A stretch of DNA of 64,000 nucleotides from Sarea resinae (taxonomy: Eukaryota): NCBI GenBank assembly GCA_026026165.1, contig JAPEUD010000064.1:62001-126000 (forward strand). The letters are read 5' to 3'. The stretch's first letter is position 1, and each line of letters starts with the position of its first letter. A model generated the notes under the pieces. It did not search any database and was not told where the DNA came from. It saw nothing but the letters and a program-made list of their open reading frames with translations. Positions 1-64,000 of the stretch are shown one piece after another. The position numbers and the translations under genes were made by a program.

Positions 1-440
1 CAGCCCGCGAGTGTTGCTAGGTCCTCTAGCCGACTCGTCTGCCTCCATACGAGTCGGCAGATCCGGGATCAATCACTGGGCCTGTCAGTACGGCCGAGTA
101 CGCCTGTCCCAAGTCCCTCGACCTGGCCGTCAGGCAGCCTCCAGTCTTGCGCTCTTGCCGAAGGAGGGAGGTCGATTCATCAAACGTCAAAGAGAGGGTT
201 GGGCCGGAGAACGAGAGTGGTTTGGGCAGGGCAGCTGCTGTCATCTTTCTGATGGATGGCCGTTGAAATTAGGTAGGTGCAAGATTCGAGGAATGCAACT
301 AATATTTGCTCCTTCTTCCTCCTTCCTCGTCGGGTCGTAGAAACGGCCATCGCATCGACAGAGGATGAAGAATGAAGAACATACTCGATCACCATGTTGC
401 GTTGCATCATGGAAAGTCTGTCCCTGGAGACACGCTCTCC

Positions 441-457
441 TTCCTTCTTCTTCTTCT

Positions 458-492
<35 letters not shown>

Positions 493-503
493 TTCTTCCT
501 CTT
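441..503. repeat. (CTT)n trinucleotide microsatellite
   Basis: Direct reading. It explains the spurious poly-E/K/S/F ORFs here. Confidence 0.95.
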
Positions 504-3430
504 CTCCTTTGGGGGAGGGACCATGCGCATATCTATCCAGGGTCAATTGCCATTCCTGTACTTCGTATCTGTATACATCTGCGCAGGCTGGCTGTCTGGC
601 TGTTCTACCACGTAGAGCACTCTACGAAGTACGAATACATCCTCTGTAAACTCATGCTCATGCTTATGCTCCTGCCCCATGTCCAGCGGCCGGTGCCATC
701 GGCGTCATGAAGGCACAGGGCCGACTTCCTGTCCGAGTCAAGCCAATCAGATCCACTCCGCGCTGCCCTCTCTGCCCTCTCCGCCCTTCAACCACCACCC
801 CTCGCTCTTCCACCACGCCGGACCCGAGCGTGGGGTACCGGGGTACAGCTGCGGGCCCTGCGGCTAAAGGCTAAAGCGAGCGCAAGTCTTAAGTCTTTAC
901 GCCGGTCACTGGTGCGCAAGGCCAGTGGAAAGGAAAGCCACAGAACAGGACGAATGAGCGACTGTGGTCTCTGCTGTCTATTATGCGTGGTCGGCCTCTA
1001 GTGCACGGCACCTGTCGGAATCCGAGACAGAGGATAAAACACTGTCAAGGACGTCCAGTTGGCCGTTCTCGTTGTTGTGGAGGAGGAGGAGGATGATGAT
1101 GATGGTGATGATGATGATGATGTTGGATTTAATGGCTCACTAACCGCCTCGCTCCTCTTTGCCTCTGCATGATCACAGTCATCGTTGTACTCCGTAGAGC
1201 AACCTGGCTCGTCTATCAGCTCCCCGTCCTTCCTTCGTGCGTGCATGCAAGGTTGGATGGGCCCTCTCCACCTTGCGGGCCGGGGAATTTGTTCGCTGCA
1301 GCAACGTCTAACCTCATTCTCCCTTAGCTGACAGTGATCGTCGACCCCGAGCCCCTACCGCCATATGTCGATTCCTTACCTTCCAAGGCAAAAGACCTTG
1401 GATCCGTGTTCGTAGCATGTCAAGTCTTGTGCACAGGGCAAGTCACCGCTGCGACCCTTGCTCCGCGGAGCTGGTTGGGCCAGTGAGAAGCCGCTGCTTG
1501 GCGAGGAGAGCAAAGTCTTGTCGATCTTCTTCCACGTCGTCGTCGTCGTCGTCGTGAAGCCAACAGACTGACGATCATCGTCTTCTTTCCCTCCCTCCTT
1601 GGTCCTCTGACAATTTACCATGCGCCGTCCTTACAGGAGCCGACCTAACGCTTGCAGGCAGGCGCAAGCAATCAAGACCCGCGCCACCACCGCCGCCTCG
1701 TCATCCCCTTGGCCAACTCGCTAACTTTGTAGAAGGGGACATGAGCAATCAATTCCCCTTGTCGCCTCACAGGGTCTCGACATTAATCCGACGGGGGTGC
1801 CCAATTCAGTTTGTGCCGCCCAGGCTGTCAAGTTCATCACTCGCCATCGCCAGAGGAGACACTACTGAAGTAGACGGTCGGCTACCAAACATCATATTCA
1901 TATGCCATCATGCACTTCCCGTCTTCACCAAGCCAAGCATCGGTGCCTCGCCACCTCTCGATCTACCCGCCCTCTATCTGCGCTCGGACACGCCTGGGTA
2001 TGCATAGGGAAGGCGACGCGATGTGTTGCGCCTATGTAATGCGAAGCGGATCCGTCTTTTACATAGAGGACAACGACCATGAGATGCGCGCCGTTGATCA
2101 TCATCATCACCAGAGTCATTCGTATCATGTCTAATCCGCATTCGCACCATGATCGACGTTATTCTCCTCCTCTACCCGCGCCACAGACTATCCAGTGGCA
2201 AATTACAGTCTTTCAATGGGGTTTGTCAGCACCCAGCGGGCCGTCTAATGCCAGAGTCCTATCGCAATCAAACGTAGGGGAGAATCCCTCACAGTCTCAT
2301 CGTGCCGGCCGCCGTACGTAAAATACGCACATGGGGTGCTGGAAGACAGGTCGAGCTACCTACGGACACGGCTCCGTCGTGGGAATGCGCTCGTCTGATT
2401 CGCGAGGGTGGGAGGGGAAGGTGAGCGAAAGAGGAGGGAAGCGGGCGAGCTAGGTATCGCCGACTGTCCTTTCACTGACTGGCAAGCCTGTTCGATAGGT
2501 TTCAGGGATGGGGTGTATCAATGTTTGTTGGATGGCAACGCATGGCTGACAATACAATGAGCTCGGTTGGCTGGCCGGTTGGTTGGTTGGCTGGCCGGTT
2601 GGTCCGTTGCGTGGCCAGATAGTCGGTCAATTGTTGGCTGACAGAGGTCAGGTAGCGTTTGCGATACGTTGCCATCATCAACATCATTTTGTTCACCACC
2701 GTTCCCTACCTATCTTCGATCCGTCGACGACGAGACAGAAAGAGCGGCAGACACAATAGTATTGCATCACGGCAACTCCGGTGTCCACTAATTCGAGTGT
2801 CTATAAAAAGACCACATGTTTCCCAGAGATTGACAATTCAGTAGGGGAGACTTCGTACTCGGTAGATGAGAGTGATCCTGCAGCGAAGATCCAATCTCAC
2901 TACTGTACCAGGCGAGTCCCGCATCTCACGTCAGTAGTACGCTGTAGAGTAGTCGAGTCGCATACCTAGTCCTGAATTAATAGAGGGCACTACGAGGCTA
3001 TTCAGAGGCTACCTTGGGTCTGATGCGCCGTCGAAGTCTTGGAGCCTGGAGGTTAGGTAACCTAAGTCGAGACGATCCCATGTGCCGGCCCGACAGTTGG
3101 AACAACCAGGGTCGGTATATGGTCTATGTCGACGGCAATGCAGTTATGCAAAAGGGAAACGCATGATTAAGTCCCGACGGGTGGAGATGAATGACTGACT
3201 GATGATCCATGGCCGGCCCCGTTGGATGGGGTGCAGGCAACCCCCAGGTAAGCAGACGTGGATCCATGGATCCACGGAAAGGAGGGACAAGGGACTGTAG
3301 ATCGGCGGAGAGAGCGAGGCGAGGGACGAGGAGAGAGCTGGCGCGCAGACGGCGGACTGCTACTTGCCAAGGTGCCAAGTGCCGGCCCTATTCGGAGGAG
3401 ACCGAAGGATGGATCGTTTACCCAAGGCAG

Positions 3431-3487
3431 GCGAGAGGGCGAGAGGACGAGAGGGCGAGAGGACGAGAGGACGAGAGGACGAGAGGA
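3431..3487. repeat. 8-bp tandem repeat (CGAGAGGR) x~7
   Basis: gcgagagggcgagaggacgagagggcgagaggacgagaggacgagaggacgagagga. Confidence 0.9.
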
Positions 3488-4214
3488 AAAGCGGAACGAC
3501 GGGAGGAAGGGCCCCAGGACCCTGCACAGGCGGGCTTTCGGCTCTCCAAACACCGGCACTCGATCGCTCTACCGGGTACATTGCACTGGGAACACTGGGA
3601 GCACGGGGAGCTGGATATCCCGATTCCTCGTGCACGAGCAGAACAACCGGTATTCTCCCGTGCCGTCTGCATCTGTTTGAGTGCCATGCACCCCCTGTAC
3701 ATATATCTCTGTTCGAACGGAGGGCGGTCTGTTCGTGTTTGCGATGCGAAGGAGCGGGACGGCAGGGAGCTAGAGTACTCGTACGCCCCGAAGTCATCCA
3801 ACACGCATAGGAGATATTTCACACGGCACCCCGTGACTTTGTCCCGAGTAGACGGTGAATGTACGAAGAACCTACTGAAGAGGAACCTATCTCCACGGAC
3901 ATGCAAGCCAACTACGCTTTTGCGCGTTTTGCCGGCCTCGTCTTCTATTCTAGACCGTGCGCAAATGACTGCGTACGGAGTACGTCCGAGAAGCAACTAA
4001 GTGCAAACGTAGAAATCAATAAACCAGGGAAGAACAAAGAGCCAAAAACGGCCGTATATACAGCTACCTCCCCCCAGCCCCCAGCCCCCAACGAGTGCCC
4101 CTGAGCCTGAGCCCAAGCACTCGTTCGAGGCTCAACAAGCAAACACGGCAACAAAAGCAATATCGGACGATGGATGAATCTAGCGCAACTGCCGCGCACG
4201 CCGTAGTACAGACG

Positions 4215-4255
<41 letters not shown>

Positions 4256-4260
4256 CCCCC
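4215..4260. repeat. poly-C tract (~45 nt)
   Basis: Direct reading; one T interruption. Confidence 0.95.
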
Positions 4261-5329
4261 TCCTCTCGGGATCTCATTACATACATAGTACGGCGTCTGC
4301 AGAGCAAAGTCCAGCCCACTGGGATTGAGACGGCCACCATGAGGTAAACCAATCTCGGCCACCCGCCGCGCCGTGCCGCGCAAACGTCCAGGTGGGCTCG
4401 AAAGCTCCGAACCATCAGGCTTCAATAATGAGCTGCACGAACAAGCCCGTGAGCCGCATCAAATTCATCTCGAAGCAATCTATCCGCGACAACCCGCCCC
4501 CCGTATATCTCTCGTTTGAGCAGGCCCAGATTCCCATCCGCCATTCCCCCCCAACCCCAGAATCTTGCCCATCTCAAGACATTGGATCTCCCCGTCCCCG
4601 ATCGATCGGGAAATGCATCCCGCCCATCTATCTTCTTCTTCTCTCTCATAATGACCTGCCTATTCCGCACGGACGCTAACGACAAGTGGGAAGGGGATTC
4701 ATCATGAGCCGCTCGGCATATTGGGGTTTGATTATTGATTCGACGATATATCTGAGACTGGCGGATGCATAGACAGCTAGCTTATGGGCAAAGCTCGTTC
4801 GGTACCGGACCAAGAAGTATGAAGCTGCCCAAGAGACGGGACAGTAATATGAATATCGCCCTCTTCTTCACACAAGCGCAGATCTCTCCGTGCGAATATT
4901 GACGCACTCGCTCCGCTTGGCTCTGATCTAGGTGCGCATTTACATACGCATCCGGTACCCTGTGAGCCTATGCGATTCATCGCAGAGTAATTCCCATCTC
5001 CCCGATTGCCATCGACCCAATTGCTGGCTTCGCTTAGCTCTATATTGCCGAAACGAATATCCTCGATTGCTCGGGCTGGATGTGAGATTTTGAAGTATGA
5101 CCAGGCCCACAACAACGTCAAAGAGGGCAAGACCAAGGACAGATGCCAATATTGCTTGCTAGATATATATATATATATATAATCATCGGTCACAACAAAG
5201 ATGCGTGATGCAAACAGATCTTCGGGGGTCTCTCTCTGATTCGTTCTGATTCCAGTAATGACTTTTTCAGCATGTTTCGTGCCCGTTTACTATTCATCAC
5301 CCACGCAGGTAGAGTGTTTGTTTCCATTA

Positions 5330-6160
5330 AAAAAGCCCATTGACATATCCTTACCACTTAGGTTATAAACAGACTTGAACAATCAATCTTCTCTATCTTC
5401 TATTATCTAATGCATTATTTCTATTCTCTCTCTAGAATATCTTTAGAGGAAGAGATAAGGTAAGGAGAAAACCTACTAGATTCTTAAGTGTGTTAAAGGG
5501 ATATTGTCTAAATCTAGACTAATCAACAAAGTCAGGACGCCCACGGTTGTTAGGATCGCATGCTTTATAGGAAGAGACTTTATCCTTAATCATCTTAATT
5601 GAGCGTATTAAATGCCGGTGTTAACGCCTTGCAATGTTCTTCCTCTATTAGAGAGGAGGATCTTAACCTTCGCGACACAATTAGAAGGCTGTATTCTTGC
5701 TGCAATAGAAGAGATAGGTGGTTGTAGATCTTCTAGAGTAATAGAGATAAGTGATAATGTTTATGAGTATCTAGTGCCCTGACTTAATTTTACTCTTAGA
5801 AAGAACTTTGACTTTCTTTTCTTTAGACCTTAGATTAGGTTTCTCTCCTTGTAATGCTAGATCCTTTCGTTGTGTTTAGAGATCGATTTACCTCCTAGGA
5901 AGCCCCTTCCTATGGTCACTGCTCTAACTGTCTTCCTAACTGTGCTCAGCCGCGGCGTCATCATCGTCGAGCGAGCAGCGTTTCAGCGTCTCGACGAATT
6001 AGGGATTGGCAAGGGCGCCAGTAAACTCCTCGAGGACCTGACGTTGCCACGGCCGACATGGTTGGTATTAACCCTAACCCCTACCCACATGTTTCATAGG
6101 GCCTTCTTGCCCTTGATAACCTTCACTAACTCTCTGGCTCTGTGGAGATTGCGGAAATGA
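5330..6160. mobile_element. AT/TpA-rich degenerate repeat relic (RIP-like)
   Basis: Abrupt drop in GC with many TA/TAG/CTA. The minus-strand frame is protein-like but broken by repeated TAG stops. It lies next to the copia relic. Confidence 0.45.
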
Positions 6161-6604
6161 CCGATTTACCTCAGGGGCCCTGCTAGGATAGGGTAGGAGG
6201 AACCGGGATGTGGATAGGCCTGATCGAAGGTAAAGAGACAGAGGAACGCTGTATTAGAATGCTATCACTGTGAGAAGAACATGAGAGAGAAGCTGGCTCA
6301 TTTGTGCCTTCTGGTAAAAAAATACTTGGACTGGACCACCTGGGGGTCCACAACTCCTGAATTATTTGGACCATTTGGAACTTCGGACCACTGGACCGTT
6401 AGACCATCGACAGCACCGTCAAGCTGGACCTGCCGCTGTGCTTTGGTCTAAGCTGTGTACGATTTGACCAGCGCGCCTATGTCTTTGATTGAGTTGTAGA
6501 GCTGTATGTATCGCCATTTAAAATCCTCATTCGATGGCTGCACAATAGTGGTGCCTAGCACTTCTCCTTGTACGTTAGTATCAATACATCCCGAGCCAAC
6601 ATGT

Positions 6605-7421
6605 CCCGCTTCTGTTTATCGATTAGATTCCAGGTTTTATTAGTGTTGAGTGATCGAATTTCTTCCTCCATGGCGGCGATCCAGTGCTTTTGCTCAGTGC
6701 TAGCCATGGCCTCCTTATAGGAATTCGGTTATTAATCGTCACTATTGACGTCAATTTGCAGGCCTTTAACATGATGCGGCCAGCCAATAGGAGGAAGAGG
6801 AGGAGGTGACTGCGTGTCAGAGATATCATGAGAATCGTCGTCACTAGGCGAGGTGTTAGGTTCCTCCGTGGCTATGGTGTTGACCTTCTCGTTGCTAGCC
6901 TTCTCGGCATTGCTGACTCCTAGTGTCTCGTTGAAACGGACGTCTCGTTTGATGAGGAGTTCTTGCTTGATATGGTCATGAACTCGGTCCTGATTGGTTG
7001 CCTCATAGCCTAGGAAAGTCATCTTGCTGCTGCGAGGTGCTATTTTGCCTTTTGCCTTCGCCTTATGGTCCAGAACGGAGGCATCGCAGCCAAAAACGCG
7101 GAGATGAGAGAAGTCAAGTCGCTGCTTGGTAAGCAATTCGAAAGGAGTCAATCGTTGCTGAGTGCTACTAGTAGGGCTCCTATTGGTCAAATATATTGCT
7201 GTATTGAGCGATTCCAGCCAAAAGGTCTTGCTGAGACCTGCATCAATGAGCTGGGTCATAGTCTTCTCAATGACTGCGATTAGAACGTTCTGCAATGTCA
7301 TTTTGCTCGGGGGTGTACGGAACGGTGGGCTCCCATTGGATGCCTTAGAATATGTGCGGCTGTCTCTTAAAGAAGTCCTCAAATGATCCAGTCTCACCAC
7401 CGCCGGAACTAGAGACCACAA
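6605..7421 (-). mobile_element. Ty1/copia LTR-retrotransposon relic: integrase C-terminus plus start of reverse transcriptase, frameshifted and truncated
   Basis: Integrase motif TPEQNDIAERSNR sits in a different frame from downstream FWLESLNTAIYLTNRSPT..TPFELL..LDFSHLRVFGC..KIAPRS..FLGY..RDVRFNE. The RT start PNSYKEAMASTEQKHWIAAMEEEIRSLNTNKTWNL (~6730-6620) follows past the ORF stop. Integrase-before-RT order indicates copia. Confidence 0.9.
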
Positions 7422-10400
7422 TAACTGATGCCCTTCGGTTCAATCCGGCGCATAGTGGTAGCGAACGCACGTAGGAACAGGTTTGCCTATATGACTTTGG
7501 AGTTGAGGTTCCGGCTTGCTTGTGATTGCGAAGGTGATAATGGCCAGAATAGAAGTGCCGGTCATTGACGCTGGGCCTCTCGAGATTTAGGGTTCTACCT
7601 GCTTCTGTAGCTTTAATATAAGCCTGCTTGCGCGGCGGATGCGCTAATATGCCTGTTAAGCCAATGAAAACACAAGTCGTAGACTATAGCTAGAGAAGTG
7701 GATAGAACCTTAGTAACATATGTAGATCTGTCTATAAGATTAATCACAGCAGAGAAAATGTTAGATTCGTGCTTGATAGCTCTACAGCACAGACCCGGTG
7801 GTTTTTCAATTGTGGTATGACTGTCATACTCTAAGATCAGAGATTAGATATCTCTCAACGCGTATAATATTGATTCGTTGCTGACGCAGCTCTAATAGGG
7901 GATATCTTTGAATTCAACAGCCTTGGCTGTCGAATGAGCCTATGCCTACTTGCCTCTCCGGTTTCAATTCGGAATGGTGGCCCAGTGCTGAATAGGCCAA
8001 ATGCATAGTCAAATATGTCGACATGCACGTCTTCTAGAGTGGTCTGTTGCTGGTGGATAGCACAGCTAGAATATGCTCCGGTAAGAGGATGGTGAGGGAG
8101 GCTATAGTTTCGATCAGTTTCTAGAAGTTATCTTACACCGTCGAATCTATATATCTATGTTAATACAACAGATACTGTATTTCATATATAGAGAGCACAA
8201 TGTAGAAGACGTACCTTGCCCACAGTTTAGGATCCAGATTCTTGAGGACAAAGTCGAGGTATTCAACGAGGATTTGACTGGCTTGAATTCAAGCGATAGC
8301 ATCAGTGCTGCATGGCCGAACCCGGTCTTCAAGGTAGCCTCTGTATGATCTAGGTAAATATCCTGCATACGTCCTCTAGCGTCTTATGTGGACCTCTACG
8401 CTTTGATGCGCTTCCCCTTGTGATGGTCTGGGTGTTGTAGTTGTTTCGGGCTCTGCATCGGTGAGCGCCAGCCCTCCAAGGAGGTCTTGCCTCTCAGAAT
8501 GCCCTCTGGATGTGCTCTGTTCACTGCCATCCGCCTTATGCCCCCCGACCGCATATCAAGGGCGAATTCGAAAGCCCTGGCCGTTGTAATGACTTTCAAC
8601 ATGACGGCGTTCTCTGATAGCGTAGCCTTGTAGGAGCTCCACGCGCATGAGAAGCTATTGGCCGGTCCGGAATCAGTTTTTATTGTCGCTGTGATGCACA
8701 GAAGTCCTTATCTGATACTCGTATAGAGTATATATATTGTGTCTACTCTTTGCTGTAACCGTTTGATAGAGAACAATGGGTATAGCCCAGAACTTTCTAG
8801 GTTCTACCGATTCGATAACAGCAAACAATGATCGAGTGCTTCAATCATGTTTGCTGGAGGAGGGTTGGTAGAGGAGGGTTTATCGGTTGGGATTGTTTAC
8901 AATCCCCAGTGCATTCACTGCACCAGGCGACAACCAATACACCAGAACCATCCAAGTTTGGTTCAAGTGATTCCACCGACTGACTCCACAACGTCGAAGT
9001 CTTTGAACCAAGCCTTGATCTGTGTACGTTCGGCTGCAGTAGTGTCCGAGAGATGCGTATTTGCGAGATGATTTCCGGCTGCAACTTAAAAAATGCACTA
9101 CCGTGTGTCTTACAGGCTGATAACTTCCACTCCCTCAGGTAAAAGAAGATATTGGGCGTGGAACAGAGCTCTGGTACGGACGAGTTTGCAGGAGCTAAAC
9201 ACATCTTAAGAGGAACATGACTGAGAAGAACTGGAACAAGAGGGATAGAGGTGGTTAAATGAGAGAGCTGTATCTGCTGTGTGATATACATCACACCGAG
9301 TAAGTTTGGAGGATTCTCAAGGCTCCGGACCACGTTGAGGGGACGTTCTTCCCCCCACCACTGGGAGAGTTCCGCCTACTCCTGCCACTATACAAAAATC
9401 GATAGACCCCCCAGACACACGACTTGGTGGTATGCAGCGCTGTAGTTCTTAAATAGTATTAATAGCTAATTCTTAGAAGCGGGATAATTTAGTTAGTCAG
9501 TGACAATCTCCTGTACCAGGAGCCTAAAGGGGGCCTTAGGCAGTAAAAGTTAGTGTCCTATCTGGTAGTAGATGATATAACAAAGAGCTGTATGTTCAGG
9601 GCTCCTCTCTGCTAGAAATTATTTCTGAGTGTTTGCAAAGTTAGTATGTTTGTCTAAATAGTTTGCGTGATCGGACCTAGACACTATCACTCTCATTTAA
9701 AATCATGAACATGACTGCTGTTGCCTGAGGCAGTAGCAACATAATGGCTGGTTGAAATAGAACTGTAATAGGGACCTAGGCAGATATTCCAGAATCAGGG
9801 AGAAGGAATATTCTGGCAGCGTCTTGCTATATTTGCATAGTATTGTGCTGGACTGTAGGACTGTTCTGGATAACAGTCTGCTGATTCGCCATGTCCAAAT
9901 AGGTTTGTTCGATCAGATTGTCTATTCTCGTTAGTTTATTGTATTGTCCACCTGTGAATCAAGTCGAACCTGGCCCATCGGGCCCATGGTTCCTGACATG
10001 TTTGGTTCTGACTGCTGTGGCTCCAGAGAGTAGCTGTTGGTTGATTTCTTACTGGCTAAGAACTCACAAATATCCAGTGTATGCTAGCAAGTTCCGGACT
10101 GAGTGGTTGAAGTCCGATATTCTTGTATGGCGGATAGACGGCGCCGTACGCGGCATCCATGTAGTCTCGCAGCTCCTGTGTCACACCACAGCCTGGCTCC
10201 GGGTCTCCATCGTCCCAGGCGCGGGAGTGCTACCCCAAGTCTATGCTTACTTTGGTAGGTAGCTACCCCACCCCGCGGCGGCAATATGGCCGAAGCCATG
10301 CTGCCGGGTTCTGGCTGCGTCTTGCAGCTAGAAGGCTACCTCTACAATGATGCCTTGGCACCAGTAGGGCAGCGTCACCCAGCTTAGCACACAGCAAGTT

Positions 10401-12438
10401 CGCCCCTCCAGGCCTCGTACCATGACGACCACATGAGACCCCTGAGGAGCCTTGGTAAGGTATCGGATCAGGTTCCGATACGGCCCTGGGAAGGGGAGAA
10501 ACGGTTGAAGTATTTAACTTCGTCGTAGATGAGATTTTACTAGCTACATGGCTTCCGATTAGCACGAGCATAGCCTTCAATGACAAGACATACCTATGAC
10601 TGCCGAAATACTGAGCTCCTCCCTGTCCCGTTGATGCTGCTGATATTTGTATTTGATCGGTGATCCTTTCTGATTTTACTCGTTTAGAGGGGCCATCGAA
10701 ACCGCTTCGATCCGAACTGGGGAAGTGCCCTCCAAAGTGCCTAACGATCACTGTCTCAGTTCCAGAGGTCTATCGTTGTTTGACAAGCCCCTCCGATAGG
10801 CTGACCTGCGAATCGTGGCTTGATTCTGAAACCTAGCAAGAGGCTAAAGACGACCAGCAGACCACCCTGTGATGTTTTTACCTTTAAGCAGCATGTATGA
10901 TGTACGAAGTACACCTATTCACCTTCTGCAAAAGCAGTGAATACCTAGCTCTGGAAGCCACTTTATCAGATGCTCTTCTCGGATAGCGCACATCGTTGCC
11001 AGTATCCCATTACCGGCTTCGGCTTCTTTTGCGTTGAACTTTTAGCATCCTGTCGTTTGAGGCATGCTGCCTAGAGACTGAAGTAGGATCGATGGGTGTT
11101 GTTGATCTGCCATGCTGCCTTGAGGTGATATAGAACGACCTAGAACTGTTAATGATGATGACATCTCGTTGAGGACCTGCCTGATATATAAAGTCGAAAA
11201 AGTAGACACGAGAATCCAAATAGCTATATTTGCCTTTCCAAGCTGTAGTATCAGGACACTCTCAACGCGAGCAGGACTGTAGATGTGGAGAGACTCTGTT
11301 CCCTGTTTTCTTGCTCATTTTGATCCTTATAGTTTATTTTTCCTCCACTGCTCTTGCCTCTGCCTGTACTCTGTAAGATACAATGATTAGAACTTAACCC
11401 AATGTATAACCAGAAATCAAATACTTGGCCAGGGCCGTCGATAGTCGACTAATCTATCGCTCTATATAGTGCAAATGTGACGACTAGAAGGATGTATCAT
11501 TCTCTAGTAACAGAGAGCGGCCCCATCAAATATCGACATAAACATTATTCCTTTGAGCAGCCCTAGAAGGTACAAACATAGTAAGGCAGGGTATAAGAGT
11601 GTGACTTGATCATGAAAGCATCTAGAAGTCGCATATCGACGCCAGCCTTGACATTCAAAGTTGTATTGTATGCATAGCGGGATGAAGTAGAAGCAGGAAT
11701 AGAAGCAGGAGAAAGAGCAGGAGTTGAATTGATGGTCTGAAGACGTCAATGGTCACAGCGAGCCATGTGGAGATCTATGAGAGTGAGAGGCTAGGTAGGC
11801 TGCGTGGTCAGAGTACAATCAACAAGAAGTGGGGCAAGGAATAGAAATGAATTGTGCTGTGCGATCACTCGAGGCATTGCAAGGTAAGGTACTTTAGCCA
11901 GTGAATCAGGTAGCTGAGGAACGTCGTGAAGCGCAGTACGCTGTATTCCATAACCAAGTTCGGGGAAAGCGCCCAGGTCAACAATAATCACAGTCATACG
12001 GGAAAGGCTGCGGCATTATGACATTGCAGCCCGAGACAACAGGAAAAATATCATGATGAAAGATCCAGAGCACACTTGCAGAACAATCTGATGGGATGGA
12101 TAGTATACAACTTTGGTTTCCCAAAAGCTCGAGCTAAATTGATCCGAATCACAGACTAAGGTATAGAAGAGGTCCAGCACGACCGACCGGAACTCCATGC
12201 TGCGCGATCATTTGCTTCGGCAGAAAAGCCTGATCCTCTGTGACGCATCGACGCAGCAGCCTCGCCCTAGCCACGAGAGCTGTCCATGCATCCCCTGTCT
12301 CAACGCTTTATATGCACACATGAAAATATTCACCCATCGCATATGTCTCCAATGATTTAGCCATTTCCAATCTAGAAGCATTGTCGAACTTCTCAGTCCC
12401 CGTAGGAAGGTCCGACAAGCTTGGGTATCGTCCACCAC

Positions 12439-13254
12439 TTAAGCATCCTCGCCATCAGTGTAGCGCGCATGGCCGTTGGATTCCTCGAGGGCAATCTTTC
12501 CCTCACTTGGGAGGAAGAAATAAGCGCCCCAGACGACGACACAAGCGAACGCAATGCACAAAAGAGAGCCGACGGTCACAACGGCCTCGGTGGGGTTTGA
12601 CGAGTGAAGAGCCACGATCAAGGGGCTGCCGATACCGGCGTTGGAGCCCACCATGGTGAAGGGGAAGACGAAGAAGATGGTCAATAGCGCAGGCCATGAC
12701 GTGGCACGAGCTCGGACATTTGCGCACACGGTGCTGAATACCATGACTTGGGCCATCTCAAGGACACCGATGCAGAGAGGGTACTTGAAGATGCGGAAGA
12801 CATGTGGGCCCCAGTACTCGTACGCGCCGCCGTTGATACCGATCATCTCAAAGATGCAGGAGGTCAGCAGCTCGCTGATGGCATATTTATACCACTTGGC
12901 GCGCGTGATGCCGCGTTGGATGTCGCGAGTCAAGAAGACGGCGACGGAGGCGTAGAGTGTAACGTAGCCGCTGTAGACCCACATTGGCTGGGGGATGTCG
13001 AAGGCGGTGAATGTCTTCCACATGCCGGGCGTGTAGAAATAAAGCATGAGGGCATTGTCGTAGAGGGGCTCGACGTAGCCACCGACGGCGGCGGCCATGA
13101 CGATGAAGGTGTAGAAGGGCGTCCTCTCTTTTCGTCCAATCAAGACGGTGTAGACCAGAAACCCCAGCCAGATGGCGTAGCTGCCCGAGACCAAGACGGC
13201 CTGGGTGACTCTGTTGAGATCATGGTCGACGGGGGGAGTGAGAATCTCAACCAT
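12439..13254 (-). CDS. Intronless multi-pass membrane protein, 271 aa, function unknown (possible membrane cyclase/hydratase-like fold)
   Basis: Clean ATG-TAA ORF with GC-rich third positions and ~7 hydrophobic segments. Two internally similar E-containing motifs: VEPLYDNALMLYFY..IPQPMW and FEMIGINGGAYEYWG..KYPLCI. Confidence 0.85.
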   Translation of the reverse strand: MVEILTPPVDHDLNRVTQAVLVSGSYAIWLGFLVYTVLIGRKERTPFYTFIVMAAAVGGYVEPLYDNALMLYFYTPGMWKTFTAFDIPQPMWVYSGYVTLYASVAVFLTRDIQRGITRAKWYKYAISELLTSCIFEMIGINGGAYEYWGPHVFRIFKYPLCIGVLEMAQVMVFSTVCANVRARATSWPALLTIFFVFPFTMVGSNAGIGSPLIVALHSSNPTEAVVTVGSLLCIAFACVVVWGAYFFLPSEGKIALEESNGHARYTDGEDA

Positions 13255-14280
13255 ATTGTCTGATACTGTAGGAGCTCGTCAACGTCTGTTCAAGGCTTCG
13301 GTCTGAAGTTGCAACTTACTTTTAAGATTCTTTGAGAATCAGACGTACTCTATATGTCTGGACTGATACAGCTGGATTCGAAGCGAAAGGTTGGAGGACC
13401 ACCCCAGATATATGGAGGCCATCCTCTATTATTCGCTCATCCCTCCGAAATGATGCCGTTCTAGATGATGTACATCCCAGCCATACCCCAGACATGATAC
13501 CCGTCAATCTATCAAAACTCTAATTAGATCGGCATTCATCGTGTTGTATCACTGTCATTGGTCTTCATCGTGGTGCATCACATTGGAGGCATAGCAGAGA
13601 GAGGAGGCTGGATGAATCAGGCCGAGTCATGATAGGCTTGTTCCTCCGGCCAGCAAATCGCAAATCGACCGAGGGCTATGTCCCCCACCGCCGACGTAAG
13701 CTGGGGTAGCAAGTAGAGTGGAAAACGACCTAAAGAGCAAGATCTGCACGCGATGTCAGAGTTCGACCGCAATCGACCAGGGTTGCGAGTCGAAGTCTTG
13801 GTCTGGAACAGGCACTTTGATCATCAAATACCCAATTGCCAAGGAGAGGAGGAGGGAAAGACGAAACTGCTGCGGACGCCCGTCCATGTCCATTCGTCTT
13901 TGTCGTTCTGGTGCTCCTACTATGAAGGAAGGAGCTACCTAACAAGCCCATGAGAATTACTGTGGTCGTGGAAGAAGCAAAGACCGAGGTTCATAGTCTC
14001 AGAGGTATCTCTGGACGGACATCCAGGCCGGGTTGGGTCCCGTTCGGCGAAGCGGACGGATACGAGAAGAAGACTCCAACAATCATCTCGGCTTGCCGTG
14101 CCACTCTGGGTACTGTACTGGAGCGATGCACCTCGAATTTAGTCTCCCAGAGGCTGTCCGACAGAAGCAAGAGAGAAGGCGTCCACAGGGACCAGTGGAT
14201 AATCTTTGTGGGGAAGTCGGGGACATCGGGGGGATTCGCGGAGATCCTCCAGGCCTGGCTGCGGGGAAGTGACCGTTGCT

Positions 14281-14313
14281 GTCCCCTCCTAGTCCCCTCC
14301 TAGTCCCCTCCTA
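14281..14313. repeat. 11-bp tandem repeat GTCCCCTCCTA x3
   Basis: Direct reading. Confidence 0.9.
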
Positions 14314-15407
14314 GGAGCACTACTTTAGACTCATGTGCCTGGCGCTGAAGGGAGGATACGATGACGACGAAGGCTACTCGCGTAGCTGGAGATGCCCACA
14401 CCTCCACGCTTGCTTGCATCGAGCTGATCCGCCGCAAGAATCAATACGGGTCGAGGACAATACGCGGCAGAGCCACGAAATGACTCGGGGTAGAGGTTCG
14501 GGGTAACCGAGATGAATCGGGCAAAGCCGAGTACTTCAGACAGTCGTCTCGCAGTCATGAAATTTACGGTAGTATATCCACTTCCCACCTGTGAAGCGTT
14601 GCGTTCCTGTCCCTCTGCCAGAGACCTTCCCATGGATTCTTCTGCGCTGATCTCACCGAACACCTTCTCTTGCTGCACTGATCGGCTGACTAATGGGAGG
14701 ACGGACTGACGGGGCGACGGGGCTTGCAGCTCGGTATCAGGGTCACTGTGCTCAAGAATCCACGCTCCATAGGTAGGTACCTCACTGCGCAGTAGACATC
14801 CTCAAGCTCTTTTTGCTACTGCTACGAAGGAGCCATCGTTGATATTGGTGCCCCCATCTCTACCGATAGCTTGCAGAGCTTCTCTTCTCTTCTCTTCTCT
14901 TCTCCATTGTGACCGGGTGAATGCCTCTCATCCTTCCGTTGTACTTGATCACGGGTCGAAGTGAGTCCATTGGAGGAACCAGGGACCCGTCCACGGCAAT
15001 CCAGAGATGGGATTGGCATCTCGCGAGAAACGTCCTCGGAGCGTTGGCATCGCGACCAAGCCTACTCGAGCCTCAGTCAAAAGCCCTCGGGCGATGCCTC
15101 CCGTCTGGAGGTGTCTGGAGAGAGATGATGGATATCAGCGTGGAGCATGAATAGGCGAGGAGACGAGAACATCAGAGATCCAGTACGAAGTACTCATGAC
15201 TTAAGATGTGGCTCTGCAAGGGCGGCATACTGAAGTATTCAGTACTCGAAACGTGAAAGCTGCATCCATAGCTACCTAAGCGAGTCGCCGAGTGGATCTT
15301 CCCGTCGCGCTTGTCGTCCATCGCATTGCTCTGACTATCACCGACATTCAATCAATTTCTCTCATTACCCCCATTGCCCCTCCTGAACCCACGGCTTTGC
15401 CTCCTGA

Positions 15408-16439
<1,032 letters not shown>

Positions 16440-16873
16440 ATGGGGAAAGCTCTTTCTGGGATATTCTTGCGTAGGCGGAGATTTCATGCGGCGTAAATGC
16501 TATCATAGCACGGAGTTTGATATGCGGAGAAAGAGAACCTTCCAAAAGTCTTTCAAGGGAATGTTTGTACTCTATCTACGATGCCATAGAATAATGATGA
16601 TAGACTCTCGTGCATTCTGGAACCTTCGCAAATTCATTCGATTGTGAGGTCGCAGATACCGCTGTAAATCAATGCTCTGGTCTGGTGCCCACCGGCGTAA
16701 TAGCGGGTCGTGGGGTAACTACTGGGTAACTTCGTACCTTCCGTATCCTCGGACCCTGATCAACGTCAGTCCGGCCTCAATACCTCACCAGAGAAACACA
16801 GCCGTTGCCTGAATTCTCTGCTACTGTGCCTCTCCAACCAGTCTAATCTACGCTCATCACCTTGAAGCCGATC

Positions 16874-17695
16874 ATGTTGATTATAGGTCTCACCGGCTCC
16901 ATAGCCACCGGCAAATCAACAGTCTCTTCTCTTCTCTCACAAGAGCCTTACACTCTCCCCCTCATTGACGCCGACATCCTCGCCCGCAAAGTCGTCGAGC
17001 CTGGCACCAACGGCTACAACAAAATTGTCTCTTACTTTGGCTCTACAACACCTGATCTTCTCCTTCCAGCTTCTCAAGTCGGCGAGAATGGACCTGACGG
17101 CAAGGGCAGGCCCCTCAACCGCCCCGCCCTCGGCAGACGTGTATTCGGTGACTCCGCCGAGAGAAAGAGAGACCGCCAAGTCCTCAACGGGATCGTTCAT
17201 CCGGCGGTACGATGGGGGATGCTGAAAGCGATGCTGCGGTATTATGTCCAGGGCAACTGGGCCGTGGTCGTAGATGTGCCGTTGCTCTTTGAGTCGCGAC
17301 TCGACATGTTTTGTGGGACAGCCATGGTGGTCGCGGTACGGGATCCTGATATCCAGATGCGACGATTGCGTGCCAGGGATCCACACCTGAGCGCCGAGGA
17401 TGCGAAAAATCGAGTTCTGAGTCAAGTGGATGTGCGAGAGAAGGCGCGACGGGCAGAGGCTAGAGGAGATGGGCGAGGCGTGGTCCTATGGAATGATGGA
17501 GAGAAGGAGGAATTGAAGCTGGAAGTGGGAAAGGTCATGAGGAGGATAAAAGAGGATAGTCCGCGGTGGTGGAGCTGGCTTTTGCTGGCGATGCCGCCGT
17601 TGGCTGGACTGGCGGCTTCCTATGCCGTGGCCCGTGGATGGATGAGTGCGAGGAACTGGGAAATGGAGCAGCAGAGGGAGAGGGCGAAGTTGTGA
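16874..17695 (+). CDS. CAB5: Dephospho-CoA kinase (CoaE/Cab5 family)
   Basis: MLIIGLTGSIATGKSTVS P-loop, IDADILARKVVEPG, LNGIVHPAV, VVDVPLLFE and a C-terminal hydrophobic segment. Confidence 0.95.
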   Translation: MLIIGLTGSIATGKSTVSSLLSQEPYTLPLIDADILARKVVEPGTNGYNKIVSYFGSTTPDLLLPASQVGENGPDGKGRPLNRPALGRRVFGDSAERKRDRQVLNGIVHPAVRWGMLKAMLRYYVQGNWAVVVDVPLLFESRLDMFCGTAMVVAVRDPDIQMRRLRARDPHLSAEDAKNRVLSQVDVREKARRAEARGDGRGVVLWNDGEKEELKLEVGKVMRRIKEDSPRWWSWLLLAMPPLAGLAASYAVARGWMSARNWEMEQQRERAKL

Positions 17696-18056
17696 CTAAA
17701 CAACTCCTAATCTCCCAATTCTCTTCGCATTCCTTTTATATTGTGATGAGGCTTCACGAACGAGACGCCCACTTAGGTGCATTGGCATTAATTTCGATGT
17801 TGGTCTATGGTAGGGGGCTAATCCATCTGTCACTCACGACGGTTTAAAATGGCTTCAGGGCAGTTCAAGGGCTACTGCGTCATGGACCTATGTGGGTCGC
17901 TCTTTCTAATTGAAAGCTATCGTGTTATCGTCAAGAGCTATCCAAATACGGAAATCGCCCTCTGGCGACACTCACAGTGCTCGCTAGACTTCCTGGCGTG
18001 CTGCTCAATGTCCAACTGCACAACAGATAATTGCAAGCACCTGAATATCGACCAAA

Positions 18057-20968
18057 ATGTGTCCTTCGGGCTCGTTCGGAGATGCTCTTCTCGACTGGAT
18101 ATCAGACGGCAATGGAAGGAGACAACGCAGAAGCAACGTTCGCGGTAAAGCTAAAATTCTAGCTCAAGCTCAGACGAAAGAAACAATCCAGGCAGAAGCA
18201 GCAGCAGCAGCAAGGTCTGGACCGCTACAGCCAAAAGACGCAGTCATAATAGTTCCTATGCAGAATACTCAGACTACAGGGGGATTACAACCAGCAAAGA
18301 CTTTAGAATCAAAGACGGCAGCTGTACCACCGAATACAGCTTTCCTTGAAAAGAGAGACCCCTCAATACCGGCGCCAAAACCCCCACGGGCAAAATATTC
18401 CGATGAGGAACTCGAATCGGAAGAGGAAGCAAAACCCTCAAAGATAATTAACCGGGGAAAGCGCACAGAGGTTAGGACACTGAGTCTGAGCAAACGAGCA
18501 GCTATGAGAAAGGAAGACGATGAAGCGTCGGATAGACCAGAAAAGATTATATATTTTGTTGAGCCCTCACCGCCAGCCTCGCCGAAGACGTATCATTACA
18601 TCGTTCCCTCAATATTAACTCCGAATGCCAGCAGTTTTCCATGCGCTCTTTCTAAGAAACATAAACCGTACCAGCCCGAGTTCAATACGCAATACGAGCA
18701 CGTTGAGCCTACCATGTCACGTTCAACTAGAATAAAGAGCCCCTCGGAAGATTTACAGCCAACTCGGAAAGGCAAATCAATGCATGCCGCAGAGGATCGC
18801 AGGAAACGCTGTGAGAAAGAAAGAGGCAAATCTATCAAGAAGCAGGAGAAGAACATCACACCGAAAGACTCGCTGAAGACGCCTGCTCAGCTGGCCGCCG
18901 AGGCTGGATACAACACATGTTCCGACAGCCCAAGACCGCATCCAACTTCGGCGCTCGGTTCTATTGGTGCCAAGACGGCTATGCAAAGGACTGCCGCTCC
19001 AGGCGCAATGCAGCGGCAGTCAGTGTGCCCGTGCAAGGAAACATGCTCTGGTTGCGACTGCGGATGTTGCTCATATTCAACACGGCTACCCACGCGTTGG
19101 CAAGTAGACGTAAGCTGTAGATCGGCCAGCACTGGCAAGGAGCCTCACGTTGAGACGTGCGAAGATACAACATGGAGACAGTCCTCCTGTGAGTGTAAGG
19201 AGCTATGCTCTGGTTGCGATTGCGAATGTTGCTTGAACCTACAGCGTCTAGCGCCGCGTTGGCAGAAAGACGGGGGATGCAAGCCAGTCAATAGAGGAGA
19301 GAGGTCTAAAGGTACGCAGTAAAAGGGATAGTCTTTTCTGACGTGTTTTGAATTTGTAACTTAGGAGCCAACATTGAGCGCGGAAATCTTGTTCTCCAAG
19401 ATACTGGCACCTTTCCAAGTCTTAGGCCTTATCGCCAGCCTGAATTTCAGACCCTGAATCAAGATTATAATGTCACTGGTTCTGGGCTTCCCGAGGCAAA
19501 GACAGCATCTCAAAATCAAAGCATCCCCGGGTGGTCTAACTCATATACTTTGGGCTCAAGCCAGGAAGCATTGAACCCCCGTGTAGAATTGGATTCGCAT
19601 GAGCGAGTAAGGAGGTGGAGAGCTGATCAGGAGTGCGAGGAGGAACAGAGACAGCACCAGGTATAAAACCAAGTCAATGTATGCTGATCTAGAGTACAAC
19701 ATGTATATATATATATATATATGTATTGAACTTACTGACAACGAGCTCGTCGTGAAAGGGAGCGACAGACAGGCTAATAACGTGAGGCACAGATACAGCG
19801 AGAGCGGCACGCCCGCCATGATACCTTTGAGCGATTAAAAAGATACCGAACTCATGATGAGTGGATACGAGAAAGAGAGGAACGGCAACGAGAGCAGGAA
19901 GCTCGGGTAGAGTGGGAATCCGCTTGTCGGGAAAAGGAGCGCGAATGCGAGCTTGAAAGGGATCGGCAGGCCGAACAACAGCGTCAGAAGGAACAATACG
20001 AGCGAGAGCTGCAGAGGCCGACGAGTTGGGCCCGCGGCGTGGCGGAGGACGAAGAACGACAACGCCGTCATACACAAGAGCTTCGGGATGACCAGTCCCG
20101 CTTCCAGGATGGACAGGGACACAGTTCCCGCCACGGCTCCCGGCGATATCGCCGAAGTGAACCTGCTGATTTGGATGCGAGCACCGAGGCTCTCCTCTCT
20201 TCTCCTGCGCCTGGTTTTGGTTACTCTCCATCTGGCGCCTATCGCCCGGCCCCAGCGCCATCGGCATCCTATCGGCACCACACAAGCGCTTCCCAGGATG
20301 GTTATCGTTACGGCGAAAGTGACGATACCAGCTTTCTCGAGGCTGAACGTCGCGAGCATGATGATGATGCTCGTCGTTGTCGTGCTAGCTATGGTGGCCA
20401 TGAACCAGGCATTCGAGTCCACGACAACGACGACAGAGCAAAGGGAGTGGGCGCGGGCATGGACAAGCGTAGCGGCACGGGCAAGGGCAAGCATCACGTC
20501 TCTTTCGCAGCCTACGACGAGGAATTTTCTCCGCCAGCGTCCTATTTGAACTCCCCGTCGGTGTCTCCATCTACGTCTCCGTCTCCACCTCGGCGCCACT
20601 CGTCTTCTTCTTCTTCTTCTTTCGCTCGTCGTCGACGACCAGCGGCTCGCGCGTCGTCATCTCCTCATCCGTCATCGTCGTACCATCCGTCAGTGTCTTC
20701 CCACTCCCGTGCCATGGATAGATCGCACAACGGATCCCCTGATGCAAGATACGTGGACCCAGATCTAGACCAGGACCGTGATCCTTCTCGTCATCGTCAT
20801 CGTCATCGTCATCGTCCCCACCCTCACTCTCACTCGCAACCTTACTCTCACTCTCAATCTCATCCACAGCCAGAAACCTCGACGCTGAGCCGGCGACAAG
20901 CAAGGCCATATACCGACCGGTACGATGACAGGCCTCGGATGGATGGGGCTCGAGGACGAGCGGCGTGA
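18057..20968 (+). CDS. Orphan low-complexity protein, ~908 aa, with tandem Cys-rich module and charged coiled-coil; predicted introns 19312-19364 and 19661-19792
   Basis: Splicing GTACGC..CTGAC..TTAG and GTATAA..GCTAAT..CAG joins ORF 18057-19322, an open middle exon and the frame of ORF 20039-20968 into one uninterrupted frame (1255+296+1176 nt). Confidence 0.65.
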
Positions 20969-20984
20969 GATGGGGGAAATTCCT

Positions 20985-21362
20985 CGCTAGGCCAGACCAG
21001 ACCAGGCTAGGCCGGATGAGAGCAGGCCGGGTGAGCTGAGCTGAGCTGAGCTGAGGTGGGGTGAGGAGTGGTGGAGTGGAGCGGAGTGGAGCGGAGTGGA
21101 CTGGATGGAATTTTGAGGTTTGGTGTTGGTGGCCGTGTTGATGGTCTCGTTGATGCCGTTGTCTATGCTATTGTTGTCGCTGGTGTCGGTGTCGGTGTTG
21201 ATGTTGACGTGGATAGCAGTATCAATATCACCATCACCATCACCATAATAATCCAATACATACCCCCTTCTAGCACAGGCACAGGCACAGGCACACGCAA
21301 ACACACAGTGTGCAGTTTACTGCCGCTTTGCTTCTACTGCGTCGTCATTACCTAGCTCCTCT

Positions 21363-21439
<77 letters not shown>

Positions 21440-21640
21440 TATTCTCTCTCTCTCTCTCCCCTTTTCAAAAAAGGAGAATTGGTTTTCTAGTCCACATAGC
21501 CCACATTAGACGAGACGAGACGAGACGAGACGAGACAAGGCAAGGCAGACAAATAGATAGATAGACAGCCAGATGGATAGATGGCTGGAGATAGCCAGGG
21601 ATAGATAGTTAGATGGGTAGACAGACAAGTAGATAGGAAG
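20985..21640. repeat. Dense microsatellite cluster: (GAGCT)n, (GGAGT)n, (GGCACA)n, (CT)~34, (GAGAC)n, (ATAG)n
   Basis: Direct reading; it lies in the convergent 3' intergenic region. Confidence 0.9.
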
Positions 21641-22172
21641 TTCCTAGGTGTCAATCGCCGCCTCGTTGCCTCCCTTGTGCGCTAAGCCTTATCATATCAT
21701 GTTCATGTTCAGGATAATTATTGTCGTTGTCATCAGTGTTGTAGTAGTTGCTGTTATTGTCGTTGTCGTACTCTTTCGGTGGCTTGATGGCTCGGCGGCT
21801 CGGTGGCTCGGGCAGGGGGGGAGCCGGTCCGTGGCTTACTGTCATTCAATCATTGCAGGAAACGAGAGGAGAGGAGAGGAAAGCAAAGGCAAGGACGGGA
21901 AAAAGGGCAATATCTGATATTCGCTAGGTGCGGGGCTGTGAGCCAAGGCTACGAGGATATCGGGTGGTCAGGCTCATAGCTACCTAGTAGATAATCGAAA
22001 AGGAAGATAGATAGGTACATGGTCAGATAGCCCAAAGCTCAATAGTTAGAAGCTCATTGAACAACTATTTGGCTGAGCCACAGAACTCGCACGCATCATG
22101 CACACCTTTCAGCTCTTTCAGTCCCTTCATCCCCATCCGTTCCGTACCCCCTCTATCAACAAAGAACAAAAC

Positions 22173-25100
22173 TCAAAGCTTCGACTCCAACTCCTCGAAC
22201 TCGCTGAGATCCCGGACGGCCCTCGCACCGGCCGTGATAGCTAGGCCGGCCTTGAAGGCATACACGTCCTTGATGACGGTAGCGCTGGAGGCGGTATCGA
22301 GCAGTGCGGCGTCGGCGACAGGGTCCTCGTCGCTCTCGCCCTTGTCTTCCGTAGCGCCCTCTTTGCCAGCGGATGACTTCGAGCTGGTGGTGGTGGTGGA
22401 GGGGAGGATCTCGATGCCCAGGCTCGGCAGCACGGACCCAAGGAGCTGTTTGCCCTCCACGAGCAACGTGTCCACCTTCTCCTTCTCGACTTTCAGGTCT
22501 TCGCTCAGGTACGTGGATACGGCCTTGACGATGGCAGCCTCGTCGCCTTTGGCTAGATCAACCTTCTCGAATCGATGCGTCAGTTTCTCCGTCTCAGCTG
22601 GTACGCCGACCGAGTTGAGATACTTGGAGAGCGTGGAGATGAGCGAGGTGAGCTGTTCGGCCGGTGTGGTCTTCTCGGCGATCGACTTAGGCGAGGCTTG
22701 CGCGATGAGGTGGATGGAGACTTTGGCGCGCGTGGACGTGGATGCCGGATGGACATAATGCGTGAAGAAATCTTGCATGTCCTGTTTCGTCAGAGGGGTG
22801 ATATGGGCCACATCCTTGTCGACTGTTGAACATAGTCAGCACGGGATTCAAGAGATGAAAGGTCAAAAGAGAAAAGGTACCCTGCTCGAAATCAAAATAC
22901 TCGCTGCCGATGTGGTTCCAGAACCGGACACTCTCCTGGTTGAGGTTCTTGAGTTTCTCCTGGCGCTTGTTGATAAGACTACGTTTGAAGCCTTCGAATT
23001 CCTCCGTAGGCATCTTCTCTAGTATACTTGCGTAGCGAATCAGGAATGAGTTGATCCTCTTCTCGAGATACTCCGGTGGCTTCTCGCTCTGAATGATGAT
23101 CCGATAGCTGATCGTCGTGGCGGCCATTCGCACCCCGGAGAGCACCACGTAACCCAACTGCTCCTTGGTACGAAGTTGATGGAATGCAGGCTCATCTGCC
23201 ATCTGAGCTAATAGCAACGTCTTAGCCCTCAACGAGGAATCGGAGTTCTCCCCGACAAAGAGAAGATACTCGATGCAGTGATTGATGTTGGCCGGGTCTT
23301 TTAGCGTCCGGGGATACACGTAGTTGCTTCCGCCCGGGAAGATGGGCGATCGTCGAATGTTCCATTGAGACTGGGGCAAAGAGCGCGGCTTCAGGATAGA
23401 TTCCACCAGGTCGGTGATCTTCAAGGCATCTTCCTTGTAGAGATTACCGTGGATGAGCGCTTCCACGTGTGCTTGGCGGATGAGCTGCGGGAAGAAAACA
23501 ATGATGTCTTCGGCGGTAAGATGGGAGAGCTCGTCCAAGTATTGTGAACCAATCCAACTCTTCTCACTGTTGAGCCATCTTGTATATTCTCCAACTTGGG
23601 AGTACGGCTGTTGAAACTCTGCATTGCGAAGGCGCCGCATCGTTCGCTCCTTGATGATTTTGAATCGATCTGGCTTGACCTCTAGATCTCTCATCGAAAC
23701 CAGCACCTTCTCCAACAGGACAGGCATTTTATCATTATAACCGCTAAGCTCGACGTCCAACCCGACAGCATTACAGCTGAGCATGTAGTCCAGACCGGCA
23801 ATCTCGGCATCATAAGAATACTCCACAAGCGCATCCTTGACCAGCTCGCAGAAGAGACTAGCCTTCACGAAGGACTCTGGCGTGGTGTTGACGAGTGGAT
23901 TCCTTATCGTGACGAAGACGTTGGCCTTAGGGACCCAAAATCGGTCATCTTTCTTCCACCACGCTCGCACCTTGTCATCGTTGCGCAGCAAGACAGGAGC
24001 TCTCGTCGGCTCTTTGACCTCCTTCTTCTCGACTTCCAGCTTCTTAGGAATGAATTCGTTCACGTGTGGCAGACGCAGAGCGGAAGGTCGCTCCGAAGGA
24101 CCACTCTCTGCTGCCTTCTTGATCTCAGCCAGCGTATCGGCGGGAATTTTTTCGCACCTGTATTCCGTCCCATACCACCGCTCTTTCTGGTCCCAGTCCC
24201 CGGGATATTCCTGACTGACGACGTTGATTCGGAAATTATCGGGCCGTAGATATGAGAGGCCCCTACTGATGGCCTCCGAGTCGAATTTCCTGATGAGACT
24301 GGTATTGCTCAACAGTCGATCCCTCGGAAGGGGCTTTTGCATGATATGAGCTAATTTGCTCGTGAATCGGCTTGCCGGGGTTTTCTGCTTGAAGCGAAAG
24401 TCAACCTCCGCCATGCGCATCATCTCTTCGACGATCCATTTCTGCGGAGGCGTGTCGCGCATCAGGGCAATGTATTGGAAGATGATCTTCACAATCTCTG
24501 GGTAGTTCGCCAGTCCTTCTTCGGTAAGTCGTATCGAGATGGTGAACAGAGCGGATCCCGGACACAGTGGCATCGGTCCCGATGAGAGGCCATTAGCCCA
24601 ACCCTTGGCCTTGATGTATGCCAGGATGCTCCCTGGTCCCTCGTGTCCGATGAGATGGCTCAGGTAGCGACTAGGCTGAGATTCGTAGTACTCTTCCTCG
24701 TCCTGATAAGGGAAATACACATCGAGCGACCTCGTATCCATGACTGGCTTGACGAAGATCTGGGTTTGCAATTCCTTTTCAGTCAGGGGTTGCTCGTCGT
24801 CCCACCGATTTCGAGGTAGGTCCTTGTTCCGCGCACCAGAGAAAAACTCTTCGACCCAACTCTCCAACTCGTCCAAGGACTCCCGGCCAAGCACGACCAG
24901 CTTCATCCGGTTCGCAGAATATTCCTTCTCGTGAAACTTCATAAACTCCTGTTGAACATCGACACCTCGTTTTCGTGGTGCATCTCGCAAAGTCTCGAGG
25001 TTGCCGGTGGAAAAGTGATGATAGGGATGCTTCGTGTTGGAAAGTGCTTTGTTCAGCTGGTGTATCCGCCAATCGTCAATCTGGAGATTCTTCTTGTTCT

Positions 25101-25945
25101 CCGAATCAACCGCCCTGAGCTCTCTGTCCAATGTCTCGGACAGGAAGAGAGGGGAGATGAAGAACTGCGCGAATCGATCGAGAGCACCATACAACGGTGA
25201 TGCTTTTGGGTCGGCCGTAACATCTGTACAAGCATCTGTGTCGCCATTTGATGACCGGGCTGCTATTTCAAAGTAGAAGTTGGTCGAAGTAGCGGCCGTG
25301 TAGGCGTTGGAGTAGCCGGAGTGGGCAGAGAGATACTGGCTATACTCGTTCTCTTTAGGATACTAGATGGCCTTTAGCATATGAAGGCGCTCAAAGGGTA
25401 AATGAAACCACCTTCTCTGTGCCCATGAACAACATATGCTCGACACAGTGTGCCAGCCCCTCAAGGTCTGATGGGTCGCTGAAGTTTCCGACATTGACAT
25501 CCAAAGCGGCGCTGGCCTTGTCGGTATCTGGATCATGGACTAGCAGCGCCTCCAATTTATTGGCCAGGCGAATGACTCTGTAAGACCGATCATCGAGCGA
25601 CGGCTTCTCCAAGTGGTCGGCGAGACGTTCTGCTGGTGGCACCGAACGAGCATTGGTCGGGCTAGATGCTGGCGGCGAGCGAACAGACATGGTTGCGAAA
25701 GTCGCAGAGGGTTTTGAGAATGAGGTGAAAGAGCGAAGTCGTCGGAGAGAGGAAGAGTGAGATGCGGGCACGAATGACAAGGAGCGTCTGGATTGGAGGT
25801 GTGTGCGCGCACTGATAGGACTCTGCGCGTCCTGCAGGGCGATAGGAAATGTGAGCGATGCACGAGTTACACGTAGAGGCGACGAGCAGGACAAAGTGAG
25901 AGGAGTTCTCCAATAGCGGCGGGCTGAGCTGACTGAAGATGTCAT
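22173..25945 (-). CDS. STE23: Insulysin / a-factor-processing metallopeptidase (M16A, Ste23-like); introns 25363-25411 and 22823-22880; alternative start at 25690
   Basis: Inverted zinc motif HCVEH in GLAHCVEHMLFMGTEK|YPKEN, plus GALDRFAQFF, AVDSENKKN, HLIGHEGPGS, WWKKDDRFWVPK and QLRTKEQLGYVV. Confidence 0.95.
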
Positions 25946-26025
25946 ATATACAATTCCGCGCCAGTGAAGGTCGAAGAGCGATCGGACGGGATGGTAGAGA
26001 GAGTGGAGATTGAAGAGTGGAGATT

Positions 26026-26070
26026 GCAGAGTGCAGAGTGCAGAGTGCAGAGTGCAGAGTGCAGAGTGCA
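26026..26070. repeat. 7-bp tandem repeat (GCAGAGT) x~6 upstream of STE23
   Basis: Direct reading. Confidence 0.9.
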
Positions 26071-26716
26071 GAGAGAGTGTAGAGTAGAGGGTGGAGAATT
26101 GGACGGTAAAGAAGTGAAGTGTGAAGGTCGGAATGGAGATGATTAATGCGATTGTGTACTTACACGGCCGAGACCTCGAAGTCTGAGTTCGGGAGGCAAG
26201 ATTGACGACGCGGATAGATGCTTGAAGGACGAACAGAATGATGAACTTGAGAGGTTCAATTCTTTCTCTCCAGGAAGGAAGGAGAAGGACAACGGCAAGA
26301 GAAGATGAGGGCGAGCAAGAAAAGATGATCAATATATAGCTCCCATCACGTTTATCACTAGCATCACATTTTCGTCGTAGCTGAGCACCTTGGTGGTGAT
26401 GTTAACCGTACCTGGAGCCTGTAGGGATCGGCGGCCAGGTGGACGAATTGACCTCATTATTCCTCACATTGTGGTGTCTACGGAGTACGCCCATCAAATG
26501 AGATTTTCACGTCCAGATGGCGCTGGCCTTTCTCTTTTCCATGGTGTTGTTGCCCTTTCTGGCCATGCCCCGGGGTCTGGATCTACGGCCTCCGATCAGG
26601 AAGCTGATCGCATCACCCATGGCGTGAACGGATACAGTCACAACCAGCTAATATATATGATCTTCGATACGAATCATCTGTACAAATGATGAGCCCCCGC
26701 TATCCCTTCATCGAAA

Positions 26717-27517
26717 TTAACGCTGCCCAAATGCTTCATCCGTGATCCGCTGTGATTCTTCCACCTCGGCAGCATCGCCCGTAGGACCCAACGGATAGGA
26801 CGTCTTAGGAAGCGATTCCAGGTGGGCTCTGTGCTTCTCGTGGGCCTGCACGTAATATCAGTAAGGGAAGGTCAAAGGGAAGGCTCGCGAAAAGAAACAC
26901 AATGGGAGACCCACAAAAGGCACACCGCAGTACGTGCACCAGCAAATCTGAGGCTTGTCGACATTGATGAAGATTCTGGGGTGTCCGAGTGGTCCTCCAC
27001 CACCATCGCATGAAACTCTGCTTTCCTTTTGCCACCGGACAGGCTGCTTGTGGATCAGCTCGATGGCGGCGTAGGGTTGGGGCTATAGATCGACCGATCA
27101 TTCATTCAATTAGCCATCAATCCCACTTCAGTTTAACGGGAGACATCATGTCCGCAAGTTCCGGGAGCCTTGATGCTATGTTCGTACCTGGTATTCCATG
27201 ATCGTCTGCTCAAATCTCGGTCCAACCATAGCCTTGTCCCTGGGGTTTTGACTCCGCGCCCATACGTCCTTCCGGTTGGGAGCCTGCATCTTTCGCTGGG
27301 CTTCGCCCTCTTCGGGGGCCTCTTGCAGCGCATAGTCAAATTGAGACGTGGAGCTGGTGGGAGTTGCGTTCGTTGCGGAGACGTTCGGCACGGTCTTGGG
27401 GGGGTTAGGATCGTTGGCCGGGACGGGATTGTCGGTGGCGTAGCTGCGACGCAATGTCGCAACGGGCACACGTCGAGCGCATAGTGAGGGGACTCGCAGA
27501 CGAGCGGTGGACAGCAT
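26717..27517 (-). CDS. NDUFS6: NADH:ubiquinone oxidoreductase zinc-binding accessory subunit (NDUFS6-type); introns 27083-27187 and 26846-26914
   Basis: Arg-rich presequence, then QAPNRKDVWARSQNPR..GPRFEQTIMEYQ|PQPYAAIELIHKQPV..VSCDGGGGPLGHPRIFINVDKPQICWCTYCGVPF (zf-CHCC motif). Confidence 0.93.
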
Positions 27518-27820
27518 CTCGGCGATTGTCTTTGACGCAGAGACAATTGATGGTCGTCTGGGGTGATGGGAGATGGAGGAGATGAAGGGCGGAGTGACGG
27601 TTGATGATACTCCAGGTCTCCGTCTGCAGCATCGGCAGTTGCCGACCATCCCTCTTCGGGCTAGAAGGGCAACACCAAAACATGCCAATACCAACTCTGG
27701 GTGTACGGAATAGAATCTTCAGTGTCTAATAACAATACTAATTGGGACTCTACTCTCATCATCATCGTCGCCGACGAATCTGCATGAATACATCGTGTCT
27801 CTTATTACGCCATACTCAAC

Positions 27821-28704
27821 ATGCCGGCTCCACCTGCTCCGGCTCCAAGGCCGGAGAAAACAATGTCTTCCCGTCTCCTCACCATGAAGGTACGCTGAGC
27901 ATCCTCGTTTTACTCTTCAAGTCATTATTTATTGTGATGCCCTACTAACGCCAATGCTGCTCTCAGTTTATGCAACGTGCAGCCGCTTCTTCTCCTTCTC
28001 CATCACAACCCGCCACAAAACGCGCTCGTCTCTCATCCGACGGTACCACAGCTGGCACGCCAGCCTCAGACCTCGAAGCGATACAAGCTGCCCTGGACGC
28101 CGAAGAAGCAAAGCGCACAGCAGCGCTAGATCGGCAAGCTGCAGAAGCCGGCGAGACGCGATGGGTGCTCAGCTTTCTTGACCAAAACACGAATCCGAAC
28201 GGAGAGGAACGATCATTGCGAAAGCCACTGACAATTGTCAATGCGGGATTTGCGGGGATCGATTCTGCAGAATTGGAAGAGCCGGGCCGCGAGACGGCGC
28301 AGGTGGCGGTTGAAAGTCCAGCATTGGCGGCGTCCGTGGGGAGACGCAGTTTTGGGAAGTTCAATCGAAAGGTGGAACAGCAACAGCAGCAACAAGCAAC
28401 CTCAGATGACGGGGCCGACTCAATTTCTTCCGACTCGGGAGATGATGATGGAAGCGATCCAAAATCTCGCCATAGATCTTCGAAGTCCTCACCTGCACAT
28501 CCCTCTCCGGCCCGCCGCACGAAAGAGATCAACCTCAATAAACTGGCATCCATCTCTGGCGGTGGAGGCTCTGGTGGGGGAGGGGGCTTGGCCGTCTCAA
28601 AGGATACGCAGTGCTACGGCTGTGGAGGGCGGGGACACATAAAAAGCGACTGTCCGCAACGAAGTAACGGTCAAGGAAAGGGAAAGGGAAAGAGAAAACG
28701 ATAA
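27821..28704 (+). CDS. Mpp6-like (exosome cofactor) protein with C-terminal CCHC zinc knuckle; intron 27890-27966
   Basis: MSSRLLTMK|FMQR N-terminus and GRRSFGKFN motif, both typical of Mpp6; CYGCGGRGHIKSDC; basic C-terminal NLS-like tail. Confidence 0.8.
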
Positions 28705-29812
28705 ATTAGAAGATAAGGAAAGGAACCGAGGCCGTCGAGAAGTAATCCGACTATTACGGGAGCTTCAATTGCTGCATCTACATTTCTATCCCGGCTCTCC
28801 GGGGCGTTTCTGCACCCACCGCCAAAATCGAAGCGCACAGCTCGAGCTTCACAGCGGCAAGGTGGCAAGGCAGAGGGTGGAAGAGGAGCGGAGGGGGAGG
28901 AACAGGTTCTTTTCACGCTTAAGGCGCAGTAAAGGAGCCACGACGAAGACTAGCTAGGTAGATAGAGCATCATCTAGCTGGCTTCCGCGTGCCAGCCCAT
29001 GACCGAATCCACAGAGCAGGGTGATGGTCCAGATGCTCGAATACATCGGCAAGGGACGAGGACCGAAAAGGTTCGTCCAGTTCTCCGAGAAACCGAAAAA
29101 CGTGCACGTACGAGTAGAAAGGAGCGGGTCGGGAAAGGAAGGGGGAAGAGACACGAAGGTCCGCAACGATACCGTTGGGATATGCCGTGCAGCAACGGTC
29201 TAGCTTTCTACCATCGTAGCTGTCAGCCAGGAGTGCCTTGCTTTGTCCTTGGTGACACCGCAAGCATGTAGATGAAATTGCGTGTTCCCAACGTGGCAGC
29301 TAAGTCGCCGTGTGCACATGGCGTCGATGCGCGTGGCGAGCAGGCAATGCAATGCAGGGGACGACATAACGAAGAAAAGATTCTTTTGGCGCTTGACGTC
29401 CGGCGGGCTCCTGTCGCATTGGGCAAGTGACACAATGCTGGAGAAAGGAGAAGGGCGAAAGGAGCAATGGAAGCAGAAGTGATGCGGATGCGTCGGGGGA
29501 TATGGTTTTCGTCCTGGACGTCTCCTCTGACAATCAATGAGGCCGTCCCGCAGTGCGCAATTTGTGCGAAGAGGTGGGTAGATGTAGCCAGGGTCGAAAT
29601 CTCCGCCTACCTCTCTGCTGGCGACGAATGAGGGCACCAGGGACGGGGGACTCATAGTAGACGATCGACAACCTTGGAGTTGCGTTCGCTCAGCCACGTC
29701 GCATACGATGCCATCCTGGTCGTACTCGACACTCGAGAGTACCTCCCTGACCGTCGGGACAGCACCGTATGAAGTACAGCGTAAGGTAGGTAGGATGACG
29801 GCGGGGACAACG

Positions 29813-29885
29813 ATGACAGCCATGACAGCCATGACAGCCATGTCAGCCACGCCAGCGATGCCAGCCATGCCAGCCATGCCAGCGA
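29813..29885. repeat. 9-bp degenerate tandem repeat (CATG[A/T/C]CAGC)n
   Basis: Direct reading. Confidence 0.8.
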
Positions 29886-30662
29886 CGGCGGCGACGGCAG
29901 CTGCGCATCGCATACTCGGTCGACAATCACATACGGTAGTAGAGTATGAAGTACTCCGTAGACCATCGCTCACTGATCGTCCCTCGATTCTCCTTTCTGG
30001 GCCCCTGCGCCACGGATCCAGCGAGACGGAAGACGCAAGACGCAAACATCCATGGACCCATTGCATCTTTCCATCTTTACGGAGTAGCATCTTTCCATCT
30101 TCACTACTATGTATGGAGCATGCCTGCCGCTGTCTTGCGCACTGATGCTTGCTTGCGTGGGTGCTCTTGTAGACGAGGTACGTGACCGACTAACGCCATG
30201 GAGCAAGCCCACCCCCAACATGGAGCGCATCTCACCCTCATCTCCTCCGTACTCCCGAGCAGTCCTGTCGCGCCTCTCGATGGATGATGACCTTTAGGGC
30301 TAGGGAGAAGAGGCGGAGGGAAGAGGTAGAGATCATGTACTGGGTACGATGTCTGGTCGCTCTGATGCAGATGTGCCCACCGACCATCGTCGAACACTGC
30401 CACGGATGCCACTATCAACCCCTCTGGGCTTGGTCGTGGATGGATACACAGCAGATCAGCTATTTATTCATCCCACACTGACGACGAGATCAGCCGTCAA
30501 CGGCCTGAGCATGCTGGAGCAGCCTCCATCCCGCCATCTGGGGCTGAAGTCTGAAGTCACTGCAGGACCCTTGCGTTCCACCGCCTCTCTGCATCATCTA
30601 CATGATCCATGTGCTTGCCACTTCGGCCGGAGCGAACGAGAAGTCGAGATGCGGAGAGAAGG

Positions 30663-30670
<8 letters not shown>

Positions 30671-30702
<32 letters not shown>
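30671..30702. repeat. (AG)n microsatellite
   Basis: Direct reading. Confidence 0.95.
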
Positions 30703-30706
<4 letters not shown>

Positions 30707-31247
30707 AAGTGGAAAAGAGAGAGGGTGGTCCAAGAAGTTCGAGAAGCTTTCGATTCCTTCCATGTCGGTTTCTATCGAGCTGTTCACTGACGTATCTCGC
30801 TCTTGAACCTTTTCCTCTCTCTGTTCCGTTTCCCTGCCCTTCCCTGATTCACACTCCCGCCCCCGTCCCCCCCACCCTCACCACCATCCTCGCACTTACA
30901 CGCACAACTCATCCTCACATCGCCACCGTGTCGTGAAAGAAGCGCTGGCAGTTCAGCTCCTCCCCGACTTGAATGAAGATCGTCAGGTTCGATATACCAT
31001 AGTCAGACTAATTTAGCTCATCTTGCCTCATGTCGTCTTCACCGGTGGGGCTATGACTGGTGAGAAGTGATCTTTCAACTCCATTCACCGCGCGCCTGGC
31101 TACAAGTGAGTCATCCACTACTGAAGGGTAGGTGGCAACGGGCGGCAATTCACTTGCGACCCGACAAATAAGCTCGTCAAATGGATCTCTTCGGTCTCTC
31201 ATAACACCGGCACTCCGTCTTATCTTCATTGCGATCAACCAGGCAAG

Positions 31248-33044
31248 ATGGTTCTGGGCAAGGTCAAATTTCCGTCGGCTTCCGTGTCTGACAACTTCAC
31301 CTCGGCAAGCATCACACAACTGCCCGTCAACATCCTCGAAGCCTTCATTCCGGGATATTCGTTCATTTCCAAGTTCCTGCTGGAGGTTCTGGGCTTTGAC
31401 GTTACCATCATCGTCTCCATCTGCCTGCTGATATTTGCAATCGGAACGTCAGCGGGCTATCTGTGGAAGCATGCATATAACCTCTTTTCGAAATGGTTCA
31501 TGTCCTCGATCAGCATTTCCAACGACGACGATATCTATGTCCACCTGATGCGATGGCTGGCGGAGCATAGCGTGTCGAAAGACTCGCGCTCGCTCATTGC
31601 CAAATCTCAACGAGGTTCGTGGGATATCAACGAAGAGGAGCCTGACGAGGGCGAGCTGGACAATACGACCATGTTCAACTTCAGCAACTGGGATGCCAAG
31701 ACCCCTCCCATGTTCGAGCCGTATTTTGGGCAGCATTACTTCTGGCACCAAGGTCGTCTGTTTCTCTTGAATCGGGAAGCCAAGCAGGTCTTGATGACCG
31801 GCTACAACTCGCGCATGAGAGACGACGAGACTCTCCGTCTGACGTGTATTGGCCGGTCTGCCGAGCCCATCAAGCGCCTATTGATGGAAGCCCGGGATCG
31901 ATACCTGAACAAGCAAAAGTCTCTGACCATCATCCGGAGGGCTGCTCCAAAGGAAACCCGTCATCAAAGAAGCAATATTTGGACCCGCGTCGCTGTCCGT
32001 CCGTCCAGGCCCATTGAAACCGTCGTCCTAGACCACGAACAGAAGAGTCGTGTCCTTCTAGATATCAACGAATACCTTCACCCGGCGACCCGGCGGTGGT
32101 ACGCCAACAGAGGTATTCCGTATCGACGTGGTTACCTCTTTCATGGCCCCCCCGGCACTGGCAAGACGTCCCTGAGCTTTGCCATAGCTGGCATTTTCGG
32201 TCTCGACATCTTCGTAATCTCACTCCTGGAGCCTACTCTGACAGAAGAAGACCTCGGCATGCTCTTCAACAACCTCCCGCGCCGCTGCGTTGTGCTCCTC
32301 GAAGACATCGACAGTGCTGGTCTCGCCCGCAAAGACAAATCCGACGACGATGCCGCTAGCAACAAAGCCCCTGCCGAATGGGGCCTCGTGGAGGTTGCCA
32401 AAGCTCTCAGGAAAGAGAACGACGAAAAGGACGCCAAGAACAAAGGCATTTCCTTGAGCGGCCTGCTCAACGCCATCGATGGAGTTGCGTCTCATGAGGG
32501 GAGAGTCCTGGTCATGACAACCAACTTCCCCGACAAATTGGATGACGCGCTGATTCGGCCGGGTAGAGTCGATATGCAGGTCACTTTCACATTGGCAAGC
32601 AAGATACAGATTCGGGAATTGTTTGTGAGGATGTATGAGAGTGATAGGAAAAAGGGAGTCGATCCTACGAAGACGACTAGTTATACGATTCAGGGTCAAC
32701 CATCTAAGACAGTGACAGCCCCCTCAGTAGAGACTCGTTCTCCGGTTCCCCCAACCCATGCGTCTCAAACAAACGGACACGCCAAACAGCCATCCAACGC
32801 AGCCACCAATGTCGATAAACCAACCACCGTCCACGCAACGTTCGCGACAGACTCCCTCCAGTTGCTCGCCGATGAATTCGCAGCCCATCTCCCGGACGCA
32901 ACCTTCACCCCCGCCGAGATTCAGGGGTTTCTTTTGACTAGAAAGAAGGAGCCGGCGAAGGCGGTCCGAGAGGTCGAGAGCTGGCGGGATAGCGTGCTGG
33001 AGGCCAAGAGGGCGAGGGTGAAGGTGTTAGCGGGAGGCGTATAG
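31248..33044 (+). CDS. BCS1-family mitochondrial AAA ATPase (long fungal paralog), intronless
   Basis: N-terminal TM plus BCS1_N region; WYANRGIPYRRGYLFHGPPGTGKTS (Walker A), VLLEDID (Walker B), SLSGLLNAIDGVASHEGRVLVMTTN, LDDALIRPGRVD, FTPAEIQGFL. Confidence 0.93.
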   Translation: MVLGKVKFPSASVSDNFTSASITQLPVNILEAFIPGYSFISKFLLEVLGFDVTIIVSICLLIFAIGTSAGYLWKHAYNLFSKWFMSSISISNDDDIYVHLMRWLAEHSVSKDSRSLIAKSQRGSWDINEEEPDEGELDNTTMFNFSNWDAKTPPMFEPYFGQHYFWHQGRLFLLNREAKQVLMTGYNSRMRDDETLRLTCIGRSAEPIKRLLMEARDRYLNKQKSLTIIRRAAPKETRHQRSNIWTRVAVRPSRPIETVVLDHEQKSRVLLDINEYLHPATRRWYANRGIPYRRGYLFHGPPGTGKTSLSFAIAGIFGLDIFVISLLEPTLTEEDLGMLFNNLPRRCVVLLEDIDSAGLARKDKSDDDAASNKAPAEWGLVEVAKALRKENDEKDAKNKGISLSGLLNAIDGVASHEGRVLVMTTNFPDKLDDALIRPGRVDMQVTFTLASKIQIRELFVRMYESDRKKGVDPTKTTSYTIQGQPSKTVTAPSVETRSPVPPTHASQTNGHAKQPSNAATNVDKPTTVHATFATDSLQLLADEFAAHLPDATFTPAEIQGFLLTRKKEPAKAVREVESWRDSVLEAKRARVKVLAGGV

Positions 33045-34248
33045 GGAAGGAGACTACCTTTGCGTTGGATCCATTGCCTCTACATTACACTCCGAGACTC
33101 GAATCCGGACAGAAATGGCGGTATGTCTCTAAGGCCAGGTCTAATTATTTTGCTGCCATCAGGAACACACGAGGGAACACGAGATCGTTTGAGGGTGGTA
33201 GGCGAAACAGGTACGAGCATTAATATCTGCGTTTTTGGGCTTGAGAGGGCCAAAGTCGAAGGAGAGAGTTGATACCCACAGAAGGAAATTGAGGAGAGCG
33301 TTGTCAGCTCGAAAGGAACGGATGCGGTAGACGTTGACAGATGCGCCACGAGTGACAGTACCTGATGAGCATGATTACTTTCGATCCCTTACATAGTTCG
33401 GGCGGTATCAATTAGGCCTCGGCCCTTTTCTTCTCCCTCGTAGATCAAGGTTCCCGGCGGGATCATTTAGGCATCGGCTCCCTTTTTTCCCCTTCATCTC
33501 ACTAATACGTCCTCCTTTTTGTTTTCCGGTTTTTCTTTTACCTTTGCCTCCTCTACTTGGGTCACATCCAGCATTGATACCACTCGACTTTTCTTGAATT
33601 CTGTTCAGGCATATCAACATTACCGATGAATTATATTATTCTCGAGAGAATTTGCAAAATGAGAAGCGCAACTTGCAACTTTCGCATGGAGGATTGTTGG
33701 CCGAGGATATTGCTATCGATAAGGGGTCTAGTATCTCCCTGCTGGCCCTACTGTATTGCTCTCTCTGGGCCGATCAATCGTCAAGGCCCATCGCAGTATC
33801 CATTATGCCAGCTAACTCGGCGGAGTACTGCGTAGGTAAGTAAGTGGCCGTGAGGTGCAGCGCTATCGCTTATCGCTCCTATGACATCAGCGAGCCACGG
33901 CCGCCCACCTCACTTCGCACGGTGTAGTCGTAAGGCAGAGGCGCCTCAACCTCATCGCTCAACTTCATCGTCTCCTAGGGCATCCATTAGATGACAACAA
34001 CAACCACAACCACGACGACACCGCTCCAGACGATCCTCTTCCTCGGCATTTTCATCCTCGCCTTCTTCCCCGGCGCATTCATCAGTCTCCTCAAACTGCC
34101 CTTCCGCCCACTCTTCGCGTCTGCGCCCAGCACCTCGACCGCACCACTGCCCGCCTGCTGCACCGCCTGCGCCGCCTGCAGCAGCAGTACCAGTCCCACC
34201 ACCACCACCTGCACACCCCCCCCGGCTCCACCAGCCCCACCAGCCACC

Positions 34249-34863
34249 ATGTCCTGGACGCAAAAGACCCTCAGCCTGCCGCCGAAATCGCGCGGCTCCT
34301 ACCTAATCACGTCGCACATCGAATCCGCGCTGCCCGAGATCCGCACGTACAAGGTCGGGCTGCTGAACCTGTTCGTGCAGCACACGAGCTGCGCGCTGAG
34401 CCTGAACGAGAACTGGGACGAGGACGTGCGGGCGGACATGAGCGATGCGTTGGATCGGATCGCGCCCGAGGACCGCAAGGGCGAGCTGTATCGCCATGAT
34501 GCCGAGGGCGTGGATGATATGCCGGTATGTTTTTGTTTTGGCTTTGTTTCTGTTGGACCCTTTTCGAGCCGTGGTGGTGTCTTTGTTGATGGCGGTTCAT
34601 CCCCCCCCACCCTTTTTTTTTCTTTCTCTTTCCCCCCGCCCTCTCCTCCTCCACTCCCCCACTCCGCCCCTCTGAACCCAACCCACCCCTAACGCACCCA
34701 CCAGGCACATATCAAATCCGCCCTCATCGGCGCCAGCATCACGGTGCCCATCAAAGACGGCCAGCTGGCCACGGGCACGTGGCAGGGCATCTGGTACCTG
34801 GAGTTCCGGGCCGGTCGGCACTCCCGAAAAGTCGTCGCTACGATCCAGGGCGAGAAGATGTGA
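34249..34863 (+). CDS. YjbQ/UPF0047 family protein; intron 34525-34704; possible upstream in-frame start at 33991
   Basis: RGSYLIT, GLLNLFVQHTSCALSLNENWDEDVRADM, YRHDAEGVDDMP|AHIKSALIG, LATGTWQGIWYLEFR. Confidence 0.93.
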
Positions 34864-34889
34864 GTGGATGGGTGAGTGAGTGAGTGCGT

Positions 34890-34925
<36 letters not shown>

Positions 34926-35039
34926 GTGTGTGTGTGTTCGCGGTGAGTGGGTTTGGGGAGATAGTGGGATCAGGGACATCTGCGGAGTCAAGCAACAGAC
35001 AAGTGCAGTCATCATATTTCCTATCGTTAGCCCAAGACT

Positions 35040-35840
35040 TTATCAAATAGCTAGCTGTTGTTTTTGTTTTTGTTTTTGTTTTCGTTTCTGTCTTGTATCA
35101 TGTATCACGATTTAGTGGTGCGGGGCAGTGGAGTAGCGTGGAGTGGAGCAGTGGAGTGCAATTGTCACCAAAGAAAAAAAAAGAATAGCAGATTTGACGA
35201 ATAAGAATACGAACAAAATAAGAGGAGGAATAGGAATAAGAACGAGAATAAGAACGAGAACAAGAATCAGAATAAGCAGAGGAAGAAAACAGGAAGCAAA
35301 AGCACCAGTAAAAGCAACTGTTAAAGCCATACCTACTAGCTACTAGGTAGTCAGAAAAGCCATCAAATCTCCTAGTCATATCAGGTCTCTGGTCTGGTAG
35401 GGTGGAGTCGGGTTCTGGCCGGGACGGGTTCAGGTCAGGTCGGGTCGGGTCAGATAAGGAAGCTTTCGCTTTTGCTTTTGCTGGTGGTGATAGTGGTGGT
35501 GGTGGTGGTGGTGGTGGTGGTGGTGGTGGTGATGACAGTGGTGACAGTGATGACAGTGATGATAATGGTGCTGCGGCGACAGTGTATGAATCCCACTACA
35601 CTGCCTTACTCTCACGACTGCAACTACGATTACACTCACTATTACAATGACAAATGCAACGACAGCTTCAACCGCGCATGAGACGGTCGAGAGTATGCTT
35701 GCTTGGCTGGGACTAAGCCAAAGCAGAGGCGAGAGGGGAGTAGAAGCAGAAGCAGAGGCAGCTCATGACTGTGTTTATTATCCCTTTGCATCTATTCATT
35801 ACCACTACCACTACCACTACCACGACTATGACTGAGAAGA
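35040..35840. repeat. Microsatellite cluster: (TTTTTG)n, (GGT)n, (GTGACA/GTGATGACA)n, (CCACTA)n, (AGAATA/AGAACG)n
   Basis: Direct reading. Confidence 0.88.
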
Positions 35841-36291
35841 GGATTTCTGCACCAAGTGCTAGGAGCAATGGAAATAGCTATAGCTATAAGATTTGGTCGA
35901 CCTGGCAAGAACAGCTATGAAGGTGGTTTAGCGTTGTTCGTGCTATCATTGTCATTGTTGTCATTGCTGTCAACCTTGTTATCTGGGACCCTATAGCCGA
36001 CGGCGAATAATGATTGATAGCGTGATAACCTGGTGCGATCTTGTTAGAAGCCTTCATTGCATTTGGATCCTGATATGACGAAGTAAAATGTGAAATAGAT
36101 GAACAGGCTACTTACATTGAGCGCCCATCTCACCAGATATCGTAGCAGCGGCTTTATCACGCGGCCAAAGTCGCTTGGACACCGTGCTTCATTAATAGCA
36201 AACGTCAGCCCAACGTCCCAGCCTCTTCCCTCCTACCCTTCTCTTACACGGACAGACATACCTGACATCCAGCGCAACAACCCCCCTCGAC

Positions 36292-36858
36292 CTACTTTGG
36301 CCTCTCTCGCACAAAATACGGGTACCCGCCACCGCCGCCCTGCTGCGCCCAAGTCCACGATCCCGGCTGCAGCTCATGGCTGATGGTATCAAACGTGCGC
36401 ATGGTGTAGGAGCCATCGAGCTCGCGACACCACCATTGCTGGCTAGGGGACGGGTCCAGAGGCGCCATGGCGTGCGGAGCATTGGCGCCCGTGCGCGCCG
36501 AGATCTTGACGTCGTCTTCTACGACCTGGCCGCGTGAAGCGCCGTGCCATGCGTGCTGGTACGAGGCTGGTGGTTCGGCTGCGGCTGCGGCGGGCTGTGG
36601 CGGGTAGGCCGCCTGGTATGGCATGTAAGCGTATGCGGGATAGGCTGGGTAGGGGTATGCTGCAGCATAGGTGTAGCTTGCTGGGGCTGGTGGAGGTGGG
36701 GGTGGGCGTGGTGCGGGGGGAGCCACTGTTCTCGTCGCAGTCGGCTTCGTTGGCTTGTATGTGTATATGTGCTCTTTGTTGCCGTCGTTCTTGGGCGGGA
36801 CCGGAGCCGTGGCCTGGCGGACGGGCCCGGGCTGCCATGTGTACATGCGTTGGCTCAT
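36292..36858 (-). CDS. Hypothetical Pro/Tyr/Ala-rich protein with Trp-rich C-terminal domain; possible upstream exon 37137-37250
   Basis: GC3-rich ORF with a structured-looking C-terminus (AWHGASRGQVVEDD..QQWWCRELDGSYTMRTFDTI..LQPGSW..YPYFVR). Upstream MCLWGFKDVELEEPP.. ends at a GTGAGT donor (37136). Confidence 0.7.
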   Translation of the reverse strand: MSQRMYTWQPGPVRQATAPVPPKNDGNKEHIYTYKPTKPTATRTVAPPAPRPPPPPPAPASYTYAAAYPYPAYPAYAYMPYQAAYPPQPAAAAAEPPASYQHAWHGASRGQVVEDDVKISARTGANAPHAMAPLDPSPSQQWWCRELDGSYTMRTFDTISHELQPGSWTWAQQGGGGGYPYFVRERPK

Positions 36859-39363
36859 TGTGTTTGTGATGTGACGAGACGTGACGTGCTGAGGTGATAG
36901 GATGGAAGAATAGTAAGATGGAAGGACGAGATGAGAGCAGGAAGGAGACGCAAAGGAAAAGGACGGGTGAGGTAGTTATCAAAGCACGAAAAGTATCTTG
37001 GTACCCAAAGGCAAGGGTAAAAAGGCGAAGTGAATTGCAGTGAAGTAAAGTGAAGTGCAGCACGGTATACCAATCGAGAAGAGACGAAAGATGGGGGTGA
37101 TGCCAACGGGATAGAAGAGAGGAAGCCGCGACTCACATAGATTGGCCACGTCGGTGGAAAATACCCCTCCGGCCTCACCGGCACTGGTTTCACCGGCCGA
37201 GGCCGAGGCGGCTCCTCGAGCTCGACGTCTTTGAAGCCCCAAAGACACATGCTGTCAAGGTGGGTGGTGAGGCGGAGTCGATGATACGAGAGGACGGACT
37301 CGAGACGAGATGCAACGCAGGGGTGCCGGGATTGAGACGTTGGGAGCTGGCACTTGTGGTCAAGATCGTGTGTACGTGGAGAGTGAATCAGGGGATCTGG
37401 GTTCGATTTTTGATATTCGAGAGAGATTCACTCTAACTAGACATATAGGCGATCGGGAGAAAATAGGTGTTCGTCCACTGTTCTAAAGAAAAGGAGCAAA
37501 GTACACGCATCTCAATAGGGCGGTCGCTATGGAGCACGTATCATGTCTGAGAATCTTAGATTTGTTAGCTAGAACAAGAGAGATGATCAGATGGATTGAG
37601 TCTTGAGTAGGACATCCTCGCATCTATCACAAGCCAAGCAAGGGTTCGACCCCCGAGGAAGGGTCCTCAAATGTCCTCTCTACCACGTCCGGGACTATCA
37701 TCCTTCGAGCTCCAACGCCCCCGTCCCGTCCCTTAATTTGCCTCATCACCAAGGATGTTATTAGGCCACCGGTATACTGAACCACTCTAGTCGCAGGCAA
37801 TGACCGGGACGAAGCAGATACGTTCGTTTGTAGAGCAACAGTCATTCGACAGATGAGACAAGCGAGATATCAGCCCTCTATCGCGCTCTCACAGCCCGTG
37901 GCATAGACATATTGAAGAAAGAGCTGCCATGGATTAATAGGGTCTTGGACTTTTCGGAAATGACGACGTCTGATATGGTGCAAATCGGATCCTGTATCAA
38001 ATGTCGTACTCTGACTCTTCAGATGTATCTTTGAATTGTTCTGGTCAGGGTAGTTTAAACCCCCAGTCAAAACGGGCACAATACCATCCTCGGACGACGC
38101 GCTCAGTGCCATGATGTAAATATCTTCGTCTGTCCATGGCCAATTCCAGGCAACTTCACGGAGGCCGAGCTCTCAACTCTGGCGTCGCACTGTTTTGCAG
38201 CTAGTTGGAGCTTGCGTAGGAGGGACGACGGTTCGGCCAAGGCGGTAATTGGTCGGCGCTGGCAATAGTTCCGGCGATCTGGCTTTTCTTCCCTTCTCCT
38301 TTGAGTGATTTTCTGCAGTAAGTGAGTGCAGAATAGTGCCGTGCTAGCCTTGGTGACAGCGGCTTCGGACGCGTCAATGGTATCGTGGCCTCACATCTAG
38401 CAGTCTAGTTCAACGCTTGTTGTTCTCTGTACGTTCGAAGCAAAAGCAATTTGTCGCCAGACTTCGGACGGATAGAGATATATCGTATGAGGGCCTTGAA
38501 ACCACCGACCTCTAGAAGACTTGGCTGCTAACACTGCCGTCGTCATTCGAGCTTGACATCTTCGTGCGTTTCCCTAGTAGTCCAGCTACAGGTTGTAGCG
38601 CTTGGCGTTTTCTGTTTCACTGGTTCAAGGAAGCATATCAAGGTGATTGCAAGATAGCCGAAAACCAAACTGGTGAGTAGGTAGGTAGTGAGGTGGCATA
38701 AATGGGAGACGAAGAGAAGAAAGAAGCGAAAGAACGGAAAAGCAATGAGACGAAAGCAAATTGATTTCAATTCCCAATTTCTCCGTCCTTAGCCCCCTCC
38801 TTGCGGTGTACCTTATAATCTTGGTGTCGATGCCTGTAGAGATTGGAAAATATCTTGAAAAAGAAAGCCGTGACGAATGTATAAATAGCCTCTTCGCTTG
38901 AGACCTGAGGTACTGCGCGAACTTATTTGCACTGTAATTACCTTATCTTACCTCATGTCGCATTGCTTCAATAGGTGGCTTTTGAAGGCCAGGTCTCCAA
39001 TTCTGTCGCCGCTTACGATCATGCCTGGTCCGGGAGAGCATCTGCGTCTGAAGAGCAGCAGAAGTGATGAAGCGAACAAGTAAAGCAAGGTGAAGAGGTA
39101 CGAGTGAGTATGGCGAACTACGTATTGTGTGTTGTGACCCCGAAGCTGCTGCTGCCGCTGCTGCTGTGCTGCTGCCTAGCGGTTAAGTGCCAACAATCGT
39201 GTATATAAATCTGCCACACATCCTTTACGTTCAGCCCATTGATCATGCCATGATATCTTACATGATAGCGACCTTCGTCTTGACCGATCCGATCCCGATC
39301 ACGACCACAACTTGGCTTTGACCTCTCATTTTTGCTACTTCGGCCCTGAGAAGACCAGCCAAT

Positions 39364-40071
39364 ATGCCAGATCTGGAGATCACCGTGACGGGGAATTCTT
39401 CCATCCACCGTCGCGCTGAACGGAGCGTGATGAAAGTTTCGGTCTCCTCCGACGGCCCGTCCCAAGCAATCGTGTCGGAAGAAGTGACCTCAACCGCGAA
39501 TCAGGTCCGACGGATGTTCAATGAGATTGCGCCTAAAACCGAGAGCGGCGCCGCCGCTCCTGACGCCGCCGTCACCGTATTCTCGATGGCTTCCATTCGA
39601 AGTTGGTCCTGTATTCCACGCAACAACGCGGGGGAGCCGCGCCCCAGGCAGTACAGTGCCAGCTCCAGCTTCGAGGCCATCTTCCGCGACTTCGAGAAAC
39701 TAGGAGACATCGCCAGCGAGCTCTTCAAAATGCCACATGTTCAGGTCACTTCCATCGAGTGGCGGCTTACTACAGGAACAAAGGACAGCCTGCAATCGGA
39801 AGTGCGCAAGACAGCGATACGAGATGCCATACAAAAAGCCAACGACTATGGTGAGGTGGTCGGTCATACTGTGAGGGCAAAGGAGATCCACGACAACGGC
39901 TCCTCTCAGATGTTTACAGGACAACTTCAGCAGCAGCAAATGCAAATGCAAATGCAGCCACAAATGATCGGCCAAAGAGCAATGGGGCGGACTCCGGGCG
40001 GGCTACCCCTCGAACCTGAAGACGTGGTGCTCAATGGGTCAGTTCAGGTGACATTCGTCTCGGTTGATTAA
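39364..40071 (+). CDS. SIMPL / DUF541 (YggE-like) domain protein
   Basis: EITVTGNSSIHRRAER..; Y.ASSSFEAIFRDFEKLG..; VTSIEWRLT..VRKTAIRDAIQKANDY; C-terminal LEPEDVVLNGSVQVTF. Confidence 0.82.
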   Translation: MPDLEITVTGNSSIHRRAERSVMKVSVSSDGPSQAIVSEEVTSTANQVRRMFNEIAPKTESGAAAPDAAVTVFSMASIRSWSCIPRNNAGEPRPRQYSASSSFEAIFRDFEKLGDIASELFKMPHVQVTSIEWRLTTGTKDSLQSEVRKTAIRDAIQKANDYGEVVGHTVRAKEIHDNGSSQMFTGQLQQQQMQMQMQPQMIGQRAMGRTPGGLPLEPEDVVLNGSVQVTFVSVD

Positions 40072-40607
40072 GAGCAAAGGGCAAAGGGCAAAGGGCGAAG
40101 GGCAAAGGGCGCCGAGGTTAGTAGACATGCAATGTCCTACAGCGGTAATTGCAAGTCAAATCATTGCTCGATTGAAGCGATCGCTCTCGTGAGATTGCAC
40201 CCCAGAGATATCTCTCTTTGCCGGCATGAAGTTCGTGAAAGACGAAGGGGGATGATAATGTTGGGTTCTTGTCGCAATGCTGGAATATGATAGTAATGGA
40301 CTGGATCATCTCAACAATTCCTCGATGCTCTAGGCGCAACTGATTCATAATCACCAAGGGGAGCTGCAGGTGTGCTGGCGGGCGTACCTCAACGTAGAAT
40401 CGAACGACTGAGGTACGTGACGATTCTAGGTTCGAGGGGTTGTCTGATTATTACCTTATTGTGGAGATATTCGGACTTATCCGACTAGAAGCGAGATGTT
40501 TCTCCTCCTACAAGTGCAGCCCCTCCCCCACCTCGACTCTTCGTTGATTCCACGTTGATAGCAACAACCAACTTTGTCATCTTACCTTGAGGGAGAATTG
40601 TACAGTC

Positions 40608-41304
40608 ATGTCGCAAAGCAAGCCCACTCTTCACCATCTCAACGTATATCACTCTCCCGTGCGTGTGCGAATCCAATGCTGAAGACCTTTCCCCGCAGCA
40701 CTCCCAATCACAACGTGTCCTATGGCTTTTCGAAGAGCTAGGCGTGGACTATGACGTCAAATTCTATTCCCGCCAGCCCGTAACATTCCGCGCTCCGCCC
40801 GAGCTGGCCACAGTCCATCCGATGGGGAAGAGCCCCACGCTCGTCACCGCCGACGGACGCGCCATCTCCGAATCCACTGCCATCATCACGTACATCCTCC
40901 GCACATATGACACGGCCGGTCGATTCAGCGCGGCGGACTGGATTCTCGACGAGGAATTGGTTTCATTTGCCAGCTCCACCCTCGGTTCGATGATCATGCT
41001 GCAGCTCTTCAGCGACATGACCGACAAGACGCGGCCGCGCTCCCCAATCGCAACTGCTGCTTTCAAGCAGCAGTTGACGTTCCTGAGCAACGTGCTGGGC
41101 GACAAGGAGTGGTTCTCCGGTGACCATCCGGGCCGGGCAGACTTCGTGCTCAGTTTCCCGTTCGATATGATTGCACAGCGCAAATATGTGGATTTTGATA
41201 CCGAGTACCCGCAGCTCGCAAAATACATCAAGAGATACGAGGCGAGGCCCGCCTGGAAGAGAGGCTTGGAGAAGGGAAATGGATACGATCTATCGGTGTT
41301 CTAG
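40608..41304 (+). CDS. Glutathione S-transferase (GTT1-like); intron 40644-40698
   Basis: MSQSKPTLHHLN|HSQSQRVLWLFEELG, VHPMGKSPTL, AISESTAIITYI, GRADF, RYEARPAWKR. Confidence 0.92.
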
Positions 41305-42299
41305 ATGAGGCGGATTGTGAAGAAGGTCATCACCCAAGTACATAGATTAAATCGCGACGTTCTCCTCTCAATTGCTGCTCTCTGTGATACTTTTTCCGGT
41401 CAACCTCAGTCTTTCACAAATATGGTTCGAGTATCAGTCTAGATTGGCCGGTTACATGACTTCCAAGTTGTACCCGCAGAGACAGACGTTCGTACCTAGC
41501 TCTCTACCGATTGCCGTATCGTTCCGTACTCCTCAGTACTCCTTGGTACTTTGCAGTACTCCGCAGTACACGGTCCTAACTATCGATCGAGATCCGCATG
41601 GCTATCTAATCTACAAGCTAATCAGATTGATCTGACACCCGACACAACTCAATGTACCTCAATCCCGCTCTCTACTCCCTTCCCCCCTCCTCCAGCTCTC
41701 TACCTTACCTCAGTAGTGGACGTAAGGCAGGTGAGGCAGGTAAGATAGGTAGGTAAGCCGCCACCTTGATTAGTCGACGGCAATCCCGAAGCTCGTGTCT
41801 GGCGGGCGCTATGGCTACAGTGCACAGCGCCATTCCCTTACCTTACCTACCTACCTTACCAACCTGCTGTTTTCTTTCGGCTAGGGCTGGAAAACGCCTT
41901 AGCCGCCTTGCGTTGCCACTTTAGTGGCAGCGGGAGCGGGACTGCATGGCTTGATGGGAAGTATCGCACGCTGCTTATCCAATGGTTACCTTTCCCACCC
42001 CTCTGATTCCCTTGCGAGCGACAGACAGACAGACAGACAGACAGTATATTGGGTGGGGGCTCCTGAAGTGTATCGGGTGAATGTATATGATTGAGGTTTT
42101 AAACAGATTCGACGAGAAGAGAAGAGGAGAGAATGGATCCCTTTCTTGGCATGTGAAGCCATGTTTCTGAACCAGCAAAGAAATCATGCGCTCTAGAGGA
42201 GAGAACTTGGGACGCGGCTCTCCGGACCACCATGCTTTCTGTTTGCTTCACTTGGACTTCATCTTGACTCAGGCTCTTGATCGTTCCTAGGTACTCTGT

Positions 42300-42379
42300 A
42301 TGTTTTGCAGCATGGTCTATTCAAACTCTGTCTCATTGTGTGTTCTTCTGCTCTCCATGTTTTGCAGCATGGTCTATTC
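42300..42379. repeat. 23-bp direct repeat ATGTTTTGCAGCATGGTCTATTC (42300-42322, 42357-42379)
   Basis: Direct reading; just downstream of the hydrolase stop. Confidence 0.9.
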
Positions 42380-42413
42380 GAGCTCTATGTCTATTCTCTA
42401 GGTTCTAGAGGTT

Positions 42414-43229
42414 CTACTCCCTCAGCGCGCCCGTTTGTTTTGCAAGGTCGAAAATCTCCTCCGCAACGGCCGAAACGTCCTTGCTCTTGAGCGGCACTCG
42501 GTGGTCACCATCCCATTCGACCAGCCTCGTGCTGCCCTTCTCACAATACTGCTCCAGCAGCCGCCGATGCAGGTCCAGTCCCTGGTCGCGCATTCCATGG
42601 ACGTGAATTGTCGGTAGACGCAGGATGTGTTCTCGTTCTTCGAAACTATGCTCGTTGGGGAAATTCGAGAACCCCACGGTGATCTCTGATGCATCCAGCA
42701 TCGTCGGCGTCATCACGAGGTCCGGATCCAGCGAGACCAACGGTGCCCGCCCGGCTAGCAGTACGGCGAAGCGGTAGTTCGTCTTAGCTCGGTGCTTGCC
42801 CAGTTTCTCCGCCCGGATCTGCTGGCGAAACAACAAGCTTGCGCTCAGCAGCGCCCCTTGGCTGAATCCTAGCAGGGCAACCCATTCGCCGGTGGCGCCT
42901 TTGCGGTCATCCTCCCTCATAGCGGCTAGCAGAGACTTCTCGATCTCGTCAACGGCAGATTTGGCATCAATCTCTGGATGCTCAGGCAGCCAGCGCAGCC
43001 AGCGCCGGAAGGGGGCACGATCTTTGTAGACGACACTCACGCCGGGACCAGGCTGAGAGAGGAAGGGCGCGTCTGTGAAACATAGCCGAAACTTGGACTC
43101 GAGTTGGGCCACCAGAGCTCGAGATTGCGTGCGAAAGACTTGGGCATTGACGCCACCGCCGTGAAGACACAGTATGCGGGGTAAGTGAAGCGTTGAATCT
43201 TCTGTTTCTTGGGGTCTTCTCGTAGCCAT
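42414..43229 (-). CDS. FSH1-family serine hydrolase (CitA/AfoC/MrPigG-like PKS-associated esterase)
   Basis: LPRILCLHGGGVNAQVF, GFSQG nucleophile elbow, PTIHVHGMRD, WDGDHRVP (Ser-Asp-His triad). Confidence 0.93.
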   Translation of the reverse strand: MATRRPQETEDSTLHLPRILCLHGGGVNAQVFRTQSRALVAQLESKFRLCFTDAPFLSQPGPGVSVVYKDRAPFRRWLRWLPEHPEIDAKSAVDEIEKSLLAAMREDDRKGATGEWVALLGFSQGALLSASLLFRQQIRAEKLGKHRAKTNYRFAVLLAGRAPLVSLDPDLVMTPTMLDASEITVGFSNFPNEHSFEEREHILRLPTIHVHGMRDQGLDLHRRLLEQYCEKGSTRLVEWDGDHRVPLKSKDVSAVAEEIFDLAKQTGALRE

Positions 43230-44837
43230 GCTAAAGGGATGACGTTTAGCGTGGGAGGAACGACCAGCTTTCGGGGTCCTCTGAATAACGAACGTGAGGA
43301 TGTTCTTAAGCAGCGAGGCAGTCTAGCCATCGATGTTCAACGCCAGGGCTTCGCAGCGTCGTCAGCTTTCCTTGCAATCGCGATAGCACGTCCGCGGCCC
43401 CGTAAGCCATCATCGTCATTCCTTGGCTTATCGATGATATATTTTGCATGCTTTTATTGGGTTGCGGCTTTTGTCAATGTCTGGGAGTCCCTATCTCGCC
43501 GAGCCACTTTGGAAGCGCTCTATTGATTAACTCGTCAACCTGCACCATACGCCGATGACGATAAGACGGACAGGGGGAGAGTGGGGCGAGGCGTCCGCAT
43601 ATGCCATAGCTCATCTCATTCCGTCAGGGACCAGAGTTGCCTAGATTGACTGCTTGATATTCTCACGTAAGCAGGGCCATATGCGGACTGACACAGTAAT
43701 ACTGCGGTGGGCTTGTTTCGAAAGAAGATCGAAGAAGGCCTCCTTTATACGTGAAATGTTGGAATACATGCGGCTGCCAAGGTTCAGGTCTAGGCGAGAT
43801 GTCAACCAATCTAGATGGCGAGTCCGAGCTCTCATCCTGGTCGATCCTCATCCGTGGTCGCAGCCGCTGCTGATGGTTACACAGCTATCGCTCCATCCCA
43901 CCTTTCATGTCCCACAACTACCTATGAAGTAGCTCGCAGGGCTGGTACATCGGTATGGGGTATGGGGTATCGAGCATCGCGGGATCGGTTCCGGGTGAGA
44001 TGAATCAAATACGATTGGAAATTAGTATGAAGTACTACACTTGAGCTGCAGGTCAGCAACGCCTGCACAGCCCGCATCGCCTCTCCCGTCCTGGACGGGA
44101 GATGGTAGAGCTGAGATAACGATGTTGCACGAAGCCGATGTACTTGATGCTTTGTACACGCGGTGGTATATCGCAGCAGACAGGGGTAGGACGGGGTACT
44201 TCTGCCTCTAGTATCGCTAGCACTGCATCACCCCGGTATGATCAACATGAGAGGGGTCAAGCAGCCTACCTTTAGAGACACACTTACATGATCGTCAGAG
44301 ATCACTGGGGATGACCGACGAGTTTAGGTGATCACCTACCGAGGTCACAACACTCAGATCCTCGACCATCCATCCATGGATGCTCGAGGATCTCGCGCGT
44401 GAGGTCCTCGAGAGCGGTTGGGACTCCACCATAGTGCTGGGGAAAGAGGTCTATCCCACGAACACCGGGGCAGTCGACATTCAAACGTCTCCTTACGCCC
44501 GTCTTTCCCATTCAGCACTGGGATGAAATTCGCCTCACGTAGCCGAACAGGGGCTGGATGGTGGTGTCCGGCCCCATGATCTTGGCTCTCTTGGCTGTTG
44601 GCTCTAGCCGCCGATTTGACTAAAGACCCTGCCTGCCCTGGCGTCTGCAGCGCCCTCGGCAGCTTCCCGCTGATGCTACCATCCACCATCACGACACGAC
44701 CACTCATAGGCACGCACGCACACGAAGCCCAGACACGGGCATCACTACCGCTCAAAGGTTGCCTCTTTCCTACAATGCTTCTCCCAGCCAACACCTCATG
44801 ATTTTCGTCTGCACACCTCTCTGTCGTTGGTATCGTC

Positions 44838-47543
44838 ATGACTTCTTCCGAGAAAACGGTATGCGTCCCTATTCACGTCCACTCTGTCCGTTAATCAATC
44901 CAAAGCAGCATGGGCATTGAAATGCTGTTCGAGACAGAGTCTCTGCTGCAGCGGTGCCCCGGCTGATTGTGCTTTGATAGTCACACACATGGTCCAACTC
45001 TGATGTCGCTTGTACTCGCTGTCGGGAAAGGAAGATTCGCTGTGGACGCGAGAGACGACAGTGTGCAAATTGCAAGCGCGACGGTGTCGAGTGCGAGTAT
45101 TCTGCCCCAGGAAAGAGAGTCAATCATGTCAAGCTGCTGTAAGTTGGGCTCCGCGACTTCATTCCTACTTTACCGACACCACATTGTGTGTCGTGATACC
45201 CCATCAACGTCGTGAGGCAATAGCACCATCTGACGGATAGCCCTATCTCTCTATATTGCAGATGCGACAATGTTGCAGGTCTTGAAGATCGTTTGATCAA
45301 CATCGAGGGCGGACTATCGCGTTTGATGACATTCATCCAGGCAAGCGGAAGTCAAGGTTCATCCGACTGCTCCATGACAGAAGATGGTACCTCGACCAAT
45401 TCCATCGAGGATGACCAGCCTGATGAAGGTGACCCATCTCTACCGCCAAAAGATCGGCACATTGTTCGCAGTCAAGGCGATCCGGTAGATCGTTACCACG
45501 GGCCCGGGTCTTTATTTACTCTATGTAATGACTTCCGCGATATTACTTTAACAGAACTGAAGAATGGGAGCCCCCCCCCGGATAGCGACGTGTCCCATCA
45601 AAGCAACGCGCCAGATAGATTGTATGAGGGCAAAGCTCTCAAAGAGCTCCTCACTCGCATATGTCTTGAAGCCAGCACTGAGGAGTCTCCTTTCGATCTC
45701 CAATCCGACCACATTCCAATTCGACTTCCCCCGAAGCAGTTTCTTCTCGTCGTTCAAGCACAATTCTTCCAGCAAGTCAACTACGCGACGGATCTCTTCG
45801 TCAAATCTCGCTTCAGGGCCAATGTGGAACGTCTCTACAGTCGGCCTTTTACGCCTGCCGACGAAGCCTGGGCTATCTGCTTGAAGATCATTATCCTTCT
45901 CGTCCTTGGGTCCGAAGTTCTCACCCAAAGTAACGATCCACTCTTCGGGTCGCAATTCGCCTTATCTTTCCTCTCATCAGTCCGCACAGCATTAAGCAAT
46001 CCTCGTTTCCTGAACGCTCCAAAATTAGCCAATGTCCAAGCTTTGACCCTTCTGGTGAGTACTGTGGAATTGTATTGATGCCAATGCTTGCATCGTAACG
46101 GAGCTAACTTTAATTTACAAGAGTATCGCAGCCCGACAATATTATCCACCAGGGTTTGCGGAGTCGATCCTCGCACAAGCTTGTGTACTTGCTCGAACGA
46201 TGGGCCTTCACCAAAGTCACGCAGTGCAAGACGGCATCTGCCCTGAGGAAGCCCAGGAACGCATCAATGTCTTCAGATCATTATACCTCCAGGACAAGAG
46301 CTCTCTGATTCTGCGCGGGTCTATTTGCTGGCTGCCTAGCTTTGACTGCGGTCTCTCATCGGAGCTTAACCAAAGCGTTTCTACCTCCTCAGACTGGACG
46401 GCCCGAGTCCAACTTGCAGGGCTACAAGATGAGGTTTATCGCTCATTTCACTCAGCAATGTCCAAGAGGCCATCTTCAGCTAAGCAAAAGGGCGCGCTGT
46501 CACGTATCGAACAGGGCCTCAAAGATTGGGCCAAGTTTCACAGGATCTTCGGCAACCCTCCTGCTGGTACCTATGTTGCCGATTTGCAACTGGAATTCCT
46601 AGCTACTCGTATCAGCGCCTTTTCTGGGAGTCTGGAACCGTGTCACATCCTTCAAGTATTAGATGACTCACGATTAAGCTGTTTGTTGCTACTCGTCTCT
46701 TATGGAAAGTATGACCAGTCAATAACCAAGCGACTCGATGCCCACTTGCCCTCGAGAAGCCTGCCGAACCTTTCCGGCAAGAAACGTCACATCCAGTCGA
46801 GCAGAAAGAATGACAGCTCTTCATCTGACGCTGCTCGAGAAAATAGTAATGCCACCGAACCTTTACCCATACAACTCCACGGCCTATTAGATGCGTTCTC
46901 AGTACCTGCATTCTTCATTCTCACCAAAAATGTCATGTGGCCCGTAATGGAGCGTGACGATTCTCGAGCAGAAGATGATCTTGATTTGTTGCAGAGAGTC
47001 TCTGCTTGTTACAGAGAATATGACTCCAGGGTTCAGACAAGCAATCAGATTCACAAAGTCGGCTGCGCTTTTGAAAGGCTTCTAGAGGTCGTCGGGCTTA
47101 TCAAGTCGCCTCGATCGTCGCCGGACATGCATCAGAAAGACAGTGGGCACAGCCCGTTCAGTGGGCAAATTTCATTTGGTGGGCCGCAAGGCCTCCACGA
47201 CTTTCACAATGGGCCTGTCCCATCGGCTTATGCCATACCCCCGCTGTCAATGGACGAATGCTCAAACAAGAGCGGCTCCAGGACGACATCGAATACTCCA
47301 AGCGTCGGTACCATGACCGAATTGCCTACTCCCAGAGAGCCGCAGGAGATGGGCCAACCGTACGACAGTTTTGGACAACGTCCCTTTCCGCAAATGCCCC
47401 ACCAGGAGGATATGCGGCCACCAAACAGGAAGCGACGACTTTTGAGTGAGCCAGACGTGTGCATGGGTGATGATCCGGACTCTAGGCTGCTTTCCGACTT
47501 TCTTGCTACTGCCCCCGATATGTGCTTTGATTTTCCGACATGA
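44838..47543 (+). CDS. Zn(II)2Cys6 transcription factor with fungal-specific TF middle domain; introns 44859-44980, 45139-45261, 46055-46121
   Basis: Exon 2 encodes ACTRCRERKIRCGRERRQCANCKRDGVECEY, which the ORF track missed. Also RYHGPGSL and LAQACVLARTMGLH..EERINVFRSLYLQDK-type middle-domain motifs. All splice phases are consistent. Confidence 0.92.
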
Positions 47544-48489
47544 GATAGAATGCGGACTTTGGGTTTATTCTCTTCGAGTATATAATAGATAAATTAGAGG
47601 CGACCACTCGCATTTTACAAAAGCTTTTTTATTTATTCAATTCGCCCATTTCTGAATGTATGTCCATGTAAAGGTCAGTAGCCGATCAGTAGGACAGATC
47701 GGCTCACCATACGGAATCTTGCATTCAAAGCAAGCCAATGAAGAGTATTGGAAGGGAGGGACAGGTTTCCGCGAGACCACTTGGATGGGTACCAAGAAGA
47801 CAGGGACCAAGAAGATGAGAGCTGATGATGAGCCGTTGCCAAGCTCGAGGAGTATGAAGTATCGAAGCAGGGGGGAAGATAGGGCCGAGCGGCCGCGGCC
47901 GCGGAGAGGGGGGGGGAATGGGGGGCGCGAAAAGCTGTCCACATAACCAGGTTAACCTCATAATCGCGTAATCCCATAACCACGTAAGCGGTGCAGCACC
48001 GTTACGGACTTCGGCGACCGAGAGATTAATGGCGTCGACGGCGATTGGCAGCAGCCTTAAGTCTGACTTGAAATGCATGAGTGTAACGTCAAGTGTCCAA
48101 CACAGCACATCAAGTATCCAACATAACATGCTAGTGGATACCGTGGCAATGCACCGGGTCCCGGGATGATATATCTCTCACGCGAGGGCCATCATGATTA
48201 CTGCGGCTACTGCAGCTGAATCAACAACTTCGTTCCGTGTGGGTTGATTTTGGTGTTAAGCGGCCGGTCGAATGAACATGGCATGGCACGGCACGTTTTG
48301 GTGGATCGGGTTGGGCCCGGCCTGTACACCCATATAACCTATATCGACTGCTGCGAGAATATACCAAGGAGACCTTTTTGACAATCACCCTTTGAGCCTT
48401 GAACGCGGAAAGAGATAGAACATGTGCTAGGATCCATTGAAACCAGATTGCTCCCCCAACAACCCAGCACTACACAGTACGGCTTCGAC

Positions 48490-49353
48490 ATGGCACAGAA
48501 GACCGTCCCGTTCCCAAGTCCACCGGCGACGGGTCACGAGAAGGAAAGCGGAGAAGAAAGAGGAGGAGGCACTATGGCAACAATGGCATCTCGCTATCGA
48601 ATGTCAGAGCGCGGCTTCAACCGCTTCACTATCATCTGTGGCCCCATCGCGCAGATGCTCTTCTTCCTCTTCCTGCCGGCCTCGCTCCAACTGCCGCCCA
48701 TCAGCCCCTCCTTCACGCCCGAAGCGACCGCCCACCACTACCGCCAGAATTACACCGGCACAAAAGGCGGCATCGCGCTGATGCTGCTTTCAGGCATGTT
48801 CTGGCCCGTCTACACGGGCGGCGTCAACGGCCAGCTCGCGCGCATCCCCGGCATCAACCCCACCGTGCTCTGGGCCCAGCTCGGCGTCGGTTCGCTGGGC
48901 GGCATCTCCCTGATGGTGCCCTCGATCCTCTTCGCCACCACCATCTACCGGCTCGACCGCGACCCCGTCCTGACCCAGCTCCTGAGCGACCTCGCCTGGT
49001 TCTTCTTCTCCATGCCGCTGACGCCCTTCATCGCGCAGGACCTGCTGATCTCGTACGCCGTGCTGTCCGACCGCCGCGCCGTGCCCATCGTGCCGCACTG
49101 GGTCGCCTGGATCAACACGGGCCTTACCATGACGCTTTTCCCGACTCTCGGCGTTCACTGCGTCCACCACGGCGCCGTGGCCTGGAACGGCGCGTTGACG
49201 TTCTGGGTCGGTGCTGCCGGCTTCGGCTTGCAGGTCGGCTTGCTTGTGTTTTTCCTGCTCAAAGCCGTCGTGAGGCCCGACGATGACGACGACGAGCCTG
49301 GTGCCGCTGTGAGCGCTACTGCTGCGAGTGGCGACAGCTCTCTTGAGTCGTGA
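48490..49353 (+). CDS. Intronless integral membrane protein of unknown function within the PKS cluster (start could be 48490, 48574 or 48601)
   Basis: Very high GC3 and ~6 TM segments; motifs CGP, LPPISPS, YRLDRDPVLTQLLSDLAW, DRRAVPIVPHWVAWIN, GAVAWNGALTFW. Confidence 0.85.
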   Translation: MAQKTVPFPSPPATGHEKESGEERGGGTMATMASRYRMSERGFNRFTIICGPIAQMLFFLFLPASLQLPPISPSFTPEATAHHYRQNYTGTKGGIALMLLSGMFWPVYTGGVNGQLARIPGINPTVLWAQLGVGSLGGISLMVPSILFATTIYRLDRDPVLTQLLSDLAWFFFSMPLTPFIAQDLLISYAVLSDRRAVPIVPHWVAWINTGLTMTLFPTLGVHCVHHGAVAWNGALTFWVGAAGFGLQVGLLVFFLLKAVVRPDDDDDEPGAAVSATAASGDSSLES

Positions 49354-50378
49354 ATGGGGGCTAGACGTGGACCTGGGGTGGCGCATTCAGTGACACGAAT
49401 GGGGGCTGAGGGGGGAAAGGGGCCCAGGCAGCAGGCTCGTTCGTCTGTTCGTTCGTTCACGATCAGACGGGACCCGCGTCGGCTCGTCCACCAGAGGATC
49501 GATATTAGATGCATTTTTCCAATCCGATAGAAGAGGCGGCTATCTTTCTGTCCTGTCATACCGCCCGCACGAATATACATATATATCTCATCTCGGCGAC
49601 GTGGGAATTAGAAGACGGATTCGTTCAGGAGGTGAGCAAGCTCGTGCATTGGCGCGGAGACAAACGGTTATATAGAGATCATAGAATAGAGAGAGAATCT
49701 GAGAGGTTATGATTTCATCGTCTTATAGTCTTTCATCTCACATAGAAAGCTATTTCTATTGTACAGAGGCGTGGTTTATACGCCGCCTATTACTTCCGGT
49801 AGATAATCACAAACCTGAGGTTCGACCTGCTGCTGCTACTACTGCCACTGTGGCCGAGATCGTTGAGAGAGTTATTTATTTCTATCTATCGAGTTCACTC
49901 GAGAAGACAGGGAGCTACCAACTCGATCGAGTAGAAGCTAAGGTATGGTCGGGGATAGGTAAGGTACCGGAGGTAGGTAAGGTACCTTAGAGACGCCGTG
50001 TCTTTCAACGTGACGTGAGCTTTAAGTTTAGTGATGGGGTCGGTTGGGGGGTCAGGGGACCCGCGTCGTGATCGGCGACGGGATGGGATGGTCGCCATGG
50101 AGCTCGGGAGCCGAGATGGATGCGAGTTGGGGTGCAGACTACGTAGTACTACGTAAGCCATATCAATGATGGATCCTTTGGACGATCACTGCAGCTTGAA
50201 TACTACGTACTCGTAAAGTAACGTCGTACTTTGTACTCGGAGTACTGCACTACCATGCCCCGTACTCAAGTCTTATCGATATACTCCGTACATGTAAGGC
50301 AGGTTCTTACGTACAGGATGATTTGCAACTTCGGATTAGTCTACTGAAGTACATGATAGTAAGGTAGTAAGCCATCAG

Positions 50379-51341
50379 CTAGAACGAGCTCATAACGCCG
50401 GGCTGGATCTTCTCCAGGATCTCGCCCAACTCCTTCCACACCTTGGCCTGCGCCGTCGCTCCCTCCTCGCTCCTGACAAAGGCCGACAGCTCCTCGTTCG
50501 CGACCTTGGCGTCCGATATGTAAGCACCGTGGCTCTCCTTGCCAGCCGCCGCCGCCGCCATCAGCGCCCGACTGCCGACCTCCGTCGACCGGGCCAGCAC
50601 CAACTTCAGAAACCACAAGCCCCAGCCCGAGTCGCGCGCCAGCTCCGAGTGGCACAGGCCCGGGTTCAGCATGTTCACCACGACCCCGGAGTCCGCGACC
50701 CGCGACGCGATCTCCCGCACCGCGAGCACCTCGAGCAGCTTGGTCGTCTGGTACCGTTCGGCCATGTTGGCCGTCTTCTCGTCGTCCAGCTCGGCGAAGG
50801 TGTTGGCGGCCTTCCACTCCGGGAACTTCGTCCAGGCGTGCACCTCGCTGACGACGATACTGAGATGCGGCGGGCTCGACGAGGGGAATTCCTTGGCGGT
50901 GGCCTTGAGTTTCGGAAGGAGCAGTAGGCCGAGCAGGATGCTGCTGATGACGTTGACGGTGATGCTGCGCTCGTGCGCCTCGGCCACGCTGTACTTGGTC
51001 GCCGCGATCGCCGCGTTCTCGACCACGATGTCCAGACGTGGCAGCTGCTGGGTTACGCGGCTCGCGAACGCCTTGACCGAGTCGTAGGAGGCCAGGTCGA
51101 GCTTCCAGACCTCGCACACACCCGGTCGCTGCGTCGACGTCTCGATCGTCTCTTTCGCCTTCTCGCCCGCCTCGAGGTTGCGCACCGCTAGGATGACTTT
51201 CTTGGCGTCGAGCCGGACAAAGTGGCGGGCGGCCTCGAAGCCCAGTCCGACGTTGGACCCGGTCACGATGACGGTTTGGCCCGAGAACGACTTGGTTGGG
51301 TATTCGGGCGTGACGAACAATTGGGAGTAGAAGAAACCCAT
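50379..51341 (-). CDS. Short-chain dehydrogenase/reductase (retinol-DH-like), 320 aa
   Basis: VIVTGSNVGLGFEAA, LAVRN, LDLAS, ENAAI, catalytic YQTTK, NPGLCHSEL. True start is MGFFYSQLF at 51341; the upstream part of the track ORF is repetitive non-coding sequence. Confidence 0.93.
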   Translation of the reverse strand: MGFFYSQLFVTPEYPTKSFSGQTVIVTGSNVGLGFEAARHFVRLDAKKVILAVRNLEAGEKAKETIETSTQRPGVCEVWKLDLASYDSVKAFASRVTQQLPRLDIVVENAAIAATKYSVAEAHERSITVNVISSILLGLLLLPKLKATAKEFPSSSPPHLSIVVSEVHAWTKFPEWKAANTFAELDDEKTANMAERYQTTKLLEVLAVREIASRVADSGVVVNMLNPGLCHSELARDSGWGLWFLKLVLARSTEVGSRALMAAAAAGKESHGAYISDAKVANEELSAFVRSEEGATAQAKVWKELGEILEKIQPGVMSSF

Positions 51342-51496
51342 GCTGAGTTGATCTTGATGATGATGATGAATTCTCTGATGGTCTGAAGATTCGATCCTTC
51401 GAGAAGGGAGGTGTAAGGCAGGCACCGTATTGTGAGATATAGAAATCAAGGGCGGGGAAGGGGGGAATGGGCTGTCTGTCGCGATTTCAATCTTGT

Positions 51497-51562
51497 CCGT
51501 AAAGTCCGACTTCTCTGTTTGGCCGTAAAGTCCGACTCGTCTGTCTGTCTGTCTAAAGTCCG
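51497..51562. promoter_or_regulatory. Candidate Zn2Cys6 binding sites: CCGTAAAGTCCGACT x2 plus partial TAAAGTCCG in the SDR/PKS divergent promoter
   Basis: Exact 15-bp repeat at 51497-51511 and 51523-51537, each containing CCG-N6-CCG. CGG triplets are the canonical Zn2Cys6 half-sites. Confidence 0.55.
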
Positions 51563-52341
51563 CAAACTCCAGGAAGTGCCTGGTACTTGGTACTCTGGGC
51601 GATATGCTGGAGGCGATCAGTACCCAGTACCCAGTACCCCGTATCCAGTACTGCAGTACGAAGTACTTAGACCACTGCAGTCGTGAATATCGTCTTGGAG
51701 CGATATAGCATCGAGTATCGAGTATCGAGTATCGAGCATCGAGCATGGGAGAGGGCGAAGAAGGGATCGACGTGATCGGTGTAATTGAGGCGATTGAGCT
51801 GATCGCGGCGATATTACCAACAAGCACGAATGTCTCCCATTCCTCGCCATCGACGGACCATGGAATCACAATTAGAAGAGCATGGTAGAAGCCGGGTCAG
51901 GCACAGAATACATAATAGATAGCGTTCTCTTGAATCCATCAGATGAGGGCTGAAGGGCTGAAGGGCTAACGGACGACGGACGACGGACGGCGACATTATG
52001 GCCTTGCCCCCAAATCTTACCGGCGTTTCCTATCGTTACGACAGCGATAGCGGCCGAGCACCTCTCGGCCGCTGCAGACCCAGCTGGAAGCTTAGGTTGC
52101 AACTGGAACGGCTGCTCGGCCTCCGCAGCTTACCCTCAGCACGTATCCCAGAATGGCTCCAATCCATGGACGCATGGAACGTCACACTGCACATAATACA
52201 GACACATGGGCATTCTAGATCAAGCCTCTCGACCACATCCGCGGACTGCTCTTGATTGCCCAACTATCTATCCTATCTTGGCTGTTGCCCTCATCTCTCC
52301 ATACCAGCCGGTGAAAGCTCTGTGGACAACGCCTTCTAGCA

Positions 52342-55300
52342 ATGGCGCCCTCATCGTTTCATCATCCCTCACAAGGGACGACCATTCTTCTGTTCGGACC
52401 GCACTTCCTCTCCTTCAATCAAGAATCTTTCAATCAATTGAGATCGTTGCTACTACACACGCCAGACAATCGATGGATACTGGAGACCATTGCAGGGCTC
52501 CCGGCCTACTGGGATACTGTCTCCAAGGCTTTTCCTCGACTCCAGACGGTTCCCGGAGCGAAGCTGCTAGAGGACCTCAATGACTGGCTCGTGACGGGCA
52601 GATTTACAGACGCCTCCTTTCCTCTCCCGAATATCCTTCTAACTCCTCTTGTCATCTGTACACAACTGTCACAATACTCGAGATACCTTGAGCACGTTCG
52701 ACCAGGTTCGGAGGATGAACGTGACCTGTATACTAATTTCTCCAAACGGAATGCCGAGACCGTTGGATTTTGCATCGGTCTCTTGAGTGCGCTCGTGGTC
52801 TCCAGTTCGGCCAGTCAGACACAATTCCAGCAATATGGTGCAAATGCAGTGCGTTTGGCGATGCTTATCGGGGCGTTGGTCGATGCTCAGGAAGTTTCAA
52901 CGGACCTTTATGGCGAATCCAAGTGCTTTTCGGCAGCCTGGAATTCTCCCGAATCTGAAGCTGAGATGACTAGGATAATAGACTTCTTCCCAGAGGTAAT
53001 CATACCTGCTGCGAGAGGATTGCTTTTCCGGTACCTTGAAGCTGACCTGGCTGACCCCATAGGCCTACGTTTCTGTTTTATATGACGAGAAACGTGCTAC
53101 CGTGACGACTTCCAAGAGCACGGCTCCATCATTGCTGCAAAAACTCAAAGCAGCCGGTATCACTGTGGCAGACGTCGCTCTTCGCGGACGCTTTCACTGC
53201 CAATGCTACCGAGATGATTTGCAGCCGCTTATCGACTTCTGCGACTCACATGCCGCTTTCCAATTACCTGATGCCTCAAATCTAGCGCTACCAACCCGAT
53301 CAAATTCTGGGGGCGATTACATCGAACACGGGAGGCTTCATCATGTTGCTCTGCGATCAATACTGGTAGAGCAGTCAAGTTGGTTTCGGACTTTCGCAAA
53401 GGTACAGGCTTCGCGATTGACCGACCCCGAATCTTCCGTCGTCTCTTTCGGACTTGATCGATGCGTTCCGCCCACACTCATGCGCAAACTTGGCCCACGA
53501 GTAGTTCATGTTGCCGACAGCGAGATTGTCACACATCGACTACCTGCGGGTGTCTACGGCCCCAAGAATAGCCTGAAAGACCAGCAACATCTGTCCGATA
53601 ATGACATTGCTGTTGTTGGTATGTCATGCAAAGTTCCCGGTGCGGATGATCTTGAAGAATTTTGGAAGCTGCTGTGCGAAGGCAAGTCGCAGCATGTTGA
53701 AGTCCCAGACGACCGCTTTGGCTTCGAGACAACCTGGCGTGATGCCGACCCGAAGAGGAAGTGGTATGGAAACTTTATACGAGACCACGATGCCTTTGAC
53801 CACAAATTCTTCAAGAAGAGCCCGAGAGAACTGGCTTCCATGGACCCGCAGCAGAGACTGATGTTGCAAACTGCATACCAAGCCGTCCAGCAATCCGGAT
53901 ACTTCAATTCGCCCAATCATGACAAGCACATCGGATGCTACATCGGCGTTAGCAATGTTGACTACGAGGGCAACATTGCATGCTATCCTGCCAACGCTTT
54001 TTCGGCTACAGGAACATTGAAGAGCTTCGTTGCCGGAAAAGTCAGTCATTACTTTGGATGGACTGGCCCTGGCCTCACCATCGATACGGCTTGCTCCGCC
54101 TCCGCTGTGGCTGTCCACCAAGCATGTAAGGCTATCCTTGGTGGTGACTGCACGGCCGCCCTTGCTGGTGGTGTCAATATCATGACAAGCCCTCTATGGT
54201 TCCAGAATCTGGCAGGAGCATCATTTCTGAGCCCTACTGGGCCCTGCAAACCGTTTGACGTCAAGGCAGACGGCTATTGCAGAGGTGAAGGTAGCGGAGC
54301 GGTTTTTCTAAAGAAGTTGTCTACAGCTATCGAAGATGGCGATCAGATTTTTGGCGTCATTGCAAGTACTGCCGTTTACCAGAATCAAAACTGCACGCCC
54401 ATCACCGTTCCCAACGCAGACTCTCTATCTGATCTCTTCCGATATATCACCCGTCAAGCCCATCTCGAACCCAAGCAAATTTCAGTCGTCGAAGCTCACG
54501 GAACCGGCACTCCTGTAGGTGACCCCGCCGAGTACGAAAGTCTTCGCCGAGTGTTTGGCGGACCAATCCGCTCGAAAAGTCTGTCACTGGGATCTGTCAA
54601 GGGCCTCGTTGGCCACACAGAATGTGCTTCCGGAATCGTCGCGCTGATAAAGATGCTGCTCATGGTCCAAGTGGGCGCCATACCCCCCCAAGCGAGCTTC
54701 GATACAATGAACCCTGCTATAAAAGCTTTGCCATCAGACAATATGGAAGTCGTGACACGCCTGAAGCCATGGGATGCTGATTTCCGAGCTGCCGTTATCA
54801 ACAACTATGGTGCATCCGGCTCGAATGCCTCTATGGTGGTCACCCAATCCCCAAGACGGAACCCTAATGCTACGCAGATCTCTTCAATCCACTCTTCTGG
54901 GAGGAAGCACCCTTTCTGGCTTTGCGCACTTGACGATCAAAGTCTTCGAGTCTATTCTGCAAGATTCCGCCAGTTCCTGAAATCCAACCTCGTGTCTGCC
55001 CAAGATCTTTCCATCGCCAACCTCGCGTTCGGCGTGTCTCGTCAGTGCAATCAATCGCTTGGCCAGGCCTTGATATTTAGCTGCAGCTCAGTGGATGAAT
55101 TGGAAGAGAAGCTGATGGCGTTCGAGGACGGCATAAAGAATGTGTCATCAATTACGCGCCCATCTCCCAGACTCGTCATACTCTGTTTTGGAGGGCAGAT
55201 ATCCAAATTCATCGGTCTGGACCGACAGGTTTACGACAGCGTCAAGATTCTCCGAAGCTATTTGGACGAGTGCAATCGTGTTTTCCAGTCAATAGGACTT

Positions 55301-58300
55301 GACAGCATCTATCCAGATATCTTTGAAAGAACGCCAGTCGAAGACACCGTCAAGCTTCAGACGATGCTCTTTGCGATTCAATACTCTTGCGCAAAGTGTT
55401 GGATCGACTGTGGTATTCAAGTTGCAGCTCTTGTTGGCCATAGTTTTGGCGAACTGACGGCTCTCTGCATTTCTAATGTCTTGTCCCTCGATGACGCCGT
55501 GAGGATGATTGCAGGACGGGCACGTCTGATCAGAGACTCCTGGGGTACCGACAATGGATCCATGATGGCCGTTGAAGCTGACCTTGGTGACGTGGAAAAG
55601 TTGTTAACTGCGTCCAGCAAATCCTGCCGAGGTGAACGGCCAGCGACAATTGCTTGCTACAATGGCCCTAGAAGCTTCACGCTTGCTGGCTCAACCAAGT
55701 CTATCGAAGCTGTCTCGGAAACAGCATCTCAAAATCCCTCCTTTTCGTCGTGCATCAAGATGAAAAAGCTCAGCGTTACCAATGCATTCCATTCCACTCT
55801 TGTCGAGCCTCTTATGGATGATCTAGAGCAAGTTGCGCAGGGATTGACGTTCAGAGAGCCAACCATCCCGGTCGAACGGGCTACGGAATCAGAGTCGGTG
55901 AAAAGCCTATCTTCTAGGTTTGTGGCTGATCACATGAGAAACCCCGTGTTCTTCAATCACGCAGTACAGAGGCTCGCAAAGAAATATCCTTCTTGCATTT
56001 GGCTTGAAGCTGGCTCTAATTCGACCATCACCACAATGGCTGGTCGAGCTCTAGGGACGTCTAGCACATCTCACTTCCAACCCATCAACATTACTAGTGA
56101 CAACAGCATGCAACAACTTGCGGACGCGACCGCGAACCTATGGAAACAAGGGTTAAGCGTATCATTCTGGCCCCATCACTTGTCACAGACATCTGAATAT
56201 ACTCCTCTTCTGCTGCCACCTTATCAATTTGAGAAAGCCAGACATTGGATGGATCTCAAGAAACCACAAAAACTTGTTGATTCGGCAGTTCCACTACAGT
56301 CTGGAGAGGAACGGGCGAAAAGCCTCTGGAATTTTGTTGGATACCAGGACGATCAAAAACGTTCTGCTCGATTTCAGATTAACACAACAATCAAGAAATT
56401 TGAAGATTTCGTTTCTGGCCACACGGTTGCCCATGCAGCCCCACTTTGCCCTAGCACGCTCCAGCTTGATATTGTGATCGAAGCTCTCATGAGTCTTCGT
56501 CCTGAATTTGCAGACTCTAAGCTTCAACCGCAGCTTCAAGGTCTCGACAACCACTCTCCGGTATGCATCGACTCGTCACGTCTTGTTTGGCTGGACGTTG
56601 AAGCAAGCGACGCCGAATGCCATGTTTGGGGGTGGAAGATGGTCAGCAACGCTCAAAGTGGTTCGGCTACAACTCTACACGTGTCCGGTCAGATAATATT
56701 CCGGTCTACGGAAGACGTCCAATTCCAGAATGATTTTGCAAGATATGAGCGCCTTGTTACACACCAACGCTGCCTGCGTCTCCTTAATAGCAACGATGTC
56801 GACGATGCCATCCAAGGCCGCAACGTTTATAAAGCATTCGCAGACGTTGTTGACTATGGGGAGATGTACCGGGGTGTTCGAAAAGTTGTTGGCAAAGACA
56901 TGGAGTCAGCCGGACGCGTTGTGAAGAGATATTCTGGAAAGACTTGGCTCGACACCCCCCTCTGCGACTCTTTTTGTCAAGTGGCTGGAGTCTTTGTGAA
57001 CTGCATGACCGACAGGCTGGACAAGGATGTTTGCATCTCAAACAGGATCGAGCAGTTAATCCGCTCACCCAAGGCTAGTGTAGCCGACTCTCCACCGGAA
57101 GATTGGGACGTCTTCGCCATCCACCAACGTCCATCGGACAAGATTTTTGTCAGCGATGTTTTCGTCTTTGATCCACGCAATGGAGAATTACTGGGAGTCA
57201 TCCTCGGGATCCAATACCAGCGGGTCTCCAAAGCTGCTTTGGGCAAAGTGTTGTCTCGACTCACTCCTGGTGCAAAAAAACCTGACCCTAGCACCAATTC
57301 AACTCCCGCAAGAGCAGAAGAACCAAACACCAACGGTCATCCGCTTGAGAATGGCGTAAACGCAGCACCATCACCGGTGGCGAAGCAGCAATCCTCGAAA
57401 CCGAACATTACTGGCAAAGTCAGAGATCTATTGGCCAATATCTCAGGTGTTGAGCCACACGATATCAAAGACAATACCGGTCTCGTTGACATTGGAATCG
57501 ACTCTCTAATGGGCATGGAGTTGGCGCGCGAGATTGAGACCGTGTTCGAATGCACTTTAGACACCTCGGAACTGATGCTCCTGACGGACTTCATGAGCCT
57601 CATCAAATGCATTAAATCGGCTTTGGGAACTACAGATGACGATGCAATTCCTGAAGAGAAACCAATCACTAATGGGCTTGGACCAAACGGCCAGACTGAC
57701 CATGTAGCTTCGGCACCACCTGAAACTATGGATGAAAACCCACACGTGAACGGGTTCGCTCGGGATGCTACAACGGATGGCTTCAATAATCCCGCGGCTA
57801 CGGCTCACACAAATGGTGACTCGAAGGAGAGCCACAGGGCAGACGAAGATGCTCGTCAAGCAGCAGTTGATCAGTACATACAGAAATATACGCAAGGATT
57901 TTCTGTGCCTGTCCGGTCAGACGACAACAGCTCGCTGAGACCTTCCGGTCAAATTGTGCTTCTGACCGGGGCGACCGGTAGCTTGGGCTCTCATCTCGTC
58001 GCCCATTTTGCTGAACTTCCAACCGTGACGAAAGTCGTCTGTCTGAATCGATCTAGTAGCGCAGAGCCGGCGCTTCGTCAACGACAAGCCATGGAGTCTC
58101 GAGGGATCTACCTCGACAAGAAAGCTATATCGAAACTCAAAGTGCTCGAAGCCGACACTTCTAAGCCAATGCTGGGCTTGTCAAGCAGCGAGTACGACGA
58201 TCTCGCCAACACCGTCACGCATATTGTCCACAACGCGTGGCCGATGAGCGTCAAGCGGCCGTTGAAAGGCTTTGAACCTCAATTCCAAGTCATGCAGAAT

Positions 58301-59149
58301 CTGATCAACCTTGCGCGTGATGCATCCTGCCGACTGCCGCAGGGATTGAAGACTGGGTTCCAATTCATCTCGTCCATTGCGACTGTCGGGCTTTACCCGC
58401 TGTGGAGCGGCGAAGCCTGTGTGCCAGAGAAAAAGATGGACGTGAACTCTGTGCTGCCATCTGGCTACGGCGAAGCAAAAATCGTCTGCGAGAGGATGGT
58501 CGACGAAATGTTGGGCCAACATCCGGACTATTTTCGGCCTATGACTGCGCGTATCGGACAGATTGCAGGCTCCAAGAGCAGCGGATATTGGAACCCGGTG
58601 GAGCATCTGTCTTTTTTGATCAAGTCGTCGCAGACCTTGAACGCTCTTCCGGCCTTTGTAGGGGTATGTGGTTGCTTTGTTCTTCTTTCCCAACGAGCTC
58701 GTGTTCCGTGGCTAATCGTTGCTTGCGTCATCTAGGATTTGTCCTGGTATCCGGTCAACGACGTTGCCGCGACCCTCGCCGACTTGCTTCTCTCCGACAC
58801 GACGCCATACTCGACCTACCACGTCGAGAATCCGGCACGGCAGCCGTGGAGCGAGATGGTCTCGGTGCTCGCGGACGCTCTCAAGATTTCACGCGCGAAC
58901 ATCATCCCCTTTGACGACTGGCTCGGCCGCGTGGACGAATACCCGGGCTCGGCCGAGGAGAACCCGGCGGCCAAGGTCATGGAGTTTCTGGACGACCATT
59001 TCCTCCGCATGGCGTGCGGCGGCTTGGTCATGGACACGGCGCATAGTCGGGCGCATTCTGAGACGATGGCCTCGGCGACGCCCGTCTCGGCCGAGCTGGT
59101 CGAGAAGTATGTTTGCTACTGGAAGGACACGGGATTCTTGCGCCGGTGA
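52342..59149 (+). CDS. Non-reducing iterative type I PKS, SAT-KS-AT-PT-ACP-R (no C-MeT), ~2222 aa; introns 52996-53062 and 58664-58735
   Basis: SAT GFCIG; KS DTACSAS, EAHGTGT, KGLVGHTE; AT GHSFGE, NAFHS; PT GHTVAHAAPLCP; ACP GIDSLM; R domain LLTGATGSLG, HNAW, SSI, GYGEAK. Confidence 0.96.
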
Positions 59150-59379
59150 GCGTGCGGGCGGGCAGTCAGGCAGGCAGTCAGGCAGTGTATAAGCCCCGTG
59201 CATGCATTCGCCGGCCTCTTCTTTGGGGGATTGCACTCGTTTTTGTAAAGGAATCTAGGTTGAGATGTCGATGATGCGCACGAAGTTTTAGATGGATGGA
59301 TGGATAGAGCGAGAGATAAATAGATACAGCGTCATTCTTTTTTTTTCGCTTCGCCTTTGTCTGCGCCTAGATGAGAGAT

Positions 59380-60100
59380 AGAGAATTCTGAATATCTAGA
59401 TTGAACGATCACGTCTGCTCGTCCGTTCTCTCTCGTATCTCCCTATCCTCTATCTATCTATCTACCTAACCCTCTACCTGTGTCCTAGGAATCCCATGAG
59501 TCAATCCTAACCCCAATCCTACCGATCTTGTTTTCCCAGGGAAGAGAGCTCCTACTAGAGCAGTTTATTTTGTTTACAGTCTCTAGTTGACACATGGAGA
59601 GAATGAGGCATTGACACAGTTAGGCTATTCGACTTAGTAGGTACCTACCGAAGTTGGATATTTTAGGGGTTTCAGAGCTAGGTAGGTAGAACTAGCTAGG
59701 ATTTAGGGATTCTCAGGTCGAGAGATAGAAGGGAGAAAGTTGAAAGAGAAGAAGAGAGAACAGAAAATCCAATATTTTTCGGTTTTGACGAATATCTCTT
59801 CAGATCAATTAAAAGGGGTTTTATTTAGTTTCTATCTTAGTCGACTTTTATTTGCCGTCGAGCTTATTCATTTTCTTTCCTTTCTAGATTCTCTGGCTGG
59901 TTCTCTGTGCTTCCTTATTCTCCTCGTCCTCTATGTGTCACCACTGTCGTTGATAACAGATAGAAATCAAGGATGAAAGAAACAAGAAAGAAAGAAAGAA
60001 AGATGATAGTGTTAACTTGGTTTCAGCAGAACTATATTAAGCTAAGTATGCTAAGCTAAGCTAGGGCTACGCTAGTACGGGCTATAAGAACGAGACGTTC
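59380..60100. other. AT/TpA-rich island between PKS and NmrA-like gene (possible RIP-mutated repeat relic)
   Basis: Abundant CTAG/TAG/TA and low GC relative to the GC-rich flanking exons; no credible ORF. Confidence 0.4.
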
Positions 60101-60251
60101 TGTACGTCTTTGCTGTTGAGGTAATTTCTGAGAAGAGAAAGAAGAAGCAAGACCGTGGTGTCTCAGCAGATGGCCTGTCGGATAGACCTAGCACCGATCC
60201 ACGACCCCACACGGACCCCCTCTCTACTATTACTGCCACACGACCCCGTTT

Positions 60252-61254
60252 CTACTCCTTCTGCCACACAGCCTTGTTCTCCTCGGCAAACGTATCGAAG
60301 CTCTTGGGCGGCCGGCCCGTGACCTGCTCGACCACGTTGTTCGTGCGCGTCTCGAAGCCGCCGGCGGTCGCGACCTCGAGATTGGTGAAGAAGCGCGCAA
60401 AGTGCTCTGGCAGCCCGGCGGCGATCAGCCCGTCGTACCGCTCCTGCTCGCTCAGCTTGACGTTGGCGATCTTGCGCCCGAGAGCGTGGCTCAGTTTCGC
60501 GGCGAGCTGTTTTCTCTGCTGTTAGTCTTTTCGCGGTCTGTATTACGTCTACTCTCATCAGGATTGAAGAAGAAAAAAAAAAGACGTACATCATCGTGGG
60601 TCAAGAGCTCCGGCCCCAGGATTCGGTAGTCGGTGTTGTGCGGTTTCTTGTCGGTCAGGGTGCGGAACGCCACGGCGGCGATGTCGGAGGCGCTGACGAA
60701 CGGGATCTGGCCCTCGCCACAGGCCGTGATGATCTTGTCCTGGTCCCTGACGATGAAGCGGGCCGCCTCCTCGGTGTAGTTTTCTTTGAGCGTGGGTCAG
60801 CCATCGGATCTCTTGTGATATGATACTACTCACCCATGAACCAGGTCGGACGGAGCACGGCATAGTCGACGCCTGTGTCGAGGAAGTGCTTCCAGACGTT
60901 GCCGACGCCCTTCTTGCCGGGCTCGGCGGAGCTGCCGGCCACCAGCACGAAGCGCTTGATGCCATGGTGCTTGATGGCGTAGTCGACAAAGGCATTCATC
61001 GACGTCTCGGGCTCGTCGACGACCGGGTTCATCATGTAGACGGCCGAGATGGACTCGCCGCCAGGGAAGCGGTGCTCGAACGGCTTCGAGTACGTCGAGG
61101 CGTCCAGCCAGTCGAACTTGACCGCTGGCATGCCGGCCGGAGCGGCGTCGGGTCCGCGGCGCGAGGCCAGCAGGAAGGGTAACTTGGCTTCTTGCATCAG
61201 ACGGGCCACGCGCACCGAGGTCTTGCCGGTGCCGCCGGTGAGGAGGGTCGCCAT
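60252..61254 (-). CDS. NmrA-like NAD(P)H reductase of the EasG/FgaFS (agroclavine/festuclavine synthase) type; introns 60784-60833 and 60507-60589
   Basis: LLTGGTGKTS, FLLASRRG, FDWLD, VLRPTWFM|ENY, ITACGEGQIPFVSASDIAAVAF, GPELLTHDD|LAAKLS..LGRKI, VEQVTGRPPKSFDTFAEENKAVW. Confidence 0.88.
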
Positions 61255-62325
61255 GATTGATTGTGTAGGTTTGCCGGATATCTCGAATTGGTACGAAGGT
61301 GAAGATGTTGGAAGCGTGAGTGAGTAAGTGATTCGGTGAGTGCGTGGATGAGTGAGTGAGGTTTCGACCGTCGCGGGGTCAAGAGGAAGCACGTCGCTTA
61401 TGTATTCGACTCAGAATGTGTCGATGATACCCATTCACTGTGGATTTGATTGTTGAGTGTTCTCGTCACCACTCACTACGTCACTGAGGACCGATAAAGC
61501 CGAGTGGTCTGCTTCCGTTCAGGGTCAGGCCGCAATGAGGTTGCAGGTGAATGAGGTCGTGGCGGGGAGAGATCGACTGTTTACGGACACTACAAAGACA
61601 CTACCGTTGCTTCCCTGCCTGGCGTAACTTGTACGGGTTACCTGGACCCTAAGTCTAAACGACGGAGGGGGGGAAGGGGGGGGGGATCTGCCACCAGATC
61701 TGCGAGCTACCATCAGGTAGTGGGCATCAGTACATAGTACTACGTAGTAGGAGTGCTAGGAGTACTAGGAGTACTAGGAGTACGAAGTACATAAGGTAGG
61801 TTTGTTGGTTGTTTTCCCCTGGTGTGACCCGCCCGGATCCTCGGCCATGGCCGACCGCCGAAATCCAGGTATGTATCCCCGTCGGACTTAGGACCGCCTG
61901 AGAGCGAGATCTATCTGCGAGAGCTGCCCCCCGTCGCTAGGGCTGACCCCGAGCACAAGAAGGGTTTAGTCGCCCTGCATCCTATGAGTACCTAGTTTGC
62001 CCTGCTTACCCTCTAACCGACCGAGTTAAAAGGCACACAAAGGGACACACAACAGACAAAGAGCACCGCTGCACCGCTGCACCGCTGCACGACTCGTTAC
62101 TCGGGCGCCGACAGGCGAAGGCATCGCTGCATCGCGAGCCGAGCCAGCAACAATGCGCCTGAGGTGACGTGCGTCGACTCGACCATCTCGAGCATCACCG
62201 CCGTCGAGCCTCCGCCGTTGCATTCATGCACGGGCTTGTTGATAAGATGGCGAGCGTCCATCGTGTTTCTTTGTCCTTTCATCTAGATGTAATTGAATCT
62301 CTCAGCCTCGAAGACCATACCCATC

Positions 62326-63242
62326 ATGATCGTGACCCCCCGCTTCCATCTCTTTGAGATCGCCGACCAGTCATGGTGTCCCGAGTGGCTGCGCGAGTAC
62401 TCCCATCTGGCCCGCATGCAGATGTGGAGGACGCAAGCGCCCGGCACCAAGGGCTCCCCCGCGACCCAGGTCTGCGATCTCCTTCTCGAGAACCTCCCCG
62501 ACGCCTCGTCGTTCACCTTTATTGATTCCTGCGCCGGCGGAGGCGGCCCAACCCCCATCATGGAGGCGACCTTGAACCAAAAACTGCGTTCCCGGGGCCG
62601 TGGGCCGGTGCGATTCGTCTTGACCGACCTCTGGCCGTCCATTCAGCTGTGGGAAGCCATGACGAAGCGCAGCGAGAACATCTCCTACATCTCAACGCCT
62701 GTCGATGCCACCAAAGCCATGAGGCTCGCGGAGCCTGGCAAGAAAGAGTGCCGCATCTTCAATCTGTGTTTTCACCACTTTGACGACCCGGAAGCCGCTA
62801 CGGTCCTGCGCAGCGCCGTGGAATCGGCCGATGCCTTTGTGTATGTATCAATCTGCCTTCTCTGGATGGATATCTCTAATACGAGCACGACAGCATCTTC
62901 GAGATGACCAATCGAAATCTCTTCGCTTTCCTGAACACCACCTTCATTGTGATATCGCCTTTCCTGACCACCCTGCTCTGGTTTCGGCACTCTCTGCTCC
63001 ATCTCATCTTCACCTACCTCATCCCGCTCGTCCCGCTGTTCTTTGCCTTTGACGGCTATGTCTCATGCATTCGAGGTCGCACGTCTGACGAGCTGACCGA
63101 CCTCTTGCGTAATCAGCCTGATCTCGACCTGACTCAGTGGCAATTCAAGAGTGGCGATACCATGGTTCTGCCACCCTTTGGAGTCATGTATTGGTACATT
63201 GGCGTCAAGCAAAAGAAGTCGGGTGAGGCCACTCGAGGCTAG
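62326..63242 (+). CDS. Class I SAM-dependent methyltransferase-like protein with hydrophobic C-terminal region; intron 62841-62893
   Basis: RFHLFEIADQSWCP, FIDSCAGGGGP (motif I-like), FVLTDLWP, VDAT, FHHFDD, IFE, TYLIPLVPLFFAFDGYVSCIR. Confidence 0.75.
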
Positions 63243-64000
63243 CCCATTGTGCGTCTGCTTCTCCTTTGAATCTACAGACGATCTTCATCTTCTAGGAGAA
63301 ACACGCTGAGAGAGCAAGGAAATGGAACGCGGGTTTGGAGACAACGTCAAGTTGTACTTGGATTAAATTGCACATACTTTTACATGGCATTAGCTGGCAT
63401 CAGCCGAGGTCTCACTACAAACAATAGAAATTACAGAATTGTATATCCAACATACTGTTCAGACTAGCATAACGTGACGTGATTGTAGATCCGACCTCCG
63501 TTGGTAGAAACTTGACGTGCACGCATTTGCAAGTGTGAACGATGAAATGACGGAGATTGGATGAAAGTTGCCTGCCTACTGTCCGCTTTAGGACGATCGA
63601 AGAAAGGTGCTGCTGCTGCTGCCATCGGAGTACAGCAATCGAACCCATGCTTCTGAGATGTTGGTGAGATGCACTGGCATTCCCCAATGCAGAATCCAAC
63701 GAGAAGCGAGAGCAATCTTGGATGCGAATCGCTAGGCAGCTGGCGAACGCTCAATATCGAGAAGAGATGCGGCTCGCGCACGTGTTGGACGCACGTGTTG
63801 AACCGCAACTCAAACGGTCGTATCGACCGTTTCCATATTTTAGCAGATCTTGAACCGCGGGCCGTCTGTCCAGCTCTGGGGCAATGCAAGACGCCTGACG
63901 GAGACTGAGCAGATAGTCTGGCCGAACGTAATCCATTACTTCTCTCAGCTGCTCAACTTCACCCGACGTCAGCTCGGACGCCGGATCCCGTCGTGGCGCA

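Follow-up and report, generated by a model that had tools for sequence, protein, structure and literature searches.

The locus is a real, uncharacterised fungal polyketide cluster, and its synthase is of the citrinin/azaphilone family minus the methylating domain. It lies in a 64,000-nucleotide stretch of a Sarea resinae MAG (the whole of which is called the window here) and runs from the start codon of a glutathione S-transferase (GST) gene at 40608 to the last base of the stop codon of a methyltransferase-like (MT-like) gene at 63242. We lean towards reading it as a secondary-metabolite cluster with a working core of four genes, which encode an FSH1-family hydrolase, a Zn2Cys6 transcription factor (TF), a short-chain dehydrogenase/reductase (SDR) and a group VII non-reducing polyketide synthase (NR-PKS), and for which an aldehyde pathway is proposed. 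The pathway probably yields an unmethylated 2,4-dihydroxy-6-(oxoalkyl)benzaldehyde, which the SDR reduces. A literature search on Sarea resinae polyketides gave no link between this cluster and a product.

The preliminary description had listed eight genes, six of them in three divergent pairs, FSH1(-)/TF(+), SDR(-)/PKS(+) and EasG-like(-)/MT-like(+), and gene models and Pfam matches confirm all of them in place (Table 1). Every one of the eight reading frames is open, the introns run GT..AG, and the genes are contiguous and intact. Housekeeping genes occupy 1-40 kb, to the left of the cluster. The absence of visible oxidative tailoring genes, prenyltransferases, acyltransferases and transporters also held up: none of the FMO, P450, dioxygenase, prenyltransferase, acyltransferase and MFS families turned up when Pfam was run on open reading frames (ORFs) of at least 100 aa from 38-64 kb and, with the cut-off lowered to 45 aa, on those from 43.2-50.4 kb and 59.1-64 kb.

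Table 1. Genes and divergent promoter regions of the cluster, in window coordinates
Feature	Position	Strand	Basis
Glutathione S-transferase, 213 aa, 2 exons (40608-40643, 40699-41304)	40608..41304	+	GST_N_2 1.2e-15, GST_C 1.3e-08
FSH1-family serine hydrolase, 271 aa, single exon, CitA/AfoC/MppD-like	42414..43229	-	Pfam FSH1 1.5e-29
Divergent FSH1/TF promoter region; TCGAGCATC-like sites at 43970, 44357, 44362, 44379, 44384	43230..44837	.	Motif search
Zn2Cys6 TF, 804 aa, 4 exons (44838-44858, 44981-45138, 45241-46054, 46122-47543)	44838..47543	+	Zn_clus 1.9e-09 on 44981-45139
Small multi-pass membrane protein, 287 aa, DUF4386-like	48490..49353	+	Sequence family and Atlas
Classical SDR, 320 aa, single exon	50379..51341	-	adh_short 1.1e-18; motifs
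Divergent SDR/PKS promoter region; 7-bp tandem repeat 51707-51748	51342..52341	.	Motif search
NR-PKS, 2222 aa, 3 exons (52342-52995, 53063-58663, 58736-59149)	52342..59149	+	Pfam, motifs, alignment
EasG-family NAD(P)-binding reductase, 289 aa, 3 exons (60834-61254, 60590-60783, 60252-60506 or 60252-60518)	60252..61254	-	TIGR03649
Divergent EasG-like/MT-like promoter region; TCGAGCATC-like sites at 62179, 62188, 62204	61255..62325	.	Motif search
Methyltransferase-like protein, 287 aa, 2 exons (62326-62840, 62894-63242)	62326..63242	+	Atlas feature similarity, IDSCAGGGG motif

The PKS gene model agrees letter for letter with a database protein (P0001) and has the domain order SAT-KS-AT-PT-ACP-R. 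Pfam recovers SAT (1.1e-12), KS (8.5e-77), AT (7e-30), PP-binding (3.6e-11) and NAD_binding_4 (2.3e-25), and the catalytic motifs GFCIG, DTACSAS, HGTGT, GHSFG, SGHTVA, GIDSL, GATGSLG and YGEAK are intact. The PT domain, which had no match in Pfam and none in the PDB at E<=0.01, is putatively placed by alignment to MrPigA and a His motif. By its sequence the synthase is a group VII enzyme; it is 61% identical to MrPigA (P0491 = ALN44200.1) over 1061/1744 aa, from SAT through ACP, and 62% identical to MpPKS5 (P0046 = AGN71604.1). The assignment of an R-domain NR-PKS with an FSH1 hydrolase to the citrinin/azaphilone/asperfuranone lineage is thus borne out by the MrPigA match.

That this PKS has no C-MeT is supported by Pfam, by BLAST with a C-MeT query and by alignment. 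No methyltransferase family is among its 10 Pfam families at E<=0.01, and the alignment jumps from the pre-C-MeT linker straight to the pre-R linker, as in a clean excision; the second ACP is gone as well, and the nearest relatives carry both. The C-MeT query gave no BLAST match in 6 of the 120 listed homologues and only a 52-aa match in P0002, and the same loss is seen in 6 of the 119 listed homologues other than the window's own PKS. In the tree, the C-MeT-less proteins fall into two starred clades (98 and 99) that nest among C-MeT-bearing ones, and the loss has been kept in 7 proteins, including named ones from Sarea, Trapelia and Talaromyces. The missing domain does not place the PKS outside the known range: a review of azaphilones gives a C-MeT to only “some” group VII nrPKSs, and orsellinaldehyde is listed as a group VII tetraketide product.

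The FSH1 hydrolase, whose Pfam match was obtained on the raw ORF 42414-43322 of the minus strand, carries the motifs GFSQG (with Ser123) and GDHRVP (with His243). In 10/46 fetched metagenome loci a relative of it (45-65% identity) occurs no more than 10 kb from a PKS relative, which in each case is a C-MeT-bearing one. CitA is known to raise the titre of CitS and requires its Ser-Asp-His triad to do so; by analogy, the Sarea hydrolase likely acts as a PKS helper. The exons of the neighbouring TF were joined by eye with the frame open, and its 21-nt first exon is putative; Fungal_trans had no match in this protein.

The SDR, identical letter for letter to a database protein (P0121), has the motifs TGSNVGLG, NAAI and YQTTK. 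Orthologues with 69-81% identity sit on the PKS contigs of five of the six other C-MeT-less homologues: the SDR-search matches ranked 2, 4, 7, 14 and 19 are on contigs of the same length as PKS contigs (29007, 61779, 111160, 3906961 and 49786 bp), and in three of the five this equal length is the sole ground for co-residence. In Trapelia (consecutive locus tags MMC30_008869 and MMC30_008870) and Talaromyces (consecutive accessions KAH8704876.1 and KAH8704875.1), the SDR adjoins the PKS. An SDR of this type occurs in none of the 24 C-MeT-bearing metagenome loci. By these comparisons, no tailoring gene other than the SDR has been shown to accompany the C-MeT-less PKS. Proteins of its family, 60-75% identical, are also common across fungi, Lipomyces yeasts among them, and the SDR may therefore have a general role.

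In the proposed pathway, the PKS would extend an acetyl or short acyl starter with malonyl-CoA into a poly-beta-keto chain that stays unmethylated, and the PT domain would close one ring by a C2-C7 aldol reaction, as group VII enzymes typically do; the azaphilone review ascribes this cyclisation and reductive aldehyde release to the group. The C-terminal R domain, an NAD(P)H thioester reductase, would then release a 2,4-dihydroxy-6-(oxo)alkylbenzaldehyde, a tetraketide to hexaketide or longer. The hydrolase may boost PKS productivity in trans, like CitA, AfoC and MppD. The SDR might reduce either a side-chain ketone, in a step of the MppA/MrPigC or CitE type, or the aldehyde itself, to give a stabilised alcohol; MppA/MrPigC reduce the reactive benzaldehyde, and CitE reduces C-3.

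The remaining four genes are less firmly placed. Membership of the GST (Pfam matches on the raw ORF 40591-41304) is doubtful. The membrane protein, which may be a core gene, had no Pfam or NCBIfam match; its sequence is itself in the Atlas, where Actinomycetota account for most of the nearest clusters (feature score 0.95, TM 0.76), and 821 representatives of its family are found at E<=0.001, some of the fungal members carrying names. The three exons of the EasG-like gene match TIGR03649 ergot_EASG at 4.4e-44, 1.2e-22 and 4.1e-22 and jointly cover profile positions 2-287 of 287; the model and the corresponding database protein (P0241, M1819_005886, 293 aa) disagree in 4 residues where exons 2 and 3 meet. 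The MT-like protein had no match in Pfam, NCBIfam or the PDB. It has an IDSCAGGGG motif and, by hydropathy, two predicted C-terminal membrane helices at about residues 181-231, and its name comes only from an Atlas feature score of 0.99 to Ascomycota cluster(s) auto-named “methyltransferase domain-containing”. At best, the GST, the EasG-like reductase and the MT-like protein are lineage-specific additions.

A motif, TCGAGCATC, chosen post hoc and derived from the FSH1/TF and SDR/PKS promoters, hints at co-regulation by its clustering in the three divergent promoters. These make up 3,679 bp, or 5.7% of the window, and hold 13 of its 39 TCGAGCATC-like sites (at most one mismatch) and 4 of its 5 exact copies. 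In the FSH1/TF promoter, an 18-nt inverted repeat at 44356-44393 holds four of the five sites, and the 7-bp repeat of the SDR/PKS promoter creates five TCGAG(T/C)ATC sites and four overlapping TCGN5CGA palindromes. Since the motif comes from these two promoters, the EasG-like/MT-like promoter is an independent test; it has three sites in 1,071 bp vs about 0.4 expected, as well as short tandem repeats at 61744-61788 and 62063-62090, and both of its genes may belong to the cluster after all. There is one site in the GST promoter and none in that of the membrane protein gene. Transcription of the cluster is possible: contigs of a close relative from a wood-decay metatranscriptome, 90-99% alike, lie on the FSH1 gene, the 3' end of the TF, the SDR and the EasG-like gene, though none spans an intron and the RNA run could contain DNA.

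These promoters speak for a wider reading, which we hold to be unlikely, though the least so of the alternatives: all eight genes would form one co-regulated pathway, whose aromatic polyketide product would be reduced two or three times and possibly methylated or handled with glutathione. The contiguity and pairing of the genes fit this, as do the metatranscriptome contigs on the EasG-like gene and the homologues of this gene and the SDR in Penicillium macrosclerotiorum, which are five locus tags apart (N7462_009395 and N7462_009400). Against it, beyond the post hoc choice of the motif and its scarcity before the GST and membrane protein genes, stands the gene content of relatives. None of the 89 EasG-like matches is on a contig equal in length to any of the six C-MeT-less PKS contigs, and the best Trapelia match (76%, MMC30_008820) sits on a contig of 66,468 bp rather than the PKS contig (61,779 bp). 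The wide occurrence of the EasG-like family in fungi at 55-69% identity, brown-rot basidiomycetes among them, points to a general role. In none of the 46 fetched PKS loci did tblastn (E<=1e-5) give a match to the GST, TF, membrane protein, EasG-like or MT-like sequence. The “unusual tailoring set” of the preliminary description is therefore not a conserved unit; only the SDR co-travels.

The right border lies beyond the window, as the MT-like gene ends 758 bp before the window does, on a source contig of 147,628 bp; a “mainly reductively tailored” product, as had been suggested, cannot be concluded for this reason. The cluster could run past 64000 and include oxidative genes (e.g., an FMO of the AzaH/MrPigN type), giving an azaphilone-like or otherwise oxidised product. 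The identity to the Monascus azaphilone synthase agrees with this, and two relatives' loci (L006 and L007) have P450, FAD oxidoreductase, 2OG dioxygenase and MFS genes within 10 kb. Yet Pfam revealed no oxidative gene in the window up to 7 kb to the left or right of the PKS, and in a close relative (L002) only FSH1, TF and PKS precede housekeeping genes. Moreover, characterised azaphilones need the FMO, and of the core genes named in the review (AzaA, B, C, D and H) only A and C are matched here; we regard such an extension as improbable, slightly more so than the eight-gene pathway. A decaying or silent relic, with the C-MeT loss as part of pseudogenisation, is very hard to credit. A whole domain and the second ACP are indeed missing, and the leftover linker is more diverged in the window's PKS than in P0002, P0003 and P0016. 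However, all eight frames are open with every checked catalytic motif intact, the same loss is kept in both starred clades, the partner SDR is conserved in five PKS-linked orthologues, and the RNA-library contigs of the close relative lie on four of the genes.

The cluster can be compared with several known systems. The Sarea EasG-like reductase matches the ergot_EASG profile over its whole length, and proteins named festuclavine or agroclavine dehydrogenase are among its matches (41-63% identity). Unlike EasG/FgaFS, the agroclavine and festuclavine dehydrogenases of ergot alkaloid clusters, it is accompanied by no other ergot-type gene among the ORFs scanned with Pfam in the window, and the proteins most similar to it (55-76%) are unnamed and come from many non-ergot fungi. 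The citrinin cluster of Monascus and Penicillium (CitS, CitA-CitE and CtnA) shares a group VII R-domain nrPKS, an adjacent serine hydrolase, a Zn2Cys6 regulator and a short-chain dehydrogenase; set against Ser122, Asp207 and His235 of CitA, the catalytic Ser and His of the Sarea hydrolase are in place. CitS has a C-MeT, in contrast to the Sarea PKS, and the Sarea window is without a CitB-type non-haem iron oxygenase, a CitC oxidoreductase and a CitD aldehyde dehydrogenase.

In the Monascus azaphilone pigment pathway, the similarity extends from the synthases, both with C-terminal R-domain release, to the FSH1 hydrolase (MppD/MrPigG) and a reductase, which in Monascus (MppA/MrPigC) acts at the benzaldehyde stage. 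The Sarea PKS differs in lacking the C-MeT and second ACP, and the window in lacking the FMO (MppF/MrPigN), acyltransferase, FAS pair and MFS transporter. PkfA (AN3230) of the Aspergillus nidulans orsellinaldehyde/aspernidine pathway is not known to carry a C-MeT and makes orsellinaldehyde. The pkf cluster is described with P450 and reductase homologues, whereas the Sarea window has no P450. By description, PkfA is likewise an nrPKS with a C-terminal R domain, and its orsellinaldehyde resembles the proposed Sarea product as an unmethylated aromatic aldehyde of group VII.

The NR-PKS of this locus appears to belong to a subfamily of citrinin/azaphilone-type synthases without a C-MeT domain, which includes named proteins of Sarea, Trapelia, and Talaromyces and is consistently paired with one particular SDR. 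The surrounding genes make up a small, defined orphan cluster that lends itself to testing, in a member of a little-studied class of resin-dwelling fungi. Eight intron-aware gene models were built between 40.6 and 63.2 kb of the window, and all eight reading frames are open. The preliminary description had named the same eight genes, six of them in three divergent pairs, and the models bear out both the intact genes and the pairing. Its statement that tailoring and transport genes are missing also stands, with no FMO, P450, dioxygenase, prenyltransferase, acyltransferase, or MFS transporter found by Pfam in the ORFs scanned between 38 and 64 kb. The PKS and SDR models are exactly identical to database proteins; for the PKS this is "MAG: hypothetical protein M1819_005885 [Sarea resinae]" (100% identity), encoded on a 147,628-bp contig.

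Gene models of the cluster, in window positions, with the evidence for each name
Gene	Position	Strand	Evidence
GST	40608-41304	+	Pfam
FSH1 hydrolase	42414-43229	-	Pfam FSH1, 1.5e-29
Zn2Cys6 TF	44838-47543	+	Pfam Zn_clus; 21-nt first exon putative
Membrane protein	48490-49353	+	DUF4386-like resemblance
SDR	50379-51341	-	Pfam
NR-PKS	52342-59149	+	Pfam domains
EasG-family reductase	60252-61254	-	TIGR03649, all three exons
MT-like protein	62326-63242	+	Atlas feature similarity only; putative label

The left border of the cluster lies at or to the right of the GST gene, because housekeeping genes occupy 1-40 kb along with a retroelement fragment (housekeeping: NUDIX/CFIm25, dephospho-CoA kinase, M16 insulinase, BCS1, UPF0047, and SIMPL, all by Pfam). 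Within that region, positions 4000-12000 have a G+C content of 0.46-0.48 compared to about 0.53 elsewhere and contain a retroviral-polymerase SH3-like fragment (PF25597, 7.1e-16) at 6735-7439 on the reverse strand; this stretch is probably a decayed retrotransposon. An ORF of 172 amino acids between the FSH1 and TF genes (44357-44872, reverse strand) was dropped as a gene, since it has no Pfam match and overlaps the first exon of the TF and an inverted repeat.

In the database copy of the window's PKS (P0001), Pfam matched SAT (to residue 217), KS (398-764), AT (927-1194), ACP (PP-binding, 1670-1733), and the thioester reductase domain R (NAD_binding_4, 1850-2097). The active-site motifs of SAT, KS, AT, PT, ACP, and R are all in place, including GATGSLG and YGEAK. 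The PT region gave no Pfam match and no PDB sequence match at E<=0.01, and a PT domain is predicted there because the region aligns with MrPigA and carries the SGHTVA motif. The identity to MrPigA (ALN44200.1) is 61% (1061/1744 aa). MrPigA and MpPKS5 (AGN71604.1) share a cluster at the 90% level, and an azaphilone review names both as characterised azaphilone synthases. In the tree of the KS-AT region, P0001 nests among proteins bearing both C-MeT and R. Its domain make-up and its sequence placement both assign it to group VII of the non-reducing PKSs, the citrinin/azaphilone/asperfuranone clade.

No methyltransferase family is found in P0001 by Pfam. Six of the best 120 homologues (P0001, P0003, P0016, P0041, P0103, and P0118) had no BLAST match to a C-MeT query, which matched P0002 over a 52-aa linker only and the truncated P0067 over 163 aa. 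When the region from ACP to R is aligned, the linker just before C-MeT is joined directly to the pre-R linker "ARQAAVD.Y..KYTQ.F" in the C-MeT-less proteins, the excised stretch being about 400 aa, and the "TILEAFG" of the pre-C-MeT linker is still kept in P0002. The second ACP is missing in most of these proteins, with a decayed remnant in P0016. The FastTree phylogeny of the KS-AT region (120 rows) places the window PKS with P0002, P0003, and P0016 in one clade (support 98, starred) and P0041, P0103, and P0118 in another (support 99, starred), both nested among C-MeT-bearing rows. At a minimum, C-MeT status takes two changes on this tree, with one change possible. Together, the BLAST results, the alignment, and the tree argue that the absence of C-MeT is a derived and conserved state. 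It is also inside the known range of group VII and does not disqualify the enzyme from that group, since the azaphilone review gives C-MeT to only "some" members.

The SDR is a partner of the C-MeT-less synthases. Matches ranked 2, 4, 7, 14, and 19 in the SDR search lie on contigs identical in bp to the PKS contigs of P0002, P0003, P0016, P0041, and P0118; among the matches listed there is none for P0103, so SDR and PKS appear to go together in five of the six other C-MeT-less homologues. The two genes carry consecutive locus tags in Trapelia coarctata (MMC30_008869, MMC30_008870) and consecutive GenBank accessions in Talaromyces proteolyticus (KAH8704876.1, KAH8704875.1); for the other three homologues, co-residence is judged from identical contig size. 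Relatives of the SDR also occur in Lipomyces yeasts (P0128, P0130, P0138, P0150, and P0190) at 66-75% identity, a level seldom expected of a tailoring enzyme confined to one cluster.

The FSH1 hydrolase is a partner in the wider family. Its gene is 9 kb from the PKS in the window, and the protein has GFSQG with Ser123, plus His243, in place; the catalytic triad of CitA is described as Ser-Asp-His. Fold, residues, and position fit a PKS-assisting serine hydrolase of the CitA/AfoC/MppD type. A metagenome scan with the window PKS gave 46 loci, with the C-MeT region in 24 and a full-length C-MeT-less gene in none. When the eight window proteins were compared to these loci by tblastn, 10 of the 46 had an FSH1 relative no more than 10 kb from the PKS; nine of these are C-MeT-bearing, and three (L002-L004) are near-copies of one another. 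Three loci were scanned with Pfam: L002 has the order FSH1-TF-PKS followed by housekeeping genes, and the flanks of L006 and L007 hold P450, FAD oxidoreductase, dioxygenase, MFS, and other genes. By tblastn, the window TF did not match the Zn2Cys6/Fungal_trans regulators located next to C-MeT-bearing relatives. At E<=1e-5, the GST, TF, membrane protein, SDR, EasG-like, and MT-like proteins matched none of the 46 loci, of which none has the full-length C-MeT-less gene. The EasG-like search, which covered proteins of at least 246 aa from 1,281 candidates, placed 0 of 89 matches on a contig of the same bp size as any C-MeT-less PKS contig, and the best Trapelia relative (MMC30_008820, 76%) is on a contig other than that of the PKS.

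The SDR-search contigs, the metagenome loci and their flanks, and the EasG-like search thus point to two conserved units: among C-MeT-less synthases the PKS is paired with the SDR, and in the family at large it is paired with FSH1, frequently alongside a TF. The eight genes had been proposed as one cluster, and conservation alongside the PKS upholds this for the SDR and FSH1 and fails to do so for the GST, TF, membrane protein, EasG-like, and MT-like genes.

Scored singly against TIGR03649, the three EasG-like exons reach 151.1, 80.7, and 79.0 bits over profile positions 2-141, 143-206, and 208-287, a sum of about 311 bits set against a cut-off of 256.4 that applies to the full protein. Exon 1 drew only weak KR-domain matches from PDB, at E of at least 0.014. 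At one splice acceptor, the gene model and that of the database disagree by four residues. The second intron has two candidate acceptors 12 nt apart (60507-60518); the database uses the upstream one, adding QRKQ, and the TIGR03649 profile runs gapless through the protein with the downstream one. In Penicillium macrosclerotiorum, an SDR homologue (P0141, N7462_009400, 67%) and an EasG-like homologue (P0294, N7462_009395, 59%) share a scaffold, with locus tags that differ by five, and in Aspergillus glaucus a scaffold of 237,505 bp carries an EasG-like homologue as well as a partial homologue of the membrane protein. A recurring SDR/EasG-like/membrane-protein neighbourhood that is independent of the window-type PKS is possible.

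The MT-like protein has no Pfam, NCBIfam, or PDB sequence match, with nothing below E 0.059 for exon 1 against PDB. In the Atlas, its feature score is 0.99 for clusters that are auto-named methyltransferase and 0.83-0.85 for bacterial ones carrying Methyltransf_25/11, and a single-sequence AlphaFold model of exon 1 has a mean pLDDT of 37.8, too low for use. The membrane protein family numbers 821 representatives at E<=0.001. Its nearest Atlas clusters, by features and predicted structure, are DUF4386-like and come mostly from Actinomycetota, and fungal relatives at 38-58% identity occur in Neopestalotiopsis, Penicillium verhagenii, and Aspergillus ochraceoroseus.

Comparison of the FSH1/TF and SDR/PKS promoters for shared 13-mers yielded the core TCGAGCATC. 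Four of its five exact copies in the window are within the three divergent promoters. Allowing one mismatch at most brings the count to 39 sites, compared to a shuffle mean of 24.3 and maximum of 37 (0 of 100 shuffles reach 39), and 13 of the 39 are inside the 3,679 bp of these promoters. The EasG-like/MT-like promoter, which was outside motif discovery, has three such sites; those of the SDR/PKS promoter arise from a 7-bp tandem repeat. The shared element is a post hoc lead that hints at co-regulation. The 7-bp repeat (51707-51748) consists of about six TCGAGTA/TCGAGCA units with four overlapping TCGN5CGA palindromes, and in the whole window TCGN5CGA is not enriched (23 matches versus 22.1 expected). 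One DNA run contains the stretch and may be its source; contigs of this run break around 51707-51809. Two further tandem repeats lie between the EasG-like and MT-like genes: about five copies of the 9-bp unit GTACTAGGA at 61744-61788 and about three and a half copies of the 8-bp unit GCACCGCT at 62063-62090.

In a wood-decay metatranscriptome run (X2), 5% of sampled words were present, a share that is uninformative on habitat. Contigs 90-99% alike fall on FSH1, the 3' end of the TF, the SDR, and the EasG-like gene. No contig crosses an intron, and the run may include carried-over DNA. Within the 20-kb stretch, the gaps in coverage (most of the PKS and the gene of the membrane protein) are not counted as evidence of silence.

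From what is known of these families, a group VII PKS would carry out C2-C7 cyclisation of the first ring and reductive release to a benzaldehyde, the FSH1 hydrolase would assist it, and a discrete reductase would ketoreduce the reactive keto-aldehyde in the manner of MppA/MrPigC or CitE. In a more elaborate reading, ammonia or an amine would condense with the keto-aldehyde of the C-MeT-less PKS and SDR, giving an iminium of the isoquinoline or isoindoline type, which the EasG-like enzyme would reduce and a membrane-anchored MT-like protein would methylate, all co-regulated through TCGAGCATC. Those relatives of the EasG-like protein that carry names are agroclavine and festuclavine dehydrogenases from ergot pathways, enzymes that reduce an iminium. 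Citrinin-type keto-aldehydes are known to give aminated shunt products. If true, a resin-dwelling fungus would have an alkaloid pathway of polyketide origin that belongs to a so far undescribed kind; we consider it very improbable.

No published description of the window's cluster was found in the literature searched; the background is drawn from parts of PMC8596599, PMC5968754, PMC5386248, PMC5591372, PMC9146135, PMC12268544, and PMC7961326. The azaphilone core set, as given in the review, is AzaA, AzaB, AzaC, AzaD, and AzaH. Judged by what lies in the window, the locus is neither a citrinin nor an azaphilone cluster, and the defining oxygenases, acyltransferase, and hrPKS are absent: the AzaH-type FAD monooxygenase and AzaD-type O-acyltransferase are missing from 38-64 kb by Pfam, as are the families of the CitB non-haem iron oxygenase, CitC oxidoreductase, and CitD aldehyde dehydrogenase from the window. 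The EasG-like gene does not lie in an ergot alkaloid cluster here, Pfam naming no other ergot-type genes in the ORFs scanned across the window. CitS of the citrinin cluster bears C-MeT, in contrast to the PKS of the window. By analogy, the locus would act like the first steps of the citrinin and azaphilone pathways minus methylation.
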